Shown here: positions 1 through 39,891 of the stretch, piece after piece
Layout of the letters: the number at the start of each line of letters is the position of its first letter
Position numbering within the stretch: position 1 is the first letter of the stretch
From: Escherichia phage HEMP4
Length of the DNA: 39,891 nucleotides
Strand: one strand, 5' to 3'
Sequence record: OR424387.1
The notes under the pieces: model-generated
Database searches by the model: none
Seen by the model: only the letters and a program-made list of their open reading frames with translations
What the model was told of the DNA's origin: nothing
Program-made: the position numbers and the translations under genes

Positions 1-127
1 CATGGCATTTTTCATGGTACTGATTTCCGGTGACGGTATATAAAACGGTACGATAAAAATTGAGATTTGGAAAAATGTTATCACTCAATTGGTTATGGTT
101 ATCGTAAATAATTGAGTGGGAATGATT
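1..127. repeat. Terminal direct repeat, copy 1 (identical to 39765..39891)
   Basis: First 127 nt of window match last 127 nt exactly by direct comparison; truncated by window edge so true length may be longer. Confidence 0.9.
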
Positions 128-173
128 AACAGCTAACTCATAGCAAGTCATTCCTATTCAGATGCTAATTCAA

Positions 174-204
174 CCCTCTGTTTTTACAGAGGGTTTTTGT
201 TTTT
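174..204 (+). terminator. Rho-independent terminator (CCCTCTGT-tttt-ACAGAGGG followed by T-runs)
   Basis: Perfect 8-bp stem, 4-nt loop, TTTTTgTTTTT tail; lies downstream of lysis operon in a circular map and upstream of int. Confidence 0.7.
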
Positions 205-317
205 ATGTATTCATTTCTATTCACTCTACACCATATTTTTCGGCGGTACAGGTGACGGTATTACCTTAAAGGTATACTCTCATACCGTCATGAAAATGGT
301 TTCTATACGGGTGAATT

Positions 318-1568
318 GTGCTTACCGATACAAAATTAAAAAACCTCAAGCCGCAGGACAAACTGTACAAGGTCTCCGATCGTGACGGGCTGTATGTAGC
401 TGTGCTTACGTCAGGCACGGTCTCGTTTCGCTATGACTACCGTATCAACGGTCGCCGCGAAACACTGGTAATCGGGCAGTATGGGCGTGACGGTATCAGC
501 CTGGCAGAAGCGCGAGAAGAACTGATTGCTGCAAAGAAGCTGCTTAAAGCAGGCCAGTCACCGGCTGCGGCTAAACGTGACGGTATCAAAAAGATTCGTG
601 GTGCCGAGACGTTTGCGGTACATACCGACAGTTATATGAAACACGTCATCCTGGCTGACAGTACCCGCGCAATGAAACAGGCGGTGATCGACCGTGACAT
701 ACTTCCGGTTCTTGGCAATAAAATGATGGCTGAAATTACCACATCGATGGTTCGTGATTTGTGTGACCGGATTGTCGAACGCGGTGGCCGGGCAACAGCA
801 GTGCAGGCCAGGGAGATCATCAGTAGCGTATACCGTCACGCCAATGACCGTGGTCATGGTTTGTTTAATCCTGCGGCTGACATTAAACCTTCGTCTATCG
901 CCATATTTAAACCACGAGAGCGAACACTGACACCAGAAGAAATTGGCCTGTTCTTCCGCACGCTGGATGCCATTGGTGCTATGGGCACTATGAAAATGGC
1001 TTTAAAGCTGGTGCTTATCACTATGGTTCGTAAAGGCGAATTCACTAATGCAACGTGGGACGAAATAGATTTTAAAAAATGGACATGGACAATTCCTTCA
1101 GACCGCATGAAGGGAAGCCGGGCGCACGTTATTTACCTGCCTAAACAGGCTCAGGATATATTGGTTGGGTTGCAGATGTGCGCTGGTGGAAGTGAATATC
1201 TGGTTCCTGGTCGTTACAACTTCCGGAAGCCATTATCTAATGCCGCGCTGAACTCTCTGATCGACAGAACGGTGAAAATAATAAATGAAGATGGTGAGCA
1301 TATTCAGGACTTCACCGTACACGATATGCGCCGTACAGCCAGTACGTTGTTGCATGAGGCTGGTTATCCTTCAGACTGGATTGAAAAGGCTCTGGCACAT
1401 GAGCAGAAAGGTGTGCGCGCCGTATATAACAAAGCGGAATACGCCAGACAGCGCGCCTACATGTTGCAGCAGTGGTCCGATATGATTGATTCCTGGATTA
1501 ACGGGGAGCATACGGATCTGATTCCGTTCTCCCCGTCGAAGTTTGAGAAGTGGATGGCGGGGGAATAA
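318..1568 (+). CDS. int: Tyrosine-type site-specific integrase (P4-like, N-terminal arm-binding domain)
   Basis: 416-aa ORF, GTG start; N-terminus MLTDTKLKNLKPQDKLYKVSDRDGLYV typical of P4-family integrases; C-terminal catalytic region with HDMRRTASTLLHEAGY...VRAVY consistent with R..H..R..Y tyrosine recombinase motifs. Confidence 0.9.
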   Translation: MLTDTKLKNLKPQDKLYKVSDRDGLYVAVLTSGTVSFRYDYRINGRRETLVIGQYGRDGISLAEAREELIAAKKLLKAGQSPAAAKRDGIKKIRGAETFAVHTDSYMKHVILADSTRAMKQAVIDRDILPVLGNKMMAEITTSMVRDLCDRIVERGGRATAVQAREIISSVYRHANDRGHGLFNPAADIKPSSIAIFKPRERTLTPEEIGLFFRTLDAIGAMGTMKMALKLVLITMVRKGEFTNATWDEIDFKKWTWTIPSDRMKGSRAHVIYLPKQAQDILVGLQMCAGGSEYLVPGRYNFRKPLSNAALNSLIDRTVKIINEDGEHIQDFTVHDMRRTASTLLHEAGYPSDWIEKALAHEQKGVRAVYNKAEYARQRAYMLQQWSDMIDSWINGEHTDLIPFSPSKFEKWMAGE

Positions 1569-1577
1569 TTTTGCCCG

Positions 1578-1842
1578 GCACATCCCTGTGCCGCCGCCGT
1601 CAGAAGAATCCTGCCTTGTCGTTGATGTACTCCGCGTGGGTCTGGATATCACGCAGGCATTTGCTCACACCGACGATGTAGCAGAACATGGTGGTCAGCT
1701 CCGCCGCCGCGCCCGATACGTCGTGCCCGTCTTCCTGTAACTGGTTCAGCAGATTCATCAGCAGTGAGTTCTCCGTCAGGCCGAGAACACCAGACGGAGA
1801 ATGAATCAGACTGCGGTAGCCGGGCTTCAGTGGGGCGCTGTA
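1578..1842. repeat. Internal direct repeat copy A (about 265 bp, about 96 percent identical to 33780..34045)
   Basis: Direct alignment by eye; covers 3-prime coding end and 3-prime UTR hairpin (GGCACA-nnnn-TGTGCC) of antirepressor-like gene. Confidence 0.85.
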
Positions 1843-2256
1843 TTCTTTTTTGTCTTCCAGCTTGATCGCCTCCATAATGGCGGGCATGAAGCCTGACAAG
1901 ACCTTCTCCACTTTTGTTTCTTGTTGTCTTAAACGTTTCTCGCATTCAATGAAGTAGCGTCGTACCTGACGACCTTTTTCGTTACGCTCGACCATTGCTA
2001 GTTCTTTGGCTGTATCGAGGGTGAGGTGGTACTCTTTGCGGTTGTGGCCGCCTCTACCAGATGTTTGCTTTCCCAAATTGGAAAGCAAAATATAGTCTTG
2101 ATTTTCAATGAATTCGTATTCTGAAATGCGATTTGTAATCCATGCTGCAAACACCTTTTTAACACCTAAAAAAGCGTGCAGATCGCGGGCATTGCAAAGT
2201 AGGGCTGTTTCGTTAGATATAGTGCCGTTGAATACGGGGATGAGTTGACTGGTCAT
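1600..2256 (-). CDS. Antirepressor-like protein, AntA-type N-terminal domain plus shared C-terminal domain
   Basis: ORF track 1600..2286; ATG at 2256 preceded by AGGAGG SD; N-terminal [12 protein letters not shown]...[14 protein letters not shown] resembles AntA/AntB antirepressor domain; C-terminal 80 aa identical to C-terminus of 33803..34513 and homologous to 34829..35086. Confidence 0.6.
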
Positions 2257-2580
2257 GATGACCTCCTTTGAAGTTTTAGTTAGCAATCACCAGTTAGTAG
2301 CTGGTGATCGGGTGTCAACTAGAGCCTTCAAAGACGCTCCGGGCATATTCCCCTTTTGGGTATTGTATTACGCCTCTCCACCCGACCTTTGTACGGATGT
2401 GACTATGCCAAATTGCAGGCATAAAAAAGCCGCAAAGCTATCGGGTGCGGGTGACCGCTTTGAAGTTCTAGTGCGGTCAGTATGCGATAGCTCTGGCGGC
2501 ATTGTCAAATCATGCGCCACTGAGTCCAGCAATCTCTGCAATACCAATAGCGAGATAATCGCGATTCGTCAGGCGTGATT

Positions 2581-2829
2581 TTATTGCATATGTCTTAGCT
2601 CCACTGAAGTTGTGATTTTATATGGGTTGCCTTTTACCTCAATAACACGATGAGGATCATTTTTTAGCTCTTCCGTAATCTTCCGTAATCTTCTAACAGC
2701 TGAACTTCGGTGTTTATAACGGTAAGTTACAGTTTCTTTTCTCTGCAATACCTCATCATTGCGGTACTTAGTCAAAACCATGACGACTTCAAACCTGACG
2801 CCGTTGTGTGCAACCATAATCTGCTTCAT
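2581..2829 (-). CDS. Hypothetical protein (82 aa)
   Basis: ORF in operon context; internal ATG start overlaps stop of upstream methylase gene (translational coupling); contains 10-bp tandem repeat 2671..2690. Confidence 0.4.
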   Translation of the reverse strand: MKQIMVAHNGVRFEVVMVLTKYRNDEVLQRKETVTYRYKHRSSAVRRLRKITEELKNDPHRVIEVKGNPYKITTSVELRHMQ

Positions 2830-3476
2830 GCTGCACGCTCCCGCCCCTGGTTGTCTGTTGGTGACACCGGAGCATTGCTGAATGCATTTGTTAATCCGCC
2901 AATATCCAACGCGTATCCAGGGTGTAGTTGCACTGCCGGGTCTTCGCACTGATTACCCCAAACATCGAAGCCATGAGACGTCTGGCGGGCGAACAGTTCA
3001 ATGCGAGAAACATCGCCTAACAATTGCACAAGTTTTTCACGAACGACATCTGGTTTTCTTGAATGCTCAAGCCGCGGTGCGGTAAATGACTGAACGATCC
3101 CTGCATTAATGCGTGGAGGTAGTTTTCCCTTTACTGCAAACAGGCAATCTTCACTATTGGCGCGAGTCATGTGTCCCATACCCATAACCAGTTTATCTGG
3201 TTGTCGACTACCACATTTTATCCACGTGAAGCCCTTCATGGTCATCAGACGGAATCCCCAGGCTTCAACAACTTTTAGCGCTTCGAGTGGTTGTGTTGGC
3301 ACCCACCACATGGCCAACAGACAGTTTTCATCGGCCAAATCCCACACAGGAAGGCGGCAGATATCCATCACACTCATAACCGGATATTTAAAACTGGCAC
3401 CGCGATTACCATCTGCGGCTTTGTCCCGGTATACCCAGGGTGGATCTGCATAGATTAGTGTGTATTTCTTAGTCAT
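2826..3476 (-). CDS. DNA N6-adenine methyltransferase, MT-A70-like
   Basis: Protein begins MTKKYTLIYADPPW with DPPW catalytic motif typical of MT-A70/N6-adenine MTases; no adjacent restriction endonuclease gene recognised. Confidence 0.8.
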   Translation of the reverse strand: MTKKYTLIYADPPWVYRDKAADGNRGASFKYPVMSVMDICRLPVWDLADENCLLAMWWVPTQPLEALKVVEAWGFRLMTMKGFTWIKCGSRQPDKLVMGMGHMTRANSEDCLFAVKGKLPPRINAGIVQSFTAPRLEHSRKPDVVREKLVQLLGDVSRIELFARQTSHGFDVWGNQCEDPAVQLHPGYALDIGGLTNAFSNAPVSPTDNQGRERAA

Positions 3477-3768
3477 AAACCACCCCACAACATCCTATGC
3501 CGCTATAGTCGCCACGGCGAAGGCCGTTACCTTTTGTGATACATTGGTCCCTGCGAACCGCGATCCTTGCACGCTCAACATCACCAGAAGCAACATCCAT
3601 ACACTGAAGCCAAAGGTGGGCGGCAATGCGGAACTGCCCTTTTTTCTCTCTTTCAATCGCGCGTTTTTCGATCTCTATTGCCGCAGGAGTAACGGCAACA
3701 ACCTTTGAAGGGCTGCGCATTGAAACCTTGTTCATGTGATATTTTTCAAGTCGGCTTAACTTTCTCAC
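3469..3768 (-). CDS. Hypothetical protein (99 aa)
   Basis: ORF in leftward operon, overlaps methylase start by 8 nt; GTG start with GAGGG upstream. Confidence 0.4.
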   Translation of the reverse strand: MRKLSRLEKYHMNKVSMRSPSKVVAVTPAAIEIEKRAIEREKKGQFRIAAHLWLQCMDVASGDVERARIAVRRDQCITKGNGLRRGDYSGIGCCGVVYD

Positions 3769-3877
3769 TTAATCCAACCCTCTCTGAAAATTAATGCCAG
3801 CAGATAAAGCCATGCTGAAACAGAGGCCAGGAATAAGTACCATCCTGACCATTTGCTCCAGTGCCTTAGCAGCACAC

Positions 3878-4126
3878 TCATGCAGCGTTGCTCACAGGAC
3901 GATATACACGTTGCTGAACAGGAGGCTTTTTACCCTGGAACTCTGCCGGGCTTGCTGCCTGACGTTCATCAAGCCAACGCTCAACTTCATCACGGTTCCA
4001 TGCGCAGCGTTTATCGGTGATATACCAGCGTTTAGGAAATTCCCCTGCGCGCTCCATACGGTCGATAGTGCTCCATGACAGTGGCACCACCGCCAGGAGT
4101 TCCTTCTTACCTAATGCACCTTTCAT
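3878..4126 (-). CDS. AlpA-family DNA-binding protein / putative excisionase
   Basis: 82 aa; KKELLAVVPLSWSTIDRMERAGEFPKRWYIT...WNRDEVERWL matches AlpA/Xis-like HTH pattern; GAGG SD 6 nt upstream of ATG. Confidence 0.7.
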   Translation of the reverse strand: MKGALGKKELLAVVPLSWSTIDRMERAGEFPKRWYITDKRCAWNRDEVERWLDERQAASPAEFQGKKPPVQQRVYRPVSNAA

Positions 4127-4175
4127 AAATACCTCTCTTGGTTGCAGTGCGGCGCGCGTGGCGCCGCGGTGGTGG

Positions 4176-5057
4176 TTACATAGATGTTTCGTTTAATTCT
4201 TCCCGACGAACGCTGTAAACGTCGGTGGCTTTTGCCAGCAGTTCGTCATCATCTGAAAGTTTTTGTGCAATGTATTTGTAAGCCTTATCCAGTTCGGAGA
4301 CAGTGCTGTAATTCATCGCTGCGCTGGTAAAGGCCATCAGCATTTCTTCTGGCTCACGGCTATCCGCTTTACGCGTTTGCTCATCAGGCTTTTTCACTGA
4401 TTTAGCGTTGATCAGACTGTTCATTCCCGCAGCCGTAGTCATTTGCGGAGTAATGTCTCGCTCAACGCGCGGTGCCGTTTCCTGTAATTCGTCAGGGGTG
4501 TAAACACCGAGAAGTACATCAGGAGCGTGCAGGCGAGCCCATCGTTTCGTGCAAAGATAGGCAAGTTGCTGGCGCGGATCCTGTTCCCACAATGGAGAGT
4601 TACGCACTCCTGCTTGCGCCATACTGATGGTAAGCTCACGTGGTTCTGCTTCTCCTTTAAGAACTGCTGACACAGTTACCGTCAGATTCGGTGATTTATC
4701 TGTTTTGCCGTTAACATTCGACCAGTCACCGCTCCAGCGATAATTCAGGCGTGTCGCCAGCAGGCTGGAAGAGGATACGACCGCGTTTACCAACTGTGCT
4801 TCGTAGCCTAACGTTCCGTTTACCACATGCGTTTTCTGCGCCACGGCGAAAGGGTTCATTCCCCACTGTGCCGCCTGCATGGTCACCGCCAGGCAATCGG
4901 CAGGTTTGCCTTCAAGATGTTTCGGTACAGTCGCTTTGCTTTGTGACATCAACTCCGCGAAACGCACCAGTTGATTCATGCCCTCGGGGCTGAAGATTGC
5001 CGCAGCAGTGCCTACAGTTGCGCCTGGTTGTGATGTGATTGCGATATCATTGCTCAT
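4176..5057 (-). CDS. RecT/Red-beta family single-strand annealing protein
   Basis: 293 aa; segment PLWEQDPRQQLAYLCTKRWARLHAPDVLLGVYTPDE resembles conserved region of lambda Bet; directly downstream of and overlapping exonuclease gene. Confidence 0.6.
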   Translation of the reverse strand: MSNDIAITSQPGATVGTAAAIFSPEGMNQLVRFAELMSQSKATVPKHLEGKPADCLAVTMQAAQWGMNPFAVAQKTHVVNGTLGYEAQLVNAVVSSSSLLATRLNYRWSGDWSNVNGKTDKSPNLTVTVSAVLKGEAEPRELTISMAQAGVRNSPLWEQDPRQQLAYLCTKRWARLHAPDVLLGVYTPDELQETAPRVERDITPQMTTAAGMNSLINAKSVKKPDEQTRKADSREPEEMLMAFTSAAMNYSTVSELDKAYKYIAQKLSDDDELLAKATDVYSVRREELNETSM

Positions 5058-5875
5058 ACGTACATATCCTGTTTACGTGCCCAGTCAGGGCGTTTAATAA
5101 TTTCCACTCCGCCCCATTCATCGTTGATGCGGCATTCGTGATAGGTATTCAGATCCCGGCGGAACAGAGCGTGCCCGGCATCGACATCCGGCGCATCCAG
5201 CTCGAACACGCGTACCGGATACCGACCACAATCAATGCTTTCGCTCACGGCAAGAAAGAAAAAACCATGTGGCTGACCAGTAACCCTCATTGCGCCTTCG
5301 CGGTACATTGCGTCCTGCACGTGGTAGCGGAACTCCTCGATGTGGCGTGCAAAACGGTCCATATCTGTAACCTTTTTCACGTCGACGATCACGTTGTGCT
5401 CTTTCAGCCATTTGTCTGGACGAATGCGGCACAACTCACCAGTCTCTTCATCGTTCCAGTACATTGATGCTTCGCAGTAACCAGGTGCTTCCAGCATCCA
5501 GCGTGCCGCCGGGTGAGCCATTGCGCTATCACGCATCAGCTCCAGTTTCCGCCACTGCTCGGCATCAAGTACCGTAATCCCCATATCCGCCACATCACGA
5601 AGAAATGCCTCTTCGTCAGCTTTACCTTGTTTCGTCCGACGATCGAATTTCGGCGAAACAATGAAGCGTTTGTCGAACTCTCCAGGCTCCAGAAGCAGAT
5701 AGTGCAATGCGGTTCCCATATCCAGTGCAGACTTTTTCTCTTCGTCTTCTGGTGCTGCCTGAACCCATTTAAGAAGCGCCGGATTCTTGGCAACCATGTC
5801 CAGTTGCGACTTACTCACGCCGTCCCCGGCGTGGTAGTCTTCGTTGCTGATGTCGAAATAAATTCCCGGCTTCAT
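5054..5875 (-). CDS. RecE-like exonuclease (PD-(D/E)XK, exodeoxyribonuclease VIII type)
   Basis: 273 aa starting MKPGIYFDISNEDYHAGDGVSKSQLD, characteristic of phage exonuclease VIII-like proteins; paired with annealing protein. Confidence 0.75.
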   Translation of the reverse strand: MKPGIYFDISNEDYHAGDGVSKSQLDMVAKNPALLKWVQAAPEDEEKKSALDMGTALHYLLLEPGEFDKRFIVSPKFDRRTKQGKADEEAFLRDVADMGITVLDAEQWRKLELMRDSAMAHPAARWMLEAPGYCEASMYWNDEETGELCRIRPDKWLKEHNVIVDVKKVTDMDRFARHIEEFRYHVQDAMYREGAMRVTGQPHGFFFLAVSESIDCGRYPVRVFELDAPDVDAGHALFRRDLNTYHECRINDEWGGVEIIKRPDWARKQDMYV

Positions 5876-6171
5876 GCCGCGTCCCTCTGCCCATCAAGCT
5901 GATCAGCCAGATCCCAGCGGGCGATAATTGCCATTGCCTCGCGCCGGTAGGAATCCATCAGTTCTTCGAACTCAGGGCTGTCTTTAGCTGCTTCCAGCAC
6001 TTCCTGGCGAACTCCTTTGCCTGTTACAACGTCGAAAGTTGAGGCCAGTTGATGAAGCCGGATGCTCTCAATCAGTTCAACTTGTCGGTCATATAGCTGT
6101 TCTGACAGGCGGTAGTCCTTGTCGAATGCCAGCATGATTTTTTGAAGATTTTTCTGCTGATTAACGTTCAT
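5872..6171 (-). CDS. Hypothetical early protein (99 aa)
   Basis: ORF 5872..6186 with internal ATG at 6171 (MNVNQQ...); overlaps exonuclease start. Confidence 0.5.
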   Translation of the reverse strand: MNVNQQKNLQKIMLAFDKDYRLSEQLYDRQVELIESIRLHQLASTFDVVTGKGVRQEVLEAAKDSPEFEELMDSYRREAMAIIARWDLADQLDGQRDAA

Positions 6172-6173
6172 TA

Positions 6174-6326
6174 TCAGCCCTCCCATATCTCGTTATCGTT
6201 GGCCACATCGCGAGCTTCTTTGCTGACGAAAGCCCACTTAATACCTTCCTGTAAGGTGCGGAACTTCCAGCTCATGAATCCGCATGCAGTAACGCAGTAC
6301 CAACCGTTGATGATTTTCCACTGCAT
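6174..6326 (-). CDS. Small hypothetical protein (50 aa), first gene of leftward operon
   Basis: Hand-translated MQWKIINGWYCVTACGFMSWKFRTLQEGIKWAFVSKEARDVANDNEIWEG; GAGG SD upstream; below ORF-track length cutoff. Confidence 0.3.
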   Translation of the reverse strand: MQWKIINGWYCVTACGFMSWKFRTLQEGIKWAFVSKEARDVANDNEIWEG

Positions 6327-6345
6327 AACTTGTTACCTCGGTTTG

Positions 6346-6360
6346 TTACCGTTGAGGTAA
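6346..6360. promoter_or_regulatory. Operator-like palindrome TTACC-N5-GGTAA (left operator region, site 1)
   Basis: ttaccgttgaggtaa, perfect inverted repeat, intergenic upstream of leftward operon. Confidence 0.55.
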
Positions 6361-6407
6361 TGATTATGCGTATTTGGTTTGGTGTCAATAGATATGAGTT
6401 AAAAAAA

Positions 6408-6422
6408 TTACCCACAAGGTAA
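6408..6422. promoter_or_regulatory. Operator-like palindrome TTACC-N5-GGTAA (left operator region, site 2)
   Basis: ttacccacaaggtaa, perfect; 62 bp from site 1. Confidence 0.55.
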
Positions 6423-6479
6423 TCTTGCTGGCAATAAAAAAGCCGCCATGAGGCGGCTTACTTGCTGAAAACTATAGTT

Positions 6480-7064
6480 TTATTGTTTGCTTTTTTCGTT
6501 CTGGTTGATGACAAATTCAATGTAACTTTCGATCTTTGCTTTCTCGGTTTCGGGTAACAATGCGTAGCGCGAGCGGTCATAGTTGATAGTCGCAGGGTCG
6601 TGCGGGTGAATCAGTAATTCATAGCCGTGACGCCCGAATGCGGATGCAACATTCTCCAGGGTGGAAATGGAAACGCTGACCTCATTGTTTAACAGGCGGC
6701 TGATTGTCACCTGGGCGACGCCGGATGCGCGGTGAAGTTTTCCCTGTGTTGAAAGGTCGCGGCTTTCGCTCATCCAGCGTTCCAGGTTGTGAGCCGCCAG
6801 CTGACCAATGTCGCTTGGGCCGACAGGCTGAAAACCTTCCTGAGAAAGCGAGCGATCGATATCAAGCCAGTTACGGGGTTTATTGGCGGCAGCTTCAATT
6901 TTTCGCGCAACCTGGTCGCCGATAACCTTCTTACCAAGAGCCCAGCGGTTTACCAGATTTGCCTGAGTTCCAAGTTTTTCTGCCATCCGCGTCTGAACAC
7001 CATTGAATTCACGGTCGATCAAGTCGTTGAGATTTTGCCTGCGGACGTCCTGGATACTTTTCAT
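6480..7064 (-). CDS. Putative prophage repressor (HTH, no recognisable S24 peptidase domain)
   Basis: 194 aa, divergent from Cro-like gene with operator cluster between; N-terminal HTH-like segment TRMAEKLGTQANLVNRWALGKK; no Ala-Gly/Ser-Lys autocleavage module seen; no SD upstream of ATG. Confidence 0.55.
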   Translation of the reverse strand: MKSIQDVRRQNLNDLIDREFNGVQTRMAEKLGTQANLVNRWALGKKVIGDQVARKIEAAANKPRNWLDIDRSLSQEGFQPVGPSDIGQLAAHNLERWMSESRDLSTQGKLHRASGVAQVTISRLLNNEVSVSISTLENVASAFGRHGYELLIHPHDPATINYDRSRYALLPETEKAKIESYIEFVINQNEKSKQ

Positions 7065-7119
7065 TTTCTGGAAAATCGCCTCATATATGAATCAGTAGAT
7101 GATTCAATTTAAAGCAATA

Positions 7120-7182
7120 TTACCCAACAGGTAAATGCACCCCATAGGTAACTATCCTTGATTTTTGTTACCTTATGGGTGA
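7120..7182. promoter_or_regulatory. Right operator cluster: three TTACC-N5-GGTAA-type sites (7120..7134 perfect, 7137..7151 8/10, 7168..7182 9/10)
   Basis: ttacccaacaggtaa, gcaccccataggtaa, ttaccttatgggtga within the 154-bp divergent intergenic region. Confidence 0.6.
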
Positions 7183-7218
7183 ATATTTATTATCTGAAAT
7201 AAATATCAGGCAATAGCT

Positions 7219-7449
7219 ATGAGCGATAACGGACATTTCGATTTCAAAAAGCACTGGCTTGCACTTACTCCGGATGAGCGTGAAGCCTTCGCACAGGAAG
7301 CCGGAACGACGAGTCACTATATACAGACTCACTTAACAGGTAAGCGCAAAATGCCAGGTAAGGTATTGATGAATGGGCTTTTTAAAGCCTGTAAAACAAG
7401 ACAATGGCTGCGCTCAAAAGCAGAACTGGCATACTTCTTCTACTCATGA
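7219..7449 (+). CDS. Cro-like / YdaS-type HTH regulator
   Basis: 76 aa, divergent from repressor; LTPDEREAFAQEAGTTSHYIQTHL HTH-like segment. Confidence 0.6.
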   Translation: MSDNGHFDFKKHWLALTPDEREAFAQEAGTTSHYIQTHLTGKRKMPGKVLMNGLFKACKTRQWLRSKAELAYFFYS

Positions 7450-7472
7450 TATCCAGCCACAACCCTCTGTAG

Positions 7473-7494
7473 ACCGCCACCCGGCGGTCTTTTC
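7473..7494 (+). terminator. Rho-independent terminator after cro-like gene
   Basis: GACCGCC-accc-GGCGGTC followed by TTTT. Confidence 0.65.
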
Positions 7495-7597
7495 ATATCT
7501 ATTCGTACCTCAAAGGTAATAAAAAACCAAATCTGGTTGATCAAATTTTCCAATTGTGCAAAATAGCCAATATCAATAACAAAAAGGGGCGGAAAAA

Positions 7598-7810
7598 TTG
7601 AAGATAGTAACCAGAATGGAGGCCGCAAAAGCCGGGTTAAATCGCTATTTCACAGGAAAGCGGTGCCGTCACGGCCATCTCTCTGAAAGGTATGTTCTGA
7701 ACGGAACATGTGTTGAATGTGCAATGAATAGCGCCAACCGCTATCGTAATGAATTTGCTTGTGCACTAAAGAGTGCAAGAGGGGAAACCTATGGCAAGCA
7801 GCTGGATTAA
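7598..7810 (+). CDS. Small Cys/His-rich protein, possible zinc-binding regulator
   Basis: 70 aa, TTG start with AGGGGCGG upstream; CRHGH...CVEC motif; function not recognised. Confidence 0.4.
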   Translation: MKIVTRMEAAKAGLNRYFTGKRCRHGHLSERYVLNGTCVECAMNSANRYRNEFACALKSARGETYGKQLD

Positions 7811-8621
7811 GGTTGAAGTTATCACTCCTGATAAACCTGAAATTTTTCAGATAGCAGAAATTCTGGGTATTGATCCAGATGCTGTTCTTGGAAAGCTGGT
7901 TCGTATATGGGCATGGGCTGACCAGCAAACAATAGACGGTAACGCTGGCAGCGTTACAAAAGGAGTACTTGATAGACTCGCTTTTATTACAGGATTTGCT
8001 GACGCCCTCATTAGCGTCGGATGGCTTGCTTATCATGACGGCAAACTAATTCTTCCAAACTTTGAGCGACACAATGGAGAATCATCGAAAAAACGTGCAC
8101 TTACGAATAGAAGAGTGGCAGAGCATCGAAAACGAGTAACGCAAAAAGTAACGCCAACAGCGTTACAAAAGGAGTTACCAGAGGAAGAGGAAGAGGAAGA
8201 TATATATAAAACCCCACACATAGCGCACGTGCGCGAGGGTGCTCCGACCAGTGAAGCGAACAGTACGCCGTTGCAGGTGGCAGAACCTGAATTTCTGGAT
8301 GGCCTGAGTGAACCCATCGGGAAATTTCCGATGACAGATGGCTGGCTACCGTCGCCAGATTTTCGGCGGCGTGCTGCGCTGTGGGGAACGGCCCTGCCGG
8401 AACCGGAATTTACACCTGCTGAACTTGCTGCATTCCGGGATTACTGGATGGCTGAGGGCAAAGTGTTCACGCAGGTTCAGTGGGAACAAAAATTCGCCAG
8501 GCACGTAAATCATATCAGGGGAAAATCAAAAAATGCCGGGAAAAGCGATGAGCTTGACTGGAATAACACTGACTGGATAGAAGGGGTGTGGGATGAAATC
8601 AACTCCAGAACTTCTCAATGA
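7791..8621 (+). CDS. Replication initiation protein (O-like position, DnaT-like C-terminal region)
   Basis: ATG at 7791 with AAGAGGGG SD; occupies O position upstream of P-like gene; contains iteron-like DNA repeats; C-terminal AELAAFRDYWMAEGKVFTQVQWEQKFARHV resembles DnaT-like domain. Confidence 0.55.
   Translation: MASSWIKVEVITPDKPEIFQIAEILGIDPDAVLGKLVRIWAWADQQTIDGNAGSVTKGVLDRLAFITGFADALISVGWLAYHDGKLILPNFERHNGESSKKRALTNRRVAEHRKRVTQKVTPTALQKELPEEEEEEDIYKTPHIAHVREGAPTSEANSTPLQVAEPEFLDGLSEPIGKFPMTDGWLPSPDFRRRAALWGTALPEPEFTPAELAAFRDYWMAEGKVFTQVQWEQKFARHVNHIRGKSKNAGKSDELDWNNTDWIEGVWDEINSRTSQ
7939..7966. repeat. Iteron-like element 1 (GTAACGCTGGCAGCGTTACAAAAGGAGT)
   Basis: 28-bp sequence with internal inverted repeat AACGCTG/CAGCGTT; repeated at 8148..8175 in a different reading frame. 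Confidence 0.5.
8148..8175. repeat. Iteron-like element 2 (GTAACGCCAACAGCGTTACAAAAGGAGT), followed by (GAGGAA)x3 and AT-rich tract
   Basis: Near-identical to 7939..7966; extra AGTAACGC half-site at 8135..8142; (gaggaa)3 at 8181..8198 then tatatataaaa. Confidence 0.5.
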
Positions 8622-9369
8622 GTACGATCGCTTACGTGAGCATGGTGTTGCTGTGCATGAAGAGCGGCGTGACAGCAATGGCAAAAAGGAGCAGGTTGCT
8701 AGAATTTTCAATGAACTATTTGTCCAGTTACAGGCTGCATTTCCTGCAAGCGTTTCGACCATAAGGGAGCAGAACAAACTTAATGAATTCCGTAAGCAAT
8801 GGATGCTTGCGTTTCTGGAGAATGGGATCACTACAATGGAACAGGTTAACGCTGGTATGCGCCACGCCCGCGCCAGTGAATCTCCGTTCTGGCCGTCGCC
8901 AGGGCAATTCATCAAGTGGTGCAAAGACAGCAAGATGGTTCTTGGCGTCACCATTGACGATGTGATGGCGGAGTTTCACCGGTACAGCAAGGAAAAAAGT
9001 TTATATCCTGGTGGTCCCGAAAGATTCCCGTGGCGACATCCGGTTATGTACTGGGTCGTATGTGATACCCGCCGTGCAATGTATCAGCGCCAGCTTAGCG
9101 AGATTGAGGTTGAGAAACACGCGCGCAGGCTGCTCGATGATTGGGCGAAAAAGGTGGCTTCCGGACAGCAGATACCCGATCCGGTGATCAGCATACAGGC
9201 AAAGCCAGAACCCATGAGTACGCCTCCTGACACTGGGAGAGACGTTTACCATCCACCAGGGCGAAGTTTCGGGTGCATGCCTAACGCCGCCACCCTGGGG
9301 GGAATAACACCGGCGCAGTGGCTGATAGAGGAATACAGGCGGGGAAAGGCGGCAGGATTTATCAAGTAA
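8593..9369 (+). CDS. Replication protein P-like helicase loader
   Basis: 258 aa; NGITTMEQVNAGMR...PSPGQFIKWC closely resembles conserved core of lambda P. Confidence 0.8.
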   Translation: MKSTPELLNEYDRLREHGVAVHEERRDSNGKKEQVARIFNELFVQLQAAFPASVSTIREQNKLNEFRKQWMLAFLENGITTMEQVNAGMRHARASESPFWPSPGQFIKWCKDSKMVLGVTIDDVMAEFHRYSKEKSLYPGGPERFPWRHPVMYWVVCDTRRAMYQRQLSEIEVEKHARRLLDDWAKKVASGQQIPDPVISIQAKPEPMSTPPDTGRDVYHPPGRSFGCMPNAATLGGITPAQWLIEEYRRGKAAGFIK

Positions 9370-9406
9370 TACCAGCGCGATAGCGCATTTTTTTACGCCT
9401 ACATGA

Positions 9407-9421
9407 TTACCTGTTGGGTAA
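9407..9421. promoter_or_regulatory. Operator-like palindrome TTACC-N5-GGTAA
   Basis: ttacctgttgggtaa, perfect, intergenic. Confidence 0.5.
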
Positions 9422-9468
9422 CAAAATGTTCTAATCTCTATTGATTTCATGTCTTATGTGGTTTTTAA

Positions 9469-9483
9469 TTACCTAAGGGGTAA
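9469..9483. promoter_or_regulatory. Operator-like palindrome TTACC-N5-GGTAA overlapping RBS region of 9487 gene
   Basis: ttacctaaggggtaa, perfect, ends 4 nt before ATG. Confidence 0.5.
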
Positions 9484-9486
9484 ATC

Positions 9487-9831
9487 ATGAGAAAACAGAT
9501 ACAGGCTCTTGGTCGACTCAAAACAGGCCAAATGAACAAAACAGAATCTGCGTATTGCCAGCACCTTGAGCTGCGTAAACGTGCAGGAGAAATCGTCTGG
9601 TATCGATTTGAGGGTATCAAGCTGCGGTTAGCTGACAACACGTTCTATACGCCCGATTTTGCTGTGATGCTCGCCACCGGCGAGATGGAACTGCACGAAG
9701 TGAAAGGTTTCTGGACCGACGACGCCAGGGTGAAAACCAAAGTCGCCGCAGATCAGTATCCGTTCCGAATCATCGGGGTAACGGTTAAACCAAAGAAAGC
9801 AGGTGGTGGCTGGAACATCGAAGAGTTCTGA
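9487..9831 (+). CDS. DUF1064-like phage protein (PD-(D/E)XK-like fold)
   Basis: 114 aa; YTPDFAV...ELHEVKG pattern typical of DUF1064 proteins found beside replication genes. Confidence 0.6.
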   Translation: MRKQIQALGRLKTGQMNKTESAYCQHLELRKRAGEIVWYRFEGIKLRLADNTFYTPDFAVMLATGEMELHEVKGFWTDDARVKTKVAADQYPFRIIGVTVKPKKAGGGWNIEEF

Positions 9832-9892
9832 AGCGACGATCTTTTTAGTTATCAATGTAATCAATAAGTTATGTGGATAAGCGAGGGTAAAG

Positions 9893-10324
9893 ATGGAAAG
9901 TAATATCAAAGGGTTAGTTGCCGCCGGGCATGAGATGGCTTCGGAACTGAAAGCAGAATGTGGTGCCGTTGATATGCGCAGTGTGGCAAAGCTGATCAGC
10001 GATTTGGCAACGCAACTGGAAGTGCAACTGGTGCGTGCTAATGCGCTGGCGGCGGAGAATGAGCTGGCTCGTAAGGCAGTTCAGGCATTCTGCGATGTTG
10101 TTGGCGACAACACCGAGGTTATCGCTGAGGTGGTTGGGCGAGATGGCGTTCTGGTTATTTTGGAGGCCATGAAGGCAACAGGAAATATGCCAGCCACCGA
10201 TGCTTTTCTGGCTGAAGTACGGGCGCAGGGGGTGGAGATGTTTGCGGAGTGTGCATACACACTTGAACATCATGATCACGCAGTAGCCTTCGCCGCTGAG
10301 CTTCGCAAAGGAGGCAACCAGTGA
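9893..10324 (+). CDS. Hypothetical protein (143 aa), Ea22-region-like
   Basis: ORF with GAGGG SD; alanine-rich helical protein. Confidence 0.45.
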   Translation: MESNIKGLVAAGHEMASELKAECGAVDMRSVAKLISDLATQLEVQLVRANALAAENELARKAVQAFCDVVGDNTEVIAEVVGRDGVLVILEAMKATGNMPATDAFLAEVRAQGVEMFAECAYTLEHHDHAVAFAAELRKGGNQ

Positions 10325-11055
10325 GCAAGATTGATTATCAAAAGCTTCGTGAAATCGCTGAAAAAACAAAAATTGCTGGTGAAGCACCTGTAATGCCTTT
10401 CGATCAGCGAATTAATGCGCTTAACGATTTTATGAAGCACTTTTCGCCAGATATCGCGCGGGCATTGCTGGATGAACGGGAAAGGAACCAGCAATACATC
10501 AAACGCCGCGACCAGGAGAACGAGGATATTGCGCTAACGGTAGGGAAGCTGAGAGTTGAGCTTGAGGAAGTAAAACAACACGCTGAAGAATTATCCGAAA
10601 CCAAGGCTGTTCGTAACCAATGGCGGCCAGATATTTGCCCAATAACCGGACGTGCATTTTTCATGTGGATTGAGCATCCAACATTGGGGAATGTGCCGAC
10701 ATATGGTGGCCCATTAGATAGTTACACAATTCCAACAAAGGACGGTGACGGTGAGTTTTCATGTGAGCGTTACGATCATGATTTTGGCGGTTGGGTAGAA
10801 AGCGAATGTCTTGGGTTATATCTGATTGATGATAGAGAACAATGCAGGGTCTACGAACTGGAGGAACGCGTTAAGGAACTGGATGCTCGGGAAATATCGC
10901 TCCCGGAACGTAGCAGCATGCTTCATCGAACAGATTTTCACGATGATTACCAAACGGTAATGGCATACAAAGTTTCTGAAGTCATCGATGCAATCCGCGC
11001 TACTGGCATTTGCATCAAAGGAGACGCAGGAGAGCAAAACGATGAAAAACCGTAA
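10321..11055 (+). CDS. Ead/Ea22-like protein
   Basis: 244 aa; GTG start 6 nt after AAGGAGG; N-terminal MSKIDYQKLREIAEK and coiled-coil region resemble Ea22-family proteins. Confidence 0.55.
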   Translation: MSKIDYQKLREIAEKTKIAGEAPVMPFDQRINALNDFMKHFSPDIARALLDERERNQQYIKRRDQENEDIALTVGKLRVELEEVKQHAEELSETKAVRNQWRPDICPITGRAFFMWIEHPTLGNVPTYGGPLDSYTIPTKDGDGEFSCERYDHDFGGWVESECLGLYLIDDREQCRVYELEERVKELDAREISLPERSSMLHRTDFHDDYQTVMAYKVSEVIDAIRATGICIKGDAGEQNDEKP

Positions 11056-11407
11056 AGCAAAATTACTTCTTTTATCGCGTTCGACGGGGTACGAGAAGCT
11101 ACCAATCAGCAATCACAAACGGGCGGTGATCGGCATGTTTGGTAGGGTGGTATTCGCATTTAACTATAAACCCACCGCGTCGCGGAACAGACGAGAGAAG
11201 GGGTACGCAGTGCGATGAAAAACCGTAAGGCAAAGATGCTGATAGCAAAGCCCGGGCAGCGTATCCGTATCTCAAATCGGCTTGTTATTTACTATAGATA
11301 TCTGGGTTTTAGGGGGTGTTCCTCTATTCGTTTTTACGGTGTCTGGCGAAACAGAAGCGCAGCACAAAACCGCTGGAAAAACCACTTTCGCACTAAAGGA
11401 GAGTGAT

Positions 11408-12241
11408 ATGACCACTTTCACCGACAAAGAACTGATTAAAGAAATCAAAGAGCGTATCAGCAGCCTGGACGTTCGAGACAATATTGAACGCCGGGCTTAT
11501 GAAATCGCCCTGGCATCGCTGGAAGCAGAACCGGTGGCGTGGATGCGTGATGACGCAGATGGTCGTGAGTATAACGCTCGCAATGAATTTTCTGGTGGAG
11601 GGGGAGGAATTCCACTCTACGCCACCCCTCAGGTGCAGGTAGTGCCGGAAGAAATGTATTGGCAGGATGCGCCAGTTGAAGGCAGCAGCAAAGCGGCTGC
11701 ATACGCTACAGGCTGGAACGATTGCCGCGAAGCCATGCTTCAGTCCGGAAACTTTCGGGAAAATAAAGATTCGTCAACCAATAATTTTCGGAAAATCCCG
11801 GAAGCGTCAACCAGCTCTCCGGTAACTCCGGCTCTTCTGCCTGGTGGTTTCACCATTGAGGAGGCGAAGGAATTACATGAAGACCTGGTATGCAGCCACA
11901 TAAGCAAGGCCTTAAGTGGCGAAAAGATGAAAAAGAAAGATCGCGATGCTGATTTGCGCTGGATTCATGGCGTTATAGTTCAGGCAGCGTGGTTTGTAAA
12001 AGCATCACTGGAGCAGAATGCACTATCGGGCAACTATCCGGTAACTCCGGATGGTTGGATAAGCTGTAGTGAGCGAATGCCCCCTCAAGATGATTGGATT
12101 TTAATTTATTCAAAGCACGGCGAGTATATGGCAGGACAGGTACAAGGGGAATACGTGGAGTTGAGCGACGGCACTTTATCGTGGTTAGGGAACGCCTTGT
12201 TCTGGATGCCGCTACCAGAACCGCCGCAGGAGGTGAAGTGA
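11408..12241 (+). CDS. DUF551-domain protein
   Basis: ATG at 11408 after AAGGAGAG; C-terminal ...GTLSWLGNALFWMPLPEPPQE typical of DUF551. Confidence 0.55.
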   Translation: MTTFTDKELIKEIKERISSLDVRDNIERRAYEIALASLEAEPVAWMRDDADGREYNARNEFSGGGGGIPLYATPQVQVVPEEMYWQDAPVEGSSKAAAYATGWNDCREAMLQSGNFRENKDSSTNNFRKIPEASTSSPVTPALLPGGFTIEEAKELHEDLVCSHISKALSGEKMKKKDRDADLRWIHGVIVQAAWFVKASLEQNALSGNYPVTPDGWISCSERMPPQDDWILIYSKHGEYMAGQVQGEYVELSDGTLSWLGNALFWMPLPEPPQEVK

Positions 12242-12591
12242 TGGACTATTCACAGTTAAGTGATTTTGAAATTAACAGAATGGTAGGAGACATAATTTTT
12301 AAAGGCCTTTGGGCGTGTAAACCGGAAACATCAGGGAATAACACCAACAAATGGTATTACGGAAATACTGATACAACTTTTGAGCCATTAAACCCTTTAC
12401 CTGACTACTGCAATAATCCATCGGATGCATGGCCTATTATTGTTGATAATAAAATCAGTCTAACCTGCCACCAATCTCGCGGTGAGTGGTCAGCTGTTTT
12501 TAATGTCGAGAACATTTGCTTTCATGCGAATAATCCACTCCGAGCCGCCATGATTGTATTTCTCATGATGCAGGAAAATCAGAATGGCTAA
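12241..12591 (+). CDS. Hypothetical nin-region-like protein (116 aa)
   Basis: Start overlaps stop of upstream gene (TGATG); ORF track 12094..12591 trimmed to coupled ATG. Confidence 0.5.
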   Translation: MDYSQLSDFEINRMVGDIIFKGLWACKPETSGNNTNKWYYGNTDTTFEPLNPLPDYCNNPSDAWPIIVDNKISLTCHQSRGEWSAVFNVENICFHANNPLRAAMIVFLMMQENQNG

Positions 12592-12922
12592 ATCAGCAGC
12601 AGAGCGCAAAGCCGCTCAGAGAGCCAGACAAGCTGCATCTGGTGTGCGTAAGCTGGAGATTGTGCTTGATGCTCAGGAAATTGAAATGCTTGAGCGTAAC
12701 TGTGCCGCACGTCGCCCCGGGCGTGCGCCTTACGAATTTGGTGAGTATATAGCGTTACTGATCCGCCAGGATGATGCACGCGTGCGCGGGCGTATAAAAT
12801 CGATCAGTAGAAAACGTTGCGGTAAGTGCGGCGAGAGAGTTCCCGTTAATTCATGCCCGTGTAATGGTGACTCGCAATGCTGGGTGACTAAAGGCTGGTA
12901 TGAAACGAAATTAATAGTGTGA
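12584..12922 (+). CDS. Putative DNA-binding regulator with C-terminal Cys-rich zinc-ribbon-like tail
   Basis: 112 aa; basic N-terminus ERKAAQRARQAASGVRKLEIVLD (ribbon-helix-helix-like) and CGKCGERVPVNSCPCNGDSQC; last gene before packaging operon; stop codon lies inside GTGACATGTCAC palindrome. Confidence 0.5.
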   Translation: MAKSAAERKAAQRARQAASGVRKLEIVLDAQEIEMLERNCAARRPGRAPYEFGEYIALLIRQDDARVRGRIKSISRKRCGKCGERVPVNSCPCNGDSQCWVTKGWYETKLIV

Positions 12923-12930
12923 CATGTCAC
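12919..12930. promoter_or_regulatory. Palindrome GTGACATGTCAC, copy 1
   Basis: Perfect 12-bp palindrome overlapping TGA stop of 12584..12922; also at 15184 and 32792. Confidence 0.5.
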
Positions 12931-12971
12931 GAGTAGATTATGCATGATGAATTTGACGGGTTTTGAATACT

Positions 12972-12997
12972 GCCGCCAACTATGGCGGCTTTATTTT
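12972..12997 (+). terminator. Rho-independent terminator
   Basis: GCCGCC-aactat-GGCGGC followed by TTTATTTT. Confidence 0.65.
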
Positions 12998-13008
12998 GCA
13001 TGGTACTA

Positions 13009-13041
13009 TTACCACAACGGTAACTATTACCACGGTGGTTA
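13009..13041. promoter_or_regulatory. Two operator-like sites upstream of terS (13009..13023 perfect; 13027..13041 9/10)
   Basis: ttaccacaacggtaa and ttaccacggtggtta. Confidence 0.5.
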
Positions 13042-13637
13042 TGATGCCTGCTGAACCTAAAACCTATAAACGCAAATCAACGCAATTTAAGCCACTAACA
13101 GCAATGCAGGAGGCTTATTGCCAGTCATACATCAAAACGCCTGAAAACCAGACTCAGGCAGCGATTAACGCAGGATTCTCCCCAAATACAGCGGCAGTTA
13201 AAGCCAGTGTCATGATGCGCGATGAACGCATTCAGAAACGGATTGCCGAGTTGATGGAGGAGCGCAACAAACGAATGCGCGTCAGTGCTGATTACGTTCT
13301 CATGCGCCTGGTGGAGATCGACCAGATGGACGTTATCGACATCCTCAACGACGATGGGAGCCTTAAACCAATCCGTGAGTGGCCGAAAATCTGGCGCACT
13401 ACGCTTAGTGGCTTTGATCTGTCATCGACCATCATGAACATGAACGAGGATTCGATAGAGACAATCCTCAAAAAAATTAAATGGCCTGACAAGGTGAAGA
13501 ACCTTGAGCTGATTGGTAAGCATGTTGATGTCAATGCGTTCAAAGAACGTCTGGATGTTAATGTGAATGTGACAATTGCTGATCGCATAGCGGCAGCCAG
13601 GAAGAGACTGAAAGAACGTCAGGATGGCAATCAGTGA
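13041..13637 (+). CDS. terS: Terminase small subunit
   Basis: ORF 12963..13637 trimmed to ATG 13041; TPENQTQAAINAGFSPNTAAVKASVMM matches Terminase_2-type small subunit signature; directly upstream of terL. Confidence 0.8.
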   Translation: MMPAEPKTYKRKSTQFKPLTAMQEAYCQSYIKTPENQTQAAINAGFSPNTAAVKASVMMRDERIQKRIAELMEERNKRMRVSADYVLMRLVEIDQMDVIDILNDDGSLKPIREWPKIWRTTLSGFDLSSTIMNMNEDSIETILKKIKWPDKVKNLELIGKHVDVNAFKERLDVNVNVTIADRIAAARKRLKERQDGNQ

Positions 13638-15109
13638 CAGATACAGCGTTATCTCCTGAAGAGCAGTTAATTGAGGATATTGCAGGGTTCACTCACGATC
13701 CGCTTGGCTATGCCCTCTATGCGTTCCCGTGGGGGGAAGAGGGGACTGAACTGGCACATGCTACCGGCCCACGTCAGTGGCAGGCCGATGCGTTCCGAGA
13801 GATACGTGATCACCTGCAGAATCCAGAGACGCGTTATCAGCCGCTTATGCTGGCACGTGCTTCTGGTCACGGTATTGGTAAATCCGCATTCATCTCAATG
13901 CTCATCAACTGGGGCATGTCCACTTGCGAGGATTGTAAGGTCGTGGTGACCGCCAACACCGACAACCAGCTACGAACGAAGACCTGGCCGGAAATTATCA
14001 AGTGGTCGAACCTTGCTATCACGAAAGACTGGTTTACCTGTACCGCTACCGCGATGTACAGCAATGACCCTGGGCACGACAAGCGGTGGCGGGCTGACGC
14101 AATACCCTGGTCTGAGCACAACACTGAGGCATTCGCCGGACTACACAACGAGCGCAAACGCATCATCGTGGTGTTTGATGAAGCGTCGAACATTGCGGAT
14201 CTGGTGTGGGAAGTTGCCGAGGGTGCGCTTACGGACGAAGACACTGAGATTATTTGGGTGGCGTTCGGAAACCCTACACGTAACACCGGGCGTTTTCGCG
14301 AATGTTTCCGCAAATATAAACACCGCTGGAAAACTGCGCAGATTGACAGCCGGACGGTGGAAGGCACTAACAAACAGCAGTTGCAGAAATGGGTTGATGA
14401 CTACGGGGAAGACAGCGACTTCGTTAAAATCCGTGTGCGTGGCATATTCCCTGATGCATCTGAATTGCAGTTTATCCCTACCGGTCTTACTGACGAGGCA
14501 ATGAAACGGGTGGTAACCGCTGCGCAGGTTGCACATGCTCCGGTGATAATCGGCGTTGACCCGGCATACTCCGGCGTTGATGACGCTGTGATATACCTGC
14601 GGCAGGGGCTACACAGTAAGGTGCTGTGGACTGGCAACAAGACTACCGACGATCTGATTATGGCGAAGCGTATCGCTGACTTTGAAGACCAGTATCAGGC
14701 TGACGCGGTGTTCATCGACTTCGGTTACGGAACCGGTTTGAAGTCAATCGGTGACGGCTGGGGTCGTACATGGCAACTTGTTCCGTTCGGTGGCGCGTCT
14801 ACTGACCCGCAGATGCTCAACAAGCGTGGGGAGATGTTCAACTCATGCAAGACATGGCTGAGGCTCGGTGGCATGCTGGATGACCAGGAAACAGCGGACG
14901 ACCTGTCGGCAGCAGAGTACAAAGTTCGAGTGGACGGTAAAATCGTTATCGAACCGAAGGAAGATATCAAAGAGCGACTTGGGCGTTCTCCTGGTAAAGG
15001 CGATGCGCTACTGCTGACGTTTGCGTTCCCTGTGTCGAAGCGTCTGCGAATTCCCGGTCAGCAGAACCAGCAAGGCAAGGCCATCACAGATTACGATCCC
15101 TATGCTTAA
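13634..15109 (+). CDS. terL: Terminase large subunit
   Basis: 491 aa; Walker A-like ASGHGIGKS, Walker B-like IIVVFDEAS, C-terminal nuclease-like region; overlaps terS stop. Confidence 0.85.
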   Translation: MTDTALSPEEQLIEDIAGFTHDPLGYALYAFPWGEEGTELAHATGPRQWQADAFREIRDHLQNPETRYQPLMLARASGHGIGKSAFISMLINWGMSTCEDCKVVVTANTDNQLRTKTWPEIIKWSNLAITKDWFTCTATAMYSNDPGHDKRWRADAIPWSEHNTEAFAGLHNERKRIIVVFDEASNIADLVWEVAEGALTDEDTEIIWVAFGNPTRNTGRFRECFRKYKHRWKTAQIDSRTVEGTNKQQLQKWVDDYGEDSDFVKIRVRGIFPDASELQFIPTGLTDEAMKRVVTAAQVAHAPVIIGVDPAYSGVDDAVIYLRQGLHSKVLWTGNKTTDDLIMAKRIADFEDQYQADAVFIDFGYGTGLKSIGDGWGRTWQLVPFGGASTDPQMLNKRGEMFNSCKTWLRLGGMLDDQETADDLSAAEYKVRVDGKIVIEPKEDIKERLGRSPGKGDALLLTFAFPVSKRLRIPGQQNQQGKAITDYDPYA

Positions 15110-15159
15110 TCCGCTGGTGGGGATAATGTCGTTGATATCCTCTGGTGAGGATAAAACAA

Positions 15160-15184
15160 AGCCAGCTCATAGGCTGGCTGTTTG
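15160..15184. terminator. Bidirectional hairpin terminator between convergent terL and moron gene
   Basis: AGCCAGC-tcatag-GCTGGCT; T-rich tail on minus-strand side (TTGTTTTAT), weaker on plus. Confidence 0.55.
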
Positions 15185-15195
15185 TGACATGTCAC
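15184..15195. promoter_or_regulatory. Palindrome GTGACATGTCAC, copy 2 (within 14-bp palindrome TGTGACATGTCACA)
   Basis: Perfect palindrome adjacent to terminator. Confidence 0.5.
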
Positions 15196-15199
15196 AGAG

Positions 15200-15622
15200 C
15201 TAGAAAATAATTTCATCAAATGCAGCATTTATTGCCTTTGCTTCGCTAATGGCGCCTTGTTTATCGACAATAGCTTTTTTACCAAGCACCTCGGCAAGGC
15301 ACTGTAGCTTCATGTTGTATAAGTGTTCGCTCATGTAATCATTATCACTTTTTGCTTTAGCGCAAACAGAGCGAGAAATATCAAACACATCGCCTTTTTC
15401 CATTTCAGAACGTTGTGCTGTTATCCAGTCATGGAACGTAACGCTAGTACCATGGTCTTCGCTAAGAGTTAACCCGGTCAGTCCCTCACTCTGAATTACT
15501 TCGTAATGCATTTCATTACCAGCAAAAACGCCATAAAAAACGCAGTCTTCAGCCTGAACGATACGAGAATATTTTAATGGCCATTCATTTAGATACTTAG
15601 CCAACATATCAATTGTTTTCAT
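15200..15622 (-). CDS. Hypothetical moron protein (140 aa), AT-rich
   Basis: Opposite strand to flanking structural operon; visibly AT-rich; AAGGTGAG SD; no recognisable motifs. Confidence 0.6.
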   Translation of the reverse strand: MKTIDMLAKYLNEWPLKYSRIVQAEDCVFYGVFAGNEMHYEVIQSEGLTGLTLSEDHGTSVTFHDWITAQRSEMEKGDVFDISRSVCAKAKSDNDYMSEHLYNMKLQCLAEVLGKKAIVDKQGAISEAKAINAAFDEIIF

Positions 15623-15820
15623 GATCTCACCTTAAAAAAATGCCCAGCGAACCGGGCGAACTGGAAGCAATGAGTTATGCCTTCCGTGGCTGTACGGGTT
15701 TACAGCATGAAGTCATCGCAATGGCGTCCTGCTGTAAAAAGGGCGGTGATAGTCCTTCAAGGGAAACCATCACCGCCAAGCACCTGGAACTTCTGGCATC
15801 ACGGTCCTTAGGCGTGATTC

Positions 15821-15897
15821 TGGCGCGGCATGCAGGATTCGAACCTGCGACCAACCGCTTAGAAGGCGGTTGCTCTGTCCAACTGAGCTAATGCCAC
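15821..15897 (-). tRNA. tRNA-Arg (anticodon UCU)
   Basis: Reverse complement folds as cloverleaf: acceptor GTGGCAT/ATGCCGC (one G-U), D-arm GCTC-AGTTGGACA-GAGC, anticodon stem ACCGC/GCGGT with loop CTTCTAA (anticodon TCT), T-arm GCAGG-TTCGAAT-CCTGC, discriminator G, CCA end; 77 nt. Confidence 0.85.
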
Positions 15898-16219
15898 AAC
15901 GCTGAGAGCACTTAGCCTGTTAAGGCGCCACACTTTGTCGCGGCTCCATAAATGCTCTCATCGTTGTACCCTCGTCTCTTCCGAGGTGTCACACCGAATC
16001 GCCGGGATGGTGAATCCCCGTGCGCGGAATAAAACCGCTCGACTTGCACATTCCGGCTACCTGGTTCGTTTGCCCGAGCAAGGGAGGGTGCCCCTTAAAC
16101 GTATCCAGACCGCTATCGGCGCATGTGCCATACGCCGTACTGCTCAAAATAAAAGCTCACCCCACCTGTTCAATTTAACGACAAGCCAGTCAGATTAGTA
16201 ACTGGAGTGAATTCTTTGG

Positions 16220-16234
16220 TTACCTGAAAGGTAA
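16220..16234. promoter_or_regulatory. Operator-like palindrome TTACC-N5-GGTAA upstream of portal operon
   Basis: ttacctgaaaggtaa, perfect, followed by TAATAAT. Confidence 0.5.
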
Positions 16235-16324
16235 TAATTCGTGCGTTAAATGTCAACTGTCTACGATAAATAAATCATATGTGGTTAAATTGGTAATAAT
16301 TTAATTGCGTACGGAGTCATTGAT

Positions 16325-16531
16325 ATGTGCATGGGTAGCTCACCATCAGTGCCTGCAACACCAGAAGTTCAGGCAGCACCACAGGAGCAGGATGCCGCCG
16401 TTGTTGATGCCCGCGACGAAGAAACTCGTCGCCGTCGCGCTGCTGCTGGTCGTAGTTCTACGCTGCTTACCGGTTCTCAGGGCGACACATCAACCGCTAA
16501 TACCAGCGGTAAAACGCTGCTTGGTCAGTAA
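16325..16531 (+). CDS. Hypothetical small protein (68 aa) upstream of portal
   Basis: GGAG SD 10 nt upstream; codon usage consistent with neighbours; alternative overlapping frame 16305..16544 judged less likely. Confidence 0.45.
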   Translation: MCMGSSPSVPATPEVQAAPQEQDAAVVDARDEETRRRRAAAGRSSTLLTGSQGDTSTANTSGKTLLGQ

Positions 16532-16545
16532 CCGGAGTCATTGAA

Positions 16546-18225
16546 ATGGCGGAAACAACTAAAGAGCGATTGAACAAACAGTTCGCACAACTTGAAAGCG
16601 AGCGTCAGTCGTTCGAGCCGCACTGGCGCGAGTTGAGTGATTACATCAACCCGCGTGGTTCCCGCTTTCTGACTTCTGAGGTCAACCGTAACGATCGGCG
16701 CAATACACGCATTATTGATTCGACCGGGACTATGGCGGCGCGCACTCTCGCCAGCGGCATGATGTCAGGCATCACAAGCCCCGCGCGTCCGTGGTTTCGC
16801 CTGGCTACGCCAGATCCTGAAATGATGGATTATGGCCCTGTTAAGTTGTGGCTTGAGGCAGTTCAGAACCGCATGAACGATATGTTCAATAAGTCGAATC
16901 TCTACCAGTCTCTTCCGCAGTTATACGGAAGCCTCGGCACATACAGCACTGGTGCAATGGCAGTGCTGGAGGATGACGAGGACATCATTCGCACAATGCC
17001 ATTCCCGATAGGCAGTTACTACCTGGCTAACTCACCTCGTGGCAGTGTTGACACCTGTTTTCGCAAGTTCTCTATGACTGTTCGTCAGCTTGTTCAGGAG
17101 TTCGGGCTAAATAACGTCAGCGAATCCGTAAAAAGCATGTGGGAAAGCGGCACCTACGAGAAGTGGATCGAAGTGATGCATTCGGTTTACCCGAACATTG
17201 ACCGCGATACATCGAAGCTGGATAGCAAGAACAAGCCATTCAAATCGGTTTATTACGAGGTTGGTGGAGATAACGACAAGTTGTTGCGTGAGTCCGGATT
17301 CGATGAGTTTCCAATTATGGCTCCGCGCTGGGAAGTTAACGGCGAAGATGTTTATGGATCATCATGCCCGGGTATGCTGGCGCTTGGACCTGTTAAGGCA
17401 TTGCAGCTTCTCCAGAAGCGCAAGTCGCAGTTGATTGATAAAGCCACCAATCCGCCGATGGTTGCTCCGACTTCCCTCAAGAATCAGCGCGCCTCCCTTC
17501 TTCCTGGCGACATCACGTATATCGATCAGATTACTGGTCAGGATGGCTTCAGGCCTGCTTATCTGGTTAACCCCAGTACAGCAGATTTGGTGGCAGACAT
17601 TCAGGACACTCGTCAAATCATTAACAGCGCCTACTTTGTCGATCTGTTCATGATGTTGCAGAACATCAATACCCGCTCGATGCCTGTTGAAGCGGTGATC
17701 GAAATGAAAGAAGAAAAACTTCTGATGTTGGGGCCGGTTCTGGAGCGTCTGAACGACGAATGTCTTAATCCTCTCATTGACCGCGCTTTCTCGATGATGG
17801 TGCGCAAAAACATGCTGCCGCCACCGCCTGACGCGATGGAAGGCATGCCCCTGAAGGTCGAATACATTTCCGTCATGGCTCAGGCGCAGAAGTCTATCGG
17901 CCTGTCCAGTCTGGCGTCCACGGTTAACTTCATTGGTCAACTTGCGCAAGCGAAACCAGAAGCTCTCGACAAACTCAACGTTGATCAGGCGATCGATGCA
18001 TTCGCTGATATGTCCGGAGTGTCTCCAACCGTCATTGTTCCGCAGGAACAGGTTGAGCAGGCTCGCCAGCAACGGGCACAGCAACAACAGCAGCAACAAA
18101 TGATGGCGATGGGGATGGCGGCGGCACAGGGGGCCAAGACGCTAAGCGAAGCTAAAACTTCGGATCCGAGTGTGTTGTCAGCTATGGCGAATGCAGTTAG
18201 TGGTCAGGGTGGGCAATCACAATGA
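16546..18225 (+). CDS. Portal (head-to-tail connector) protein, podovirus type
   Basis: 559 aa; position after terminase; Gln-rich C-terminus; resembles T7 gp8-class connector proteins. Confidence 0.75.
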   Translation: MAETTKERLNKQFAQLESERQSFEPHWRELSDYINPRGSRFLTSEVNRNDRRNTRIIDSTGTMAARTLASGMMSGITSPARPWFRLATPDPEMMDYGPVKLWLEAVQNRMNDMFNKSNLYQSLPQLYGSLGTYSTGAMAVLEDDEDIIRTMPFPIGSYYLANSPRGSVDTCFRKFSMTVRQLVQEFGLNNVSESVKSMWESGTYEKWIEVMHSVYPNIDRDTSKLDSKNKPFKSVYYEVGGDNDKLLRESGFDEFPIMAPRWEVNGEDVYGSSCPGMLALGPVKALQLLQKRKSQLIDKATNPPMVAPTSLKNQRASLLPGDITYIDQITGQDGFRPAYLVNPSTADLVADIQDTRQIINSAYFVDLFMMLQNINTRSMPVEAVIEMKEEKLLMLGPVLERLNDECLNPLIDRAFSMMVRKNMLPPPPDAMEGMPLKVEYISVMAQAQKSIGLSSLASTVNFIGQLAQAKPEALDKLNVDQAIDAFADMSGVSPTVIVPQEQVEQARQQRAQQQQQQQMMAMGMAAAQGAKTLSEAKTSDPSVLSAMANAVSGQGGQSQ

Positions 18226-18518
18226 CAGATTACGAAGACGATCAACTGAAAGAAGAAAACGCCCGTAAGCAACGTGACATGGCGCAGCGTGAAATTGATG
18301 ACATTCGCTTTGTCATGAGCAGTGAACAGGGGCGTCGCGTTGTCTGGTCGGTGCTGGAGAAAGGCCGTGTGTTTTCCGCTATCTCACCGATGGACGCTAT
18401 GGCAATGGCATTTAATGAGGGGCAACGCAATCTGGCGCTGGAACTGTTTCAGCGCGTTATGGCGCATTGCCCTGAACAGTATTTGAAGATGGCCAAAGAG
18501 GCCAGTGAACAGGAGTGA
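18222..18518 (+). CDS. Hypothetical protein (98 aa)
   Basis: ORF overlapping portal stop, between portal and scaffold. Confidence 0.5.
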   Translation: MTDYEDDQLKEENARKQRDMAQREIDDIRFVMSSEQGRRVVWSVLEKGRVFSAISPMDAMAMAFNEGQRNLALELFQRVMAHCPEQYLKMAKEASEQE

Positions 18519-18520
18519 TC

Positions 18521-19216
18521 ATGAATTTATTTGAGCGTTTGCTGTATCGCCGTCTTTGCAATGAGCAACCAGTCGATGGTGGAGCAGCTCCGGCTGCGTC
18601 AGAACCGTCAGCGCCTGCAGGTGATAACCATGCTCCAGTTGGTGATCCATCACAACCGGAAGGTGATAAGTCACAACCTGTTGCTGATGGCGATAAACCT
18701 GCTGATGACAAAAATCCTGAAAACGATAAGCAGGATGAAAAAAAGGACGGCGATAAACCAGAGGGTGCGCCTGAGAAGTACGAGTTTCAGGCTGCCGAAG
18801 GCGTAGAGCTGGATACAGAAGCGTTGAAGGAATTCGAGCCGGTGGCGCGAGAACTAAACCTGACCAACGAGCAAGCGCAAAAGCTGGTTGATGCTTATCC
18901 GAAGATTCTGGCAGGTGTTCAGCAGCGCCAGGTAGAAGCCTGGCAGAAAACAACCGAGCAGTGGGCTGCGGATGTAAAAGCTGACAAAGAAATCGGTGGC
19001 GACAAGTTGATTTCTAACCTTAGCGCCGCACAGCGTGCGCTTGACCAGTTCGGGACACCTGAACTCAAAGAATATCTGAACACCACCGGGCTGGGTAATC
19101 ACCCTGATCTGGTCAAAACGTTCGTGAAAATCGGAAAGGCGATGTCTGAAGATGGCATGGTCACCGGTGGTAATGAAGGCCAGCGTAGTGCGGCCGAAGT
19201 GCTCTATGGCAAATAA
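18521..19216 (+). CDS. Capsid scaffolding protein
   Basis: Acidic Pro/Asp/Lys-rich low-complexity N-terminal half, helical C-terminal half; immediately upstream of major capsid gene; AGGAG SD. Confidence 0.65.
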   Translation: MNLFERLLYRRLCNEQPVDGGAAPAASEPSAPAGDNHAPVGDPSQPEGDKSQPVADGDKPADDKNPENDKQDEKKDGDKPEGAPEKYEFQAAEGVELDTEALKEFEPVARELNLTNEQAQKLVDAYPKILAGVQQRQVEAWQKTTEQWAADVKADKEIGGDKLISNLSAAQRALDQFGTPELKEYLNTTGLGNHPDLVKTFVKIGKAMSEDGMVTGGNEGQRSAAEVLYGK

Positions 19217-19230
19217 GAGAGGAAATGACA

Positions 19231-20217
19231 ATGGCTGTTAAAGGCTTAACTGCGCTAACGCTGGCTGACTGGGGTAAGCGCGTCGATCCAAACGGGAAAG
19301 TCGATAAGATTATCGAGCTTCTCGGTCAAACTAACCCGATCCTTCAGGATATGCCTTTTGTCGAAGGGAACCTTCCTACCGGACACCGAACCACCATTCG
19401 TTCTGGTTTACCTTCAGCTACCTGGCGTTTGCTGAACTATGGCGTACAGCCAAGCAAATCAACCACAGTGCAGGTAACCGATTCCGTTGGCATGCTGGAA
19501 ACCTATGCGGAAGTCGATAAGTCACTGGCTGATCTGAACGGCAATACCGCCGAATTCCGCCTGTCTGAAGACCGCGCATTTATTGAAGCGATGAATCAGC
19601 AGATGGCGCAGACGCTGTTTTATGGTGATTCCAGCGTTAACCCTCAGCAGTTTATGGGACTGTCCTCCCGCTATTCCAGCCTGTCTGCGGGTAATGCTCA
19701 GAATATCATTGATGCTGGTGGCACGGGTACAGATAACACCTCAATCTGGTTAGTGGTGTGGGGCGAAAACACCGTGCATGGCATCTTCCCGAAAGGGCAG
19801 AAGGCTGGCATCCAGATGGAAGATAAAGGCCAGGTGACACTGGAAGATGCTAATGGCGGCAAGTACGAAGGCTATCGCACCCATTACAAATGGGATAACG
19901 GACTTGCTCTGCGTGACTGGCGTTATGTTGTTCGCATTGCAAACATCGATGTCAGCAATCTTTCAGAACCATCCTCTGCCGCAAATATTGCGAAGTTGAT
20001 GGTTAAAGCACTACATCGCATTCCAAACCGTGGCATGGGCCGCCCGGTGTTCTACATGAACCGCACTGTAGGCCAGGCTCTTGATCTGCAGTCTCTGGAG
20101 AAAACATCTCTGGCTATCAGCGTAAAAGAGACAGAAGGCGAGTGGTGGACTTCATTCCGTGGTGTACCAATCCGTGAAACTGATGCGCTTCTGGAAACAG
20201 AAGCCCGCGTGGTGTAA
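19231..20217 (+). CDS. Major capsid protein
   Basis: About 330 aa, strong SD, position after scaffold, followed by stem-loop; ORF track start 19225. Confidence 0.75.
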   Translation: MAVKGLTALTLADWGKRVDPNGKVDKIIELLGQTNPILQDMPFVEGNLPTGHRTTIRSGLPSATWRLLNYGVQPSKSTTVQVTDSVGMLETYAEVDKSLADLNGNTAEFRLSEDRAFIEAMNQQMAQTLFYGDSSVNPQQFMGLSSRYSSLSAGNAQNIIDAGGTGTDNTSIWLVVWGENTVHGIFPKGQKAGIQMEDKGQVTLEDANGGKYEGYRTHYKWDNGLALRDWRYVVRIANIDVSNLSEPSSAANIAKLMVKALHRIPNRGMGRPVFYMNRTVGQALDLQSLEKTSLAISVKETEGEWWTSFRGVPIRETDALLETEARVV

Positions 20218-20268
20218 CGCCTGTTATTAACCTGTGGGTCGTAACAGACCCACTAATGGAGAAAGAAG

Positions 20269-20706
20269 ATGATCACCGACAAACTGTTGATGTTCTCCGA
20301 AGCTCAGGCGGTTACGAATACCGCGGCTTCTACTGACGTAATCGATCTCGGTCCAATTGACGGAAAACGTCGTGATATCGGCGTGGGTTACCCGCTTGAG
20401 TTTTGGGTGCTGGTTAACGCAGCCGCCGCAGCAAGCGGTGATGCAACTGTAAACATCCAGTTGCAGACGAGTGAGAATAACACCTCATGGACCACTATTT
20501 ATGATAGTGGCGCACTGGTAAAGACCGCCCTGACAGCAGGTAAACGAGTTGTTTCTGCAAAGGTGCCTGCCGGTGTTCAGCGATATCTGCGTGTTAACTA
20601 CTCCGTCGCAACTGGCCCACTAACGGCTGGCGAATTCACTGCTGGTATCAGTCTTGATGTTGATGCCAATACGCCGTATCCGATCCGCTCAAAAGTAACT
20701 GGTTAA
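20269..20706 (+). CDS. Hypothetical virion protein (145 aa)
   Basis: ORF in structural operon with GGAGAAAG SD. Confidence 0.5.
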   Translation: MITDKLLMFSEAQAVTNTAASTDVIDLGPIDGKRRDIGVGYPLEFWVLVNAAAAASGDATVNIQLQTSENNTSWTTIYDSGALVKTALTAGKRVVSAKVPAGVQRYLRVNYSVATGPLTAGEFTAGISLDVDANTPYPIRSKVTG

Positions 20707-20716
20707 GGTGATATCG

Positions 20717-21052
20717 ATGTCAGGTGAGAAACCAAGATACCGCGTTCTGCGCCTCTCTCATATCCATAACACTCTGTGGCCGGAGGGGGCAGAAATCGAA
20801 TACGAAGGTGAGCCTGGTAGCGCACTGGAACCTGTTAACGATGCAGCCAGACAGGCAAAAGCAAAAGTTGCAGGAAAGGTGTCAATGGCAGCAACCAGCA
20901 CCAAAATCATCAACGATGTGTCAGATGATGGTGAACTGGATAAGCTCCGTGAAGAGTACGAATTGCTCTTTAACGAGAAGCCACACCATAACGCCAAAGC
21001 TGAAACGCTCCGCGAGAAGATCGCAGATAAGCGTAAAGAACTGGGCGTGTAA
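20717..21052 (+). CDS. Hypothetical virion protein (111 aa)
   Basis: ATG 6 nt after AAGGTG; followed by terminator. Confidence 0.5.
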   Translation: MSGEKPRYRVLRLSHIHNTLWPEGAEIEYEGEPGSALEPVNDAARQAKAKVAGKVSMAATSTKIINDVSDDGELDKLREEYELLFNEKPHHNAKAETLREKIADKRKELGV

Positions 21053-21068
21053 GCCTCGCGAATCAGAC

Positions 21069-21090
21069 AAGGGGCTTCGGCCCCTTTATT
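21069..21090 (+). terminator. Rho-independent terminator
   Basis: GGGGC-ttcg-GCCCC followed by TTTATT. Confidence 0.65.
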
Positions 21091-21102
21091 GCAGGAGTGT
21101 AT

Positions 21103-21426
21103 ATGGAACTCGTAAACCTCAAAACCGGCACTGACAGCTACCAGGATGAGAGCGGAGAAACCAGAACTCGTGATGAATACCCGTGGGGGCTGTGCATCAC
21201 TCTTAATAACGACACATTGAATAAGCTGAAGGCGCAACCTAAGGGCGTCGGAACGGAAGTGATGATAACTGCAAAGGCTGTTATTCGAGGCCTGTCTGCC
21301 AGAGAAACTGACGATGGCGTTAATCGCAGCGCCGATCTGCAGATCACTGATATGGCGATCGCTCCTGTTTCCGGGGATGTAGAAAAATCAGCGGCTGAAA
21401 CTCTGTACGGTAACGGAGGTGAGTGA
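21103..21426 (+). CDS. Hypothetical virion protein (107 aa)
   Basis: ATG 5 nt after AGGAG. Confidence 0.5.
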   Translation: MELVNLKTGTDSYQDESGETRTRDEYPWGLCITLNNDTLNKLKAQPKGVGTEVMITAKAVIRGLSARETDDGVNRSADLQITDMAIAPVSGDVEKSAAETLYGNGGE

Positions 21427-22031
21427 TGGCCTCTGTAGTAGAGATCTGTAATCGTGCGCTGTCCAATATTGGCAACAGCCGCAGCATTAACAGCCTGACG
21501 GAAGCCAGCAAGGAAGCGGGGGAATGTTCGCTGCACTTTGAGGCCTGCCGTGATGCTGTGCTTTCTGATTTTGACTGGAACTTTGCTACCAAACGCGTGG
21601 CGCTTGCAGATACGAGCAATCCACCGCCTGACTGGGAATATGCGTACCAGTACCCGTCAGATTGTCTGCGCATTACTGAAATTATGCTTCCTGGTGTACG
21701 CAATCCAACAGCAGCAATGCGCGTTCAGTACGAAGTTGGTGCAGACACCAACGGAACAGGAAAGTTGATCTACACAGACCAGCCTCAGGCATGGCTCAAG
21801 TATGTCTCTCGCGTTACAGATGTGAACATGTTTGATGCCATTTTTATGGAGGCGTTGGCCTGGCGTCTTGCGGCAGCTATTAACATGGCGCTGACTGGGA
21901 ATGCAGACCTCGGTACGTTTGCCCTCAATATGTACAATCGCGTGATTCTTAGTGCTGGCTCGCATAGCCAGAATGAATCACAGGAACCACAGCCACCGGT
22001 TGACGAGTTTACCATTGCGAGGTTGTCCTGA
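21426..22031 (+). CDS. Putative tail adaptor (T7 gp11-like tail tubular protein A)
   Basis: 201 aa; N-terminal ICNRALSNIGNSRSINSLTE pattern resembles gp11-type adaptors; precedes nozzle-like protein. Confidence 0.45.
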   Translation: MASVVEICNRALSNIGNSRSINSLTEASKEAGECSLHFEACRDAVLSDFDWNFATKRVALADTSNPPPDWEYAYQYPSDCLRITEIMLPGVRNPTAAMRVQYEVGADTNGTGKLIYTDQPQAWLKYVSRVTDVNMFDAIFMEALAWRLAAAINMALTGNADLGTFALNMYNRVILSAGSHSQNESQEPQPPVDEFTIARLS

Positions 22032-24502
22032 TGGCTATCAGTTGGATCCAGCCCAGCTTTGCCGGTGGTGAGATTGGACCGTCGTTGTACGGACGTATCG
22101 ACATGGCGAAGTACCAGGTGGCATTGCGCAAGTGCGATAACTTTATCGTGCGGCAGTATGGCGGCGTTGAGAATCGACCTGGTACGCGTTTTGTCGGTGC
22201 CGCCAAATACCCAAATCGGAAATGCCGCCTGATCCCGTTCCAGTTCTCGACGGTTCAGACCTATGCTCTGGAGTTCGGACACCAGTACATGCGCGTTATC
22301 AAAGATGGTGCGTTGGTGCTGAACAGCAGCAATGTTATTTATGAAATTGCCACGCCATATACTGAAGCCGATCTGTTCCGAATTAAATTTACGCAAAGCG
22401 CCGACGTGCTTACGCTGGTTCACCCGGCATACCCGCCGAAAGAGTTGCGCCGCTATGCGCATGACAACTGGCAACTGGTTGATGTGGTAACGAAGAACGG
22501 GCCATTTGAAGATATCAATATTGACGAGTCAGTGACGGTTTATGCCAGCGCCAGCACTGGGACAATTACGTTAACGGCAAGCGCCTCTATTTTTGGCGCG
22601 GAGCAGGTAGGCAAATTGTTCTATCTGGAACAGCCTGCAGTGGATTCTGTGCCGGTATGGGAAACCAGTAAGAGTACGTCGATTGGCGATATTCGCCGTG
22701 CAGACAGTAACTACTATCGCGCCGTTACAGCAGGAAAAACAGGCACTTTGCGCCCTTCGCATACAGAAGGCACATCATGGGATGGCTGGGGCGGATCCGG
22801 TGATGATGATACTGGCATTGAGTGGGAGTATCTGCACAGTGGTTTTGGCATTGCCCGTATAACTGCTGTAAATGGCACTACTGCAACTGCTGAGGTGATT
22901 TCCTATATCCCTTCGCAGGTCGTTGGCGAGGATAATGCCAGCTATAAATGGGCTAAATATGCCTGGAACAGTGTTAATGGTTATCCTGGCACTGTTGTTT
23001 ATTATCAACAACGTCTTTACTTCGCCGCATCGACTGCGTTCCCTCAGACTATCTGGGCCAGCCGTACTGGGGATTATAAGGATTTTGGCAAAAGCAATCC
23101 TACGCAGGATGACGACAGAATTATCTACACCTATGCCGGGCGTCAGGTTAATGAGATCCGCCACCTGATTGATGTTGGTTCGCTGGTGGCGCTGACTTCC
23201 GGAGGTGAGTATGTCATCACCGGCGACCAGAACAAAGTGTTAACCCCATCATCATTTGCATTCAGCTCTCAGGGATCAAATGGCTCAAGCAACGTCCCGC
23301 CAATTGCCGTGGCGAATATTGCTTTGTTCGTCCAGGAGAAAGGCAGTGTTGTACGTGATCTGGCCTACTCATTCGATGTTGACGGCTATCAGGGGAACGA
23401 CCTGACCATCCTTGCCAATCATCTTTTTCAGAAGCACAGCATTGTTGACTGGTGCTTCTCGATTGTCCCTTACTCCAGCGCCTTCTGCATTCGTGATGAC
23501 GGTAAATTGCTGGTGATGACCTATTTGCGTGATCAGCAGGTTTTTGCATGGGCACCACAATCCAGTACCGGGAAATATGAAAGCACATGCAGTATCAGCG
23601 AAGGCAATGAAGATGCGGTGTATTTCGTCGTTAACCGAACCGTTAACGGGCAAACAGTGAGATACATAGAGCGACTGTCCAGCCGTTTATTTACCAGCGA
23701 TGAAGATGCTTTCTTTGTTGATTCTGGCCTTAGCTATGATGGAAGAAATACGTCTGACAGAACGATGACCATCACTGGTGGTTCTGGTGAATGGGATTAC
23801 CGCGCGGAATATACAATCAGTATTTCTGGTGGTGCGTACTTCACCAGTAGTGATGTCGGTGCGCAACTACAATTCCCTTATACCGGAACTGATCCTGATA
23901 CTGGCGATGAAGTGTCAAAAGAATTACGTTGCGACATTATTTCTGTAACCAGCAATACCGCTGTAGTGGTTCGTCCTAACAGGAACGTCCCATCATCCCT
24001 CAGGAATGTGGCCACCACGAACTGGCAGATGGCGCGCCGGACATTTGGAGGCCTGTCTCATCTTGAAGGCCAGATCGTAAACATTCTCTCTGATGCGAAC
24101 GTGGAACCACAGAAAGTTGTTTCCGGAGGTGCCGTCACGCTGGAATCTCCGGGGGCTGTAGTGCACATCGGCCTGCCAATAACTGCTGAATTCGAAACAC
24201 TGGATATCAACATTAGCGGACAGGAAACGCTGCTGGACAAAAAACAGGTGATCCCGTCCGTTACTCTGGTTGTGAATGCCAGTCGCGGCATCTGGGCGAC
24301 TACGCCCGGCGGTAAATGGTACGAATATCCACAGCGTGAATTCGAGTTCTACGATGATCCTGTTGATGATGCTACCGGAAAAGTAGAAGTGAAACTGGAC
24401 AGTAACTGGGGCAAAAACGGGCGTGTAAAAATCCGTCAGCTTGACCCGTTGCCGCTGTCTGTTCTTGCCGTTATTCCTCGCCTTACTGTTGGGGGATTCT
24501 GA
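22031..24502 (+). CDS. Putative tail nozzle (T7 gp12-like tail tubular protein B)
   Basis: 823 aa; N-terminal QPSFAGGEIGPSLYGRID...GGVENRPGTRF pattern similar to gp12-class proteins. Confidence 0.5.
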   Translation: MAISWIQPSFAGGEIGPSLYGRIDMAKYQVALRKCDNFIVRQYGGVENRPGTRFVGAAKYPNRKCRLIPFQFSTVQTYALEFGHQYMRVIKDGALVLNSSNVIYEIATPYTEADLFRIKFTQSADVLTLVHPAYPPKELRRYAHDNWQLVDVVTKNGPFEDINIDESVTVYASASTGTITLTASASIFGAEQVGKLFYLEQPAVDSVPVWETSKSTSIGDIRRADSNYYRAVTAGKTGTLRPSHTEGTSWDGWGGSGDDDTGIEWEYLHSGFGIARITAVNGTTATAEVISYIPSQVVGEDNASYKWAKYAWNSVNGYPGTVVYYQQRLYFAASTAFPQTIWASRTGDYKDFGKSNPTQDDDRIIYTYAGRQVNEIRHLIDVGSLVALTSGGEYVITGDQNKVLTPSSFAFSSQGSNGSSNVPPIAVANIALFVQEKGSVVRDLAYSFDVDGYQGNDLTILANHLFQKHSIVDWCFSIVPYSSAFCIRDDGKLLVMTYLRDQQVFAWAPQSSTGKYESTCSISEGNEDAVYFVVNRTVNGQTVRYIERLSSRLFTSDEDAFFVDSGLSYDGRNTSDRTMTITGGSGEWDYRAEYTISISGGAYFTSSDVGAQLQFPYTGTDPDTGDEVSKELRCDIISVTSNTAVVVRPNRNVPSSLRNVATTNWQMARRTFGGLSHLEGQIVNILSDANVEPQKVVSGGAVTLESPGAVVHIGLPITAEFETLDINISGQETLLDKKQVIPSVTLVVNASRGIWATTPGGKWYEYPQREFEFYDDPVDDATGKVEVKLDSNWGKNGRVKIRQLDPLPLSVLAVIPRLTVGGF

Positions 24503-24966
24503 TGATCGATGTTCAAATTATTCCCGCTACCGAAGAGCATCTTCAGATGATTTTGCCGGATGTTCGTCAGGCTGATATTGACGAACTGTATGCGGTATCG
24601 CTGATGACTACCGAAGATGCGCTGCGCGTTGGTCTTCGCACTGCGACTATGGCCTGGTCAGGGTTCGCGAACGGAGAACTGGTAACCATGTTTGGTGTAT
24701 CTCCGGCGTCAATGATCGGTGGCAATGGTACGCCCTGGCTGGTAGGAACCAGCCGTATTGAAAAATATCAGAAGACATTTCTGCGCCACTGCCGCCCTGT
24801 ATTGCAGCAGATGCTGGCAGTTTATCCGCGCCTGGAAAACTACGTCGACGAGCGAAACCATGTTGCCAAAGCATGGCTGCACTGGCTTGGATTCAGGCTT
24901 GAAGAAGCCGCGCCTTATGGTGCTCTTGGTCTTAATTTCCACAGATTTCACATGGAGAGAAAATAA
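24502..24966 (+). CDS. Hypothetical virion protein (154 aa)
   Basis: ORF coupled to upstream stop. Confidence 0.5.
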   Translation: MIDVQIIPATEEHLQMILPDVRQADIDELYAVSLMTTEDALRVGLRTATMAWSGFANGELVTMFGVSPASMIGGNGTPWLVGTSRIEKYQKTFLRHCRPVLQQMLAVYPRLENYVDERNHVAKAWLHWLGFRLEEAAPYGALGLNFHRFHMERK

Positions 24967-25511
24967 TGTGCGATCCGGTTATTGCTGGTGGCGCAATGCT
25001 CGCCATGAGTGGCATTCAGGCATACACCCAGTACCAACAGGGAAAGTATGCCTCGAAGGTTGCAGAAGCGAACGCAGATATAGCCACAGCTCAGGCAAAT
25101 GATGCAATAAACAGAGGTAACGCTGAAGCTGAGCAACGACGCAGAGAGACCCGACAGCGGCTTGGTACACAGGCGGCGACAATGGGGGCTACCGGCGCTG
25201 ATTTATCTACAGGTAACGCGCTGGATATATTTGGCGACACTGCCCAGTTTGGCGCTCTTGATTCGCTGACGACGGTGAATAACGCGCAACGCGAGGCTTA
25301 CGGTTATCAGGTTCAGGCTGCCAACTATAAAGCAGAAGCCAGTTCAGCCCGTAAACAGGGGAATGTGGGAGCAGCAACAACATTGCTCACTGCGCCTCTG
25401 AAGGCATACGGTGCCTACCAGATGTTTGGTGGGACGTGGAGTCCGTTTACTCAAAGTACTCCTGCACCAATCGGGGCAGCAGCAGGAACCAGATTACCCG
25501 GAGGATTATAA
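24966..25511 (+). CDS. Putative internal virion protein (181 aa)
   Basis: Ala/Gln-rich, N-terminal hydrophobic segment; position upstream of large internal proteins. Confidence 0.45.
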   Translation: MCDPVIAGGAMLAMSGIQAYTQYQQGKYASKVAEANADIATAQANDAINRGNAEAEQRRRETRQRLGTQAATMGATGADLSTGNALDIFGDTAQFGALDSLTTVNNAQREAYGYQVQAANYKAEASSARKQGNVGAATTLLTAPLKAYGAYQMFGGTWSPFTQSTPAPIGAAAGTRLPGGL

Positions 25512-28024
25512 TGCCAGTCGTACCAACAGTATCCGGACGTCAGGTTGAGAGCCGTGGAGTTCAGTCAGCAGGCTTGCAGACGTTTTCTCAGCCAGGTATT
25601 GGTGATGCTTTTGTTCGGGCAGGGGCAGAGGCTATTGATGTTTTTGGTCAGGCAAAACAGCGTGCCAATATCGCTCTGGCTCAGGAGGCATCTCTTAACC
25701 TCAGTCAGATAAGCAGTGATCTGCTGAATAATCCTGAAACAGGATTGCTTAACCTGAAAGGGAAAAATGCTATTGGAAAAGGCCATGAGTATACGCAGCA
25801 GTTTGATGCTCAGGTCGAACAACTGGCTATGTCGCTGCCGGATGAACAGGCTCGTAATGCTTTCATGCAGCAGGCGCAGCAGCAGCGCATTCAGTTCACT
25901 ACGCAGGCAGGGCGGCACGAGATAGGGCAAATAAATGCCTACGAAGAAGGCCAGTTTCAGGCTACGCTGCTGAACAATGGTAAAAATGCCGCAGCATTGT
26001 ATGGCGACAACGCCGCATACGTATTGGCTAATAAGCAAACTTTCCAGCAAATTGAGGATTACGGCATTGCACATGGCTGGAGTGACGAGCAAATCCAGGC
26101 CAAGAAAATCGAGTTTAAAGAAGCAACAGCAAAAGCAACTGCTCAAAATGCTATTGGAGCAAACTATCTTCAGGTAAGACAGCAAAACGGCGAGTTAAGC
26201 GATACTGCTGCTGGATCTCGCCGTGCTGTAGCAGATAGTGGCTCTTTCGATCGTACCCGCGGTATACGCAACAATAACCCCGGCAATCTTGAATACAGCA
26301 AAACTAATCCGTGGGTTGGGCAGACAGGTGATGATGGTCGCTTTGCTAAATTCGAAACACCTGAACACGGTATTCGTGCATTAGGGCGGAACCTGATGTC
26401 GTATCAGCGGCAGGGTATTGATACCGTCAGCGAGATAATTAATCGCTGGGCACCGCCCACTGATAAAAATGACACAATGTCGTATATCAAAGCAGTGTGC
26501 GAACAACTTGGCGTTTCTGCTGATGAGTCTCTCGATGCATCTAATCCGGATACCCTGAAGGCGCTTTGTGCAGCCATTATCCATCATGAAAACGGTAGCC
26601 AGCCATACAGTGATCAGCAGTTAACTGATGGTGTTAGTGCTGCGCTGGGGCTTTCTCAGCTACCGACAAAAAATAAACGTTATACCGGTGTAGCTTGGTT
26701 CGATGCTTTAAGTGAATCAGATCAGGCCAGCGTGTTGCGACAGACTGATGCACTAGCCAGACAACAGCAGGCTGAATATAAAACGATGCTCGACAGCCGG
26801 GTTCGCGATGCGACGGCTGCGTATATGCGTGGCGTTGAATTTCCTAACCCACCTGGTGAGGATGATTTTATTGCAGCTTATGGAGTCAGAGAAGGAAACC
26901 TGCGATATACCGAGTTTAAGAATACGCAGATCGCCGGACAGTATATAGGCTCTTTCCGCAACATGCCGACAAGCAGCATTACAGCATATGTTGAGCAATT
27001 ACGCCCGGATACTGGTGATACAGGGGAGGGGTATGCGGCACGCGCAGCTCTTTATGACAACGTTGTTTCGGCTGCAAATCAGGTGATAAAGCAGCGGCAG
27101 TCGGATCCTGTGCAGTTCTCTCTTGCCTCCGGACAGGCAAAGCCTATCGACATGAGCAATAAGGATAACTTTGGACAGAGCGTTGCCTTGCGTGCCGCTC
27201 AGGTCAGTGACCTTGCTAAGTCATATGGCACTCCACTGACGTTCTTTTCCAAAGACGAGGCCAATCAGATCGGTGTTTTCTTTCGTGATGCTCCAGTTTC
27301 CCAACAGGCAGCATATCTCGATACCATCAGGCAGAGCACTGGTGGTGGGCAGGTGTATATGTCAGCACTACAGCAGATCAGTGCCAACGCTCCATCTGCT
27401 GCCGTTGCCGGGATACTGATGGATAAGCCTGGTGGTATTTTGGCAGAAAAAAACTGGTTTAATCCGGATGTTTCCGTGTCTCCTGAAACCGCTGCGCAGA
27501 CAATTCTTGCTGGCGCGGCGGCTCGTAAAGGTACTGATGATGCGAAAGGTATTCCGATGCCTAAAGATGCTGATCTTCGCCTTGAGTTTTCTGACATGGT
27601 GAAGGATGCATTTGCTGGTGACGCTCAGGGGGCATCAATGGCATACGAGATCGCAAAGGATTATTACGCTGGTGTGATGGCGAAAAAAGGCGTGGTATCA
27701 GGCGAAATTGACAATGATGTCTGGAAACAGGCTGTTAACGTAGCTACAGGTGGCGTGCATGACTATAACGGAATGGGGAATGTCCTTTTGCCGTGGGGAA
27801 TGTCTGCAGAGCAATTCGATAAGCAGGTTAATCAGGCTTGGAATGAACAAGTTGTCGGCTCTGGGATAAAAACACCGCCTGGTCAGTATGGTTTGCAAAG
27901 TTACGGCGATAGTCAGTACCTGGTGAAACTTGGTACTGGTTATCTGCTGAAAGATGATGGTTCTCCCGTTGTTCTTAATCTGACACAGAAGCGTCAGAGA
28001 TTCTCCGGAGATATTCCGCAATGA
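25511..28024 (+). CDS. Large internal virion / ejection protein (837 aa)
   Basis: ATG after GGAGGA SD (ORF track 25436..28024 trimmed); position and size analogous to podovirus core proteins. Confidence 0.5.
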   Translation: MPVVPTVSGRQVESRGVQSAGLQTFSQPGIGDAFVRAGAEAIDVFGQAKQRANIALAQEASLNLSQISSDLLNNPETGLLNLKGKNAIGKGHEYTQQFDAQVEQLAMSLPDEQARNAFMQQAQQQRIQFTTQAGRHEIGQINAYEEGQFQATLLNNGKNAAALYGDNAAYVLANKQTFQQIEDYGIAHGWSDEQIQAKKIEFKEATAKATAQNAIGANYLQVRQQNGELSDTAAGSRRAVADSGSFDRTRGIRNNNPGNLEYSKTNPWVGQTGDDGRFAKFETPEHGIRALGRNLMSYQRQGIDTVSEIINRWAPPTDKNDTMSYIKAVCEQLGVSADESLDASNPDTLKALCAAIIHHENGSQPYSDQQLTDGVSAALGLSQLPTKNKRYTGVAWFDALSESDQASVLRQTDALARQQQAEYKTMLDSRVRDATAAYMRGVEFPNPPGEDDFIAAYGVREGNLRYTEFKNTQIAGQYIGSFRNMPTSSITAYVEQLRPDTGDTGEGYAARAALYDNVVSAANQVIKQRQSDPVQFSLASGQAKPIDMSNKDNFGQSVALRAAQVSDLAKSYGTPLTFFSKDEANQIGVFFRDAPVSQQAAYLDTIRQSTGGGQVYMSALQQISANAPSAAVAGILMDKPGGILAEKNWFNPDVSVSPETAAQTILAGAAARKGTDDAKGIPMPKDADLRLEFSDMVKDAFAGDAQGASMAYEIAKDYYAGVMAKKGVVSGEIDNDVWKQAVNVATGGVHDYNGMGNVLLPWGMSAEQFDKQVNQAWNEQVVGSGIKTPPGQYGLQSYGDSQYLVKLGTGYLLKDDGSPVVLNLTQKRQRFSGDIPQ

Positions 28025-29823
28025 GTTACTTTGGCCTTAATCCAGTAAACCAGAATCAGCAGCTTGACGAAGCAGCATCAAATCCAGCTGGCTTTAACAG
28101 CGATGTTGGTTTTTTCGACAATGCTGTAGGAGCGGCATTGTCTGGTTTGTACTCCGGGCTGGTGGCAAAGCCAGATCAGTTGCTATGGGCAGGGATGGAT
28201 AAAATCGTATCCCCGATTGCTCAGTTTGTTAACGAAAACACCTCGCTCAATGATACTTCAGTTTCATACATTGCCGAGCAGAGAAAACTAGCAGAGCAGC
28301 AGGTTAAGCGGCTGACGCCTGATGCCGCGACAACCGGAACCGCTGGGCAGGTTCTTTATGGGTTGTTCGATATGGGCGGGCAGGCTGTTGTCGGTACAAC
28401 GCTCGGTGGTCCTGTCGGAGGTGCAGCGGCGGTAACTTCGCTACAGGGTTTTTCTGAGTTTGAACGGCTGACAGCACAGGGTGTTGATTTCAGGACGGCG
28501 CAGGAAGCGGGATTAGTGCAGGGCATTACTGCTGGTGCCGGAACGCTGATCCCTATGAGCCTCGGGTTACGTGCTGGTGGTGCGCTGGCGGAAGGTGTGG
28601 CGGCTCAGCTTGCGCGGACGGGTGAGAGTTCAGTGCGACGCGCCGCAGCAACAGCAGTACGTGCAACGCCAGATATTGCCTATGCCGCAGGTACAAATAT
28701 TGCGTTCGGTATGGCACAGCGTGGGCTTACTGCAAAAACACTTCGTGATGGTGGCTATAGCGAAATGGCTAACCAGTATGATGTGTTGGATCGACAGGCA
28801 ATTGCTATTGATGCTGTTCTTGGGGTGGCGTTTGGTGGTGTCGGCAGATTTATTAACTCTCGCGGCGAGTCTACAAACGCACCAAATTTTTCACCAGTTG
28901 ATATCGATGCTGCACTGGCGGCGAATGCCGCTCATCATGCTGAAATTGATATTGCGCCCGGCGTGCCGATCAACGTGCTTTCGCGCAATTCTCACATTCA
29001 GGCTCTGCGAAAAGCTATGTCTGATGTTAGCCAGGGGAGACCTGTAGACGTTGCCAGCATTGTTGAGTCTGCATCTTTCAGTGAAATTCCTGGGCGCAAG
29101 AGTCTGCTGTCTCAGGCAGTTAATGAGGCTCTGTCATCTGTAGATGATGGAGTAACGGCGCGCGCTATAGAAAATCGGTTGCTTGAAGAACAGGCCGCGC
29201 AGCTTTTGCCGCGTGGAGATAGACAGGTTTACCAGTCTGAAATCGCTAATAGCCAACGAATTATTGAAAATCTCACTGAACAGCGTGCACAAATTCTTGC
29301 AGAAGAGCCAACCGGTAGCGGTAAAGCTTTGTCTCGTGCTCGATCAGATAAACAGGCCAGACTTCGCGATATTGATCAACGAATCCGGCAGGCACAAGAA
29401 CGCCTGGAATTTTCCCGTAACGCGTTGGCACCGCACGAGCCTGGCGGTCAGTTTTTTGAAGCTCGAGCAGAACTGGCTCGGAGACAGCAGGCAGAAAGTG
29501 AACTTAATGCTCAGGCTGTTTCATTCTATAAAACAGCAGAGGTCAGGACGCCAGACGAAGTAGCTCCTTTTGAGCCTGATAAAATATTGCAACAGGCAGA
29601 ACAAAAAATGATGTCAGATCAGGCAGGAGATATTGATCTGCGCATAGCTGAAGACTCGCTGCTTGAATCACCTGACATGATAATCACCGTGCTGGATGAT
29701 GATGGTAATCCACAATCGCGCAGTGCGCGTGAAGTACTGGATGAAGCGAACAGGGAAAGTGAGCAGGCAATACAGGATTCCAGCCTGTTTGATGTTGCTG
29801 TGGCGTGTTTCTTGAGAGGTTAA
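28021..29823 (+). CDS. Large internal virion / ejection protein (600 aa)
   Basis: Overlapping start/stop with neighbours; Ala/Gly-rich. Confidence 0.5.
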   Translation: MSYFGLNPVNQNQQLDEAASNPAGFNSDVGFFDNAVGAALSGLYSGLVAKPDQLLWAGMDKIVSPIAQFVNENTSLNDTSVSYIAEQRKLAEQQVKRLTPDAATTGTAGQVLYGLFDMGGQAVVGTTLGGPVGGAAAVTSLQGFSEFERLTAQGVDFRTAQEAGLVQGITAGAGTLIPMSLGLRAGGALAEGVAAQLARTGESSVRRAAATAVRATPDIAYAAGTNIAFGMAQRGLTAKTLRDGGYSEMANQYDVLDRQAIAIDAVLGVAFGGVGRFINSRGESTNAPNFSPVDIDAALAANAAHHAEIDIAPGVPINVLSRNSHIQALRKAMSDVSQGRPVDVASIVESASFSEIPGRKSLLSQAVNEALSSVDDGVTARAIENRLLEEQAAQLLPRGDRQVYQSEIANSQRIIENLTEQRAQILAEEPTGSGKALSRARSDKQARLRDIDQRIRQAQERLEFSRNALAPHEPGGQFFEARAELARRQQAESELNAQAVSFYKTAEVRTPDEVAPFEPDKILQQAEQKMMSDQAGDIDLRIAEDSLLESPDMIITVLDDDGNPQSRSAREVLDEANRESEQAIQDSSLFDVAVACFLRG

Positions 29824-29828
29824 ATTAA

Positions 29829-32303
29829 ATGAGACAGGAATGTATACAAGCGGTCCAGCAGGCGGCGCAGCGCACGTTAACGGCGCGAGAAATACAGAAC
29901 ATTGAAGACCGCATTTATCGAAATATGCGCTCCATTGCTCGTGATGACCCGATGTCGTGGCGACAACTTTCCGAATCAGAACGGTTGTATCGTGCAGCAC
30001 AATTGGCATCTGAAGAATTACAGCGAGAAGCGGCATTAAAGAAACGTCGTGTGGCCCTCACTATAGCCGCACGTCAGAGATTGGATAAATTTATCAATAG
30101 CTATCAAGGGGCTGATGGGAAACTTGGCGCTCTTAACCGTACTATTGCTTTTAATGCAGACGGTAAATCGAATTTCCTCTCTGTTGAATCCAGAACAAAA
30201 GCCACCCGTGATTATGCATTGAGTCAATTGCAGGAGGCATTCGAAGCAGTTGATCCTCGCTTTTTTGGTCTGTTTGAAGATGAAGCGGGCGTACGTGACC
30301 TGATATATGAAATGCGGGGGCAAAATACTGGCAATGCTAAAGCAAGAAAAGGTGCTAAGGCGTGGAGAGAAGTTACAGAGCTGCTGCGCCGCCGGTTTAA
30401 TGATGCTGGTGGGGACATTGGCTATCTCGAAAACTGGGGGATCCCTCAACATCATTCTATGGAAAAGGTTGGGGCGGTATCAAAAGATAAATGGGTTAGC
30501 GATGTTATAGGTAAGCTGGATCGCAAATATTATACCCGAGCCGATGGACAACTGATGAACGATGCCGAGTTGTCTGCATTTCTTGGAGAGGCTTATAACA
30601 CGATCGCTACTGGTGGGCTGAATAAGCTTACTGATACCGGAATGCGAATTTCCGGCGCACGTGCTAACCGTGGTAATGCATCACGACAGATACATTTCAA
30701 AGATGCAGATTCCTATCTGCAATATCAGCAACTTTATGGCGATCGCTCTCTATGGGAAATCATGGTCGGTCACCTGGAAGGTATCAGTAAAGATATTGCA
30801 CTGGTGGAAACATATGGTCCAAACCCCGATCATGTTTTCCGCTCTCTTCTTGATCAGGTGAAGGCAGAAACGGCAACAGCTAACCCGAGTAAAACCGGTA
30901 AAGTCGAGCGGCTGGCGAACAACACAGAGAATCTGTACAACTTTATTTCCGGAAAGACACAGCCTGTAGCGAATCCGCACATCGCGCGATGGTCTGACAA
31001 TATCCGCAACTGGCTGGTTGCCAGCAGACTCGGATCCGCGTTGCTGTCATCGTTCTCTGATCTTGGAACCATGTATCTGTCTGCGAAGGTTACCAACCTT
31101 CCAATGAACCAGTTATTCCGCAACCAGCTTGAAGCTATGGACCCAACGAACCGTACAGAACTTGCGCGGGCGCGCCGCGCTGGTCTGGCGATGGAATCTC
31201 TACTTGGCAGCGTTAACCGCTGGGCGATGGATAATATGGGGCCGTCTGTGTCTCGTTGGGCTGCAACGGCGGTAATGCGTGCCAGTGGGCTTACAGCATG
31301 GTCAGATGCGCACAAGCGCGCCTATGGCGTAACCATGATGGGAAGCCTGGGAGAAGTAGTGTCACGGACACCAGACCTTCGTCGCCTCGATGACTCTGAT
31401 TTTCGTATCCTGAAAAGCAAAGGGATTACTGACACAGACTGGAGCGTATGGAAGTTGGCGCAACAGGAGGACTGGGGGAACGGTAATAATACGATGCTGA
31501 CACCGGAAAGCATTATGCGTATCCCTGATTCAGCAGTTAAACATCTTGGTGAGCCTGAACGCGTGAAATTTGAGGCAATGCGTAAACTGCTCGGTGCCGT
31601 AACTGAAGAAGTTGATATGGCTGTTATTACACCGGGAGCACGTGAGCAACTGATAACCGGTTCTGGTATTCAGCGTGGAACATGGAAAGGTGAATTAACG
31701 AGAAGTGTTTTCCTGTTTAAATCGTTCCCTATCTCGGTTGTTATGCGTCACTGGTCACGCGCTATGGGTATGCCGTCTGCTGGTGGGCGTGCGGCATATA
31801 TTGCGACGTTTATTGCCAGTACGACCATTCTTGGCGCTTTGTCGCAACAACTTAACGACCTTGCGTCTGGTCGTAATCCTCGAGAGATGACAGGAGAAGA
31901 TGCTGCTAAATTTTGGCTTGGTGCTCTACTGAAAGGTGGTGGTCTTGGCCTTTACGGTGACTTTTTATTGTCAGATCACACTAGGTACGGGAGCGGCGCG
32001 CTGGCGTCGATGCTTGGCCCGGTAGCTGGTCTGGTTGATGACGTAGTGAAGATAGCTCAGGGCATACCGCTAAATGCTGTGGAAGGGAAGAGTGAGCAGA
32101 CTGGTGGTGATCTGGTGAAGCTGGGGAAAGGTTTGATGCCAGGTGCGAATCTCTGGTACTTGAAGGCGGCTCTCGATCACATGATCTTTAATCAGATGCA
32201 GGAGTATTTTTCACCAGGCTATTTGCGTAAAATGGAGCAACGTTCGAAGAAAGAGTTTAACCAGACATACTGGTGGCGACCTCAGGATGTCACTCCGCAA
32301 TAA
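29829..32303 (+). CDS. Large internal virion / ejection protein (824 aa)
   Basis: Large ORF completing structural operon. Confidence 0.5.
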   Translation: MRQECIQAVQQAAQRTLTAREIQNIEDRIYRNMRSIARDDPMSWRQLSESERLYRAAQLASEELQREAALKKRRVALTIAARQRLDKFINSYQGADGKLGALNRTIAFNADGKSNFLSVESRTKATRDYALSQLQEAFEAVDPRFFGLFEDEAGVRDLIYEMRGQNTGNAKARKGAKAWREVTELLRRRFNDAGGDIGYLENWGIPQHHSMEKVGAVSKDKWVSDVIGKLDRKYYTRADGQLMNDAELSAFLGEAYNTIATGGLNKLTDTGMRISGARANRGNASRQIHFKDADSYLQYQQLYGDRSLWEIMVGHLEGISKDIALVETYGPNPDHVFRSLLDQVKAETATANPSKTGKVERLANNTENLYNFISGKTQPVANPHIARWSDNIRNWLVASRLGSALLSSFSDLGTMYLSAKVTNLPMNQLFRNQLEAMDPTNRTELARARRAGLAMESLLGSVNRWAMDNMGPSVSRWAATAVMRASGLTAWSDAHKRAYGVTMMGSLGEVVSRTPDLRRLDDSDFRILKSKGITDTDWSVWKLAQQEDWGNGNNTMLTPESIMRIPDSAVKHLGEPERVKFEAMRKLLGAVTEEVDMAVITPGAREQLITGSGIQRGTWKGELTRSVFLFKSFPISVVMRHWSRAMGMPSAGGRAAYIATFIASTTILGALSQQLNDLASGRNPREMTGEDAAKFWLGALLKGGGLGLYGDFLLSDHTRYGSGALASMLGPVAGLVDDVVKIAQGIPLNAVEGKSEQTGGDLVKLGKGLMPGANLWYLKAALDHMIFNQMQEYFSPGYLRKMEQRSKKEFNQTYWWRPQDVTPQ

Positions 32304-32312
32304 GGAAGTGTT

Positions 32313-32486
32313 GTGTTTTTAATTATTTTGAGTGTGATAATTTCTGGTGGATTGTTATTTATTGACCGCTACAAATATTTTCTTAACCCTCAGACTCAAG
32401 CTATTTGCTGGTTCATCTTTGTTGTGCAGGGAGTAGTTCTTGTTGCAAGCCTTATTGAGGGGAGGCCTCTTATTTTTACTGGGTAA
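32313..32486 (+). CDS. Small hydrophobic protein (57 aa), putative membrane protein
   Basis: Hand-translated from GTG 32313 (AAGGA SD 6 nt upstream): MFLIILSVIISGGLLFIDRYKYFLNPQTQAICWFIFVVQGVVLVASLIEGRPLIFTG; below ORF-track cutoff. Confidence 0.3.
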   Translation: MFLIILSVIISGGLLFIDRYKYFLNPQTQAICWFIFVVQGVVLVASLIEGRPLIFTG

Positions 32487-32498
32487 ATAGGTGACTAC

Positions 32499-32795
32499 AT
32501 GCAAGCTATAGGATTCATTGTTTATATCGTCGTTGGTCTTTTTCAGTTGGCAGCAATTATGGCTGGGCTTGAATCATGGTGGGGATTGCACTGGATAATT
32601 GCAGCCCCCATTGCTTTCATCGTGAGCTATATTCCATTTGTTGGAGCGATTGTTGGTATGGTTGGCGCTGTGGATGTATGGCGGTGGGAGTGGTGGCAGG
32701 CTGGCCTTCTCTTCTTTGGTGGGATCATCTTTGCTATTGTCTGCGGTGGAATGTCATCATTTTTCGAATGGCTATCATTCAGAAAAGGGACGTGA
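32499..32795 (+). CDS. Small integral membrane protein (98 aa, about 3 TM segments)
   Basis: Highly hydrophobic; AGGTGA SD; stop codon inside GTGACATGTCAC palindrome, then terminator. Confidence 0.5.
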   Translation: MQAIGFIVYIVVGLFQLAAIMAGLESWWGLHWIIAAPIAFIVSYIPFVGAIVGMVGAVDVWRWEWWQAGLLFFGGIIFAIVCGGMSSFFEWLSFRKGT

Positions 32796-32803
32796 CATGT
32801 CAC
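32792..32803. promoter_or_regulatory. Palindrome GTGACATGTCAC, copy 3
   Basis: Perfect 12-bp palindrome overlapping TGA stop, directly followed by terminator. Confidence 0.5.
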
Positions 32804-32804
32804 A

Positions 32805-32828
32805 GGCCGCTTTCGCGGCCTTGTTTTT
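32805..32828 (+). terminator. Rho-independent terminator
   Basis: GGCCGC-tttc-GCGGCC followed by TTGTTTTT. Confidence 0.7.
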
Positions 32829-33054
32829 AACGAATGCCACCGCCGCCCGGGCGGGAATCCGCAGAACGCCCACCGCAGCGGGAGCCGTCAGCGGCAGTGT
32901 CGCTGTCGTGCTGACAACGACCGGCAAAGGCCTGAGTTGAAGCTACCAGAGACAACAAAACGAACAGTGCAGCAAATGCTTTTTTCATTGTGAAATTTCC
33001 ATCTATAAGCCACCTCAATGTGGCGTCAATGAGTGTAGCACTGACTTTTGTTTC

Positions 33055-33083
33055 GTCCACAAAAAAGCCCGCAGCGCGGGCTA
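33055..33083 (-). terminator. Rho-independent terminator for moron cassette
   Basis: On minus strand TAG-CCCGC-gct-GCGGGC followed by TTTTTT; stop codon embedded in stem. Confidence 0.7.
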
Positions 33084-33521
33084 TTCTTCTTCATCATTAA
33101 AAAGCGGATTGTTGTTTCCATCTGATGAAAGGAAAGGTATGTGTTCTCTTGAAAATCCAACAATGACAATTTCATTATCATTTTTTGCATAATGAATGCA
33201 TTCATTAGAATGCCTTCCGCTAGGGTTGAAATTTAAGTTAATGGTATAATTCTTAAATGTGTTTGGATACCATGTTGGCCCACAATGATAATGCCAATAA
33301 TTCTCTTGCTCATAATTGTCTGAGCCGGGAATTTTATCATGGTTATCATCAACCCATGAGGGCTTGTTTTTTCCAACAAGCGCCCTTCCATTGGCAACAT
33401 CCTCTAAAAAACTTTGTATGATTTTTATTTCATCATCAGTAAGGAAAGGTCCGTCTACAGCGAAAGGGGTGTTGCTTTCCCCATGTAGAAAACTATTAGA
33501 TATTCTAATGTTAAACTTCAA
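33081..33521 (-). CDS. Hypothetical moron protein B (146 aa), AT-rich, acidic C-terminus, probable TTG start
   Basis: ORF track 33081..33662; no in-frame ATG after upstream gene stop; TTG at 33521 sits 7 nt after AGGAG; Asn/Asp/Glu-rich with HYHCGP and C-terminal NDEEE. Confidence 0.5.
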   Translation of the reverse strand: MKFNIRISNSFLHGESNTPFAVDGPFLTDDEIKIIQSFLEDVANGRALVGKNKPSWVDDNHDKIPGSDNYEQENYWHYHCGPTWYPNTFKNYTINLNFNPSGRHSNECIHYAKNDNEIVIVGFSREHIPFLSSDGNNNPLFNDEEE

Positions 33522-33541
33522 GGAAAACTCCTGATGTGCTT

Positions 33542-33709
33542 CTATTTGGAGCGAAATGCCGCCTTGAAGTCGCTGAAAGATGTTCCTGTCTGGTAAACCA
33601 TATCCTTGTCGCGCTCTTTGCTTGCGCGGCCAAGCATAACTTTTCCAATGACATCCCAGCATTGCTTGGCTTGTTCATTGTGCTGAGTACGATTTTTCAA
33701 CGCTGTCAT
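33542..33709 (-). CDS. Hypothetical small moron protein A (55 aa)
   Basis: Hand-translated MTALKNRTQHNEQAKQCWDVIGKVMLGRASKERDKDMVYQTGTSFSDFKAAFRSK; GGAGG SD 6 nt upstream; operator-like site just upstream. Confidence 0.4.
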   Translation of the reverse strand: MTALKNRTQHNEQAKQCWDVIGKVMLGRASKERDKDMVYQTGTSFSDFKAAFRSK

Positions 33710-33721
33710 ATCGCGCCTCCT

Positions 33722-33736
33722 TTACCTTTAAGGTAA
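33722..33736. promoter_or_regulatory. Operator-like palindrome TTACC-N5-GGTAA upstream of moron cassette
   Basis: ttacctttaaggtaa, perfect, followed by TATTAC. Confidence 0.5.
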
Positions 33737-33779
33737 TATTACGCGAATCTACATCACATCGCCAATGATTATTTTAAAG

Positions 33780-34045
33780 GCACATCCCTGTGCCGCCGCC
33801 CGTCAGAAGAACCCAGCCTTGTCGTTGATGTACTCCGCGTGGGTCTGGATATCACGCAGGCATTTGCTCACACCGACGATGTAGCAGAACATGGTGGTCA
33901 GCTCCGCCGCCGCGCCCGATACGTCGTGCCCGTCTTCCTGTAACTGGTTCAGCAGATTCATCAGCAGTGAGTTCTCCGTCAGGCCGAGAACACCAGACGG
34001 CGAATGAATCAGGCTACGGTAGCCGGGCTTCAGTGGGGCACTGTA
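33780..34045. repeat. Internal direct repeat copy B (matches 1578..1842)
   Basis: Same as copy A. Confidence 0.85.
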
Positions 34046-34513
34046 GGTTTTGTTCTCTATCTTCATCGCCTGCATTACTGCTGACGCCGTGGCGTTGGCT
34101 ACCTGGTCGGCAACCATCTTTATGCGTTCTTCCTGCGGGAGCGAGTTTTTAATGTAACTTCCGGTGCGGCGGATCTGAGGAAGAACCTCACCTGTAACCC
34201 ATTTACGAAAGCGGTAGGGGATAGTGCCTGGTGTCACTGCGTCGCGGCAGCGGAGGATCAGTGTGTAGAGGCCTGACTCGGAGATGATGTTGATCTCTTT
34301 TACTCGGCTGTCAAAAATTGCACGATGTTCATGCCCTATGTTGAACATAGACCTTTCATCATCATCCAGTTTTTCAAGTGCTTGGGTGACGTTTTGGATG
34401 CGCAGCGCACTACAAACGTCTTGGGCTACAAACCATGGTTGGCCATCGATAATGATGGAACGGATAGGGTTAACAGATTCAAATTTGAAGATGGCAGTTT
34501 GAGCATTAGCCAT
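33803..34513 (-). CDS. Bro-N domain antirepressor-like protein with shared C-terminal domain
   Basis: ATG at 34513 (ORF track GTG 34528); N-terminal AIFKFESVNPIRSIIIDGQPWFVAQDVCSAL is classic Bro-N; C-terminal 80 aa identical to C-terminus of 1600..2256 gene. Confidence 0.75.
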   Translation of the reverse strand: MANAQTAIFKFESVNPIRSIIIDGQPWFVAQDVCSALRIQNVTQALEKLDDDERSMFNIGHEHRAIFDSRVKEINIISESGLYTLILRCRDAVTPGTIPYRFRKWVTGEVLPQIRRTGSYIKNSLPQEERIKMVADQVANATASAVMQAMKIENKTYSAPLKPGYRSLIHSPSGVLGLTENSLLMNLLNQLQEDGHDVSGAAAELTTMFCYIVGVSKCLRDIQTHAEYINDKAGFF

Positions 34514-34667
34514 GGTGGTTATCTCCACTTAGTGATTTTAATCACCACCGCAACGCCAATTACTGGTGGTGAACTGGACAAGGTTGGCGTACCGGCCTAA
34601 GTGGTACCGGCGTCCTTTCGGACCCCTGCCCAGCCCACCATAATTCGGATATAGCTGTGCTTAACGC

Positions 34668-34780
34668 ATAAAAAAACCACGTCTGGCGTGGTATGCGCCA
34701 CTTAGTAACTCGGGACGCCAATCCCGGCACTGGATTTTGCCAGTGCCTGATTACTATGGCACAAGAGGAGTGCGATGTAA
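34668..34780 (-). ncRNA. Candidate structured small RNA or leader upstream of Bro-N gene
   Basis: Minus-strand noncoding segment with stem-loops GGCACTGG-caaaat-CCAGTGCC and CGGGA-ttggcg-TCCCG, ending in terminator ACCACG-ccaga-CGTGGT plus U7; begins just downstream of operator-like site. Confidence 0.3.
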
Positions 34781-34782
34781 AT

Positions 34783-34797
34783 TTACCGCAAAGGTAA
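34783..34797. promoter_or_regulatory. Operator-like palindrome TTACC-N5-GGTAA
   Basis: ttaccgcaaaggtaa, perfect. Confidence 0.5.
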
Positions 34798-34828
34798 ATA
34801 TAAGCACTCCACTTGGTAATTGCAAACC

Positions 34829-35086
34829 TTATCTGGTTTGCTTTCGTAATTGTTCGGCACAATAGTCGAGATGTGTTTGCAGATCCCGCATAGACATCTG
34901 TGAGCTGGTGACGTAGTTAATCAGTGCAGTCAGTTCGGCAAGTGGGCCATCGACATTAAATCCATCCTTATCGAGATCCCGGAGTAATTTCATCAAGTGC
35001 GATCCCTCCACCAGTGACCTGACGCCTCCCGGCGTGTGAATCCTTTCGGTAAATCCGTCTTCCAGTGGATAGTGATACTGCTGCAT
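34829..35086 (-). CDS. Small antirepressor-like protein (85 aa), free-standing homolog of the shared C-terminal domain; LexA box upstream
   Basis: ATG 35086 with GGAGAA SD (ORF track TTG 35104); IHTPGGVRSLVEGSHLMKLL...DGPLAELTALINYVTSSQMSMRDLQTHLDY aligns with [20 protein letters not shown]...[30 protein letters not shown] of the two larger proteins. Confidence 0.6.
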   Translation of the reverse strand: MQQYHYPLEDGFTERIHTPGGVRSLVEGSHLMKLLRDLDKDGFNVDGPLAELTALINYVTSSQMSMRDLQTHLDYCAEQLRKQTR

Positions 35087-35105
35087 CTTATCTTCTCCAT
35101 GCAAT

Positions 35106-35125
35106 AACTGTATAAATATACAGTA
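35106..35125. promoter_or_regulatory. LexA (SOS) box
   Basis: aaCTGTataaatatACAGta: CTGT-N8-ACAG with AT-rich spacer, matching consensus; 20 bp upstream of small Ant-like gene start. Confidence 0.7.
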
Positions 35126-35162
35126 TCAAATAATTTGTTTGCTATCCAGCACGTTTTGCAAA

Positions 35163-35177
35163 TCACCTGAAAGGTAA
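35163..35177. promoter_or_regulatory. Operator-like site (9/10 match, TCACC-N5-GGTAA)
   Basis: tcacctgaaaggtaa between LexA box and tailspike start. Confidence 0.4.
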
Positions 35178-35281
35178 TATCTTTTCGTATTTATGGGTTA
35201 TCTATCCATATGTGGTTTTTCAGGTAATAGAATAACCAGATATGCGGCGCAACGGGTGCTGCGACTATCTGGAGATTTAAC

Positions 35282-37471
35282 ATGACGGTCTCAACCGAAG
35301 TTGACCACAACGAATACACAGGTAACGGCGTTACGACATCATTTCCGTATACCTTCCGTATTTTCAAAAAATCCGACCTGGTTGTTCAGGTGTCTGACCT
35401 GAACGGGAACGTAACAGAATTGGTTCTGGATACCGGTTATACGGTAACTGGGGCGGGCACTTATAGTGGCGGTTCTGTGGTTCTTCCGTCTCCGCTTGCT
35501 GCTGGCTGGCGAATTACGATAGAGCGTGTGCTTGATGTGGTGCAGGAGACTGATCTTCGCAATCAGGGAAAATTTTTCCCCGAAGTTCATGAAGATGCAT
35601 TTGACTACCTGACGATGCTGATCCAGCGATGTTTTGGGTGGTTCAGACGTGCATTGATGAAACCATCTTTGCTTGCAAAATATTACGATGCAAAGCAAAA
35701 CAAAATTTCTAACCTTGCAGATCCATCATTTGAGCAGGACGCTGTAAATAATCGCTCAATGCGTAATTATGTCGATGCTGCAATCGCCGGGGTTGTTGGT
35801 GGTTTTGGTTGGTTTATACCGTCAGGAAGCGGGGCAAGACAACGAACATTTCAAAGCAAAATGAGGGATATAATTTCTCCTTGTGATTACGAAGATAATA
35901 TTTTTATGATTAAGGAGTTGATATCCAAAGGCAAAAATGCCGCTGTTTTTAACTCATATTATACTTTTGTTATTACTGTTGGCGAATGGGGTGATTACCC
36001 TACACTCAAAGATGCAATCATTGCAGCCCAGTCAATGAGACCTATGTGGGATGGTGGTAATGCTTTCTGCGAAATAAGAATTAAGACCGGGCATATTATC
36101 AACTATCAAATTGAATTCAGTTCAGGTGTTGATTTGTCTTGGATTAAAATAACATCAGAAGACTCAGTGGTTTTCTCTGACACTCGTTTGTTTACTAAAA
36201 TCGTTAGAACGTATTACGAATACAAGTATTTATTTTACATTTGCGATGCAGCAAAAAGTCCTGTATTTGCTATTCAGATCGAAGAAAATAGAGATGATAG
36301 CGATGTTTGTGCATTTATTGTAACTCAAAAAGCTGAACTTAATTTCTATCCGTATTCAGGTGCTCGAAAGTTCTACGTTGGAATTCATGGTAGTTTTGGT
36401 GCAAAAATTAGTGCATATCATACCGGATGTGCTCCTGATGAGGAAAGTGTTGCTGCATATATGCCAGAAGGGTATTACGTATGTGATTTTTCTTATAGCA
36501 GATACTCTTCCCTGCAACTGGTAAATAATGTCAAGGCATCAATGCCTGTAAGCAAGTTTGAACGGTGCACAGAGAGTACGGTTGCGTCAGTTAATTGTAT
36601 TTATAATGTTAAAGCAGATTTTCAGGGGTCAAGTGCAAGCTATTGTTATATAGGATGGAATGTAAGAGATGGTTCAAATGTTAATATACGCGACCATAAA
36701 ACTATACATTGCTCATATCGTGGATTAACCTGCATTCATACAGCATATGTTGATGCAAGACGACATGACGTTGAAGAAAGTGATGCAGAAACAAGTGGTA
36801 AAGTCCTTGAACCAAATATTGAAAAAGGTTTTTATGGATGTGCACTTGGTGTGCGTATTGATGGTGCGGGTTGCGTTGATGTTGCTGGTAATGATATGCG
36901 CAATTGTGGAACAGCCGTTAATGCAGACACTGGTGCTGTTATTTCAGGAAAGGCTGTAGATATCTCAGGGGCTGAGCTGGGATTTGATTGCCATGCAGGA
37001 GCATCTGTTAATTTTCCAAGGCTATGGGGTACAGATATAAAAAAATTAATGCACCTCCAAGATGGTGTAAGGTTTAACTCTAATATTTGTCATGTATTTG
37101 GTGCAAATCCCACAAAAGATATTAGATGGATTGATGTAGAGAGATCTGAAGCTTCTTTTATGAATGCAACGCTGGATGCAGATTCAGGATTTATTGCCGA
37201 CTGTGGTAGTAGGATAACCATTGAAGGAAGTAAAGTTAAAAACCAAACAATAAGAAGTTTTTTTGGATCATATGTGGCTATAAATAATACTGTTGCTGAC
37301 AGAACTTATTCAGATATAGCCGATGTTCCGCAGTTGACTATTAGTGGAGGATCTTTTATTTCTGCTACAGGATATTCTAATTCTGACTCCAGCCCTCTGA
37401 GGTTGAGCACAACACGAAATACACTTGGCGTTGGAGGAGCCATATTTTCAACCAATGGGGAAGTTTCATGA
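35282..37471 (+). CDS. Tail fiber/tailspike: T7 gp17-like N-terminal adaptor domain plus beta-helix-like receptor-binding region
   Basis: 729 aa; N-terminal YTGNGVTTSFPYTFRIFKKSDLVVQV resembles T7 tail fiber N-terminal domain; central/C-terminal Gly/Asn/Val-rich repeats typical of parallel beta-helix depolymerases; distal part AT-rich. Confidence 0.75.
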   Translation: MTVSTEVDHNEYTGNGVTTSFPYTFRIFKKSDLVVQVSDLNGNVTELVLDTGYTVTGAGTYSGGSVVLPSPLAAGWRITIERVLDVVQETDLRNQGKFFPEVHEDAFDYLTMLIQRCFGWFRRALMKPSLLAKYYDAKQNKISNLADPSFEQDAVNNRSMRNYVDAAIAGVVGGFGWFIPSGSGARQRTFQSKMRDIISPCDYEDNIFMIKELISKGKNAAVFNSYYTFVITVGEWGDYPTLKDAIIAAQSMRPMWDGGNAFCEIRIKTGHIINYQIEFSSGVDLSWIKITSEDSVVFSDTRLFTKIVRTYYEYKYLFYICDAAKSPVFAIQIEENRDDSDVCAFIVTQKAELNFYPYSGARKFYVGIHGSFGAKISAYHTGCAPDEESVAAYMPEGYYVCDFSYSRYSSLQLVNNVKASMPVSKFERCTESTVASVNCIYNVKADFQGSSASYCYIGWNVRDGSNVNIRDHKTIHCSYRGLTCIHTAYVDARRHDVEESDAETSGKVLEPNIEKGFYGCALGVRIDGAGCVDVAGNDMRNCGTAVNADTGAVISGKAVDISGAELGFDCHAGASVNFPRLWGTDIKKLMHLQDGVRFNSNICHVFGANPTKDIRWIDVERSEASFMNATLDADSGFIADCGSRITIEGSKVKNQTIRSFFGSYVAINNTVADRTYSDIADVPQLTISGGSFISATGYSNSDSSPLRLSTTRNTLGVGGAIFSTNGEVS

Positions 37472-37764
37472 TTAAGAGCATTGATGTCACTCCATTTCTT
37501 CACTCGCTTTGCGCTTTTGTGGCTCAGGTACTGGTTGGTATTTTTACCGGAAACTGGGCTTACGGTGCGATAGCCGGTTGTACGTTCTTCATTGCGCGTG
37601 AACACACCCAGGCAGAATATCGCTGGATAGAAAAGTTTGGGAAAGGGAAACGTATCAACATGCCGTGGTGGGGAGGTTTTGATCCACGCGTGTGGGATGT
37701 GGGAAGTCTGTTGGATTTTGCTGTTCCTGTTGTTTTTTGTTTTTGTGTTTATTTCTCTATTTGA
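37468..37764 (+). CDS. Small membrane protein (98 aa), translationally coupled to tailspike
   Basis: ATGA overlap with tailspike stop; two hydrophobic segments; function unknown. Confidence 0.5.
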   Translation: MIKSIDVTPFLHSLCAFVAQVLVGIFTGNWAYGAIAGCTFFIAREHTQAEYRWIEKFGKGKRINMPWWGGFDPRVWDVGSLLDFAVPVVFCFCVYFSI

Positions 37765-37966
37765 CTGCTACCGCGCCATTAAATGGTGCGGTATTCAACC
37801 TGCTCTTCACTGTTTGTTTCTTCAGAGTCATGTAAAAGGTGAGCTTTATTCTCGGCATGAAAAACAGGGAATTGACGATGTTAAAGTAACAAAAAACCAT
37901 AAATGGTTTATTATGCGTAATGCTTTACTGTTCAGGAGGTTGTTATGCATATAAACGGTGGAAAAC

Positions 37967-38371
37967 ATGTCAGCTCAACTAACCAGTGAAACTTTAAATC
38001 AGTGGCTTAGCATGAGTTCTCTGGCGGCGGTGATAGCAGGAGTTCCTCCTGAGGTTGCTTTGGGTGCTTTGGCTGGAGCGGTAATTTTTGTTACCTCTGC
38101 AGTAGAGTACCCCATCCGTCGCCGGGTGCTCCTGTCGATGCTCAGCTTTCTTTGCGGCCTTCTCTTTTACAAACCAGCAGCATCAATTCTTATCGGCATA
38201 GCCAGCCTGATCCCTACCATCACGCAGGACTCTTTTGAAAAAGGGATTGTTTTCTCTGCAGGCGCATTCGTGTCAGCAATTGTCGCTGTGCGTATTGGTA
38301 TATGGCTCTATCACCGTTCCGATAATCCACGCGAGTTAATTCCGGGGAGAAAAGACGATGGTAACGCATGA
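37967..38371 (+). CDS. Putative holin (membrane protein, about 3 TM)
   Basis: ORF track 37958..38371; ATG 37967 after GGTGGA; hydrophobic segments, charged C-terminus; located upstream of endolysin. Confidence 0.45.
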   Translation: MSAQLTSETLNQWLSMSSLAAVIAGVPPEVALGALAGAVIFVTSAVEYPIRRRVLLSMLSFLCGLLFYKPAASILIGIASLIPTITQDSFEKGIVFSAGAFVSAIVAVRIGIWLYHRSDNPRELIPGRKDDGNA

Positions 38372-38666
38372 GTTTTTTTTGCTTATCACCAATGCAGTTA
38401 TTTGCACTGGCATAGCAATTCGCGTTGTCACATTCCGGCGTAACGGCTCTCAACACCGAAGGTGGGGAGGATGGCTTGCTTATTTCCTGATTGTTGCTGC
38501 GGCCAGTATTCCTGTTCGTGTCGCCTATGCAATCTGGTTACGTACGCCAATGGCTGTGGATTTATCTGAGGTCATTATCAACGCTGTCATGCTAGCTGCG
38601 GTTATTAAAACGCGCGGTAACGTCGTTCAAATTTTCAAAGTATCGAGGTCTAAACATGGAGATTAA
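38358..38666 (+). CDS. Putative holin/antiholin (membrane protein)
   Basis: 102 aa hydrophobic protein overlapping both neighbours. Confidence 0.45.
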
Positions 38667-39285
38667 ACAATTCCAGCGAGCTGCTGGTATCAGCGAGGCA
38701 CTGGCCGCACGCTGGTTCTCGCATATAACTTCTGCGATGAAAGAGTTTGGTATCAGCAAACCAGAAGATCAGGCTATGTTTATTGCTCAGGTCGGGCATG
38801 AGTCTGGAGGCTTCACCCGGTTGCAGGAGAATTTCAACTACAGCGTCAGCGGACTGGCTAACTTTGTTCGGGCTGGGCGTCTCACTCAGGGACAGGCCAA
38901 CGCATTGGGGCGACGTGCAGGCGAACCACCATTGCCACTTGAGCGCCAGAGAGCGATTGCCAATCTGGTGTACAGCAAACGCATGGGGAACAATGCCCCT
39001 GGTGATGGCTGGAACTACCGTGGGCGCGGGCTTATCCAGGTTACCGGTTTGAATAACTATCGTGACTGTGGAAACGGTCTTAAGGTTGACCTGCTGGAGA
39101 GTCCTGAACTGCTGGCGCAGGACGAATACGCGGCTCGTAGCGCGGCGTGGTTCTTTGCCAGCAAAGGATGCATGAAGTATACCGGCGATATTGCACGTGT
39201 AACTCTGATTATCAATGGTGGCCGGAACGGCATCGACGACCGGCGCGCGCGATACATCAATGCCAGTAAGGTGCTGGCGGTATGA
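38656..39285 (+). CDS. Endolysin, glycoside hydrolase family 19-like
   Basis: 209 aa; [12 protein letters not shown]...[16 protein letters not shown] resembles GH19/chitinase-like phage endolysins; GAGGT SD. Confidence 0.8.
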
Positions 39286-39764
39286 TCTGGGCATTCGTAA
39301 AAGCATACCGGAAACAGTTGATTATCATGGCGGTGCTTGCTGTTCTGGTCATATCAGGAGTTGTTGCCTGGAGTGTACACGGCAGTCGTCAGTACGACGC
39401 CGGGTATGCGCAGGCGAAAGAAGACCGCAAAACCGAAGATGAGAGAATTCGTCAGCACTACGAACAGGAGAAAGCGATCAATGAACGTGAAGCGCAGCAG
39501 AGGATCGACCAGGCGCGCAATGATGCTCTTGATGCTGCCGCTCGCGCTGGCCGGTTGCAGCAACAGCTCGTTGCCATCCGTGAGCAGCTCAGGCAGTATA
39601 ACGCCATTGTCGGCGCTGGGACGTCAGCCGCAGACACCGGAGTTTTGCTTGCCGACGTGCTCAGTAAATCTCTCGAGAGAAACAGACAACTGGCAGAGTA
39701 TGCTGACCGGGCAGCCGAAGCCGGAAGAGTCTGTGAAAAACAGTACGACACCCTGACCAGATAG
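39282..39764 (+). CDS. Rz: Rz-like inner-membrane spanin
   Basis: 160 aa; N-terminal TM helix [17 protein letters not shown] then charged coiled-coil; overlaps endolysin stop. Confidence 0.7.
39481..39756 (+). CDS. Rz1: Rz1-like outer-membrane lipoprotein spanin, embedded in Rz in +1 frame
   Basis: Internal ORF with signal peptide and lipobox LALAGC; Pro/Ser-rich mature part; wholly inside Rz gene. Confidence 0.6.
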   Translation: MNVKRSRGSTRRAMMLLMLPLALAGCSNSSLPSVSSSGSITPLSALGRQPQTPEFCLPTCSVNLSRETDNWQSMLTGQPKPEESVKNSTTP

Positions 39765-39891
39765 CATGGCATTTTTCATGGTACTGATTTCCGGTGACGG
39801 TATATAAAACGGTACGATAAAAATTGAGATTTGGAAAAATGTTATCACTCAATTGGTTATGGTTATCGTAAATAATTGAGTGGGAATGATT
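39765..39891. repeat. Terminal direct repeat, copy 2 (identical to 1..127)
   Basis: Exact match to window start. Confidence 0.9.

Follow-up and report, generated by a model that had tools for sequence, protein, structure and literature searches.

The 39,891-nt stretch of DNA analysed here, referred to as the window, derives from a temperate Uetakevirus podophage of E. coli that resembles phiV10, epsilon15 and ZX5. Close to its left end, it contains a tyrosine integrase gene (int; 318..1568, forward strand), whose product shows Pfam matches to Arm-DNA-bind_3 (4e-20), Phage_int_M and Phage_integrase (1.4e-19). A preliminary description of the sequence had called this integrase P4-like, in agreement with its Arm-DNA-bind_3 plus Phage_integrase architecture (Pfam; PMC9782041). 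At the right end, an Rz-like lysis gene (39282..39764, forward strand; Pfam DUF2514, 1.9e-41) is the last gene ahead of the attachment site attP, a position that it shares with its counterparts in epsilon15, ZX5 and the prophages. The terminase genes are found at 12963-15109, about 13 kb away from the repeat described below. The presumed large terminase gene (13634-15109) gave no match in Pfam.

The window begins and ends with the same sequence. Self-comparison identified an exact match between its prefix and suffix with a maximal length of 127 nt (1-127 = 39765-39891), although, with both window edges cutting the repeat, its true extent is not readable from the window by itself. An exact match of this length within 40 kb cannot have arisen by chance. 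Neither a direct nor a reverse-complement third copy of the 127-mer is present within the 39,891-nt window, and removal of one copy leaves 39,764 nt of unique sequence, exactly as initially described. The repeat is also AT-rich, as noted at the time, with a G+C content of 33% compared to 48.8% for the whole window. Its first copy (1..127, forward strand) comprises the P arm of attP (1-110) and the att core (111-127) and continues into the P' arm, just as it does in ZX5 and epsilon15. The second, redundant copy (39765..39891, forward strand) consists of the same 127 nt and follows immediately after the stop codon of the Rz-like reading frame (39764), again as in epsilon15 and ZX5.

That the repeat terminates in the 17-nt att core had been overlooked in the preliminary description. 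This core, ATTGAGTGGGAATGATT (111..127, forward strand; duplicated at 39875-39891), emerged from a four-way comparison of attP, attB, attL and attR that included the strains EC332, whose prophage arms are 100% identical to those of the window over the stretches compared, MS 198-1 and 0H18. In the host, this sequence covers the five final codons of guaA (I-E-W-E-stop) and two further bases, TT. The integration target is thus the 3' end of guaA, consistent with the earlier remark that the repeat does not look like the 3' end of a tRNA gene. This core, located 190 bp 5' of int, has been published as proven for phiV10, epsilon15 and ZX5 (PMC9782041), and the same distance of 190 bp separates the end of the core (127) from the start of int (318) in the window, matching the published attP.

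The arms on either side of the core are likewise organized as in known members of this group. The sequence GGTGACGGTAT has three exact matches in the window, compared to 0.01 expected. It is a candidate arm-type integrase site in the P arm (29..39, forward strand; duplicated at 39793-39803), where an integrase binding site is annotated in epsilon15, and recurs as a second candidate in the P' arm (251..261, forward strand), at about the same position as another annotated integrase binding site of epsilon15. Judged by their sequence, the putative arm-type sites would therefore flank the core on both sides, in agreement with the epsilon15 annotation. The P' arm (128..317, forward strand), which spans the region between core and int, matches the attL side of the EC332 prophage with 100% identity and shows no relationship to the host B' sequence. 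It contains a terminator-like hairpin (172..195, forward strand), identified in a terminator scan by its 10-bp stem and T tract and annotated as a rho-independent terminator in epsilon15. This hairpin resembles the terminator hairpin of the host guaA gene, AAACCCTCTGTTACTACAGAGGGTTTTT, which is displaced by integration. Compared with phiV10, epsilon15 and ZX5, the window shows the identical core 190 bp upstream of a P4-like integrase gene. Its P arm shares 98% identity with the P arm of ZX5, and the annotated arm-site and IHF-site region of epsilon15 corresponds to that of the window. The window combines the core, the 190-bp spacing and an adjacent tyrosine integrase with an arm-binding domain, and prophages with its arms are integrated at guaA; these are the hallmarks of a guaA-targeting Uetakevirus attP, and there is no essential difference between its attP and those already known. 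The genuine attachment site, already published for Uetakevirus, is the 17-bp core (111-127).

In isolated relatives, the 127-mer is flanked by the Rz-like lysis gene on one side and the integrase gene on the other. It occurs once per record in all phage records that carry it (26/26), at an internal position of about 26.6-26.8 kb in phiV10, epsilon15, SPN1S and E15-type records. In ZX5 and epsilon15, Rz, attP and int are contiguous, and both ends of the window overlap on the one copy of the 127-mer. The guaA end was detected in each of the 5,426 complete E. coli genomes analysed (5,426/5,426); 497 of these genomes contained the 127-mer, at a median of one place per genome, and the remaining 4,929 did not. 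The lysogens EC332 and MS 198-1 carry prophages with window-like arms integrated at guaA. In both of them, agreement with the window ends precisely at the 127|128 boundary at attR and sets in at position 111 at attL. The single 127-mer of the lysogens is therefore situated at attR, with attL having just the 17-nt core in common, and the empty attB of strain 0H18 also contains only this core (ATTGAGTGGGAATGATT). An IS200C insertion was considered as the cause of the identity break at 127|128 in MS 198-1. This possibility was rejected because position 127 is followed by ordinary host B' sequence, namely the guaA terminator, just as at the unoccupied site of 0H18, and the insertion element lies further downstream.

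These results bear on the suggestion, made in the preliminary description, that the two 127-mers represent the attL and attR sites of an integrated prophage cut at its boundaries. It is true that the 3' end of the repeat holds the real att core and that the integrase gene adjoins the repeat. However, the 127-mer occurs once in a lysogen, at attR, with attL sharing only the 17-nt core, and the empty attB provides 17 rather than 127 nt. Moreover, the left end of the window joins the P arm to P' and int, an arrangement typical of attP that is absent from the left junction of a single prophage, and the length of the repeat is exactly 127 nt. Such an origin is thus extremely improbable. A single copy of the 127-mer in an uninterrupted host locus had been proposed as evidence in its favor, yet the empty 0H18 site offers no more than the core. 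The accompanying view that host flanking sequence is needed for a decision was too pessimistic, as the comparison of lysogens settles the question.

The second possibility raised at the time, a circular contig with an assembler-derived k-mer overlap, agrees with the tiling of the window ends over the single-copy Rz-attP-int region and with the length of the repeat. Indeed, 127 is the largest k of SPAdes, and tools for virus catalogues frequently classify k-mer overlaps of this kind as 'DTR' or 'circular'. A phage genome assembled with SPAdes and bearing a 127-bp k-mer at both ends has been reported (PMC10140849). Like a circular contig of this type, the window shows an exact 127-nt identity of prefix and suffix, and its ends tile on sequence that is single-copy in its relatives. 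It differs, however, in its opening point, which is not arbitrary but a k-mer whose final base is also that of the core, implying that the graph branches to host DNA there. We therefore consider it highly likely that the window represents one circular turn of a phiV10/epsilon15-like genome of 39,764 bp plus a 127-nt overlap, opened at the branch between attP and attR. A de Bruijn assembler, which we infer to have been of the SPAdes type with a final k of 127, would write the k-mer overlap at both ends of a cyclic path, such that the DNA itself would carry one copy of the 127-nt sequence and the other would be a product of assembly. Because it ends on the last base of the core, the 127-mer, made up of the 110-nt P arm and the 17-nt core, would be the final k-mer that attP (P-O-P') and attR (P-O-B') share, and it would branch in the k=127 graph only if reads of both junctions exist. 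Branching at the end of the core therefore means that the sample very probably held both the attP form and the guaA-integrated form, with the presence of host-junction reads being something that we infer. The attP form could be an excised circle, a concatemer or the inner junction of a tandem prophage. Spontaneous induction of ZX5 lysogens has been reported to yield 1e7 PFU/mL (PMC9782041), thus providing a ready source of mixed phage forms.

The start of the repeat at the first base past the Rz stop codon (39764), which had previously gone unnoticed, represents a second coincidence and might point to deliberate trimming by some tool. It follows from the architecture of the family, as epsilon15 and ZX5 show the same distance of 127 nt between the Rz stop codon and the end of the core.

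Contigs from metagenomes show a similar pattern. In a set of 66 metagenome contigs carrying the P arm and the core, 21 had an end within 127 nt of the core, compared to 2.0 expected (Poisson P about 7e-15). Nine contig ends were located at distances exactly equal to common k values, namely 27, 41, 55 (two contigs), 77 (three contigs) and 127 (two contigs), whereas 0.27 were expected. Some of the other distances deviate by 2-5 nt from a canonical k (51, 53, 54, 75, 118 and 122-124), and these deviations are unexplained. The attP pattern was also detected in 10 contigs of a viral contig collection; a collection of genome contigs gave no hits.

It is conceivable that the window stems from a pure circular phage assembly that was opened arbitrarily, with the coincidence between the repeat and the end of the core being due to chance, as an isolated cycle may be opened anywhere by an assembler. 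However, a random opening would fall on precisely this base with a probability of about 1 in 39,764, rising to about 1e-4 when a few equivalent anchors are allowed for, and the contig ends of unrelated assemblies cluster at the same core. In addition, when we simulated the k=127 graph, window position 1 was a branch vertex only if the circle and the integrated form were combined, whereas the circle alone produced vertices only at an internal 185-nt repeat and not at the window ends. An arbitrary opening is thus very unlikely. Even less plausible, to the point of being hardly credible, is the notion that the 127 nt form a direct terminal repeat physically present in the virion DNA, in the style of T7. 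The phage belongs to the podoviruses, among which other members are known to have exact repeats of 100-300 nt at their termini; like the window, T7-like genomes are podophage sequences of about 40 kb that end in short exact direct repeats. Unlike these, however, the repeat of the window is part of attP, with the lysis genes on one side and int on the other, rather than marking packaging ends, and is about 13 kb away from the terminase genes. Among the virion-derived records of relatives, none starts or ends at the repeat or has two copies of it, with phiV10, epsilon15, SPN1S and ZX5 all containing a single, internal copy. The related phage Tyrion is circularly permuted (PMC5754475), and this permutation disfavors a physical repeat, as do the coincidence with the end of the core and the k-sized length. 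Our literature search on the packaging mode of epsilon15 returned nothing usable, Tyrion being the only relative documented, as circularly permuted.

A less remote, albeit still unlikely, scenario is that the cyclic path was derived from a head-to-tail double prophage at guaA instead of a free circle, in which case the overlap would still have been made by the assembler, but without any free circular molecule being required. In a k=127 graph, a tandem array is indistinguishable from a mixture of circular and integrated forms. In the complete genome FDAARGOS_1301, Rz, the 127-mer and int lie inside the chromosome, and the 127-mer is present at two places. The 229-kb draft contig L090 shows the same adjacency of Rz and int, and the metagenome contig OATH01000114.1 makes two phage turns and then leads out into host DNA. 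When the 824-aa structural protein encoded at 29829-32303 was looked up by exact match, all contigs returned were long and chromosomal. However, only 9 additional places of the 127-mer were detected among the 497 lysogen genomes (about 2%), and spontaneous induction is documented for this group of phages. From sequence alone, a tandem and an excised-circle origin cannot be separated.

Collectively, our analysis identifies the terminal repeat as an assembly artefact superimposed on a known att site. The genome is 39,764 bp long and circularly closed, so that one 127-nt copy should be trimmed and the terminal repeat should be annotated neither as a DTR nor as att sites. A related case is provided by the 38,709-bp circular 'plasmid' record pNADC1036guaAphage (NZ_CP076267.1), which represents another phage of this family and was submitted together with the genome of its E. 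coli host. Its sequence starts on the initial base of the same core, whereas the window was opened at the k-mer ending at the end of the core, and its overlap has been trimmed away, unlike that of the window. As a methodological by-product, we note that de Bruijn contigs of phiV10/epsilon15-like phages end at a distance of k to either side of the att core, so that in these phages contig ends alone allow the core to be located and the coexistence of integrated and attP forms to be inferred. It may well be that the opening point of a temperate-phage contig with a k-mer overlap records the boundary of the att core to the base and reveals such coexistence. If this behavior were general, 'DTR' ends and contigs broken near att sites could be used to map att cores without reads or host flanks, and contig ends in public catalogues could flag spontaneous induction or tandem lysogeny.

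Apart from its terminal repeat, the window contains another direct repeat, which is internal, spans 259 nt (185 of them exact) and had been missed previously. In addition, an AntA-type antirepressor gene adjoins int. The phage records compared lack an AntA-type gene at this position, whereas it occupies this position in 23 complete E. coli genomes. The idea that the internal 185-nt repeat signals a chimeric assembly was rejected, since the int-AntA arrangement occurs at 100% identity in the complete genome of EC332 and in 22 further complete genomes. On a circle, the sole alternative traversal of a direct repeat leads to two separate circles.

The 127-bp repeat at the window ends is an artefact of assembly. 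It closes into a circle the genome of an ordinary E. coli phage, of a type that has already been described well. The longest prefix that recurs as a suffix measures exactly 127 nt (1-127 = 39765-39891), leaving 39,764 nt of unique sequence, as stated in the preliminary description; neither a third nor an inverted copy was found within the window. The repeat is indeed AT-rich, with 33% G+C versus 48.8% for the window. By Megablast, the window belongs to the temperate podophages of the phiV10/epsilon15 group (genus Uetakevirus), with vB_EcoP_ZX5 as its best relative (98.1% identity across 87% of the window's first 25 kb), followed by TL-2011b, phiv142-3, PAS61 and phiV10. The left repeat copy precedes the open reading frame of a tyrosine integrase (318-1568; domains Arm-DNA-bind_3, Phage_int_M and Phage_integrase), while the gene for an Rz-like lysis protein (39282-39764; DUF2514) ends one base before the right copy. 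The genes for the small terminase (12963-13637) and the portal protein (16546-18225) lie far from the window ends. Between the terminase and portal genes, there is a tRNA-Arg gene (anticodon TCT; 15821-15897, minus strand), which is also annotated in the prophage of strain FDAARGOS_1301.

The 127-mer is present as a single copy in 26/26 phage records containing it and is internal, at about 26.6-26.8 kb, in the phiV10, epsilon15, SPN1S and E15-type records. In epsilon15, it begins directly after the Rz gene and contains integrase and IHF binding sites that are annotated as belonging to attP. When aligned to ZX5, the right and left window ends overlap on one copy, thereby rebuilding a contiguous array of Rz, 127-mer, P' arm and int. 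Since both ends tile on one ZX5 copy, the duplication closes a circle and is absent from phage DNA, which, together with the single copy in relatives, bears out the earlier proposal of a circular contig with an assembler overlap.

The other reading initially considered, in which the two copies are the attL and attR sites of a trimmed prophage, is refuted by the lysogens. Among 5,426 complete E. coli genomes, all of which have the guaA 3' end, 497 contain the 127-mer, always in the chromosome and at a median of one place per genome. In lysogen MS 198-1, it follows Rz at the right prophage end, and identity to the window ends exactly at 127|128, beyond which the host side continues with TGACCCTGCAC... 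and the guaA terminator, then IS200C and yfgI; at the left end, host guaA leads through ATTGAGTGGGAATGATT into window position 128 onward and int. The same junctions are found in EC332, which shows 100% identity to the window in both the 127-mer and the stretch 128-2700, with attL reading guaA...CTACC / ATTGAGTGGGAATGATT / AACAGCTAAC... and attR reading ...CGTAAATA / ATTGAGTGGGAATGATT / TTGATCCC..., and the empty site of strain 0H18 reads ...CTACC / ATTGAGTGGGAATGATT / TGACCCTG.... The true prophage-flanking direct repeat is thus the 17-bp att core (111-127 and 39875-39891), which encodes the last GuaA codons (I-E-W-E-stop). Lysogens have one copy of the 127-mer, at attR, with only the core at both junctions, and the empty site of 0H18 has the core only. 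The biological att site inside the repeat is already known: a core attgagtgggaatgatt located 190 bp 5' of int, with the guaA 3' end as attB, has been reported as proven for phiV10, epsilon15 and ZX5 (PMC9782041), and the gap from position 127 to the int start at 318 is likewise 190 bp. The P' arm contains a hairpin (172-195; AACCCTCTGTTTTTACAGAGGGTT) followed by a T tract, and it is very similar to the terminator of host guaA, AAACCCTCTGTTACTACAGAGGGTTTTT; with this hairpin and the core, integrated guaA would keep its last codons and a phage-supplied terminator. In MS 198-1 (NZ_CP146687.1, ~6180-6890 of the stretch L002), a copy of IS200C lies directly after the guaA terminator hairpin, between attR and yfgI.

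That the repeat sits on the att core very probably results from the way in which de Bruijn graphs break at recombination junctions. The 127-mer consists of 110 nt of P arm and the 17-nt core, and its final base is the last core base, so that it represents the last 127-mer common to attP (P-O-P') and attR (P-O-B'). The largest k used by SPAdes is 127, and a SPAdes-assembled phage genome carrying a 127-bp k-mer at its two ends has been reported (PMC10140849). In a graph of this k, the 127-mer would have two successors if and only if the reads hold both junctions, and a cycle attached to it would be written out from and back to the branching k-mer, resulting in a 127-nt overlap. When k = 127 graphs were simulated from the window sequence with genuine host flanks, either form by itself (circle or integrated) gave branching k-mers only at an internal 185-nt repeat (starts 1613/33816 and 1671/33874), whereas both forms together gave two extra ones, a two-successor k-mer at position 1 and a two-predecessor k-mer at 111. 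The window start coincides exactly with the two-successor k-mer, a match with a chance of about 1 in 39,764.

Independent support comes from contig ends that cluster near the same core in other assemblies. Metagenome contigs scanned for P arm plus core (GTAAATAATTGAGTGGGAATGATT) yielded 66 loci, all of which split right after ...GAATGATT, where the continuation is P' (attP) in some and B' (attR) in others. A contig end lies at most 127 nt from the core in 21 of them, with 2.0 expected under uniform placement (Poisson P ~7e-15). Nine of these ends fall at an exact common k (27, 41, 55 twice, 77 three times and 127 twice; 0.27 expected), and the remaining 12 lie at 17-124 nt (e.g. 51, 53, 54, 75, 113, 118 and 122-124), several of them 2-5 nt off a common k. 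Contig OATH01000114.1 (79,603 bp) goes twice round the phage genome (period 39,763 bp), with attP in mid-contig; one end holds attR and runs 60 nt into host B', so that it stops 77 nt from the core start (a k = 77 anchor), and by arithmetic the contig should begin at the first core base. Whether it reflects an assembler walk round the cycle or a tandem prophage, its structure indicates that actual assemblies of this phage do contain both forms together. The record pNADC1036guaAphage (NZ_CP076267.1), a phage of the same family listed as a circular 'plasmid' (38,709 bp) of E. coli NADC1036, has its opening at the first core base. Contig ends of this sort can therefore reveal att cores as well as coexisting integrated and attP forms.

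One possible source of the attP junction is phage circles, either excised or replicating, in a culture of lysogens or in a community, given that ZX5 lysogens spontaneously release 1e7 PFU/mL (PMC9782041). A tandem double prophage is also possible: the complete FDAARGOS_1301 genome (NZ_CP070111.1, 4855694-4895820) carries Rz, 127-mer and int within the chromosome, with the 127-mer at two places, indicating a tandem double prophage of this family at guaA, and Rz and int adjoin in the same way in a draft contig of 229 kb. The 127 nt are unlikely to be a physical terminal repeat, because they sit in attP, ~13 kb from the terminase genes, and none of the virion-derived records of the family ends at the 127-mer or has two copies; moreover, circular permutation has been demonstrated for the relative Tyrion (PMC5754475), and the graph model accounts for both the length and the end point of the repeat. 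The first base after the Rz stop codon is also the first of the 127-mer, which leaves a slight chance that the sequence was trimmed at a gene boundary by a tool. However, epsilon15 and ZX5 show the same 127-nt interval between the Rz stop and the end of the core, so that this spacing reflects family architecture and the start at Rz is not independent evidence of anything. The length of a repeat described elsewhere (PMC9369149) suggests that it could be the same k-mer overlap artefact.

The window also contains a second direct repeat (1597-1855 and 33800-34058; 259 nt, 96% identity), exact over 185 nt (1613-1797 = 33816-34000). It corresponds to the 3' ends of two antirepressor-like genes on the minus strand, one with an AntA domain (1600-2286) and one with a Bro-N domain (33803-34528), which points to a common C-terminal module of ~85 aa. 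As it exceeds k = 127, the assembler must have resolved it by read pairs. The AntA-type gene lies directly downstream of int, and no phage record covered at least 80% of this region (1500-2700); relatives instead have DUF1382/MT-A70 or a phosphatase at this position. The same int-Ant arrangement is found in 23 complete E. coli genomes, including EC332 at 100% identity.

Follow-up and report, generated by a model that had tools for sequence, protein, structure and literature searches.

The stretch of DNA analysed here (the window, 39,891 nucleotides) is a complete guaA-integrated prophage of the Uetakevirus (epsilon15/phiV10/SPC32H-like) type, since it holds both copies of the attachment core ATTGAGTGGGAATGATT (core sequence from PMC9782041), attL at 111..127 on the plus strand and attR at 39875..39891. 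Three minus-strand genes within it encode a common domain of about 80 residues: a free-standing gene of 85 codons (ant, 34829..35086), a composite antirepressor gene with a Bro-N head and an Ant-like tail (33803..34513; 236 aa, ATG at 34513, stop at 33803..33805), and a second composite with an AntA head and the same tail (1600..2256; 218 aa, ATG at 2256, stop at 1600..1602). The presumed target of all three products is an SPC32H-type lysogeny repressor, Rep, encoded at 6480..7064 on the minus strand, which is matched over its full length by 5D50_A ('Repressor') in a phmmer search of the PDB (E 3.5e-42) and is 99.5% identical to the repressor of phage ZX5.

The free-standing gene is an ortholog of SPC32H ant, as judged by phmmer against the PDB (5D50_E, 'Anti-repressor protein', E 1.4e-46), by tblastn (86.7% identity) and by its placement, which like that in SPC32H is between virion genes and the tail-fibre gene. 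Its promoter region contains a LexA (SOS) box, TACTGTATATTTATACAGT, at 35105..35125, wherein CTGTATAAATATACAG (35108..35123) matches CTGT-N8-ACAG exactly, 21 nt upstream of the ant ATG. Three exact matches to this pattern occur in the window, and the ant box is the only AT-rich one among them; it is kept upstream of ant in phiV10, ZX5, TL-2011b, phiv142-3 and SPC32H, so that the LexA link initially proposed for the stand-alone copy is upheld by conservation in five relatives. No LexA-like box was found within one mismatch near either fused gene. The combination of a stand-alone protein of about 86 aa with a LexA-box promoter thus characterizes 34829..35086 and not the fused genes (218 and 236 aa), which share the Ant domain without being orthologs of ant.

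The relationship among the three copies had been described in an initial annotation of this DNA, which held that the C-terminal 80 or so residues of the AntA-type and Bro-N proteins are identical and that the 85-aa protein is homologous across the same span, in a domain not recognised as a named family. The first two statements are confirmed. At the C-terminus of the two fused proteins 80/80 residues agree, ending in DKAGFF (coding DNA 1603..1842 and 33806..34045, both minus strand), and the last 243 nt of the genes are identical at 237 positions, with 6 synonymous and 0 nonsynonymous differences over the 80 tail codons; the identity breaks off at most 3 nt past the stop codon and, on the other side, some 243 nt before it. 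These sharp ends, together with the exclusively synonymous differences, exclude chance resemblance and argue that the tail is a shared cassette with precise limits, maintained by purifying selection. Across its entire span this tail is about 40% identical to the 85-aa protein (tblastn gives 43% over 72 aa), all three proteins match phrog_450 (E 4e-36 to 4e-48), and 23 conserved positions are common to the free and fused subfamilies. The third statement holds insofar as no Pfam or NCBIfam model covers the repeated domain, but fails in that the fold has been solved and published (5D50). The fused tail itself matches 5D50_E, the SPC32H Ant chain, with E 3.4e-14 over 75 residues; modelled alone, as the initial annotation had suggested, it yields an AF2 monomer (pLDDT 77) whose top Foldseek matches in the PDB are 5D50_G/H (probability 1.0, target-normalised TM 0.64-0.72), the sole credible ones, the next having E values above 9. 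By sequence comparison and modelling, then, the repeated domain is the Ant fold of the Salmonella phage SPC32H antirepressor. The roughly 87% identity of the stand-alone copy to SPC32H Ant, whose structure in complex with its repressor is known (5D50), and the presence of a full-length Rep homolog place the domain in a characterized family whose function, far from being unrelated, is the one that had been proposed; this E. coli prophage adds modestly to a known system and does not present a new one.

What the initial annotation had missed is that the fused copies are preceded not by a LexA box but by antisense-RNA leaders of the P1 immI type, with isrK plus C4 in one case and, apparently to a similar design, sRNA-Xcc1 in the other. 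The Bro-N/Ant product (head at residues 22-117, Pfam PF02498, E 1e-19, 71.4 bits against a threshold of 25.6) is 81% identical overall to ORF4 of ZX5, with no differences from residue 76 on. Upstream of its gene, and on the same minus strand, a sigma-70-like promoter for an isrK-C4-antirepressor transcript is predicted at 34797..34826 (TTGCAA-17-TATATT, a consensus match only), with no terminator-like site from the ant stop codon to isrK. There follow an isrK-like RNA (34670..34746; Rfam RF01394, 67 bits against a gathering score of 50) with its own terminator at 34692..34676 and a succeeding T run, and a C4-type antisense RNA (34562..34645; RF01695, 66 bits against 45). Mapping of complementary sites assigned the C4 loops b' (CCACUUAG, 34597..34604) and a' (ACGCCAA, 34584..34590) to target copies a1 and b1 within the isrK-like RNA (34715..34721 and 34698..34705) and to downstream targets a2 and b2 (34553..34559 and 34525..34532, region 34525..34559), the last of which overlaps the GGAG of the Bro-N/Ant Shine-Dalgarno sequence. 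A 20-codon TTG-initiated ORF ends 5 nt upstream of the Bro-N ATG. Among six phages the C4 loop, upstream target and downstream target covary three ways, forming three b-site and two a-site classes, with the loop and both targets shifting in step; the same arrangement, a C4-family RNA ahead of the antirepressor gene and on its strand, recurs in ZX5, TL-2011b, phiv142-3 and TUM13064, four relatives in which the Rfam hits are repeated. At this locus, sequence comparison shows both the RNA elements and their covarying complementarity.

The AntA/Ant gene (head at residues 32-102, Pfam PF08346, E 4.5e-26, 91.7 bits against a threshold of 27), near-identical homologs of whose product carry the NCBI labels 'antA/AntB antirepressor family protein' and 'phage antirepressor Ant', has a leader that may follow the same design, although its RNA (2298..2387, minus strand) scores in Rfam as sRNA-Xcc1 (RF02221, 62.9 bits against a gathering score of 53) and not as C4. 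A promoter-like site (TTGACA-18-CATACT at 2508..2479), then a hairpin and terminator, precede this RNA as a counterpart of isrK (2400..2508, minus strand). Within the sRNA-Xcc1-family element, CUUUGAAG (2326..2333) is complementary to CUUCAAAG, which occurs both over the AntA/Ant Shine-Dalgarno sequence (2266..2273) and in the upstream hairpin (2458..2465). The duplicated complementary segment comprises 8-10 nt, and the sRNA-target duplex has z = -3.7 against shuffles. From the -35 hexamer on, the leader is 98% identical to the antB1 leader of Stx phage P13374, the sole relative compared.

The function of one fused copy has been approached in ZX5, whose ORF4, with a Bro-N head and a tail 100% identical to the fused tails here, reduced lysogens from 1e9 to 1e6 (about 1000-fold) and rep transcripts by 75% when overexpressed as a GST fusion, at 500-1500-fold and with both domains together (PMC9782041). 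With the 5D50 matches and the Rep homolog, this phenotype supports the earlier proposal of a multi-member antirepressor set in which this domain acts as the effector or binds the repressor; binding of Rep would then be a property that the fused copies share with Ant. Our joint reading, which we regard as probable, is that the prophage carries an SPC32H-type switch, that the tail serves as the Rep-binding module of the composites, and that antisense-RNA leaders control the fused genes.

The heads themselves are exchangeable. The same tail DNA (at least 94% identical) is found under genes annotated as AntA-type, BRO-N or ORF6N; the canonical locus has an AntA head in phiv142-3 and an ORF6N head in TUM13064, and in metagenomes the fusion partners include Rha and ORF6N. 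Heads of the Pfam families Bro-N, AntA, ORF6N and Rha are generally viewed as DNA-binding or regulatory, which would suit a different division of labour: the tail might only oligomerise (tetramerise) heads that act on DNA or on another protein, without itself touching Rep. SPC32H Ant is summarized as a homotetramer (PMC9638917), the AF2 monomer model is dominated by a single long C-terminal helix, as is usual in assembly elements, and Stx phages, which lack a Rep homolog, encode AntB proteins that keep a remote form of the tail (5D50_E, E 0.003; hhalign probability 93%). On the other hand, the pairing of at least three unrelated heads with one constant tail, at the same locus in prophages with the same Rep, is easier to understand if the function specific to the phage resides in the tail, the 23 conserved positions that free Ant shares with the tails exceed the needs of a bare coiled coil, and the ZX5 fusion has an antirepressor phenotype; we therefore consider a purely structural tail rather unlikely.

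In each of the E. coli, Enterobacter and Klebsiella lineages, free and fused forms are about 39-43% identical, a separation suggestive of non-redundant roles. The fused copies could accordingly be trans-acting antirepressors directed against the non-cognate Rep variants of relatives that share the host or superinfect it (prophage crosstalk or anti-immunity), with the resident Rep left to the LexA-controlled Ant. Such activity against non-cognate repressors, in one instance without LexA control, is documented for trans-acting antirepressors of Salmonella (PMC3121763), and the variation of C4 specificity classes among otherwise near-identical phages is as expected of a second immunity determinant. 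Yet the tail is almost invariant (at least 94% at the nucleotide level) wherever this type of Rep is found in E. coli, and in ZX5 the fusion affected the very phage that encodes it, leaving this assignment doubtful beside the joint reading.

Decay is evident in some copies. That of phiV10 has a frameshift in the tail, implying that at least one viable phage can do without the fused gene, and Klebsiella and Raoultella elements contain truncated 3' remnants of the gene. It is nevertheless very improbable that the fused genes are functionless, decaying by-products of mosaic recombination: the paralogous tails differ only synonymously, hundreds of genomes hold intact ORFs, the regulatory RNAs have been kept up by compensatory changes, and overexpression has a published phenotype (ZX5, PMC9782041).

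Rep is present in 33/33 phage records that hold the domain; among 5426 complete E. coli genomes, 469 contain the tail DNA and 537 the Rep gene, and in 4/4 sampled E. coli genomes the tail lies within a guaA prophage carrying the same Rep. This co-occurrence largely reflects shared ancestry inside one phage family. Nor do Ant and the tail diverge cleanly in parallel with Rep, since SPC32H Ant is 87% identical and its Rep 43%. Both features count against the joint reading, as do the mere 40% or so identity of the tail to the resident Ant, the phiV10 frameshift, and the Rep-less Stx-phage AntB with its distant tail.

In mechanistic terms, the joint reading would have lysogeny held by Rep and the 85-aa Ant kept off by LexA, such that DNA damage would lead to synthesis of Ant and inactivation of Rep, by analogy with the SPC32H ortholog, for which this has been demonstrated. 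In the larger proteins, the Ant fold would make up the C-terminal module, preceded by a head that can be swapped (Bro-N or AntA in this prophage, ORF6N or Rha elsewhere), and the tail is predicted to be the Rep-binding part of these composite antirepressors. Their genes would stand outside LexA control, each behind a leader resembling P1 immI and apparently ordered as a promoter, a short terminated RNA with decoy target sites, a C4-type antisense RNA, and a second target copy over the ribosome-binding site. The decoys, the C4-type RNA and the targets over the ribosome-binding site imply that in the lysogen this RNA should keep the antirepressor from being translated, a repression modelled on P1/P7 and on the isrK-anrP region of Gifsy-1.

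The closest known system is the Rep-Ant-LexA switch of SPC32H, reportedly described by Kim and Ryu in 2013 (J Virol) and by Kim et al. in 2016 (PNAS), with PDB entries 5D50 and 5D4Z. As recounted in citing papers including PMC9638917, the Ant tetramer binds the C-terminal domain of Rep, which then leaves the DNA. The window shares with this phage its genus, the position of ant, the LexA box, a full-length Rep homolog and, in the fused tails, the Ant fold; it differs in that SPC32H has the free-standing ant only, without isrK, C4 or a composite antirepressor, and a Rep just 43% identical. Other LexA-controlled small antirepressors include Tum of 186, GfoA/GfhA/GftA of the Gifsy phages and AntC of N15 (PMC3121763, PMC7380047), in which an uncleavable repressor is likewise put out of action by a small SOS-induced protein whose gene lies at a distance from the immunity region. 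No sequence relationship of these to Ant was detected: a profile search of 1.84 billion representatives gave only 62 hits, and those examined were enterobacterial Ant-type proteins or spurious repeat proteins.

For the leaders, the Gifsy-1 isrK-orf45-anrP region offers the same layout, with an isrK RNA and leaky terminator, then a structured region, then the predicted antirepressor gene anrP, the IsrK sequence pairing with the downstream leader to control translation (Hershko-Shalev et al. 2016, PMC4825925). The window is matched by the Rfam isrK model; the Gifsy-1 IsrK, however, activates translation in trans via a coupled upstream ORF, whereas only the 20-codon TTG-initiated ORF is present here. 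The immI region of P1 and P7 has the order a1b1 - c4 - a2b2 - icd - ant, and P4 has a related system, seqA-CI-seqC. Its likeness to the window, as read from sequence alone, includes a C4-family RNA upstream of the antirepressor gene, duplicated targets pairing with two C4 loops with the downstream copy over the ribosome-binding site, and, as is established for P1 versus P7, specificity classes set apart by few compensating bases. Here, by contrast, the upstream target copy resides inside a terminated isrK-type RNA, and the C-terminal part of the antirepressor is unrelated to that of P1 Ant.

Composite phage regulators with Bro-N, KilA-N, AntA and Rha domains are said to arise by domain shuffling (Iyer, Koonin and Aravind, 2002), and our literature search found no paper linking them to the SPC32H Ant fold. 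The fused genes resemble such composites as P22 Ant and the AntA/AntB proteins of Stx phages in joining a Bro-N/AntA/ORF6N/Rha-type head to a variable C-terminal module, and the int-proximal gene has its promoter, leader (98%) and a near-identical AntA head in common with Stx-phage antB1. They are distinguished by the module itself, which in this prophage is the SPC32H Ant fold rather than KilA-C/ANT or P22_AR_C.

The free-standing 85-residue gene ant (34829..35086, minus strand) is the ortholog of a known and mechanistically understood antirepressor. Its product is 86.7% identical to Ant of Salmonella phage SPC32H, and its sole PDB match is chain E ("Anti-repressor protein") of 5D50, the structure of the SPC32H repressor with Ant (E 1.4e-46). 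The initial annotation did not recognise the domain shared by ant and two fused genes as a named family; this holds in that the domain lacks a Pfam name, although the family has already been solved in complex with its target. The positions proposed for the three ORFs, the identity of the two fused tails and the homology of the 85-aa ORF to them were all borne out. From the ATG at 2256, the AntA/Ant gene (1600..2256, minus strand) encodes a 218-aa protein with an AntA head (Pfam PF08346, E 4.5e-26), and from the ATG at 34513 the Bro-N/Ant gene (33803..34513, minus strand) encodes one of 236 aa with a Bro-N head (PF02498, E 1e-19); the last ~100 residues of both are without a Pfam or NCBIfam match. 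The final 80 residues, here called the tail, agree at 80/80 positions, and the ant product is ~40% identical to them across the entire span. All three proteins match phrog_450, which is labelled "unknown function". Aligned alone, the fused tail matches 5D50 chain E with an E value of 3.4e-14. An AF2 model of the tail alone (pLDDT 77), compared with the PDB by Foldseek, found chains G and H of 5D50 as the only credible matches (probability 1.0, target-normalised TM 0.64-0.72; following matches E >9); the full-length AntA/Ant model (pLDDT 51) was unusable, and the Foldseek comparison was made with the tail-alone model. Judged by these sequence comparisons, the domain common to the three proteins is homologous to Ant.

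This is a narrow family, and a poorly annotated one. Among 1.84 billion representative proteins, a profile search returned only 62 matches; from 5.8 billion sequences, 275 clusters were recovered, mostly of 85-86 aa and for the most part annotated at NCBI as "hypothetical protein"; the named clusters belong to Enterobacterales, except for one entry labelled Staphylococcus aureus. Two long repeat proteins among the profile matches (P0052 and P0066) were rejected as compositional artefacts. Neither the PADLOC defence models nor NCBIfam gave matches.

At 111..127 and 39875..39891 the window carries ATTGAGTGGGAATGATT, the att core described for phiV10, epsilon15 and ZX5 (PMC9782041), and the two copies indicate that the window is a complete ~39.8 kb prophage of the genus Uetakevirus. 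It encodes the cognate repressor, Rep: the 194-aa ORF at 6480..7064 (minus strand) is homologous over its full length to the SPC32H repressor (5D50_A, E 3.5e-42), and ZX5, phiV10 and related phages have a repressor 99.5% identical to it. The proposed LexA link of ant likewise stood, as a perfect LexA box precedes the ant ATG by 21 nt and is kept at the same place in phiV10, ZX5, TL-2011b, phiv142-3 and SPC32H. Two papers state of the SPC32H system that SOS-induced Ant inactivates the repressor through protein-protein contact (PMC7380047), and that the contact with Ant is made by the C-terminal tetramerisation domain of Rep (PMC9986798). This Rep-Ant-LexA switch is the published SPC32H one and is already known. 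In the prophage of E. coli TUM13064 (L012 5229..6449), an ISEc53 transposase element is inserted directly upstream of ant and no LexA box remains there, so that SOS control of ant may have been lost or rewired. Elsewhere in the window, among early and packaging genes, lies a tRNA gene (15824..15897, minus strand, 69 bits), annotated as tRNA-Arg in related prophages.

At the DNA level the tails of the two fused genes are identical at 237 of 243 nt. This identity is sharply bounded, stopping no more than 3 nt past the stop codon and ~243 nt upstream of it, and all six differences within the 80 codons are synonymous; together these features argue that the tail is a discrete cassette under purifying selection in both copies. 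The tail-coding segments (1603..1842 and 33806..34045) also constitute direct repeats, 97.5% identical and ~32 kb apart on the same strand, between which homologous recombination could potentially delete or split most of the prophage genome; gene conversion may homogenise them.

Within the phage collection, 33 records contain the domain; all are Uetakevirus-like and all (33/33) have a Rep homolog. Salmonella members of this set, including SPC32H, carry free ant only; those of E. coli, Enterobacter and Klebsiella carry ant and, directly downstream, a fused copy. The head at that locus varies among relatives: Bro-N in this window, ZX5, TL-2011b and phiV10, AntA in phiv142-3 and SCU-101, and ORF6N in TUM13064. 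The 243-nt tail sequence (at least 94% identity) is found in 469 of 5426 complete E. coli genomes (~9%), where the overlying genes are variously annotated as AntA-type, BRO-N or ORF6N; 537 of the 5426 carry the Rep gene, and in all four genomes sampled the tail lay within a guaA prophage encoding the same Rep. Metagenomes add fusions to Rha and ORF6N heads in which the tail is more divergent, and free-standing chimeras of Ant type and tail type exist (e.g. P0098). When divergence of Ant or tail was set against that of Rep in four lineages, no clear co-divergence emerged, since SPC32H departed from the trend. Alternatively, the fused proteins may target non-cognate Rep variants; the identity between free and fused forms has stayed at ~40% in each of three host lineages, a pattern that speaks for separate roles.

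In phiV10 (L001 3012..3691) the annotation splits the Bro-N fusion into a 194-aa protein and a 29-aa ORF, and tblastn recovers its tail in two pieces, indicating a frameshift within the Ant-like tail of a viable phage. Two 95-aa proteins (P0006 and P0009), seemingly free-standing forms of the fused-type tail, were initially taken as a second stand-alone lineage, possibly on P4-like satellites beside alpA; this was rejected, because the Bro-N fusion linker (GRYVRDELSPADKAQKVVASF) can be read in frame from the DNA upstream, which identifies them as 3' remnants of truncated fusion genes. One such 95-aa remnant of a Bro-N/Ant fusion sits in a conserved element of Klebsiella and Raoultella chromosomes (L003-L006, around 5900..6288) with alpA, a T7 gp14-like core protein, SSB and a DUF927 primase, which may be a degraded prophage or a satellite. 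Just downstream of the Bro-N/Ant gene in the window, a 193-aa ORF (33081..33662, minus strand) has no Pfam or PADLOC match; in relatives, a gene for a YafO-family toxin lies at roughly this position.

Control of the fused genes appears to be of another kind. With one mismatch allowed, no LexA-like box was found near either, and sequence features of C4-type antisense control are present in addition to those of LexA control at ant. Directly upstream of the Bro-N/Ant gene, Rfam identifies isrK (34670..34746) and C4 antisense RNA (34562..34645). C4 exposes two sequences, CCACUUAG and ACGCCAA, whose complements, CUAAGUGG and UUGGCGU, each occur twice, once within isrK and once in the leader, where the copy of CUAAGUGG overlaps the Shine-Dalgarno GGAG of the Bro-N/Ant gene. 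In an alignment of six related phages (window 34500..34760 with L001, phiV10; L002; L008; L010; and L012, TUM13064), three classes of b site (CUAAGUGG, CUAAAAGG and CUAGUAGG) and two of a site (UUGGCGU and UUGGUCU) were distinguished, the C4 loop and both targets changing together in each case. The fused genes may instead be decaying by-products, as the frameshifted phiV10 copy would suggest; in general, however, both the synonymous-only tail differences and the compensatory changes in the RNAs speak against decay. A 20-codon TTG-initiated ORF (34519..34581, minus strand) stops 5 nt short of the Bro-N/Ant ATG; at the equivalent position, ZX5 has an annotated "ash family protein" of 37 aa. The ORF may be a coupled leader peptide comparable to Gifsy-1 orf45 or P1 icd, or it may mean nothing. 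An internal start giving a tail-only product, by analogy with P1 Ant1/Ant2, was discarded, because none of the internal ATGs has a suitably spaced Shine-Dalgarno. In a 319-aa metagenomic Rha/Ant fusion (P0030), the predicted N-terminal extension RYANLVQLTTRQLALPVV resembles the translated C4 region of the window, RYANLVQFTTSNW; Rha-headed fusions are therefore probably also behind a C4-type leader, the gene call being over-extended.

The AntA/Ant gene, which adjoins int, is a mosaic of three parts: a promoter and leader with 98% identity to their counterparts at antB1 of Stx phage P13374, an AntA head common to Stx-phage antB genes, and a tail of the Uetakevirus type. ZX5 and TL-2011b lack this int-proximal gene; the entire arrangement is found in 23 E. 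coli genomes. Its leader appears to have the same outline as the isrK-C4 leader, with one copy of AACUUCAAAG within an upstream hairpin and a second across the Shine-Dalgarno, complementary to CUUUGAAG in an Rfam sRNA-Xcc1 match directly upstream of the gene (2298..2387). This family, named after a Xanthomonas integron sRNA, also scores on the leader of the AntA-type antirepressor gene of P13374 (L009 1862..1951); its element occupies the place held by C4 at the other locus, is complementary to the Shine-Dalgarno region, and may be related to C4 or functionally analogous to it. The AntB tail of P13374 (antB1, L009 1182..1820) has 5D50_E as its top PDB match (E 0.003; hhalign probability 93%), so that the C-terminal region of Stx-phage AntB is a remote homolog of the Ant domain. 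These phages are without an SPC32H-type Rep, and other repressors may therefore be targets of the fold. A published phi24B "ant" (PMC3064807) is a different, P22-like Ant and is not informative for this domain.

ORF4 of ZX5, which has a Bro-N head, is identical to the Bro-N/Ant protein of the window from residue 76 to the end; its overexpression lowered lysogens ~1000-fold and rep transcripts by 75%, in a report that mentions neither SPC32H nor the small ant gene (PMC9782041). Like Ant, the tail would tetramerise and bind Rep at its C-terminal domain; the heads would be exchangeable accessories, and C4 would hold the composite genes silent in the lysogen. The tail may instead be only an assembly module for the heads. 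A two-stage feed-forward antirepression circuit on one fold can be drawn, running from ant through isrK decoys to the composite protein, a scheme that we put forward tentatively and consider rather improbable. LexA cleavage in the SOS response would switch on the minimal Ant, and the ant transcript would also carry the isrK decoy sites a1 and b1, since no terminator lies between ant and isrK. The decoys would titrate C4 and unlock Bro-N/Ant translation, and the Bro-N/Ant tail would attack the same tetramerisation domain of Rep or form mixed tetramers with free Ant. More generally, the C-terminal module of Bro-N, AntA, ORF6N and Rha antirepressors might be a repressor-specific warhead, and the head an interchangeable chassis.

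Thousands of prophages have genes annotated as composite antirepressors, headed by Bro-N, AntA, ORF6N or Rha; to our knowledge, the part that contacts the repressor is generally not known. Homology of the tail of such a widespread set to an antirepressor with a solved repressor complex offers, as its main value, a concrete and testable model for which half touches the repressor, predicting that the tail binds the tetramerisation domain of Rep and that the tail alone induces the prophage. The occurrence of at least three heads on one tail is, in effect, a natural experiment. One phage also brings one fold under the control of LexA in one gene and of a C4-type antisense RNA, of which there are several specificity classes, in another, which bears on how SOS induction is combined with secondary immunity. 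In the searchable literature, we found no link between the SPC32H Ant fold and the tails of Bro-N, AntA or ORF6N antirepressors, nor any report linking the Ant fold in one phage to both LexA and antisense-RNA control. Current understanding is not overturned, composite antirepressors and C4-type control being known kinds. The immI region of P1 and P7 has an a1b1-c4-a2b2 design, and the isrK-C4 leader of the window shares it. The C4/isrK specificity classes, at least three for b and two for a, differ among otherwise near-identical E. coli Uetakevirus prophages, resembling the heteroimmunity of P1 and P7. The arrangement of the isrK-C4-Bro-N/Ant leader is also that of Gifsy-1 isrK-orf45-anrP, in which the isrK promoter drives a predicted antirepressor gene and RNA pairing controls its translation (PMC4825925).

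Follow-up and report, generated by a model that had tools for sequence, protein, structure and literature searches.

Among the closest described systems is that of Salmonella phage SPC32H, whose Rep-Ant switch serves as a structural model of antirepression and was studied in a phage with a small Ant only. The Rep-Ant complex of this phage is deposited as PDB 5D50, with 5D4Z as a related entry (Kim & Ryu, 2013; Kim et al., 2016). SPC32H Ant is a tetramer, and the 86-aa protein by itself binds and dismantles Rep (PMC9638917; PDB 5D50). Binding to Rep with breakage of the Rep tetramer is known for this Ant only (PMC9638917). The immI locus of P1/P7 is made up of a c4 antisense RNA, icd and ant (Citron & Schuster, 1990, as cited in PMC7313666), and the isrK-orf45-anrP locus has been described in Gifsy-1 (Hershko-Shalev et al., 2016; PMC4825925). 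The trans-acting antirepressors of Gifsy/Fels are LexA-controlled, small and of the Tum type (Lemire et al., 2011, cited in PMC7380047).

Here we consider a direct repeat in the genome of Escherichia phage HEMP4 (OR424387.1), of which a stretch of 39,891 nucleotides, hereafter the window, was analyzed. This repeat is probably the shared effector module of two antirepressor genes in an E. coli Uetakevirus, an epsilon15/phiV10-like temperate phage. The module comprises a linker, an 80-aa domain with a predicted Ant fold, a stop codon and a 3' hairpin.

The repeat and the two genes that share it

The two copies of the repeat, the genes that contain them and the elements at their ends lie as follows:

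1578..1845, minus strand: repeat copy A, covering the last 80 codons, the stop codon (1600-1602) and the 3' hairpin of antA
33780..34048, minus strand: repeat copy B, covering the last 80 codons, the stop codon (33803-33805) and the 3' hairpin of antB
1600..2256, minus strand: antA, 218 aa, with a Pfam AntA N-domain (residues 22-92) and a predicted Ant-fold C-domain (residues 137-213, aligned to 5D50_E)
33803..34513, minus strand: antB, 236 aa, with a Pfam Bro-N N-domain (residues 17-112) and a predicted Ant-fold C-domain (residues 155-231, aligned to 5D50_E)
1577..1592, minus strand: end hairpin of copy A, not followed by a U-tract and situated 9 nt beyond the stop codon of the convergent int gene
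33779..33794, minus strand: end hairpin of copy B, followed by UUUAAAAUAAU, weakly terminator-like
1569..2824, minus strand: int-proximal cassette of 1.26 kb, containing an 82-aa ORF, a promoter, leader RNAs and antA

The preliminary description had placed a direct repeat of about 96% identity at 1578..1842 and 33780..34045, covering the 3' ends of two antirepressor genes, and realignment with MAFFT and a repeat finder bears this out, at ~97% and with the earlier coordinates right within 3 nt. The near-identical block, 1578-1845 versus 33780-34048, measures 268/269 nt and contains 6 substitutions and 1 indel; it does take in the coding ends, 80 common codons in length, with the stop codons and hairpins. 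An ungapped portion of 259 nt (1597-1855 versus 33800-34058) has 96% identity, and a perfect core of 185 bp lies at 1613-1797 in the coordinates of copy A, with all 6 substitutions outside it. Identity falls sharply at 1845, from ~97% to ~67%, within a region which is still homologous, the ~67% homology running on to ~1875/34075. Apart from the 127-bp overlap of its ends, the window has no other long direct repeat in the output of the repeat finder, which excludes a chance origin of the repeat.

The 80-aa domain encoded by the repeat is identical in antA and antB, and the hairpin reads GGCACAGGGATGTGCC on the coding strand of both copies (1577-1592 and 33779-33794), whereas the N-terminal domains, AntA versus Bro-N, are unrelated. 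RefSeq labels antA as 'phage antirepressor Ant'. This gene came in as part of the 1.26-kb cassette with boundaries at 1569 and 2824, which stands in place of the ~190-bp DUF1382 ORF that ZX5, TL-2011b and phiv142-3 have there.

The predicted Ant-fold domain, its presumed target and the leaders

Other elements that bear on the function of the repeat are the following:

6480..7064, minus strand: Rep homologue (5D50_A, E 3.5e-42, full length), the presumed target of the Ant-fold domains
34829..35086, minus strand: small Ant encoded as a protein of its own (85 aa), with ~88% identity to SPC32H Ant
35108..35123, no strand assigned: CTGTATAAATATACAG, a perfect LexA box that precedes the small ant gene
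2298..2387, minus strand: sRNA-Xcc1-type (c4-like) antisense RNA (Rfam 62.9 bits, gathering score 53)
2415..2508, minus strand: promoter-like site (2508-2479) and upstream hairpin/terminator RNA with a second CUUCAAAG target copy
34562..34645, minus strand: C4 antisense RNA (Rfam C4 66 bits, gathering score 45)
34670..34746, minus strand: IsrK-like sRNA with terminator (Rfam IsrK 67 bits), in which both C4 target sites are duplicated

In a phmmer search against the PDB, antA (E 4.6e-14) and antB (E 1.2e-13) both matched 5D50_E over chain residues 3-79, and by this sequence match the repeat-encoded domain is a homologue of the SPC32H antirepressor Ant. Its identity to the small Ant of HEMP4 is ~39-45%, and given this distance the domain of the long Ants could aim at another repressor or at another surface. 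A LexA box is lacking upstream of antA and immediately upstream of antB, the sole box in these regions (35108-35123) being the one that precedes small ant; the scan of the whole window returned 15 boxes against 14.3 expected by chance. Because they have no LexA box, the long ant genes are architectural variants of SPC32H ant and not its orthologues.

Each long ant gene has its own predicted antisense leader of the P1 immI type, and the specificities of the two do not match. The leaders themselves are unrelated (Xcc1-like for antA, IsrK+C4 for antB). A loop of the Xcc1-type RNA, CUUUGAAG, is the complement of CUUCAAAG, a site overlapping the antA Shine-Dalgarno. In the C4 RNA, the segments CCACUUAG and ACGCCAA have their complements immediately 5' of the antB Shine-Dalgarno. 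Pairing was called by exact-complement search, the long duplexes yielded by whole-RNA duplexfold being uninformative, and this search found complementarity only inside each cassette and no loop-target matches across cassettes.

From these features, the antA and antB proteins probably bind and disable the same repressor through their common domain. Exit from lysogeny would then have three separately gated triggers, namely SOS via LexA and the small Ant, and two long Ants gated by antisense RNA, the long Ants perhaps working in immI-style anti-immunity upon superinfection or crosstalk. A more elaborate version, which we put forward only tentatively, is that three Ant-fold proteins acting on one repressor form a three-input OR gate for exit from lysogeny. 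Here small Ant would answer to LexA/SOS and the long Ants to private, orthogonal c4-type RNAs (IsrK+C4; Xcc1), with the Bro-N/AntA N-domains adding function, e.g., DNA or host-factor binding, and the conserved tail acting as an interchangeable plug by which whatever sensor or regulatory front end is linked to inactivation of Rep; or the long forms might join the tetramer of the small Ant and modulate its activity.

Distribution, age and role of the repeat

The module is present in 469 of the 5426 complete E. coli genomes, at 582 places and with 95-98% identity; prophages of this kind occur in ~9% of complete E. coli genomes, STEC strains included. It is fused to at least four N-domain types (AntA, BRO-N, ORF6N, and P22-type Ant-N), the partners being taken from the RefSeq annotations beneath the E. 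coli matches; a homologue search with the 82-aa domain returned 20 short proteins without Pfam architectures. The AntA N-domain sits on the same module at locus B in phiv142-3 and in 9 E. coli genomes; in TL-2011b and 2013C_3963 the module is joined to a P22-type Ant N-domain, and in other genomes to ORF6N, with homology breaks that coincide with domain borders. An earlier suggestion that the repeat marks a mosaic boundary or mediates module exchange thus holds, as relatives join other N-domains through this very module. Since it is 95-98% identical at the DNA level across partners, these exchanges are young relative to the clade and can be followed to particular junctions. The repeat is present once in most relatives. 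Relatives from E. coli, Klebsiella, and Enterobacter also have this predicted fold at the C-terminal end of long antirepressors (Bro-N, AntA, ORF6N or P22-type) with predicted c4-type RNA control, and some of them, like HEMP4, have two or three such long genes.

One further feature is needed in weighing the alternatives:

4176..5875, minus strand: recT and recE-like exonuclease gene, encoding a homologous recombination system of the phage for which the repeat is a possible substrate

Whether the repeat is real and recent was raised in the preliminary description, which favored recent duplication or gene conversion. A short-read graph that collapsed the repeat and misplaced one copy would fit with the 127-bp overlap of the contig ends, as is usual when an assembly uses k=127, and with an identical core longer than k (127). 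However, the same order and both junctions are found in complete genomes (EC332, TUM9803, 19 in all). The window is colinear at 99.9% with the EC332 prophage of a complete E. coli genome and the int-antA junction is present in 19 of the 5426; because the two-copy arrangement recurs in complete genomes, an assembly artefact is ruled out, with hardly any probability left to it. The copying of one ant 3' end onto the other in the HEMP4 lineage would account for the abrupt drop at 1845 inside continuing homology, for the 6/6 substitutions outside the core and for the G at 1633 of copy A, which agrees with its own copy B where the nearest relatives EC332_A and TUM9803_A have C; RecE/RecT are also encoded by the phage. 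The divergence of the copies nonetheless argues against a recent event. They differ by 6 synonymous and 0 non-synonymous substitutions, and their dS of ~0.11, based on just 58 synonymous sites, is at or above that of core genes between HEMP4 and its relatives (0.02-0.11). Their divergence is thus as deep as that across the entire phage clade and lends no support to a recent duplication in HEMP4. Nor are copy pairs within a genome any closer, with a mean of 10.1 differences per 258 nt against 9.2 between genomes. The A core of HEMP4 also matches copy B of 2013C_3963, an unrelated genome, without a difference and is thus simply the common haplotype, and the module flanks vary ~2.4 times more per site in every copy; a scan-statistic case for a recent conversion tract was discounted on these grounds. 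Descent of antA from antB by duplication was likewise rejected, as the two genes have no homology in N-domain or leader, and lambdoid prophages carry the antA leader and AntA N-domain on a different tail; in other phages, locus B itself holds an antA with this tail. Overall, we regard recent intragenomic duplication or conversion as unlikely. Some inter-locus conversion over evolutionary time is likely, considering the 6 differences outside the core and the polymorphisms common to both loci.

The role of the repeat can also be read in other ways. If the shared domain were a generic oligomerisation or scaffold tail, specificity would reside in AntA and Bro-N and the two proteins would have different targets. 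The tetrameric state of SPC32H Ant (PMC9638917), the size and variability of the Bro-N and AntA domains and the ~39-45% identity to the phage's own small Ant lend themselves to this, but in SPC32H the 86-aa Ant dismantles Rep by itself (PDB 5D50; PMC9638917). Moreover, the Ant of lambdoid O104:H4 combines the same leader and AntA N-domain with a different tail, the tail varying with prophage type, and among Uetakeviruses, which have one common Rep, the tail is invariant and the N-domains are swapped, and we therefore give a scaffold tail little credence. As a 185-bp perfect direct repeat, the core is plausibly a potential substrate of RecA or RecET. Recombination would produce a 7.7-kb int/tail-fibre/lysis remnant and a 32.2-kb circle without those parts, both of them defective for want of essential genes. 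That the repeat is a functional recombination site, which splits or rearranges the genome or routinely yields 7.7-kb prophage remnants, seems very improbable in spite of the perfect core and the presence of recT and recE. The predicted deletion junction was found 0 times in the 5426 E. coli genomes, IMG/VR, GTDB representatives and JGI metagenomes, an absence judged against the ~26 parental instances (19+4+3) in the same collections; the exact reciprocal junction was likewise absent from the searched genomes, and most relatives have a single copy.

The near-identity of the copies is best read, from the sequences compared, as that of a protein-invariant module common to the E. coli Uetakevirus pool as a whole. 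In many prophages, and with different N-terminal partners, this module is near-invariant in protein, with only 4 variable amino-acid sites among 19 copies, and diverged only synonymously. Purifying selection for repressor fit probably keeps its DNA identity high, as probably does recombination at the population level, in which the module would be the joint for swaps of N-domains and leaders. The repeat is probably not a product of recent duplication in HEMP4. The repeat itself is ordinary mosaic modularity and no sign of genome instability; within this common kind of phage modularity, the antirepressor architecture is mildly new.

Comparison with described antirepressor systems

HEMP4 belongs to the same epsilon15-like group as SPC32H and resembles it in having a Rep homologue and a LexA-boxed 85-aa Ant (~88%), with a further predicted Ant-fold domain in the repeat. 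SPC32H, epsilon15, and SPN1S differ in having the small Ant only, at one place each, whereas HEMP4 has the predicted fold at the C-terminal end of two longer AntA/Bro-N proteins (218 and 236 aa) as well; the genes of these proteins are preceded by c4-type RNAs, have no LexA box and encode a domain ~39-45% identical to the small Ant. If the shared tail does bind Rep, several independent induction or anti-immunity inputs would converge on one repressor.

With P1/P7 immI the locus shares a c4-family RNA upstream of ant, with exposed segments complementary to RBS sites that are duplicated upstream of the RNA. An icd-like ORF was not identified in HEMP4, however, and there are two cassettes of orthogonal specificity in one 40-kb podovirus, with an effector C-domain of the SPC32H Ant type. 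As at the Gifsy-1 locus, an IsrK sRNA that has its own terminator precedes a leader and then an antirepressor gene, but no orf45 coupled to the ant start was found in HEMP4, where the ORF that starts in the C4 region ends after 14 codons; the downstream target in Gifsy-1 is antQ expression (PMC4825925), and HEMP4 is a Uetakevirus and not lambdoid. By analogy with Gifsy/Fels, there may be several antirepressors in protein-protein contact with repressors and crosstalk between prophages, although those are the small Tum-type proteins under LexA control (PMC7380047).

The module, finally, has a parallel in the modular build of phage regulators, and if the shared tail is what binds Rep, it would be a traceable recombination joint for the study of how phage switches are rewired. 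Mosaic boundary sequences occur in lambdoid phages, and domain shuffling in Bro-N/KilA-N/Ant-type regulators was reportedly described by Iyer, Koonin and Aravind in 2002. The likeness lies in one C-terminal module being carried on AntA, BRO-N, ORF6N, and P22-type Ant-N, with breaks at domain borders; the difference is that the HEMP4 module is still 95-98% identical in DNA across its partners.

Genome layout and the direct repeat

The sequence is that of an E. coli Uetakevirus of the epsilon15/phiV10 group, with vB_EcoP_ZX5, TL-2011b, phiv142-3, and phiV10 as top matches. The prophage gene order is guaA - attL - int - antA - methylase - recET - rep - replication - structural genes - antB - small ant - tail fibre - lysis - attR. 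In the complete E. coli genome EC332, a prophage beside guaA is 99.9% colinear with the window except at 10250-12201, the sole departing block and a swapped segment in the early-right ead/DUF551-type gene region. The tRNA gene between the terminase and portal genes is kept in related prophages. Three copies of a perfect 12-bp palindrome, GTGACATGTCAC, are present (chance expectation 0.1): at the terminase operon start (12919-12930), directly past the large terminase gene (15184-15195) and directly past the last structural gene (32792-32803). It may be a regulator site or terminator stem.

Features of the window discussed in the text
318-1568, int
1600-2256, leftward, antA, 218 aa, Pfam AntA N-domain
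2298-2387, sRNA-Xcc1-type RNA (Rfam), directly upstream of antA
4176-5875, RecET genes
6480-7064, Rep homologue, full-length match to the repressor Rep of Salmonella phage SPC32H (E 3.5e-42)
15821-15897, minus strand, tRNA-Arg(tct)
33803-34513, leftward, antB, 236 aa, Bro-N N-domain
34562-34645, C4 antisense RNA (Rfam), directly upstream of antB with the IsrK-like sRNA
34670-34746, IsrK-like sRNA (Rfam), directly upstream of antB with C4
34829-35086, small Ant, stand-alone, 85 aa, just upstream of antB
35108-35123, perfect LexA box CTGTATAAATATACAG, 22 nt upstream of small ant

The direct repeat reported in the preliminary description held up on realignment at the positions given: 1578-1845 (copy A) and 33780-34048 (copy B) differ by six substitutions and a 1-nt indel in MAFFT, and a repeat finder returned 96% identity over 259 nt (1597-1855 vs. 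33800-34058). Perfect identity extends over at most 185 bp (1613-1797), and weaker similarity of ~67% extends to ~1875/34075. That either copy is an assembly artefact is excluded by the colinearity with EC332 and by the int-antA junction, which was found in 19 complete E. coli genomes. Apart from this pair, the repeat finder detected one long direct repeat, the identical window ends (1-127 and 39765-39891), which are a circular-assembly overlap and not a biological terminal repeat; 127 is a frequent assembler k-mer. In E. coli TUM9803 the prophage/guaA junction begins at window position 111, placing the attP core near 111-127. The antA/antB repeat as such is ordinary.

A common tail and separate RNA leaders

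Both copies are the 3' ends of leftward antirepressor-like genes, as previously annotated. The N-terminal parts of the antA and antB products are unrelated, whereas their final 80 residues are identical. This repeat-encoded domain, which with its stop codon and 3' hairpin is referred to here as the tail or module, is ~39-45% identical to the small Ant of the phage and is thus a paralogue of that SOS-controlled protein. Judged by its sequence (~88% identity to SPC32H Ant), the 34829-35086 ORF is a true SPC32H-type Ant; the RefSeq label of this gene in related prophages is merely “hypothetical protein.”

Three leader RNAs scored above the Rfam gathering scores. Two C4 segments, CCACUUAG and ACGCCAA, are exact complements of sites just before the antB Shine-Dalgarno, and the IsrK-like RNA holds copies of both target sites. 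In Xcc1, the loop CUUUGAAG is the complement of CUUCAAAG, a site overlapping the antA Shine-Dalgarno, and a second copy of this target lies in an upstream hairpin (2415-2478). Neither the Xcc1 nor the C4 RNA matched the sites of the other cassette. The stretches 2298-2508 and 34562-34746 form two P1 immI-like leader cassettes with cassette-specific loop-to-RBS complementarity.

Age, origin and spread of the module

The near-identity of the copies had been taken to imply recent duplication or gene conversion; this is not supported. Within the 80 codons common to both copies there are six synonymous and no non-synonymous differences (dS ~0.11 on 58 synonymous sites), and the phage differs from its relatives by dS 0.02-0.11 in int, rep, portal, capsid, and recT. 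When 19 copies from 11 genomes were compared over 258 positions, within-genome pairs were no closer (mean 10.1 differences) than between-genome pairs (9.2), same-locus pairs were somewhat closer than different-locus pairs (7.5 vs. 10.2), and only four amino-acid positions varied across all copies. The divergence of A and B therefore dates back roughly as far as the clade itself, and in so tightly related a group any conserved gene under strong purifying selection would be expected to keep such high DNA identity. Some exchange between the loci over time is nonetheless likely, with polymorphisms common to both. All six A/B differences also fall outside the 185-bp core, but this core is the common haplotype, present in other genomes too, and every copy of the module varies more at its ends. 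At position 1633, copy A of the window has G, as does its own copy B, whereas copy A carries C in EC332 and TUM9803, both nearly identical to the window; this single base hints at short-patch conversion but is statistically not meaningful.

Comparison with relatives bears out the proposal that the repeat marks a mosaic boundary: the tail is joined to different N-domains, and homology breaks off at three points, namely the start codon, the linker and the position immediately beyond the hairpin. ZX5, TL-2011b, and phiv142-3 lack an ant gene beside int; in place of their ~190-bp DUF1382 ORF, the window carries a cassette (1569-2824) with an 82-aa ORF, a promoter-like site, leader RNAs and antA. 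The antA leader (97% identical) and AntA N-domain also occur in lambdoid prophages, for example one in E. coli O104:H4 (85% identity over 1937-2514 as a whole). There the same leader and N-domain are followed by a different tail, and this speaks for the tail as the part that sets specificity. In phiv142-3 and nine complete E. coli genomes, an AntA N-domain sits at the antB locus between a C4 leader on one side and the shared tail with the usual downstream DNA of that locus on the other. A third gene in TL-2011b and 2013C_3963, which has an Arc-like neighbour and codes for a P22-type Ant N-domain, likewise ends in the tail, here in inverted orientation; the TUM9803 prophage has three tail copies, one inverted. 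E. coli E57 (NZ_CP121153.1) seems to have an AntA-type gene at both loci, which would give a direct repeat of ~680 bp.

Of 5426 complete E. coli genomes, 469 contain the 268-bp module, at 582 places in all and always with 95-98% identity; the genes concerned are annotated as AntA, BRO-N, ORF6N or antirepressor-N-domain proteins. Among deposited phages, those of Salmonella (SPC32H, epsilon15, SPN1S) have the small Ant only, and those of E. coli, Enterobacter, and Klebsiella combine the small Ant with a long Ant that bears the shared tail. Stand-alone 95-aa versions of the domain, linker included, occur in Klebsiella and Raoultella, making it plausible that the fused tail descended from a free-standing paralogue. 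The 95-aa gene (3001-3288 of the compared loci) carries an MPAI..EA.K linker and lies in a small island, where its neighbours are an AlpA-like gene and a HicA/DUF1902 pair.

Recombination, proposed mechanism and known systems

With 185 bp of perfect identity, the direct repeat is of sufficient length for RecA or the phage RecET. Recombination would give two products. One, of 7.7 kb, would hold int, antB, small ant and the genes for tail fibre and lysis, and in a prophage it would be the chromosomal remainder after deletion; the other would be a 32.2-kb circle lacking these genes. Deletion and reciprocal junctions were constructed in silico and searched. None of 5426 E. coli genomes matched the deletion junction over 80% or more of the query, and an exact-pattern scan located it in no GTDB representative, IMG/VR or JGI metagenome sequence. 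Likewise, the reciprocal junction in its exact form, with the Xcc1 leader placed at the antB locus, was not found. As the parental junction itself was present in only 19 genomes, four viral contigs and three metagenome contigs, the result speaks to non-persistence of recombinants and not to whether they form. The recombination hazard is thus plausible but unobserved.

The anatomy, homologies, RNA complementarities, insertion boundaries and population pattern are observed. As a mechanism, we propose that the antA and antB proteins bind Rep through their common tail, by analogy with SPC32H Ant. Each long ant gene would be silenced by its own c4-type RNA and released immI-style, for example on infecting a cell without that RNA or when the RNA balance shifts, with SOS induction presumably handled by the small Ant. 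The tail may be constant because Rep is constant in the group (dN ~0.002 between the phage and its relatives), and a constant tail would allow unrelated front ends to be exchanged through it.

Precedents exist for Ant/Rep antirepression, for c4/IsrK control of ant genes and for domain shuffling in Bro/Ant proteins. We found no prior description of the SPC32H-type Ant fold as a common C-terminal module of long RNA-gated antirepressors that coexist with a LexA-gated small Ant, two or three such long genes to a 40-kb phage. The arrangement of the leaders themselves is that of the P1/P7 immI region, where the order, as PMC7313666 relates it from Citron and Schuster (1990), is target sites, c4, target sites at the RBS and ant, and they share their layout with the Gifsy-1 isrK-anrP locus (PMC4825925). 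In APSE phages, C4 and IsrK lie beside a BRO-N gene and Xcc1 beside ORF6N/AntA genes (PMC7313666), so the pairing of such leaders with such genes is a known, recurrent pattern.

What the first reader, a model, noticed from the sequence alone, without database searches (positions are those of the whole stretch)
2581..3768. Stand-alone MT-A70-type adenine methyltransferase in the early operon
A DPPW-motif methyltransferase is flanked by two small unknown genes with overlapping start/stop codons, and no cognate restriction endonuclease is evident. This suggests a role in anti-restriction or epigenetic control; target specificity is unknown.
Basis: partly seen in the sequence, partly recalled or inferred. 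Interest (0 to 1): 0.4.

Follow-up and report, generated by a model that had tools for sequence, protein, structure and literature searches.

The report
Orphan MT-A70 methyltransferase of phiV10-like phage
The gene is a real, intact adenine methyltransferase with no restriction enzyme partner, but it is a common, already annotated gene of phiV10/epsilon15-type E. coli phages, and a close relative in Shiga-toxin phages has already been studied experimentally.

Summary
Window 2826-3476 (- strand) encodes a 216-aa full-length MT-A70 (PF05063) protein with DPPW at residues 11-14. Its ends overlap both neighbouring genes, and no restriction endonuclease is present anywhere in the phage.

It is not new. 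The window is a complete phiV10-like (Uetakevirus) genome, and the gene is phiV10 gp33 (about 98% nt identity). RefSeq annotates it as "MT-A70 family methyltransferase", and homologues occur in 911 of 5426 complete E. coli genomes.

The upstream "unknown" gene is a PerC-family protein. The downstream 82-aa gene sits in a variable cargo slot.

The enzyme is 83% identical over residues 1-187 to Stx-phage M.EcoPA8orf6770P, which is 99% identical to the O104:H4 enzyme reported as M.EcoGV.
- M.EcoGV methylates GATC when overexpressed.
- With the upstream subunit PNB-2, the PA8 enzyme prefers 16S rRNA and raises spontaneous prophage induction (PMC10810198).

PNB-2 is absent from this window, and the C-terminal tail differs.

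My best reading is a stand-alone, early-left-operon N6-adenine methyltransferase, most likely Dam-like on DNA. An RNA target or a PerC partnership is not excluded.

Verdict: ordinary, already known, low interest.

The parts
2826..3476 (-). MT-A70 family (beta-class) N6-adenine methyltransferase, 216 aa, ATG start at 3476; orthologue of phiV10 gp33
   Evidence: PF05063 scores 80.1 bits and covers the full profile. phrog_359 scores 401 bits. RefSeq WP_072678908.1 'MT-A70 family methyltransferase' lies on DNA that is 100% identical. AF2 gives pLDDT 83 and pTM 0.81. Foldseek top hits are METTL3 and Tetrahymena MTA1.
3435..3446 (-). Catalytic motif IV, DPPW (residues 11-14)
   Evidence: Read directly from the sequence as GATCCACCCTGG. 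In 84 homologues W14 is invariant and D11, P12 and P13 are each conserved in at least 90%. The motif aligns to the DPPW of Tetrahymena MTA1.
2826..2915 (-). Variable C-terminal tail of the MTase (about residues 188-216), predicted with low confidence
   Evidence: Identity to the phiPA8 enzyme stops at residue 187. The pLDDT block means are 64, 47 and 42 over residues 191-216. Tail sequences differ among homologues.
3469..3768 (-). PerC-family small protein (99 aa, GTG start); its stop lies 8 nt inside the MTase gene
   Evidence: PF06069 scores 30.1 bits against a cut-off of 22.6. phrog_868 scores 207 bits. RefSeq names it 'PerC family transcriptional regulator'. The N-terminus matches the family consensus only from the GTG start.
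2581..2829 (-). 82-aa protein of unknown function; ATGA overlap with the MTase stop; occupies a variable cargo slot
   Evidence: It matches phrog_9805 (unknown function) and nothing in Pfam, NCBIfam, PADLOC or PDB. In related phages the same slot holds DUF1382 (41 loci), a Ser/Thr phosphatase (15 loci) or this gene (4 loci).
3765..6326 (-). Rest of the early-left operon upstream of the trio: 50-aa and 104-aa hypotheticals, PD-(D/E)XK exonuclease, RecT, AlpA/Xis-like protein and a 38-aa membrane protein
   Evidence: Pfam and PHROG hits, RefSeq annotation, and contiguous or overlapping ORFs.
6360..6388 (-). pL-like sigma-70 promoter match (TTGACA-17-AATCAT) downstream of the repressor gene terminator (6440-6459); putative start of the operon that contains the MTase
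   Evidence: Consensus scan only. The position is analogous to lambda pL. This is an inference, not a demonstrated promoter.

Best explanation
The gene encodes an intact, minimal (no appended target-recognition domain) MT-A70/beta-class SAM-dependent N6-adenine methyltransferase. It is a standard accessory gene of phiV10/epsilon15-type temperate phages.

It lies near the end of the leftward early operon: repressor-proximal promoter, then exonuclease, RecT, AlpA/Xis-like protein, a 38-aa protein, PerC, the MTase and the 82-aa gene. It would therefore be made mainly after infection or induction, translationally coupled to its neighbours. It is an orphan enzyme, not half of a restriction-modification system.

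By analogy with the 83%-identical Stx-phage enzyme (M.EcoGV / M.EcoPA8orf6770P), the catalytic subunit on its own most probably acts as a Dam-like DNA methyltransferase on GATC. That would methylate replicating phage DNA and so shield it from methylation-sensitive restriction and/or tune Dam-dependent lysis-lysogeny control. The PNB-2 subunit that retargets the Stx-phage enzyme to 16S rRNA is absent here.

Shown: identity, intactness, selection, operon position, lack of a REase, lack of PNB-2.
Inferred: timing of expression, dimeric action, GATC/DNA substrate, biological role.
For: Identity and intactness:
- Full-length PF05063 match with DPPW and conserved motif columns in 84 homologues.
- METTL3/MTA1-like fold, TM 0.64-0.69.
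- dN/dS about 0.05.

Already annotated and widespread:
- 100% identical DNA in E. coli EC332, annotated as an MT-A70 family methyltransferase.
- About 98% nt identity to phiV10 gp33.
- epsilon15 carries the same PerC-(gp30)-MTase arrangement.
- Homologues in 911 of 5426 complete E. coli genomes and in 219 phage records.

Orphan status:
- No REase anywhere in the phage.

Link to the studied enzymes:
- 83% identity over residues 1-187 to phiPA8 gp5.
- 83% identity to the MT-A70 protein of the O104:H4 strain HUSEC2011, which is itself 99% identical to phiPA8 gp5.
- PMC10810198 states that M.EcoGV methylates GATC in vivo when overproduced without PNB-2, and that similar enzymes are listed as GATC MTases in REBASE.
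- No PNB-2 or PNB-1 homologue in the window (tblastn best E 5.9).

Operon:
- Contiguous or overlapping - strand ORFs run from a promoter-like site at 6388-6360.
Against: - Purified M.EcoPA8orf6770P alone showed almost no activity on dam- DNA in vitro, and with PNB-2 it preferred 16S rRNA (PMC10810198). DNA/GATC may therefore be an overexpression side activity.
- The primary paper for the GATC claim (Fang 2012) was not available to me, and the equation of M.EcoGV with the HUSEC2011 gene rests on PMC10810198.
- E. coli already has Dam, so a second GATC methylase has no obvious need in this host.
- The C-terminal tail differs from the studied enzyme.
- A PerC-domain gene is a recurrent, translationally coupled upstream neighbour, which could mean the enzyme does not work alone.
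- No experiment exists for this orthologue.
Confidence: 0.5

Rival explanations
1. The enzyme is mainly an RNA (16S rRNA) N6-adenine methyltransferase that modulates translation and thereby the frequency of spontaneous prophage induction, as proposed for the Stx-phage orthologue. DNA methylation would be a side activity.
For: - 83% identity to M.EcoPA8orf6770P. Its holoenzyme used RNA more than 13-fold better than DNA, preferred 16S rRNA and 30S subunits, and raised induction and virulence in a DPPW-dependent way (PMC10810198).
- The nearest solved structures include the RNA methyltransferase METTL3.
Against: - RNA preference required PNB-2, which is absent from the window.
- The C-terminal tail suggested to bind PNB-2 is replaced here.
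- The modified base was never identified in that study, and the assay measured SAM consumption only.
- The other nearest structures (Tetrahymena MTA1) are DNA 6mA methyltransferases.
Confidence: 0.2
2. The MTase works as a two-gene module with the PerC-family protein encoded immediately upstream. PerC would be a targeting or activating subunit, a functional analogue of PNB-2, rather than an independent transcription factor.
For: - The stop of PerC and the start of the MTase overlap by 8 nt.
- A PerC-domain ORF lies upstream on the same strand in 98 of 164 related loci, and never downstream or on the opposite strand.
- It is directly adjacent in 9 divergent loci. Seven of these sit in a different context, the nin region of lambdoid prophages, with no uetakevirus backbone genes.
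- It occupies the position that PNB-2 holds in Stx phages.
- A one-base deletion yields a natural in-frame PerC-MTase fusion, P0003.
- MT-A70 enzymes generally need partner subunits (PMC10810198; PMC7544214).
Against: - AF2 of the natural fusion gave no confident docking (pTM 0.58, linker disordered).
- No PerC+MT-A70 fusions appear among the 63 PerC relatives found in 1.84 billion representatives.
- There is no sequence or profile similarity between PerC and PNB-2.
- Other genes are often inserted between PerC and the MTase: gp30 in epsilon15, DUF1317 plus DGQHR in SPN1S, and small ORFs elsewhere.
- Closely related MTases have many different upstream genes.
- PerC and MTase divergence are barely correlated (Mantel r 0.26, p about 0.065).
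- The long C-tail also occurs with non-PerC upstream genes.
Confidence: 0.12
3. The gene is the surviving methylase of a decayed restriction-modification system, or an inactive remnant with no present function.
For: PADLOC classes it with Type II methyltransferases. The literature places MT-A70 relatives within radiations that include R-M methylases (PMC4738411).
Against: - There is no endonuclease or pseudogene next to it in any of about 160 loci inspected. The neighbours are phage early genes.
- Strong purifying selection (dN/dS about 0.05), intact motifs and a demonstrated DPPW-dependent phenotype of the orthologue all argue that it is active.
Confidence: 0.03

Closest known systems
phiV10 gp33 (PhiV10p33, YP_512288.1) and the equivalent epsilon15_p10 / SPN1S_0032 methyltransferases of the genus Uetakevirus
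   Same: Same gene in the same place: the early-left operon between the PerC/AlpA/RecT block and the integrase. It has about 98% nt identity to phiV10 and the same 216-aa length and tail. epsilon15 has PerC-gp30-MTase.
   Different: The downstream slot differs: an 82-aa unknown plus an Ant gene here, DUF1382 in phiV10. epsilon15 and SPN1S have extra genes between PerC and the MTase. None of these has been characterised biochemically, as far as the searchable literature shows.
M.EcoPA8orf6770P (phage phiPA8 gp5) and the 99%-identical O104:H4 Stx2-prophage enzyme reported as M.EcoGV
   Same: 83% identical over residues 1-187 with the same DPPW and other motifs. It is likewise an orphan prophage enzyme near the integrase end of an early operon, with overlapping neighbours.
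   Different: The Stx-phage enzyme has a different 21-aa tail. It is preceded by PNB-2 (143 aa), which forms a 1:1 complex with it and confers 16S rRNA preference. Here PNB-2 is absent and a PerC-family gene takes its place. The phage backbones also differ (Sepvirinae against Uetakevirus).
Eukaryotic MT-A70 enzymes: METTL3-METTL14 and the ciliate MTA1/AMT1 complex
   Same: Same fold and motif order. These are the best PDB matches by sequence (E 2e-13 for MTA1, 3e-6 for METTL3) and by structure (TM 0.64-0.69).
   Different: Those act as obligate heterodimers with a catalytically dead MT-A70 paralogue plus extra subunits. The phage has a single MT-A70 gene, no paralogue, and only 18-25% identity to them.
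E. coli Dam and phage Dam-type orphan methylases (D12 class, PF02086, e.g. M.EcoVT2Dam)
   Same: Orphan N6-adenine methylases carried by temperate phages, with GATC as the reported target of the close relative M.EcoGV.
   Different: A different structural class (alpha, PF02086). This protein matches only PF05063.
M.EcoGII / M.EcoGI non-specific prophage adenine methyltransferases
   Same: Beta-class orphan methylases on E. coli prophages, silent in the lysogen and thought to protect phage DNA (PMC5778455).
   Different: Those are 349 aa, carry a DPPY motif and have a central target-recognition domain. This is not the same family as the 216-aa DPPW protein here.

Membership tests
MT-A70 family (Pfam PF05063), beta-class amino-methyltransferases | Significant full-length match to the family profile above the curated cut-off | tested here: met
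   80.1 bits against a cut-off of 23.9, with residues 5-176 matching profile positions 1-172 of 172.
MT-A70 family (Pfam PF05063), beta-class amino-methyltransferases | Catalytic motif IV (D/N/S)PP(Y/F/W) near the N-terminus, ahead of the SAM-binding and C-terminal motifs (permuted beta order) | tested here: met
   DPPW at residues 11-14. HSRKP at residues 138-142 and ELFAR...WGNQ at residues 160-176 align to the equivalent MTA1 segments.
MT-A70 family (Pfam PF05063), beta-class amino-methyltransferases | METTL3/MTA1-like Rossmann fold | tested here: met
   AF2 model with pLDDT 83 and pTM 0.81. Foldseek against the PDB returns METTL3 and MTA1 chains as the top 50 hits, with E about 1e-13 and TM 0.64-0.69.
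MT-A70 family (Pfam PF05063), beta-class amino-methyltransferases | SAM-dependent N6-adenine methyl transfer | not testable with these tools
   Only inferred from motif conservation, purifying selection and the DPPW-dependent phenotype of the orthologue.
M.EcoPA8orf6770P-PNB-2 16S rRNA methyltransferase holoenzyme (PMC10810198) | Catalytic subunit closely related to phiPA8 gp5 | tested here: met
   156 of 187 residues identical (83%) over residues 1-187.
M.EcoPA8orf6770P-PNB-2 16S rRNA methyltransferase holoenzyme (PMC10810198) | Adjacent upstream gene for PNB-2, the subunit that confers rRNA preference | tested here: not met
   The upstream gene is PerC family and has no alignment to PNB-2. 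tblastn of PNB-2 and PNB-1 against the whole window gave a best E of 5.9.
M.EcoPA8orf6770P-PNB-2 16S rRNA methyltransferase holoenzyme (PMC10810198) | STEC-type C-terminal tail (last ~27 aa), proposed to be needed for holoenzyme formation | tested here: not met
   The alignment ends at residue 187 and the tails are unrelated.
M.EcoPA8orf6770P-PNB-2 16S rRNA methyltransferase holoenzyme (PMC10810198) | Preferential methylation of 16S rRNA and an increase in spontaneous induction | not testable with these tools
   Requires biochemistry and genetics.
Type II restriction-modification system | A cognate restriction endonuclease gene linked to the methylase | tested here: not met
   No REase in the RefSeq annotation of the whole prophage. 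No PADLOC hits in the neighbours. The neighbours in about 160 related loci are phage early genes.
Dam-like GATC orphan methylase (functional class) | m6A at GATC in DNA | not testable with these tools
   Reported for the 83%-identical M.EcoGV on overexpression (PMC10810198 citing Fang 2012). The original paper is not held. Structurally this is not a D12/Dam-class protein.
PerC family (PF06069), for the upstream gene | Profile match above the curated cut-off | tested here: met
   30.1 bits against a cut-off of 22.6 and phrog_868 at 207 bits. AF2 predicts three helices over fusion-model residues 12-64 with pLDDT about 80-88. Function as a transcription activator was not tested.

The most novel reading that the evidence does not exclude
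PerC-domain proteins are dedicated partners of phage MT-A70 methyltransferases, acting as targeting or activating subunits in the way PNB-2 does. On this reading the PerC-MTase pair is a mobile two-gene module, found in the early-left operon of uetakeviruses and in the nin region of lambdoid prophages. Some 'PerC-type activators' would then act through adenine methylation of RNA or DNA rather than by binding promoters.
Probability: 0.1. Interest if true: 0.65.

Novelty: already known. Interest (0 to 1): 0.2.

Why it matters
As it stands this is a routine annotation. An orphan MT-A70 methylase is standard equipment of phiV10/epsilon15-type phages and sits in about one in six complete E. coli genomes.

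It has some wider relevance because the 83%-identical Stx-phage enzyme was reported to control spontaneous induction, and hence Shiga toxin release, through rRNA methylation with a partner subunit. This phage carries the same catalytic subunit without that partner. That makes it a natural comparison for asking what the catalytic subunit does alone, and whether the PerC-family neighbour substitutes for PNB-2.

phiV10-type phages are also used as O157 reporter and typing phages, so knowing how their DNA is methylated has practical value for host range.

Tried and rejected
1. M.EcoGIX was my first recollection. It is a plasmid-borne single-strand-specific MTase, not this gene.
2. M.EcoGII/M.EcoGI non-specific prophage MTases are 349 aa with DPPY and a TRD, a different family.
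3. I tested whether the MTase C-tail co-varies with the upstream partner. It does not: the long ..SPTDNQGRERAA tail also occurs behind non-PerC genes (L140-L149).
4. I tested whether PNB-2 is a diverged PerC protein. BLAST found no alignment and hhalign gave a probability of 0.5% on small alignments.
5. AF2 on the natural PerC-MTase fusion P0003 gave pTM 0.58 with a disordered linker and no evidence of docking. No PAE is available, so the result is inconclusive.
6. Two MAFFT alignments for that job (A2, A4) were misaligned, with MTase N-termini pulled into PerC columns. I discarded them after checking and used A3.
7. A profile search of PerC against 1.84 billion representatives looked for PerC+MT-A70 fusions and found none. 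The long multi-stretch hits are unrelated repeat proteins (FIVAR, Sushi).
8. A co-divergence (Mantel) test of PerC against MTase was weak: r 0.26, p about 0.065.
9. I first assumed that epsilon15 lacks the MTase, because megablast missed it. That was wrong: it has one, separated from PerC by gp30.
10. Fang et al. 2012, the primary source for M.EcoGV = GATC, is not in the held library.
11. GATC is modestly under-represented in the window (142 observed against 193 expected). This is in line with what is reported for mobile elements generally and is not informative on specificity.
12. The 82-aa gene has no hit in Pfam, NCBIfam, PADLOC or PDB.

Full report
**What is there**

The interval 2581-3768 holds three tightly packed genes on the - strand.

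- The central ORF is best read from the ATG at 3476 to the stop at 2826, giving 216 aa. It begins MTKKYTLIYADPPW, and DPPW is encoded at 3435-3446.
- It matches Pfam MT-A70 (PF05063) over the entire profile: 80.1 bits against a cut-off of 23.9, E 2.5e-22. It also matches PHROG 359 'DNA methyltransferase' at 401 bits and a PADLOC Type II MTase model at 258 bits.
- Its stop overlaps the ATG of an 82-aa gene (2581-2829) as ATGA.
- The upstream 99-aa gene (3469-3768, GTG start) ends 8 nt inside it. That gene in turn overlaps a 38-aa gene by 4 nt.

The upstream gene is not unknown. It is a PerC-family protein (PF06069, 30.1 bits against a cut-off of 22.6; phrog_868 at 207 bits).

**Genomic setting**

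The window's first 127 nt are identical to its last 127 nt, so it is a complete circular phage contig of 39,764 unique bases.

- The 1.9-kb stretch tested (2300-4200) is 100% identical to a prophage next to guaA in E. coli EC332.
- From the MTase gene onward (about 2821-4200) that stretch is about 98% identical to phage phiV10, genus Uetakevirus.
- On the - strand the order is: repressor gene with a terminator-like hairpin, a promoter-like site at 6388-6360, two small ORFs, a PD-(D/E)XK exonuclease, RecT, an AlpA/Xis-like protein, a 38-aa membrane protein, PerC, the MTase and the 82-aa gene. After a 295-bp gap come an Ant gene and the integrase.
- This is the leftward early operon, so 'early operon' is right. 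The promoter and terminator are consensus matches only.

The RefSeq annotation of the whole prophage contains no restriction endonuclease. The only nuclease-like protein is the RecE-type partner of RecT. The MTase is an orphan.

**Is it a working enzyme?**

- In an alignment of 84 homologues the motif columns are conserved. W14, K141, P142, E160 and F162 are invariant, and D11, P12 and P13 are each conserved in at least 90%.
- Against the phiPA8 orthologue pN is 0.10 and pS is 0.71 (saturated), giving dN/dS of about 0.05.
- AlphaFold2 with that alignment gives a confident core (mean pLDDT 83, pTM 0.81). It has floppy loops after DPPW and around residues 95-110, and a low-confidence C-terminal tail from about residue 192.
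- Foldseek against the PDB returns only METTL3 catalytic domains and Tetrahymena MTA1 (TM 0.64-0.69). Sequence search of the PDB gives the same answer.
- There is no appended target-recognition domain.

**How common and how known?**

- Homologues are found in 911 of 5426 complete E. coli genomes. By best match per record, 541 records are at 95% nt identity or more and 385 are at 60-80%.
- They occur in 219 deposited phage genomes, including 110 Stx2a-converting phages, and across Enterobacterales prophages.
- phiV10 gp33 is annotated as a putative adenine methylase in its GenBank record DQ126339.2 and as a DNA methyltransferase in RefSeq. epsilon15 carries the equivalent gene.

**The decisive literature**

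Gong, Chakraborty and Koudelka (NAR 2023/24, PMC10810198) studied the Stx-phage orthologue M.EcoPA8orf6770P.

- An IS629 insertion in the gene (phage PA2) lowers spontaneous induction and amoeba killing.
- A plasmid copy complements the defect, and a DPPW-to-APPA mutant does not.
- The purified protein alone has near-background activity on DNA or RNA.
- It co-purifies 1:1 with the product of the upstream overlapping gene, PNB-2. The complex uses RNA more than 13-fold better than DNA and prefers 16S rRNA and 30S subunits.
- The authors note that the highly similar M.EcoGV of O104:H4 methylates GATC in vivo when overproduced without PNB-2, and that similar enzymes are listed as GATC MTases in REBASE.

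I checked how this window relates to those enzymes.

- The window's enzyme is 83% identical to phiPA8 gp5 over residues 1-187, after which the tails are unrelated.
- The MT-A70 gene of the O104:H4 strain HUSEC2011 is 99% identical to phiPA8 gp5 and has the same PNB-2 neighbour.
- PNB-2 and PNB-1 have no homologue anywhere in the window.

**Neighbourhood analysis**

I fetched 160 related loci: 80 genomes of different species and 80 viral contigs. Together with three annotated loci fetched earlier and the window itself, 164 were analysed. I then called the flanking ORFs.

- The MTase is almost always translationally coupled to whatever precedes and follows it, with -1, -4 or -8 overlaps.
- The downstream slot is cargo-like: DUF1382 in 41 loci, a Ser/Thr phosphatase in 15 and this 82-aa gene in 4.
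- The upstream gene is also variable, even among MTases that are about 90% identical. PNB-2-like genes precede only phiPA8 and one Raoultella locus.
- A PerC-domain ORF lies upstream on the same strand in 98 of 164 loci, and in 41 of the 106 whose MTase is below 95% identical. It is never downstream or on the other strand.
- Most of these loci share the uetakevirus backbone, where other small genes can sit between PerC and the MTase.
- Seven loci lack any uetakevirus backbone gene: L021, L022, L027, L023, L030, L059 and L070. They have a PerC-domain gene directly abutting the MTase in the nin region of lambdoid prophages, between the replication genes and rusA.

The PerC-MTase juxtaposition therefore recurs in two unrelated operon contexts.

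**Tests of a physical PerC-MTase partnership were negative or inconclusive**

- AF2 of a natural one-base-deletion fusion (P0003) gave pTM 0.58 with a disordered linker.
- No PerC+MT-A70 fusions exist among the 63 PerC relatives found in 1.84 billion representative proteins.
- PerC and PNB-2 show no sequence or profile similarity.
- The MTase tail does not co-vary with PerC.
- Divergence of the two genes is only weakly correlated (Mantel r 0.26, p about 0.065). For example, L021 and L022 share 93% identity in the MTase but 27% in PerC.

I keep this as the most novel reading not excluded, at about 10%.

**Mechanism**

The identity is secure. This is an orphan MT-A70 N6-adenine methyltransferase of a phiV10-like phage. 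It is expressed, by inference, from the early-left operon on infection or induction.

For the substrate I favour DNA, probably GATC, at a confidence of about 0.5.
- That is the only sequence-resolved activity reported for the catalytic subunit on its own.
- The rRNA-directing subunit is missing here.

The main rival is RNA/rRNA methylation affecting induction, as in phiPA8 (about 0.2). After that come the PerC-module idea (about 0.12) and a decayed R-M system or dead gene (about 0.03). The last is contradicted by selection, by intact motifs and by the absence of any linked endonuclease in about 160 loci.

**Verdict**

The finding is real but ordinary. The gene is already annotated, is widespread, and belongs to a family with a published functional study. 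Novelty: already known. Interest: 0.2.

Noticed in passing
window 1-127 and 39765-39891: The first 127 nt are identical to the last 127 nt. The window is therefore a complete circular (or assembler-overlapped) phage genome of 39,764 unique bases, not a chromosomal slice.
   Followed up: yes
L021, L022, L027, L023, L030, L059, L070 (about 3500-4600 in each locus): In non-uetakevirus lambdoid prophages a PerC-domain gene directly abuts an MT-A70 gene in the nin region, in the order cI-cro-cII-O-like-[PerC]-MTase-...-RusA. Five of these PerC genes carry a 70-90 aa N-terminal extension. The PerC-MTase pair thus recurs in a second, unrelated operon context.
   Followed up: partly
protein P0003 (297 aa); corresponds to window 3469-3476: A natural in-frame PerC-MTase fusion. 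Comparing P0003 with the window sequence at the 8-nt overlap (GTTTATG) suggests loss of one T created it. It is seen on one contig only and may be a sequencing error. AF2 did not dock the two parts.
   Followed up: partly
L165 (Salmonella phage SPN1S) 3542-4537; E. coli hit H128: A DGQHR-domain (DndB-like) gene sits directly upstream of, and overlaps, the MT-A70 gene in SPN1S and in some E. coli prophages. This could be another type of DNA-modification-related partner.
   Followed up: no
homologues P0069, P0048, P0080, P0019, P0075; loci L016, L039, L047, L070, L072, L078: Several homologues carry variant motif IV sequences: DPAW (repeatedly), EPPW and DSAW instead of DPPW. The DPAW set includes the PNB-2-like-associated Raoultella enzyme (L072). 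Whether these are active is unknown.
   Followed up: no
window 15821-15897 (- strand): The phage carries a tRNA-Arg (anticodon TCT) gene.
   Followed up: no
window 4176-5875 (- strand): RecT (4176-5057) and the PD-(D/E)XK exonuclease (5054-5875) are separate genes overlapping by 4 nt. In the phiV10 record the equivalent region is annotated as a single fused RecE-RecT ORF of 1761 nt.
   Followed up: no
window 2287-2580: A 295-bp non-coding gap lies between the 82-aa gene and the Ant gene. It contains a - strand promoter-like site (2508-2479, TTGACA-18-CATACT) that could drive ant independently of the early-left operon. This region and the 82-aa gene are absent from phiV10.
   Followed up: no
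whole window: GATC is modestly under-represented: 142 observed against 193 expected from a Markov model. The DPPW codons themselves contain a GATC.
   Followed up: partly
window 3469-3768: The PerC-family protein gives a sub-threshold match to the ANR (AraC negative regulator) family, NF033650: 23.6 bits against a cut-off of 32. The C-terminal YSGI...GVVYD is strongly conserved across the PerC homologues aligned.
   Followed up: no

Follow-up and report, generated by a model that had tools for sequence, protein, structure and literature searches.

In the lacI gene of Escherichia coli, three tandem copies of CTGG are said to form the classic hot spot of slipped-strand frameshift mutation. Tandem tracts have also been described in phase-variable genes. 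Their repeat numbers exceed those predicted from genome composition, and they mutate at rates 100–10,000 times the basal rate (PMC11868660); as the tract becomes longer, indel variability rises steeply (PMC3315296). Repeats of a different type are featured by Streptococcus pneumoniae, where capsule switching involves spontaneous tandem duplications in the cap3A, cap8E and tts genes (Waite et al. 2001, 2003, as cited in PMC4243769).

The DNA analyzed here, hereafter the window, is a stretch of 39,891 nucleotides from Escherichia phage HEMP4 (OR424387.1). The original prediction, made from the sequence alone, was that the decamer ttccgtaatc occurs twice in tandem, at positions 2671-2690, inside an ORF of 82 aa (ORF82), and direct reading of the sequence confirms it. 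The repeat is best explained as a tract perfected by base substitutions, which probably acts as a hot spot of slipped-strand mispairing in a real prophage gene. Features of the window are collected in Table 1.

Table 1. Sequence features of the window, with positions numbered from its first base
Feature	Position	Strand	Evidence and remarks
sRNA-Xcc1 match	2298-2387	-	Rfam RF02221; 62.9 bits (gathering score 53), E 3.5e-9, full model length
Unannotated segment	2400-2514		Common to many O157:H7 genomes
ORF82 (82 aa)	2581-2829	-	phrog_9805; RefSeq WP_000809680.1, "hypothetical protein"
Period-10 tract	2669-2693	-	Tandem Repeats Finder: 2.5 copies, 100% matches, no indels
Mosaic joint of the prophage module	2821-2829		At the ATGA overlap
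ATGA overlap	2826-2829	-	ORF82 start codon (ATG) over MT-A70 stop codon (TGA)
MT-A70 family methyltransferase gene	2826-3488 (RefSeq 2826-3476)	-	Pfam PF05063, E 2.6e-22; directly upstream of ORF82
18-base repeat	5468-5506		Tandem Repeats Finder: about 2 copies, 80-81% matched (range for the two 18-base repeats)
AGAGGA repeat	8180-8200		Tandem Repeats Finder: 3.5 copies, perfect, in-frame unit, within a DnaT-like gene
tRNA	15824-15897	-	69 bits; prophage-borne
18-base repeat	18682-18719		As for 5468-5506
C4 antisense RNA	34562-34645	-	Rfam, 66 bits
isrK Hfq-binding RNA	34670-34746	-	Rfam, 67 bits; adjoins the C4 match

ORF82 and its prophage setting

That ORF82 is a genuine small prophage gene under selective constraint is concluded from its phrog match, its lone open frame, its homologues, their dN/dS values, a confident structural model and the ATGA overlap with the gene upstream. 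Residues 1-82 match profile positions 1-82 of the 82 in phrog_9805 (E 6.1e-58), and a weak match links the protein to phrog_7046 (E 7e-4). Both are families of small phage proteins with no assigned function, and ORF82 is a full-length member of the former. No Pfam family matches the protein. On the minus strand the present frame is the only open one, the other two being filled by stop codons on both sides of the tract.

A word-indexed protein search with ORF82 retrieved nothing beyond its own cluster. P0017, a homologue of 72 aa with 52% identity, emerged when 1.84 billion representatives were searched exhaustively with HMMER, and a follow-up homology search recovered P0020-P0022. In P0020 (85 aa) the C-terminus is unrelated to the family past the residues KYVIS, and this protein is probably a frameshift allele within the outgroup family. 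The dN/dS ratio measures 0.10–0.22 between ORF82 and its homologues, and 0.17–0.27 among the homologues themselves; values within the clade (~0.3–1.7) derive from fewer than 10 substitutions, a number too small for interpretation. AlphaFold2, run on a mixed alignment, gave a pLDDT of 83.4 (78–83 in all five models) and a predicted fold made by a beta-hairpin, a helix and a second beta-hairpin (strands 13-23 and 26-38, helix 41-56, strands 62-64 and 70-80). The repeat, which spans codons 46-54, would thus encode the middle of the single helix of the protein. A structural-neighbour search with the model returned nothing informative.

The prophage that carries ORF82 is inserted next to guaA in E. 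coli, and the gene forms part of its leftward operon. The order of the genes is guaA, integrase (plus strand), Ant, ORF82, MT-A70, PerC-like, AlpA-like, RecT, PD-(D/E)XK nuclease and HTH repressor-like. It is on account of its position that ORF82 is called an early gene, and the position of the operon suggests also that a lysogen probably does not express it. For the structural genes the annotation gives Bbp16/Bbp19, capsid staple gp10 and T7-gp14-like core protein, a set which we take to resemble that of podoviruses of the epsilon15/phiV10 type. No DNA match to ORF82 was found in the INPHARED phage collection.

The ATGA overlap suggests that translation of ORF82 may be coupled to that of the MT-A70 gene. 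The 3' end of the latter is common to 857 of 5426 complete E. coli genomes, only 19 of which carry ORF82; in the other genomes with this 3' end the slot is taken by a gene for a DUF1382 protein or a Ser/Thr phosphatase. The overlap coincides exactly with a mosaic joint of the module. The homologues P0017, P0021 and P0022 reside in integrase-bearing islands (integrase/AlpA/Ash/DUF4222/AAA_25) resembling P4-type satellites, and have no MT-A70 gene as neighbour. The homologues at loci L018-L021 overlap their upstream gene by 8 bases.

Other elements were noted in the window. The sRNA-Xcc1 match falls in the gap of ~325 bases between ORF82 and the ant gene. The C4 and isrK matches adjoin BRO-N and antirepressor genes, and this region looks like a P1/P7-type antisense immunity module. 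In the near-identical prophage of TUM9803 a tRNA-Arg is located ~1 kb further along (L035, 16867-16943) than the tRNA of the window, so an indel of ~1 kb, situated between 2.8 and 16 kb, separates the window from TUM9803.

Structure and origin of the repeat

On the coding (minus) strand the tract reads GAAGATTACG GAAGATTACG GAAGA, and corresponds to residues R-R-L-R-K-I-T-E-E of ORF82. In the 39.9-kb window no other perfect tandem has two or more copies of a unit with a period of 8–30. When the bases were shuffled 1000 times, perfect tandems with a period of 10–30 and at least 2 copies were found in 2.9% of the shuffles, and those with at least 2.5 copies in none. The decamer was also evaluated as a dispersed binding motif. 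With one mismatch allowed at most, it occurs at 5 sites (1.9 expected), a number reached in 3 of 100 shuffles, and the three sites outside the tract are imperfect and distant; the candidate was rejected.

The unit length is not a multiple of three, and the original prediction that any change in copy number would shift the frame is borne out by the computed products. Alleles with 0, 1, 3 or 4 copies would encode 50, 51, 60 or 61 aa, respectively, in place of 82 aa; changes in repeat number would turn the full-length product on or off.

The repeat had also been viewed as a possible recent duplication, that is, as the net insertion of 10 bases into a single-copy gene. The two copies are perfectly identical, as fits a recent event, and the 2.5-copy shape (two units followed by GAAGA) is the one expected from slippage between two 5-base GAAGA repeats. 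This origin is nevertheless refuted, since the homologues (52-56% identity) align over the tract with no gap, and their similarity to the C-terminal 30 residues holds in the present frame. P0017 and residues 13-81 of ORF82 share 36 of 69 residues with 0 gaps (AVRRLRKITEELKND against AVKKFGQIAEVIKND), and P0021 and P0022 are likewise gapless over the tract. Codons 46-54 are AGA AGA TTA CGG AAG ATT ACG GAA GAG in the window and AGA AAG TTT GGG CAA ATC GCG GAA GAG in P0021. None of the three homologues lacks the second copy and reads through in frame. A one-copy gene would stop after 51 codons, with both alternative frames closed on either side, and diverged alleles have the same length and imperfect copies. 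The two-unit length is therefore ancestral, and was reached with no net 10-base insertion.

Alleles from E. coli and Escherichia albertii, compared at the 25-base register, form a series. In the outgroups P0017, P0021 and P0022 codon 47 is AAG (K) and codon 52 is GCG (A), 7–8 of 15 positions match at period 10, and the longest perfect tract measures 13 nt. Alleles C and P0005 feature AAA (K) and GCG (A), 13/15 matches and a 17-nt tract. Allele P0007 (AAA, K; ACG, T) and allele B (ACA, T; ACG, T) both have 14/15 matches and 21 nt. Allele A, found in the window, combines AGA (R) and ACG (T), and all 15 positions match along 25 nt. The perfect tract is restricted to allele A, and is not kept among orthologues. 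At residues K47, A52 and H23 the outgroups agree with the imperfect alleles, and dN to the outgroups is lower for allele C. The imperfect state is thus probably the older one, a polarity set by three amino-acid characters against a distant outgroup. Alleles P0005 and P0007 (L036-L039, 1601-1876) carry in addition a 27-base in-frame insertion past codon 4 (SKFNCVHMN), which extends the product to 91 aa and brings internal ATG codons, used as start by some annotators to give calls of 80 aa.

According to this series, a two-unit, repeat-like sequence with 13/15 period-10 matches would have preceded the perfect repeat, and two nonsynonymous point substitutions, A52T (GCG to ACG) and K47R (AAA to AGA), would have led to the tract of allele A. 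By our estimate, near-repeats matching at 13/15 positions are expected by chance ~0.9 times per 40 kb at periods of 7–30, so chance and two substitutions are sufficient as origin.

Instead of independent point substitutions, a templated event that left the length unchanged may have made or homogenized the near-repeat: one quasi-repeat may have been copied onto the other during misaligned replication, or a duplication may have been offset by a later deletion of 10 bases. All three residues at 48-50 depart from the outgroups (FGQ against LRK) within conserved flanks, period-10 matches arise from 5 of the 6 nucleotide changes that separate the tract from the outgroup state, and the later changes K47R and A52T also bring the two units closer to identity. 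The excess of match-creating changes is however uninformative, because the site had been picked for being a repeat and the pattern is forced by ascertainment; the statistic was accordingly rejected. Moreover, nucleotide identity to the outgroups is just 63-68%, which makes 8 changes in 27 bases unremarkable, and the existence of the intermediates P0007 and B shows that the tract was finally completed by substitutions occurring one at a time. The two templated routes, taken together, are unlikely, and chance followed by substitution is a plausible origin.

Gain and loss of repeat units in public assemblies

Uniform presence of two copies among orthologs, together with reads free of heterogeneity, had been indicated as the finding that would refute the original reading. 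Such uniformity holds in small samples. The 19 complete E. coli genomes carrying ORF82 align over 289–291 of 291 bases with no indels, 13 loci found in viral and metagenome contigs by a pattern permitting 1–3 copies all have two-copy spacing, and the tract keeps its length in the fifteen members listed for the protein cluster. A variable-gap pattern scan of the genome_contigs set gave 0 matches, probably since each species is represented by a single genome, that for E. coli being without this prophage. Uniformity breaks down in the larger assembly index.

The products of the 0-, 1-, 3- and 4-copy alleles were predicted, and then looked up as exact sequences in an index of ~15 billion proteins. 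The one-copy (51 aa, ending in RRLRKS) and three-copy (60 aa, ending in ITEDYGRAKK) products are present in the index; the zero- and four-copy products are absent from it, as are the corresponding one- and three-copy versions computed for backgrounds B, C, P0005 and P0007 or for an alternative start. At the DNA level, changes of exactly -10 or +10 bases were found in 10 contigs from 10 samples. L022-L027 (6 samples) have one copy, AGATTACGGAAGAG, and L028-L031 (4 samples) have three. The one-copy alleles come from runs SRR28786136, SRR3578947, SRR5886022 and ERR10854060 and from assemblies ERZ27287550 and ERZ28621284, the three-copy alleles from runs SRR8541475, SRR12495199 and ERR4421080 and from assembly ERZ1673732. 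The spacer is 14 bases in L022-L027, 34 in L028-L031 and 24 in every other E. coli locus compared. The potential slippage site envisaged in the original prediction has therefore both lost and gained exact units in nature. All variant contigs share the guaA prophage context, and outside the tract their ORF82 is identical to that of the window, bar one difference in L031; the rest of the gene being unchanged, the copy-number events are recent.

Variants are rare. At least 999 contigs carry an intact allele A, which sets the variants at ~1% of contigs or less, and none was found in 32 unbiased DNA loci (19 complete genomes and 13 viral or metagenome contigs). Variant contigs number 12 against at least 999 intact ones for allele A, and 0 against ~276 for allele B and 458 for allele C, a contrast between perfect and imperfect alleles which is suggestive only, since the allele-A count is a lower bound. 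In the R47T (B) background the gene is also interrupted by a nonsense mutation at codon 41 (CGA to TGA; L032, L033, 1501-1623), found in 4 contigs, one of which is from an NCBI assembly.

All variant contigs come from draft assemblies (Logan and ENA; Logan contigs, MEGAHIT k141 and SPAdes NODE assemblies). The repeat could accordingly be dismissed as an inconsequential coding coincidence, a near-repeat at about chance level and two substitutions away from perfection, and the one- and three-copy contigs as sequencing or assembly artefacts. This is very unlikely. The variants derive from ten different samples and three types of assembler, the changes involve exact units in both directions, and apart from these changes the contigs have the sequence of two-copy haplotypes. 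The tract (15–35 bases) is moreover about as long as the assembly k-mers or shorter and far below read length, so that collapse or expansion in de Bruijn graphs would not be expected.

Several haplotypes carry the variants. Over ~4.3 kb the three-copy L028 and L029 have the same sequence as the two-copy L011 and L014 (0 differences), and the three-copy L030 shows 3 differences over ~4.3 kb, and 0 over the nearest 1.6 kb, from the two-copy L007. L011 and L007 differ at ~150 sites, and L031 is separated from every other sequence compared by 18 or more differences per 1.6 kb. The one-copy L022-L025 differ from L007 by 3–19 changes, with distances additive through L007 as in a star, and L026 and L027 reside on two further backgrounds. 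The variants are thus spread over 6 or more haplotype backgrounds, of which some match distinct two-copy haplotypes exactly, with short-patch transfer of an identical ORF being possible. The nearest distinguishing SNPs are located 171–197 bases upstream and ~436 bases downstream; because ORF82 is identical in the variants and the SNPs are distant, a short conversion patch (<~630 bases) could move an allele between prophages. Parsimony without recombination calls for at least 3 gains and 3–5 losses; in the strict sense the data prove only one gain and one loss.

Gains and losses of exact units in nature, at a perfect tandem with two units or more, are what would be expected of a slippage hot spot, and we infer that slippage is the mechanism. 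The nascent strand, as it is synthesized, may re-pair one unit out of register, a shift that would leave 15 bases paired in the 25-base perfect tract, and exactly 10 bases would be lost or gained. The pairing available to a one-unit misalignment would amount to 15 bases in allele A and 11 in alleles B and P0007, and would be mismatched in allele C. Either change would shift the frame, truncate the protein to 51 or 60 residues and remove the C-terminal beta-hairpin of the predicted fold; the truncated products are presumed to be non-functional. Rare, recent and scattered variants form the pattern expected of recurrent neutral or mildly deleterious mutations, and we infer that they are such mutations, in a gene which the lysogen probably does not express, and not the output of a programmed switch.

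Phase variation and comparison with known systems

Phase variation, the other role first envisaged for the tract, is unlikely: variants are rare, and the perfect tract is found in one allele and is missing from the other alleles and the homologues. In its full form the proposal is that of an evolved contingency locus, ON with two copies and OFF with one or three, in which the population gains from stochastic and reversible switching of ORF82. Copy number does change naturally in both directions, by a unit not divisible by three, among nearly identical haplotypes (L023-L025, L007 and L030 differ by 3–6 changes over 4.3 kb). The three independent routes of loss (-10, +10 and the nonsense codon) could in addition reflect selection for the OFF state. 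The near-identity of one-, two- and three-copy haplotypes is at most compatible with reversal. To this must be opposed the small number of units (2.5), the absence of the perfect tract from B, C, P0005, P0007 and all homologues, the scarcity of variants reported above, and an operon which, by its position, is expected to be silent in the lysogen. Reversion should also be rare, because the one-copy allele keeps only the 5-base flanking repeat. An evolved contingency locus is thus quite improbable.

There is a still slimmer chance that the tract is a two-sided switch (1 OFF, 2 ON, 3 OFF) for a prophage early protein translationally coupled to the MT-A70 gene. If it were, lysogen and phage populations would carry heritable and reversible heterogeneity in the role of ORF82, for example in modulating the methyltransferase or host defence, and a 10-base, 2.5-copy tract born of two point substitutions would be an unusually minimal contingency locus. 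That the homologues are not located beside MT-A70 genes counts against a link to the methyltransferase.

As a mutational hot spot, the tract offers a small natural example of how such sites may be born, from a repeat-like coding segment, plausibly due to chance, and two substitutions; alleles with one unit gained or lost were found only on the perfect version. For annotation, the E. coli prophage "hypothetical proteins" of 51 and 60 aa correspond to slippage alleles of WP_000809680-type genes. The result bears also on typing or assembly quality control of guaA prophages.

With the contingency loci made by simple sequence repeats (PMC11868660, PMC3315296) the tract shares the switching of the frame by changes in repeat number, and variants among strains. 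It differs from them in having far fewer units, in not being conserved among orthologues, and in that a step in either direction from the in-frame state of ORF82 leads to OFF. The pneumococcal cap3A, cap8E and tts genes, as described in the cited account (PMC4243769), are alike in that tandem duplications within the ORF shift the frame, may be excised precisely, and involve units which are not simple-sequence repeats; the three-copy allele of ORF82 would be a duplication of this type. In the same account the ON state of the pneumococcal genes has no duplication, and duplications vary in site and size, whereas the ON state of ORF82 has two units, a single site is involved, and contraction occurs as well.

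The closest analogue appears to be the CTGG repeat of lacI. In both genes a perfect short tandem in the coding sequence gains and loses exact units, in both directions and, for ORF82, probably in recurrent events, with frameshifts presumed to be inactivating. The lacI repeat has a 4-base unit in 3 copies, that of ORF82 a 10-base unit in 2.5 copies; the evidence for the latter comes from natural polymorphism in assemblies, and the probable hot spot is confined to one allele. The mechanism is an already known one, and the ORF82 tract is probably a fresh example of slipped-strand mispairing.

Follow-up and report, generated by a model that had tools for sequence, protein, structure and literature searches.

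The palindrome TTACC-N5-GGTAA, which occurs in nine perfect copies in the window (the whole stretch of 39,891 nucleotides analysed, from Escherichia phage HEMP4, OR424387.1), very probably represents the operators of the prophage repressor Rep (6480..7064), which would hold nearly all transcription units silent until released by the antirepressor Ant. The window is an integrated Uetakevirus prophage of the epsilon15/phiV10 type in E. coli, bounded by att cores at 111-127 and 39875-39891. As the same sites are annotated as repressor-binding in the related phage epsilon15, the palindrome set is an already known feature, found here in a new prophage. The GenBank record of epsilon15 (AY150271) contains seven sites labelled 'protein_bind', repressor, lysogeny, with the sequence ATTACC-N5-GGTAAT, of which four precede terS, gp3/portal, tailspike and ruvC and three lie to the left of the repressor gene. 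The 15-17-bp palindrome of the HEMP4 prophage, (A)TTACC-N5-GGTAA(T) with an A/T centre, is identical in sequence to these features, and the epsilon15 slots to the left of rep, at the rep/cro switch, and before the ruvC/DUF1064 gene, terS, gp3 and tailspike are filled. The sequence-only reading had proposed one DNA-binding protein contacting almost every transcription unit in a non-lambdoid layout; this equals the published annotation of epsilon15, the type phage of the genus, and we infer the binding.

The motif scan located the nine perfect copies at 6346, 6408, 7120, 9407, 9469, 13009, 16220, 33722 and 34783, exactly as first read by eye, while shuffled sequences had 0.01 on average and never more than 1. 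The earlier chance figure of about 0.04 perfect sites matches the composition-based expectation (observed/expected 229). When up to one mismatch was allowed, 14 sites were found against 0.63 expected, the five additional sites being 261, 7168, 7505, 13027 and 35163. These had been listed as 8-9/10 variants together with 7137 (GCACCCCATAGGTAA), which carries two mismatches (8/10 match) and is located 17 bp from 7120; a second perfect site occupies its slot in epsilon15, SPC32H and BUCT711, at the same 17-bp offset.

The gene map used to separate coding from non-coding DNA was obtained by tblastn transfer from ZX5 and phiV10, plus ORF and PHROG checks, and 8.1% of the window was non-coding. The supposed restriction to intergenic regions was borne out by the full scan, which asked about equal motif density in coding DNA: all 14 sites with at most one mismatch were outside genes and none was coding (0.081^14, about 5e-16), and 7137 was also non-coding. 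The remaining 28 two-mismatch matches were all within coding sequence and look like background. Sites 13009 and 13027 fall within the longer, TTG-initiated terS ORF of the phiV10 annotation; the ATG start at 13044, used by ZX5 and epsilon15, leaves both intergenic. Rep-type sites occur in ten regions from 261 to 35177, and the operators are not confined to two clusters flanking the repressor gene. The sites are:

261..275: 9/10 site in the attP arm, 42 nt upstream of int
6346..6360: proximal predicted operator of O_L; begins on the last -10 base of the leftward promoter TTGACA(6388-6383)-17-AATCAT(6365-6360)
6408..6422: distal predicted operator of O_L, 62 bp from the proximal one
7120..7134: predicted switch-region operator a, rep side
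7137..7151: predicted switch-region operator b, 8/10, 17 bp from a
7168..7182: predicted switch-region operator c, 9/10, within the spacer of the rightward promoter TTGTTA(7165-7170)-17-TATTAT(7188-7193)
7505..7519: predicted operator, 9/10, past the cro-like terminator and before the replication operon; conserved 337 bp from c
9407..9421: distal predicted operator of O_E, before the DUF1064 operon
9469..9483: proximal predicted operator of O_E, 62 bp from its distal partner; its end lies 3 nt ahead of the DUF1064 ATG
13009..13023: predicted terS operator, directly past the terminator at 12972-12989; epsilon15 equivalent at 12-27 annotated as repressor-binding
13027..13041: second predicted terS operator, 9/10, 18 bp from the first; ends 2 nt before the terS ATG
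16220..16234: predicted operator of the gp3/portal structural operon; epsilon15 equivalent annotated at 2931-2947
33722..33736: predicted operator for an accessory, moron-like unit read leftward; its first T is also the last base of the -10 TAATAT (33741-33736)
34783..34797: predicted operator at the leftward promoter TTGCAA(34825-34820)-17-TATATT(34802-34797), toward isrK-like and C4-like RNAs and the Bro-N gene
35163..35177: predicted operator, 9/10, in the ant-tailspike interval; takes up the spacer of TTGCAA(35156-35161)-16-TATCTT(35178-35183); epsilon15 equivalent annotated at 19895-19911

The right half-site had been described as often running into a -10-like TAAT. This held for some promoters, where the site takes up the spacer between -35 and -10 and GGTAA is closely followed by the -10, but not for others, where the -10 is directly upstream and its last base is the first T of TTACC. 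The predicted spacer-filling sites are 7168 at the rightward promoter, 35163 at the tailspike promoter and probably 16220 at gp3, while 6346 (leftward), 9469 (DUF1064), 33722 and 34783 would extend from the last -10 base over the transcription start. The first base of site 9469 is the final T of the -10 in TTGATT(9441-9446)-17-TTTAAT(9464-9469), and in the 33722 unit AGGAGG and the ATG of a 55-aa ORF follow 12 nt further on. As the promoter scan found no convincing sigma-70 promoter at the terS pair, 7505 or 261, overlap between operator and promoter is not established at these sites. The identity of 261 as a Rep operator is also uncertain: it overlaps the equivalent of the predicted integrase arm site of epsilon15 (26873-26882), and the GGTAT mismatch at its slot recurs in six of seven genomes, with TATAC, on the opposite strand, in BUCT711.

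Related phages carry the motif, a check suggested in the sequence-only reading: TTACC-N5-GGTAA was the most enriched palindrome in all seven Uetakevirus genomes (8-11 perfect copies each). The intergenic slots are common to the seven genomes, with kept spacings of 62, 17-18, 48, 337, 380 and about 712 bp; the O_L pair is separated by 62 or 63 bp in all seven, and the O_E module (9407/9469) is conserved in five. Across the genus, the half-sites are invariant, the centre is A/T and the remaining spacer is variable. When orthologous promoter regions were aligned, the columns without variation were those of the half-sites, the -10 and the -35 CTATTGA; in the region of 6346, half-sites and -35 are invariant. 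Site 16220 forms the 5′ edge of a nearly invariant 90-nt leader of gp3, whose conservation begins exactly at the operator.

The regulatory genes and elements accompanying these sites are:

6480..7064, minus strand: rep, prophage repressor with two HTH domains; 5D50_A (SPC32H Rep), E 3.5e-42, residues 1-190
7219..7449, plus strand: Cro-like HTH protein of 76 aa, encoded first in the rightward operon; match to phrog_35 ('transcriptional repressor') at E 5.6e-13
7471-7490: terminator after the cro-like gene
33803..34528, minus strand: Bro-N protein with a C-terminal Ant-like domain, predicted second antirepressor; Pfam Bro-N, E 1e-19
34562-34645, minus strand: C4-like antisense RNA; Rfam RF01695, 66 bits, above the gathering score
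34670-34746, minus strand: isrK-like sRNA; Rfam RF01394, 67.2 bits, above the gathering score
34832..35086, minus strand: ant, by homology a small antirepressor disassembling Rep; 5D50_E, E 1.4e-46
35108..35123: perfect LexA box CTGTATAAATATACAG, covering the predicted ant -10 (TATATT, 35120-35115)

The only matches of Rep were SPC32H Rep and HTH families; in Pfam it hit HTH families alone, namely HTH_3 (106-147) and, weakly, a YdaS-type HTH (21-61); Peptidase_S24 was not among the matches. The C-terminus of Rep aligns to the tetramerisation and Ant-binding domain of SPC32H Rep (5D4Z). Rep is 99.5% identical to the ZX5 and phiV10 repressors, and the N-terminal recognition helix NLVNRW is invariant among repressors that are otherwise 42-44% identical. 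In unrelated Pseudomonas, Moraxella and Acinetobacter phages the repressors share the N-terminal domain only, and their genes adjoin palindromes of the form TTACC-N4-GGTAA or TAACC-N5-GGTTA, or of TTACT type. PseuP_224, which has a homologous DNA-binding domain, carries sites flanking cI only in the 31.7 kb examined, and possesses a Q-type antiterminator.

The dispersed sites might instead be read mainly by the Cro-like protein, for example for turning early promoters down or switching units in lytic growth, with Rep acting only at the switch; we regard this as improbable. The Cro-like protein is conserved better than Rep in the genus (58-84% versus 42-78% identity), its AGTTSHYIQ.HLT stretch and putative recognition helix are invariant, and its PHROG label is transcriptional repressor. 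Mcat9, JBD68, Turba, an Acinetobacter phage and PseuP_224 (there as an unannotated ORF) have a recognisable relative divergent to the repressor gene, so that the Cro-like protein follows the half-site family no less than the Rep N-terminal domain. Since both proteins are co-conserved wherever the motif occurs, and all phages examined that have the Rep N-terminal domain also have a Cro-like homologue, they are inseparable as binders by comparative genomics. However, the late, lysis and antirepressor units need silencing in the lysogen, where Rep is present, and the epsilon15 annotation credits the repressor with the sites. Overproduced Rep alone abolishes late transcripts in ZX5, endolysin and holin mRNA being reduced by 99.97-99.99% (PMC9782041), and the 62-bp and 17-18-bp pairing fits the Rep tetramer described for SPC32H (PMC9638917). 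The Cro-like protein is probably a co-user of at least the switch-region sites. In lambdoid switches the operators are common to CI and Cro; therefore, binding by the Cro-like protein would supplement, not replace, binding by Rep.

It is very unlikely that the palindromes are promoter elements bound by some other protein, be it a transcription factor of the host or an activator of the phage, rather than operators. TerS, gp3 and 7505 lack a good sigma-70 promoter, like activator-dependent promoters, and the identical motif is present in phages that infect four host genera, which is what one would expect of a conserved host factor. Against this, the palindrome also lies on strong, constitutive-looking early promoters (TTGACA-17-AATCAT, 6388-6360), a protein at the spacer and +1 positions would block RNA polymerase, and the half-site family tracks the repressor N-terminal domain into Pseudomonas, Moraxella and Acinetobacter phages; we know of no enterobacterial factor with a TTACC-N5-GGTAA site. 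That the palindromes act as leader RNA hairpins, for example as processing sites or by sequestering ribosome-binding sites, is scarcely credible: 9469 and 13027 do end 2-3 nt before start codons, overlapping the Shine-Dalgarno region, and the terS pair can be folded into a structure of -11.3 kcal/mol, but single-site folds are weak (-3.5 to -5.9 kcal/mol) and four of five, with the exception of 6346, were equalled or beaten by 5-25 of 200 shuffles, the arms are kept in sequence beyond what pairing alone needs, in four of the five one-mismatch variants a pair is lost and not compensated, and many sites are located upstream of or inside the promoter, outside the transcript.

We observed the motif, how far it exceeds chance, where it lies with respect to genes and promoter-like hexamers, how well it is conserved, and the homologies of Rep and Ant; from these we infer binding, silencing, looping and the order of events in repression by Rep. 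Rep would be of the epsilon15/SPC32H type, with a DNA-reading N-terminal HTH, a second HTH-like domain and a C-terminal tetramerisation and Ant-binding domain, and without a self-cleavage domain. In SPC32H, Rep is a tetramer on palindromic DNA and is disassembled by Ant (PMC9638917; PMC9986798). Each (A)TTACC-NNWNN-GGTAA(T) site may accept one pair of Rep N-terminal domains. A second site lies exactly 62 bp upstream at two promoters, and sites are 17-18 bp apart at two other places; such pairs would fit a Rep tetramer with two DNA-binding dimers clamping or looping the promoter. Predicted operators are carried by the early-left, switch, replication, early-right, terminase, structural, accessory, antirepressor and tailspike units, and one protein would therefore silence the whole prophage directly, not only atop a cascade. 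Induction would proceed without Rep cleavage: DNA damage would lift LexA off the box at 35108-35123 over the ant promoter, and the Ant then made would take Rep tetramers apart, so that all promoters would be freed together. A similar CTGTAT-N4-AYACAG box is located in the ant slot of phiV10, epsilon15, SPC32H and Tyrion. The C-terminus of the Bro-N protein is 43% identical to Ant (E 2e-16), and the ZX5 homologue has been shown to tip the phage toward lytic growth (PMC9782041).

The palindromes AACCATATATGGTT and GTGACATGTCAC, likewise conserved, are missing from the epsilon15 annotation and are not accounted for by the Rep-operator model. The centre of AACCATATATGGTT is about 2, 4 or 5 helical turns from the Rep site at the replication, gp3/portal, Bro-N antirepressor and tailspike promoters. 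AACCATATATGGTT also precedes the lysis genes, a cassette with no TTACC-N5-GGTAA site in the HEMP4 prophage, and replaces a -35 at three late units, while GTGACATGTCAC adjoins the terminators closing the early-right, terminase and structural operons. We tentatively suggest that Rep operators are only one control layer and that AACCATATATGGTT and GTGACATGTCAC could be sites for further phage regulators, although this is on balance doubtful. Candidate binders are the Cro-like protein, the second HTH domain of Rep, or a 112-aa protein (12584..12922) with a strand-helix-helix start and a four-cysteine end. The gene for the latter is the last of the early-right ORFs, among which no Q-type antiterminator family was found, and belongs to phrog_536, an uncharacterised 'transcriptional regulator'. 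If this is true, Rep release would not suffice for late transcription in the genus, which would also need an activator of its own or a factor acting on terminators; such a circuit has yet to be described.

The prophage resembles lambda, 434 and P22 in having three sites between divergently oriented repressor and cro genes, in a second cluster at the leftward promoter, and in the proposed reading of 15-17-bp palindromes with an A/T-rich uncontacted centre by HTH dimers. Unlike these phages, it has at least ten site regions instead of two, its Rep has no S24 self-cleavage domain, and induction is proposed to occur via an antirepressor. The gp71 stoperators of mycobacteriophages L5 and Bxb1 and the conserved inverted repeats of the Streptomyces phage phiC31 repressor are likewise many sites in short intergenic regions genome-wide, as here. 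L5/Bxb1 stoperators are asymmetric, oriented with transcription and block elongation; stoperator identity was rejected, the sites here being perfect palindromes on promoter cores.

In phage P1, the C1 repressor acts at numerous scattered operators, one of which, Op51, precedes the immI operon c4-icd-ant. As in P1, one repressor is proposed here to act directly on many scattered promoters, and an antirepressor gene lies behind a C4-type antisense RNA (Rfam C4) under a promoter with a predicted repressor site (34783): TTGCAA-17-TATATT abuts this operator, and the isrK-like and C4-like RNAs (34562..34746) occupy the leader between it and the Bro-N antirepressor gene. The operators of P1, 17-mers of the ATTGCTCTAATAAATTT type, lack symmetry, unlike the symmetric sites here, and C1 is unrelated in sequence to Rep; the resemblance is one of layout only, not of family membership.

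The closest system is that of epsilon15 and SPC32H, with which the prophage shares the palindrome, its slots and spacings, sites upstream of the late units terS, gp3/portal and tailspike, full-length Rep and Ant homology, and the LexA box at ant. Rep here is only about 43% identical to the Salmonella-phage Rep, the G+C content of operator spacers is about 33% compared with about 15% in epsilon15, and the site before the lysis genes is missing. In contrast to epsilon15 and SPC32H, the HEMP4 prophage carries two more Ant-domain proteins, and additional sites at the accessory unit (33722) and at the C4/isrK-Bro-N antirepressor operon (34783).

A sequence-only reading of this DNA had reported nine perfect copies of the palindrome TTACC-N5-GGTAA, and all nine were recovered at exactly the reported starts (6346, 6408, 7120, 9407, 9469, 13009, 16220, 33722 and 34783, by which the sites are named here), against a mean of 0.01 copies in shuffled sequence. 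When up to one mismatch was allowed, 14 copies were found in the window against 0.63 expected, and site 7137 is an additional 8/10 match. On a gene map obtained by transferring ZX5 and phiV10 proteins by tblastn and checking the remaining ORFs, 8.1% of the window is non-coding; all 14 sites (up to one mismatch) fall in this non-coding DNA (chance about 5e-16), and the remaining two-mismatch matches fall within genes like background. The reported restriction to intergenic regions is confirmed. A role as restriction or methylation sites was rejected by reasoning, as such sites should be avoided or evenly spread, not enriched in non-coding DNA only.

The att core ATTGAGTGGGAATGATT is present near both ends of the window (111-127 and 39875-39891) and was identified in the ZX5 paper as the attachment core for integration at the 3′ end of guaA (PMC9782041); the window is therefore a prophage in its integrated state. 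The 110 bases that precede the left att core presumably come from the host (the guaA 3′ end, according to the same paper). The prophage belongs to Uetakevirus, with Escherichia phages ZX5, TL-2011b and phiV10 as nearest relatives, and nearly identical prophages are contained in sequenced E. coli chromosomes. In an unbiased count of every 5-Nx-5 palindrome, TTACC-N5-GGTAA ranked first in each of seven genomes of the genus (window, ZX5, phiV10, epsilon15, SPC32H, Tyrion and Klebsiella phage BUCT711), with 8-11 perfect copies per genome, and the motif scan showed that their intergenic slots and spacings are shared between the genomes. Pairs 62 bp apart at the leftward promoter and upstream of the DUF1064/ruvC gene, and pairs 17-18 bp apart at the switch between rep and the cro-like gene and upstream of terS, are conserved in the genus; further shared distances are 48, 337, 380 and about 712 bp. 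The consensus from pooled sites is A-TTACC-NNWNN-GGTAA-T.

The relation of the sites to promoters, as inferred from sequence, is of two types. In the first, the operator would lie within the spacer between -35 and -10. In the second type, the operator would start on the last T of the -10 hexamer and cover the start point.

Predicted promoters and their sites
Site 7168: spacer-type, rightward promoter, TTGTTA-17-TATTAT
Site 35163: spacer-type, tailspike promoter, TTGCAA-16-TATCTT
Site 6346: -10-abutting type, TTGACA-17-AATCAT
Site 9469: -10-abutting type, TTGATT-17-TTTAAT
Site 33722: -10-abutting type, TTGGCG-18-TAATAT
Site 34783: -10-abutting type, TTGCAA-17-TATATT

The leftward and DUF1064 promoters share a conserved module, consisting of a distal operator, 47 bp containing CTATTGA(C/T) and the -10, and a proximal operator, in which half-sites and promoter hexamers are invariant and spacers vary freely. 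At 62 bp, the two sites are about six helical turns apart, a separation compatible with one tetramer bound to both. At gp3, the 90 nt from operator to ATG are nearly invariant, and the sequence upstream of the operator is unalignable between genomes. No convincing sigma-70 promoter was found at the terS pair, 7505 or 261, and the role of site 261 is uncertain because it overlaps a predicted integrase arm site in epsilon15.

Several smaller features were observed around these regions. A 55-aa ORF (33542-33709, minus strand; full-length phrog_8607) has an AGGAGG ribosome site, and its start lies 12 nt past operator 33722. The 193-aa ORF that overlaps it (33081-33662, minus strand) is similar to phrog_5954 from residue 49 onwards only, which makes a true start downstream of the 55-aa gene probable. 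At 7183-7206, the inverted repeat ATATTTATT-N6-AATAAATAT, with perfect 9-bp arms, lies over the rightward -10 and the leader of the cro-like gene; it is present in Tyrion and absent from epsilon15, and may have arisen by chance as it is A/T-rich. The 433 bp of non-coding DNA before gp3 begin at a tRNA-Arg (UCU) gene (15821-15897, minus strand), which overlaps in antisense the end of an 83-aa ORF (15640-15891) that is annotated as a hypothetical protein in relatives.

The 194-aa product of 6480..7064 (minus strand) aligns end to end with Rep, the repressor of SPC32H (5D50_A, E 3.5e-42). Two regions of HTH type are present in it, and an S24 peptidase domain was not found. Secondary sources describe SPC32H Rep as a tetramer that binds palindromic DNA, with DNA-binding pairs formed from different dimers (PMC9638917, PMC9986798). 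The repressors of the genus are 42-78% identical to Rep of the window, yet the N-terminal helix NLVNRW is invariant. More distant repressor loci were reached by tblastn against annotated phages; the repressors of these unrelated phages share only the N-terminal domain of Rep, fused to a LexA-like C-terminus. Their repressor genes are adjoined by TTACC-N4-GGTAA in Pseudomonas phages PseuP_224 and JBD68, by TAACC-N5-GGTTA in Turba, by TTACT-type repeats in an Acinetobacter phage, and by a degenerate TTACC-N5-GRTAA in Moraxella Mcat9. Since the four sites of PseuP_224, which carries a Q antiterminator, flank only cI in the 31.7 kb examined, the genome-wide spread of sites is a feature of the Uetakevirus lineage. 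Half-sites are identical across repressors with only about 43% identity, and the N5 spacers vary by lineage, with a G+C content by hand count of about 33% in the window, 15% in epsilon15 and 4% in BUCT711. If these phages are heteroimmune, specificity may reside in the uncontacted spacer or in the flanks.

That the Cro-like protein (7219..7449, plus strand) serves as a second reader of the sites beside Rep is quite possible. Its AGTTSHYIQ.HLT segment is invariant, and Cro-like relatives are recognisable beside all of the distant repressors; an attempt to tell Rep from Cro by phyletic pattern failed as both co-occur in every relative, and for this reason the comparative data cannot decide between Rep alone and Rep together with Cro. 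It is unlikely that the Cro-like protein is the sole reader, because silencing is needed in the lysogen. Binding by a host factor or an activator is also unlikely, given that the sites occupy predicted blocking positions on strong early promoters and that, in other host groups too, the phage repressor domain is accompanied by half-sites of this family. The notion that the palindromes act as RNA hairpins was rejected, as single-site folds are weak (-3.5 to -5.9 kcal/mol), the arms are conserved as sequence and not as pairing, and a base pair is lost with no compensatory change in four of the five one-mismatch variants.

Recognition of the sites by Rep has a precedent in the GenBank record of the type phage epsilon15 (AY150271), in which seven 'protein_bind, repressor, lysogeny' features have the sequence of the TTACC-N5-GGTAA palindrome; they are located before terS, gp3/portal, tailspike and ruvC, and three lie to the left of the repressor gene. 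The proposal in the sequence-only reading that one DNA-binding protein contacts nearly all transcription units is therefore already the published, annotation-based reading for epsilon15. On all sequence-level defining features tested, each of which was found here, the sites of the window are assigned to the epsilon15/SPC32H Rep-operator system. Judged from GenBank features and secondary citations, the finding is already known, sites and protein having been described for epsilon15 and SPC32H; no details on the motif, or on operators of these phages, came from searches of the literature. Overproduction of the ZX5 repressor, which is 99.5% identical to Rep of the window, stopped free-phage production and lowered endolysin and holin mRNA by 99.97-99.99% (PMC9782041). 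These data fit silencing of late genes by Rep, either direct or indirect.

The Ant domain, which binds Rep, was found in three proteins, and Rfam elements precede two of their genes.

Ant-domain proteins and Rfam RNA elements
1600-2286, minus strand: AntA fusion, Ant-domain protein
2298-2387, minus strand: sRNA-Xcc1 element (Rfam), directly upstream of the AntA antirepressor gene
33803-34528, minus strand: Bro-N fusion, Ant-domain protein
34562-34746, minus strand: isrK-like Hfq-binding sRNA and C4 antisense RNA (Rfam), Bro-N leader, downstream of operator 34783
34832-35086, minus strand: small Ant, LexA-controlled

The small protein (85 aa) is homologous to Ant, the antirepressor of SPC32H (5D50_E, E 1.4e-46). 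The predicted ant -10 is covered by a perfect LexA box, CTGTATAAATATACAG (35108-35123), and a similar LexA-type box is present at the ant slot in relatives. In SPC32H, Rep reportedly remains uncleaved during SOS and ant is said to be controlled by LexA. One non-cleavable repressor sitting directly on nearly every promoter would keep the prophage silent, and an SOS-controlled antirepressor would free all promoters in one step. The tetrameric Ant breaks up the SPC32H Rep tetramer, according to secondary sources (PMC9638917, PMC9986798), and overproduction of the ZX5 Bro-N antirepressor favoured lytic growth (PMC9782041). Because Rfam elements precede both genes, both large antirepressors appear to be under RNA-level control, as in P1 immI. 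The Bro-N and AntA fusions are identical over about 80 aa at their C-termini, which implies a direct DNA repeat estimated at roughly 250 bp with copies about 32 kb apart.

Two companion palindromes were also detected. The first, AACCATATATGGTT (AACCA-N4-TGGTT), is conserved and occurs nine times with up to one mismatch (1.46 expected), five of these copies being intergenic; the second, GTGACATGTCAC, is a perfect 12-bp palindrome present three times (about 0.002 expected).

Companion palindromes and a nearby gene
7525-7538: AACCATATATGGTT, starting 20 bp beyond a Rep site start
9450-9463: degenerate AACCATATATGGTT
16273-16286: AACCATATATGGTT, 53 bp beyond a Rep site start
34825-34838: AACCATATATGGTT, 42 bp beyond a Rep site start
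35204-35217: AACCATATATGGTT, 41 bp beyond a Rep site start
37895-37908: AACCATATATGGTT before the lysis genes, no Rep site in the window
12919-12930: GTGACATGTCAC
15184-15195: GTGACATGTCAC
32792-32803: GTGACATGTCAC
12584-12922, plus strand: last early-right gene, 112-aa protein, phrog_536 'transcriptional regulator', uncharacterised

The slots of AACCATATATGGTT are conserved in phiV10, epsilon15, SPC32H, Tyrion and BUCT711, as are its offsets from Rep sites in relatives, and in the first four of these phages a Rep site lies 44 bp upstream of the lysis-unit copy. At gp3, tailspike and lysis, AACCATATATGGTT is placed 7-8 nt upstream of a -10-like hexamer lacking a -35; the epsilon15 record carries no annotation of it. 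Each copy of GTGACATGTCAC adjoins an intrinsic terminator ending an operon (early-right, terminase or structural), and those at 12919 and 32792 overlap the stop codon of the preceding gene. Most of the seven genomes match all three positions; in phiV10 and Tyrion, the early-right copy coincides with the end of the record. Compared by eye, neither motif fits, to our knowledge, IHF, DnaA box, CRP, matS (GTGAC-N3-GTCAC) or SlmA sites in spacing or core bases. The product of 12584..12922 is a candidate late regulator. It ends in CxxC...CxC...C (four cysteines) and has no Pfam or PDB relative; its single-sequence AlphaFold model (pLDDT 46) is too poor for a fold search, and only the strand-helix-helix pattern at residues 22-62 is suggestive.

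As the sites and the protein were already described for epsilon15 and SPC32H, the present results add little as discovery, and novelty, if any, would come from the two companion motifs, which are unexplained, and from the three Ant-domain proteins. The results do suggest how a common group of E. coli, Salmonella, Klebsiella and Enterobacter prophages stays silent. In the annotation of Uetakevirus prophages, promoters and operon boundaries can be reliably recognised by the sites, and for engineering of phiV10 or epsilon15 as reporter or therapeutic phages the sites indicate the DNA to keep or remove for expression control.

Among known systems, the arrangement resembles C1 immunity of P1 in having one repressor with many scattered operators, and in the C4-type antisense RNA and isrK-like sRNA (Rfam) between operator 34783 and the Bro-N antirepressor gene, although Rep is not known to be related to C1. 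It differs from lambda in that the system operates without self-cleavage, the sites are distributed over ten regions, and no recognisable Q was found among the early-right genes.

Follow-up and report, generated by a model that had tools for sequence, protein, structure and literature searches.

The immunity region of the Uetakevirus-like prophage HEMP4: an SPC32H-type repressor, its predicted operators and a putative LexA-controlled antirepressor

The window, by which we mean the whole analysed stretch of 39,891 nucleotides of Escherichia phage HEMP4 (OR424387.1), is an entire epsilon15/phiV10-like (Uetakevirus) prophage; its two att copies, with the core ATTGAGTGGGAATGATT, are found at its ends. 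The phages phiV10, TL-2011b and ZX5 are ~97% identical to it. The repressor gene rep shares its syntenic position with rep of epsilon15 and of SPC32H and faces away from a Cro-like gene whose position is likewise syntenic in phiV10 and epsilon15 (Table 1). The first-pass annotation had placed here a 194-aa open reading frame for an immunity repressor. The reading frame exists, with the start codon that RefSeq assigns in an E. coli prophage of 100% identity; homologs with as little as 42% identity keep the N-terminus MKSIxDxRRxN unchanged. The repressors of phiV10 (phiV10p40) and ZX5 are 99.5% identical to Rep, and the phiV10 record annotates a terminator at the matching place 3′ of rep. Its function as an immunity repressor is borne out by the essentially identical ZX5 protein, whose overexpression blocks lytic growth, abolishes free phage and lowers lysis-gene transcripts by 99.97–99.99% (PMC9782041). 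Published work and GenBank annotation already cover the rep gene, its family, the operator motif and the mechanism of induction.

Table 1. Features of the HEMP4 immunity region and of related loci in the window (positions of the window; aa, residues of Rep).
Feature	Position	Strand	Basis or remark
Bro-N/Ant-domain gene	33803..34513	-	domain match
C4 RNA	34562-34645	-	Rfam, 66 bits
isrK RNA	34670-34746	-	Rfam, 67 bits
ant, 85-aa SPC32H-type antirepressor	34829..35086	-	87% identity to SPC32H Ant (5e-56); phrog_450, 7e-48
Putative LexA box CTGTATAAATATACAG	35108..35123		exact CTGT-N8-ACAG, 21 nt 5′ of ant ATG
Operator copy, 1 mismatch	35163..35177		ant/tail-fibre divergent region
Leftward-promoter operator, exact	6346..6360		abuts -10 of predicted PL
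Predicted PL, TTGACA-17-AATCAT	6388..6360	-	promoter scan
Second leftward operator, exact	6408..6422		5′ of PL -35, 62 bp from the first
rep intrinsic terminator	6440..6459	-	8-bp stem, 6 GC pairs, then T run
rep, 194-aa immunity repressor, predicted non-cleavable	6480..7064	-	homology, domain search and structure match
Rep DNA-binding domain, followed by linker	aa 1-70		approximate, alignment to SPC32H Rep
Rep HTH-like dimerization domain	aa 89-152		approximate, alignment to SPC32H Rep
Rep tetramerization/Ant-binding domain, beta/alpha	aa 153-194		approximate, alignment to SPC32H Rep
Predicted rep 5′ leader, AU-rich, SD-poor, unstructured	7065..7100	-	sequence and folding
Predicted rep maintenance promoter, TTTACC-18-TAAATT	-35 7135..7130, -10 7111..7106	-	score 9.6
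O-A TTACCCAACAGGTAA, exact consensus	7120..7134		overlaps -35 of predicted rep promoter
O-B GCACCCCATAGGTAA, 2 mismatches	7137..7151		centre ~-45 from predicted rep transcription start
O-C TTACCTTATGGGTGA, 1 mismatch	7168..7182		in spacer and -10 of rightward early promoter
Predicted rightward early promoter (PR-like), TTGATT-17-GAATAT	7158..7186	+	TTGATTTTT invariant in six phages
Alternative predicted rightward promoter, TTGTTA-17-TATTAT	7165-7193	+	promoter scan
Cro-like 76-aa gene, epsilon15 gp39 homolog	7219..7449	+	phrog_35 'transcriptional repressor', 5.6e-13
Operator copy, 1 mismatch	7505..7519		3′ of cro-like terminator, 5′ of gene at 7598

The 25 nt 5′ of the rep ATG read CATATATGAGGCGATTTTCCAGAAA. 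They hold a single Shine–Dalgarno (SD)-like element, GAGG, at −18 to −15 (7079–7082). The claim that no SD lies within 15 nt of the ATG at 7064 is literally true, because GAGG leaves 14 nt to the start codon. Tyrion, Klebsiella phage BUCT711, epsilon15 and SPC32H do not conserve the element, and neither the window nor any of the five relatives compared has a usable SD for rep. A weighted-matrix scan found the predicted rep promoter, with a transcription start near 7098–7100 and a leader of ~35 nt (33–36 nt across six phages). The candidate at this position scores highest on the rep strand in the window, BUCT711, epsilon15 and SPC32H, and the top candidate in Tyrion and BUCT554 is TTTACC-17-TTTAAT (score 7.9) at the matching position; the TTTACC −35 of the top-scoring rep-strand candidate is thus placed identically in six phages. 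Scores of at least 9.6 occur at 49 of 79,720 window positions, and a strict sigma-70 scan returned no rep-strand promoter in 7065–7218.

The lack of an SD had been read in the first-pass annotation as a sign of a leaderless message, like that of lambda cI from PRM, starting at the A of the ATG. The AU-rich sequence 5′ of the ATG fits this idea, as does a TTAGGT-17-TACAAT element of epsilon15 and SPC32H (score 8.1) that ends 4 nt before the ATG. However, at 4 nt this element is too near to the ATG for transcription to begin at its A, and phages of the phiV10/Tyrion group do not have it. Promoters of the leaderless type, with 5–8 nt between −10 and ATG, reach a best score of only 0.8 in the window (rank 36 of 820) and 4.2 in Tyrion, and score negative in the other four relatives, while the better and positionally conserved promoter predicts the ~35-nt leader. 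Translation without an SD from an unstructured leader is well established as an alternative and fits the folding result: leader plus 40 nt of coding sequence fold at −5.5 kcal/mol vs. a shuffle mean of −11 (z = +2.1). A leaderless rep transcript is not supported by these comparisons and we consider it unlikely. Most likely, rep is transcribed from the weak predicted promoter ~35 nt 5′ of its ATG, and the message is probably translated without an SD interaction from an AU-rich, unstructured leader.

Other explanations for the start region were considered and set aside. A leader peptide coupled to rep, encoded by a mini-ORF overlapping the rep ATG (ATGAGGCGATTTTCCAGAAAATGA), is not conserved: the mini-ORF is present in the window and in BUCT554, its ATG is lost in Tyrion, and in epsilon15 an upstream ATG is placed differently, out of frame with rep and free of the ATGA overlap. 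A hairpin that would move GAGG nearer to the ATG consists of a mere 5-bp A–U stem, is not conserved and falls in a region predicted to be unstructured. An internal start codon with an SD is rejected by the invariant N-terminus and by the solved SPC32H chain, which aligns from residue 2. As for protein sites in this region, the IHF site WATCAANNNNTTR, annotated in epsilon15 between rep and O-A, is matched in the window only with 2 mismatches, on either strand. A perfect 7-N5-7 palindrome stands at 7088–7106, at the predicted start of the leader; no other copies are found in the window that would make it a repeated operator, and it might serve another regulator as a binding site.

The motif TTACC-N5-GGTAA has nine exact copies in the window vs. 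0.05 expected, and 14 vs. 1.1 expected when up to one mismatch is allowed, with 14 of 14 being intergenic. Three sites, O-A, O-B and O-C, lie in the 154-bp divergent region between rep and the Cro-like gene (7065–7218), and their positions are conserved in six phages. Both half-sites of O-A are invariant in these phages, as are the position of O-B and its ACC...GGTAA bases; epsilon15 and SPC32H carry TCACC-N5-GGTAA at the place of O-C. The expectation of three operator-like sites with a recognition sequence other than that of lambda was therefore correct (7120, 7137 and 7168). The proposed likeness to lambda OR1–3 holds for the tripartite operator between divergent rep and cro, but not for its geometry or its reach: centre-to-centre spacings are 17 and 31 bp, and the operator is dispersed genome-wide. 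In lambda, operators are spaced ~23–24 bp apart.

Beyond the rep/cro region, operators are found at about ten other intergenic regions. The two exact leftward copies are matched by a pair with the same 62-bp spacing in epsilon15 (32555/32617). The epsilon15 record annotates the motif as a 'repressor' protein_bind feature at homologous positions, including 19895–19911, the counterpart of the copy in the ant/tail-fibre region, and leaves two exact OR copies without annotation as repressor sites. We infer that Rep binds (A)TTACC-N5-GGTAA(T), the predicted operator. Since copies stand at so many intergenic regions, one Rep protein probably silences most prophage transcription units. At the perfect-consensus O-A, Rep would occlude its own weak predicted promoter, and maintenance expression would therefore hang on the balance between sites.

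It could be argued that these sites are not, or not only, Rep operators, but serve another phage factor such as the Cro-like protein or a late regulator. They are present before the terminase, portal and DUF1064 genes and not at early promoters alone, and phages with Rep proteins of only 43% identity have the same half-sites. Yet the DNA-binding domain is the best conserved part of Rep (54–56% identity vs. 34–44% elsewhere), and its presumed recognition helix, NLVNRW, is nearly invariant, with residues N36, L37, R40 and W41 invariant, which fits conserved half-sites. As one would expect of repressor sites, they also overlap core elements of predicted PR and PL, and the curated epsilon15 record labels them as repressor-binding. 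It would be nothing unusual for Rep and Cro to use the sites in common, and this would agree with the explanation favoured here. A reading of the sites as belonging to another factor is, in our view, quite improbable.

Rep itself aligns over its full length to the SPC32H repressor (PDB 5D50_A, 'Repressor'; phmmer E = 3.5e-42, Rep aa 1–190 vs. chain residues 2–197). SPC32H entries 5D50 and 5D4Z are the top PDB matches of the Rep AlphaFold model among 420 Foldseek matches, with a TM-score of 0.79 (normalised by target length) against the C-terminal fragment chain 5D4Z_H. Pfam finds HTH_3 at aa 106–147 (1.2e-9) and a weak YdaS-type HTH at aa 21–61; the phiV10 record notes 'two helix-turn-helix motifs' in its repressor. 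The approximate domain borders in Table 1 follow the SPC32H order DBD, MDD and CAD, named by Kim et al. (2016) as relayed in PMC9986798. The C-terminal half, earlier described as helical, is not simply so: it comprises an HTH-like dimerization domain and a beta/alpha domain for tetramerization and Ant binding, the latter 43% identical to its SPC32H counterpart.

The same searches bear on the autocleavage module. The prophage family is reported to be inducible, and a divergent rep/cro pair with three operators resembles lambdoid switches, so one may ask whether Rep is a cryptic repressor of the lambda cI/LexA type with a cleavage module too diverged to recognise. Domain prediction gives no Peptidase_S24 match at E ≤ 0.1, and the Rep sequence contains no Ala–Gly or Cys–Gly dipeptide, in agreement with the first-pass annotation, which had seen no such module. 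No S24 protease fold is found among the best 50 of 420 Foldseek matches, which 5D50 and 5D4Z head; the only LexA entry among these best 50 is 2KPJ, at rank 34. The C-terminal part that aligns to SPC32H Rep is a solved dimerization/tetramerization unit, and a dedicated, putatively LexA-controlled Ant is present. Cryptic autocleavage is, accordingly, very improbable. The absence of a cleavage domain is ordinary, because this type of Rep is inactivated by a small antirepressor encoded in the prophage. Rep has no protease domain, and its cleavage on RecA filaments is not expected. Equally improbable is a role as an XRE-family antitoxin or generic regulator, the 'VapI antidote' of some records: one phage record does say plasmid maintenance antidote and the weak Pfam match is to YdaS, but the prophage lacks a toxin partner, synteny places the gene where epsilon15 and SPC32H have rep, overexpression of the ZX5 protein gives a phenotype that speaks for a repressor, and the homology to a structurally characterised repressor is full-length.

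The antirepressor gene ant is divergent from a tail-fibre gene at 35282, as in SPC32H, and the position of its putative LexA box is conserved in SPC32H, epsilon15 and phiv142-3. Kim and Ryu reportedly found in 2013 that Ant of the SPC32H type is structurally distinct from earlier antirepressors of Sipho- and Myoviridae, and in 2016 Kim and colleagues are said to have shown that SPC32H Ant does not compete for the DNA-binding surface of Rep. The 2013 study reportedly also describes, for SPC32N, constitutive Ant with a clear-plaque or hyper-inducible phenotype when the LexA box is mutated. On DNA, SPC32H Rep is tetrameric; an Ant tetramer binds two dimers of Rep and breaks up the Rep tetramer (PMC9638917). 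Production of Ant follows the self-cleavage of LexA during the SOS response (PMC7380047). By analogy with this literature, HEMP4 Rep would likewise be a non-cleavable tetramer that Ant disassembles. Against a Rep–Ant pairing by homology, Rep is only 41–43% identical to its SPC32H counterpart vs. 87% for Ant.

We hypothesize the following course of events. In the lysogen, Rep would occupy the three rep/cro sites, with O-C lying in the rightward early promoter, O-A over the −35 of the rep promoter and O-B between them, together with the copies at the leftward promoter and in some eight further intergenic regions. DNA damage would lead to LexA cleavage and to derepression of ant, and Ant would then bind the C-terminal domains of Rep and pull it off the DNA. 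Within this scheme, we infer the rep and early promoters, the leader and autoregulation from the sequence; binding of Rep to its operators, binding of LexA to its box, the Rep–Ant interaction and the rep transcription start presumably hold in the HEMP4 prophage. Taken as a whole, we regard it as highly probable that an integrated epsilon15/phiV10-type (Uetakevirus) prophage has its immunity switch at the rep locus, with a non-cleavable Rep of the SPC32H type, an SOS-controlled Ant and a rep leader of ~35 nt.

Among known systems, the repressors of phiV10 (gp40), vB_EcoP_ZX5 (ORF21) and TL-2011b are 99.0–99.5% identical to Rep and the locus is ~97–98% identical, i.e., this is essentially the same gene in another lysogen. 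The ZX5 study tested a Bro-N 'anti-repressor', and its text contains no mention of LexA or SPC32H (PMC9782041). SPC32H Rep/Ant (Kim & Ryu 2013; Kim et al. 2016; PDB 5D4Z, 5D50) shares the three-part Rep architecture with full-length alignment, the position of the LexA box, the operator half-sites, the layout of sites at OR, OL and the ant region, and an Ant of 87% identity; it differs in that the operators of HEMP4 have a lower AT content at their centres and that O-B and O-C show mismatches. The repressor of epsilon15 (gp38) is 42–43% identical, and this phage shares the motif ATTACC-N5-GGTAAT and its dispersal before terS, the portal operon and the ruvC/DUF1064 gene, in the ant/tailspike region and at OL, where it has three exact copies vs. 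two in the window.

The likeness to lambda cI consists of the divergent repressor and cro, three operators with one in PR and one over the repressor promoter, and a repressor gene without an SD. In contrast to cI, Rep has no S24 autocleavage domain and has other oligomerization domains and another operator sequence; the HEMP4 operators are genome-wide, the rep transcript is predicted to carry a leader, and induction would proceed through an antirepressor. Non-cleavable repressors inactivated by a small LexA-repressed antirepressor are also described for coliphage 186 (Tum), the Gifsy prophages and N15 (PMC7380047). The HEMP4 Rep/Ant pair would follow a matching logic.

A second module with an Ant domain lies downstream of ant and is missing in SPC32H and epsilon15. 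A C4-family RNA stands directly 5′ of a Bro-N antirepressor-type gene on the same strand, a feature of the immI module of the P1/P7/N15 type, where a C4 antisense RNA controls an antirepressor, and an isrK RNA accompanies it. The C-terminal domain of the Bro-N protein is a paralog of Ant (43% identity). The two Ant-domain proteins may be wired differently, the small Ant being repressed by LexA and the Bro-N–Ant protein standing behind the isrK and C4 antisense RNAs and Rep operators. The latter could be a positive-feedback latch that is repressed by Rep and gated by RNA, or else an antirepressor engaged in cross-talk. A fuller picture, in which a phiV10-type Rep stands under two differently wired Ant-domain proteins, rep is translated independently of an SD behind a ~35-nt leader and the palindrome at 7088–7106 is a regulator site, is conceivable but doubtful.

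As a discovery, the locus matters little, the system being already known. Details on the SD-less translation of rep, on where its transcription begins and on the second Ant-domain protein would sharpen the known model and not change it. The LexA–Ant wiring would explain the response of such prophages to DNA damage while the repressor stays uncleaved. The practical value is one of annotation: in E. coli genomes, rep is labelled only as a 'helix-turn-helix domain-containing protein', and the immunity region is present in 558 of 5426 complete E. coli genomes (~10%).

The repressor candidate of this prophage, Rep, is real and correctly located, but it is already known: phiV10 carries the same protein with the annotation repressor, work on ZX5 has tested it, the mechanism of the family has been solved structurally, and GenBank annotation covers the operator motif. 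Rep shares 99.5% identity with the repressors of phiV10, ZX5 and numerous further E. coli phages. When its essentially identical counterpart was overexpressed in ZX5, free phage disappeared and holin and endolysin transcripts fell by 99.97–99.99% (PMC9782041). The start of the rep ORF matches the RefSeq start codon of a 100%-identical prophage, and the N-terminus MKSIxDxRRxN is invariant in homologs down to 42% identity. All 8 records among the matches listed label the gene as a helix-turn-helix protein only.

The first-pass annotation described a repressor lacking an autocleavage module, and this stands: domain prediction with Pfam gave no Peptidase_S24 signal in Rep, and its sequence holds no Ala-Gly or Cys-Gly dipeptide. 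The description of the C-terminal half as helical has to be corrected, as Pfam places a significant HTH_3 domain at aa 106–147 (1.2e-9); the N-terminal part gives only a weak HTH signal, and the phiV10 record carries the remark “two helix-turn-helix motifs” for its repressor. Lambda cI/LexA-type repressors are defined by an S24 domain and a cleavage site, both absent from Rep. Rep aligns over its full length (E 3.5e-42) with the repressor of SPC32H, a Salmonella phage with a characterised Rep/Ant pair (crystal structures 5D4Z and 5D50), at 54% identity in the DNA-binding, 34% in the middle and 43% in the C-terminal domain. The AlphaFold model of Rep, built on 37 homologs (mean pLDDT 76), has 5D50 and 5D4Z as its closest PDB matches, and no S24 protease fold is among the 50 PDB matches listed. 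For SPC32H Rep, later papers describe an N-terminal DNA-binding domain, a middle dimerization domain and a C-terminal domain that forms tetramers and binds the antirepressor (PMC9986798), and a tetramer on DNA that is broken when tetrameric Ant takes two Rep dimers (PMC9638917). By analogy, tetramer formation, Ant-driven disassembly and non-cleavage, properties of the SPC32H system, would apply to Rep as well.

The switching-off of a non-cleavable Rep is predicted to depend on elements elsewhere in the window, the small antirepressor gene ant and its LexA box. Ant is 87% identical to SPC32H Ant, and the LexA box, a Rep operator copy and the entire intergenic layout at ant align with SPC32H and epsilon15. 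Every sequence-testable defining feature of the SPC32H Rep/Ant switch is found here: Rep is homologous over its full length and lacks an S24 module, and a cognate Ant, the LexA box and the operator motif are all present. In the 2013 work of Kim and Ryu, the SOS response reportedly leaves SPC32H Rep uncleaved, and a LexA-box point mutation in phage SPC32N is said to give constitutive Ant. For Salmonella prophages of the SPC32H kind, a review states that Ant is produced after LexA self-cleavage and that the repressor is inhibited by protein–protein contact (PMC7380047, citing Kim and Ryu 2013). LexA–Ant wiring is likewise predicted for this E. coli lineage; the ZX5 paper tested a different “anti-repressor”, a Bro-N protein, and mentions neither LexA nor SPC32H in its text (PMC9782041).

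This prophage also has a Bro-N protein, and its C-terminal 80 residues (domain at aa 153–234) are paralogous to Ant: they share 43% identity with the small Ant and match phrog_450 (4e-36) and the Ant chain of PDB 5D50 (E 1.2e-13). Two Ant-domain proteins, apparently under different control, are therefore encoded in the prophage. Matches to isrK and C4 antisense RNA are placed downstream of ant, between it and the Bro-N gene, in an arrangement of the same style as immI of P1/P7/N15. Rep operator copies lie on both sides of this isrK/C4/Bro-N module, one of them adjoining a predicted promoter. SPC32H and epsilon15 lack the module. Its presence here hints at another way of inactivating Rep, under separate control, or at cross-talk with other prophages.

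Coordinates of the repressor, antirepressor and operator features (PR and PL, rightward and leftward early promoters)
Feature	Position	Strand	Remarks
rep	6480..7064	-	194-aa ORF
O-A	7120-7134		exact TTACC-N5-GGTAA
O-B	7137-7151		2 mismatches
O-C	7168-7182		1 mismatch; in spacer and -10 of predicted PR
Other Rep-operator copies	261, 6346, 6408, 7505, 9407, 9469, 13009, 13027, 16220, 33722, 34783, 35163		0-1 mismatch
Regions with Rep operators			upstream of int; PL; PR; before gene 7598; before DUF1064 gene; before terS; before portal operon; three in ant/Bro-N region
Predicted PR			TTGATT-17-GAATAT; -35 invariant in six phages
Predicted PL			TTGACA-17-AATCAT; bracketed by two exact operator copies 62 bp apart
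Bro-N protein gene	33803-34513	-	236 aa; N-terminal Bro-N domain (Pfam 1e-19)
C4 antisense RNA	34562-34645	-	Rfam, 66 bits
isrK	34670-34746	-	Rfam, 67 bits
ant	34829..35086	-	85 aa; divergent from tail-fibre gene
LexA box CTGTATAAATATACAG	35108-35123		perfect match; 21 nt upstream of ant ATG

The operator TTACC-N5-GGTAA occurs in nine exact copies in the window (0.05 expected) and in 14 with at most one mismatch (1.1 expected). All 14 are intergenic, in a sequence of which ~15% is intergenic; two copies before the terminase small-subunit gene are counted so by homology with the epsilon15 start. Three operator-like sites had been proposed in the 154-bp divergent region between rep and the Cro-like gene, and three 5-N5-5 palindromes (O-A, O-B and O-C) are indeed there. 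Their positions are the same and their half-site bases invariant in an alignment with five relatives (Tyrion, BUCT554, Klebsiella phage BUCT711, epsilon15 and SPC32H), which takes in two groups with repressors only 42–45% identical. The recognition sequence, described as different from that of lambda, is not new, because in the curated epsilon15 GenBank record this motif already carries, at homologous positions, a protein_bind annotation reading “repressor”. The parallel with lambda goes no further than gene layout and operator number in the divergent region. The OR1–3 picture is right about three sites between divergent genes and incomplete otherwise, because Rep probably acts at about ten promoter regions; the centre-to-centre spacings (17 and 31 bp) are also unlike those of lambda. 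Nearly every transcription unit is preceded by an operator copy, the integrase, terminase and portal operons included.

A spacing of exactly 62 bp separates the members of two operator pairs (6346/6408 and 9407/9469) and recurs in epsilon15 pairs, which hints that a tetramer bridges two sites flanking a promoter. O-B and O-C mirror each other around the PR -35, with 18-nt arms (7135-7152 and 7167-7184) that are 78% complementary and take in the mismatched outer half-sites CACCC/GGGTG; epsilon15 and SPC32H do not show this symmetry.

The 25 nt preceding the rep ATG are CATATATGAGGCGATTTTCCAGAAA. A GAGG at -18 to -15 lies 14 nt from the ATG, too distant for a normal Shine–Dalgarno interaction, and is not conserved in the alignment in Tyrion, Klebsiella phage BUCT711, epsilon15 or SPC32H; the missing Shine–Dalgarno sequence is real and a family trait. 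The step from there to a leaderless mRNA is not supported. With every -35/spacer/-10 combination on the rep strand scored on a weighted matrix, the top match is TTTACC-18-TAAATT (9.6) in the window, BUCT711, epsilon15 and SPC32H, and TTTACC-17-TTTAAT (7.9), at an unchanged position, in Tyrion and BUCT554. A score of at least 9.6 is reached at only 49 of 79,720 window positions, and the lambda PRM hexamers score 9.7 on the same matrix. The predicted -10 lies 39–42 nt from the ATG, which gives a leader of ~33–36 nt. A truly leaderless rep transcript, the reading drawn from the missing Shine–Dalgarno sequence, is quite unlikely: the predicted promoter occupies the same position in six phages, whereas elements placed 5–8 nt ahead of the ATG reach at best 0.8 in the window and 4.2 in Tyrion, and stay below 0 in the other four.

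We lean instead towards a rep mRNA with a short, AU-rich, unstructured leader without a Shine–Dalgarno sequence. Folded together with the initial 40 coding nt, the predicted leader is almost structure-free (-5.5 kcal/mol vs. -11 for shuffles); 200 of 200 shuffles fold at least as well as the native region, and the relatives’ leader regions also fold weakly (-4.6 to -7.9 kcal/mol). It is established that Shine–Dalgarno-independent initiation depends on a lack of local structure. In the predicted -35, an invariant A is joined to the right half-site of O-A. If rep is indeed transcribed from this promoter, O-A (centre ~ -28) would act to silence it, and O-B (centre ~ -45) would be placed for a possible activator contact.

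The Cro-like gene (7219-7449, plus strand) also has a poor Shine–Dalgarno sequence, CAGG at -11 to -8 (duplex energy -2.5 kcal/mol), and weak ribosome-binding sites may be common to both switch genes. A perfect 7-N5-7 palindrome, TGAATCAgtagaTGATTCA (7088-7106), lies between the predicted rep -10 and the ATG, at the predicted transcription start, with no further copies in the window. Tyrion and BUCT554 retain only part of it, and epsilon15, SPC32H and BUCT711 have a lone TTACC half-site instead; the epsilon15 annotation at this place is IHF. The palindrome may be a site for another regulator.

As a whole, the window comprises a complete prophage in its integrated form, a member of the epsilon15/phiV10 group (genus Uetakevirus). 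Identical copies of the 17-bp core ATTGAGTGGGAATGATT, reported as the attachment core of this group (PMC9782041), stand at both ends (111-127 and 39875-39891), so the stretch is the whole prophage with attL and attR; the integration site reported for the group is the 3′ end of guaA. Phages vB_EcoP_ZX5, TL-2011b and phiV10 are ~97–98% identical to it across most of its length, and the immunity region (6300-7600) is present in 558 of 5426 complete E. coli genomes. An sRNA-Xcc1 match (Rfam, 63 bits; 2298-2387, minus strand) lies near the integrase-side genes, and a tRNA-Arg(TCT) gene (15821-15897, minus strand) lies between the terminase and portal regions.
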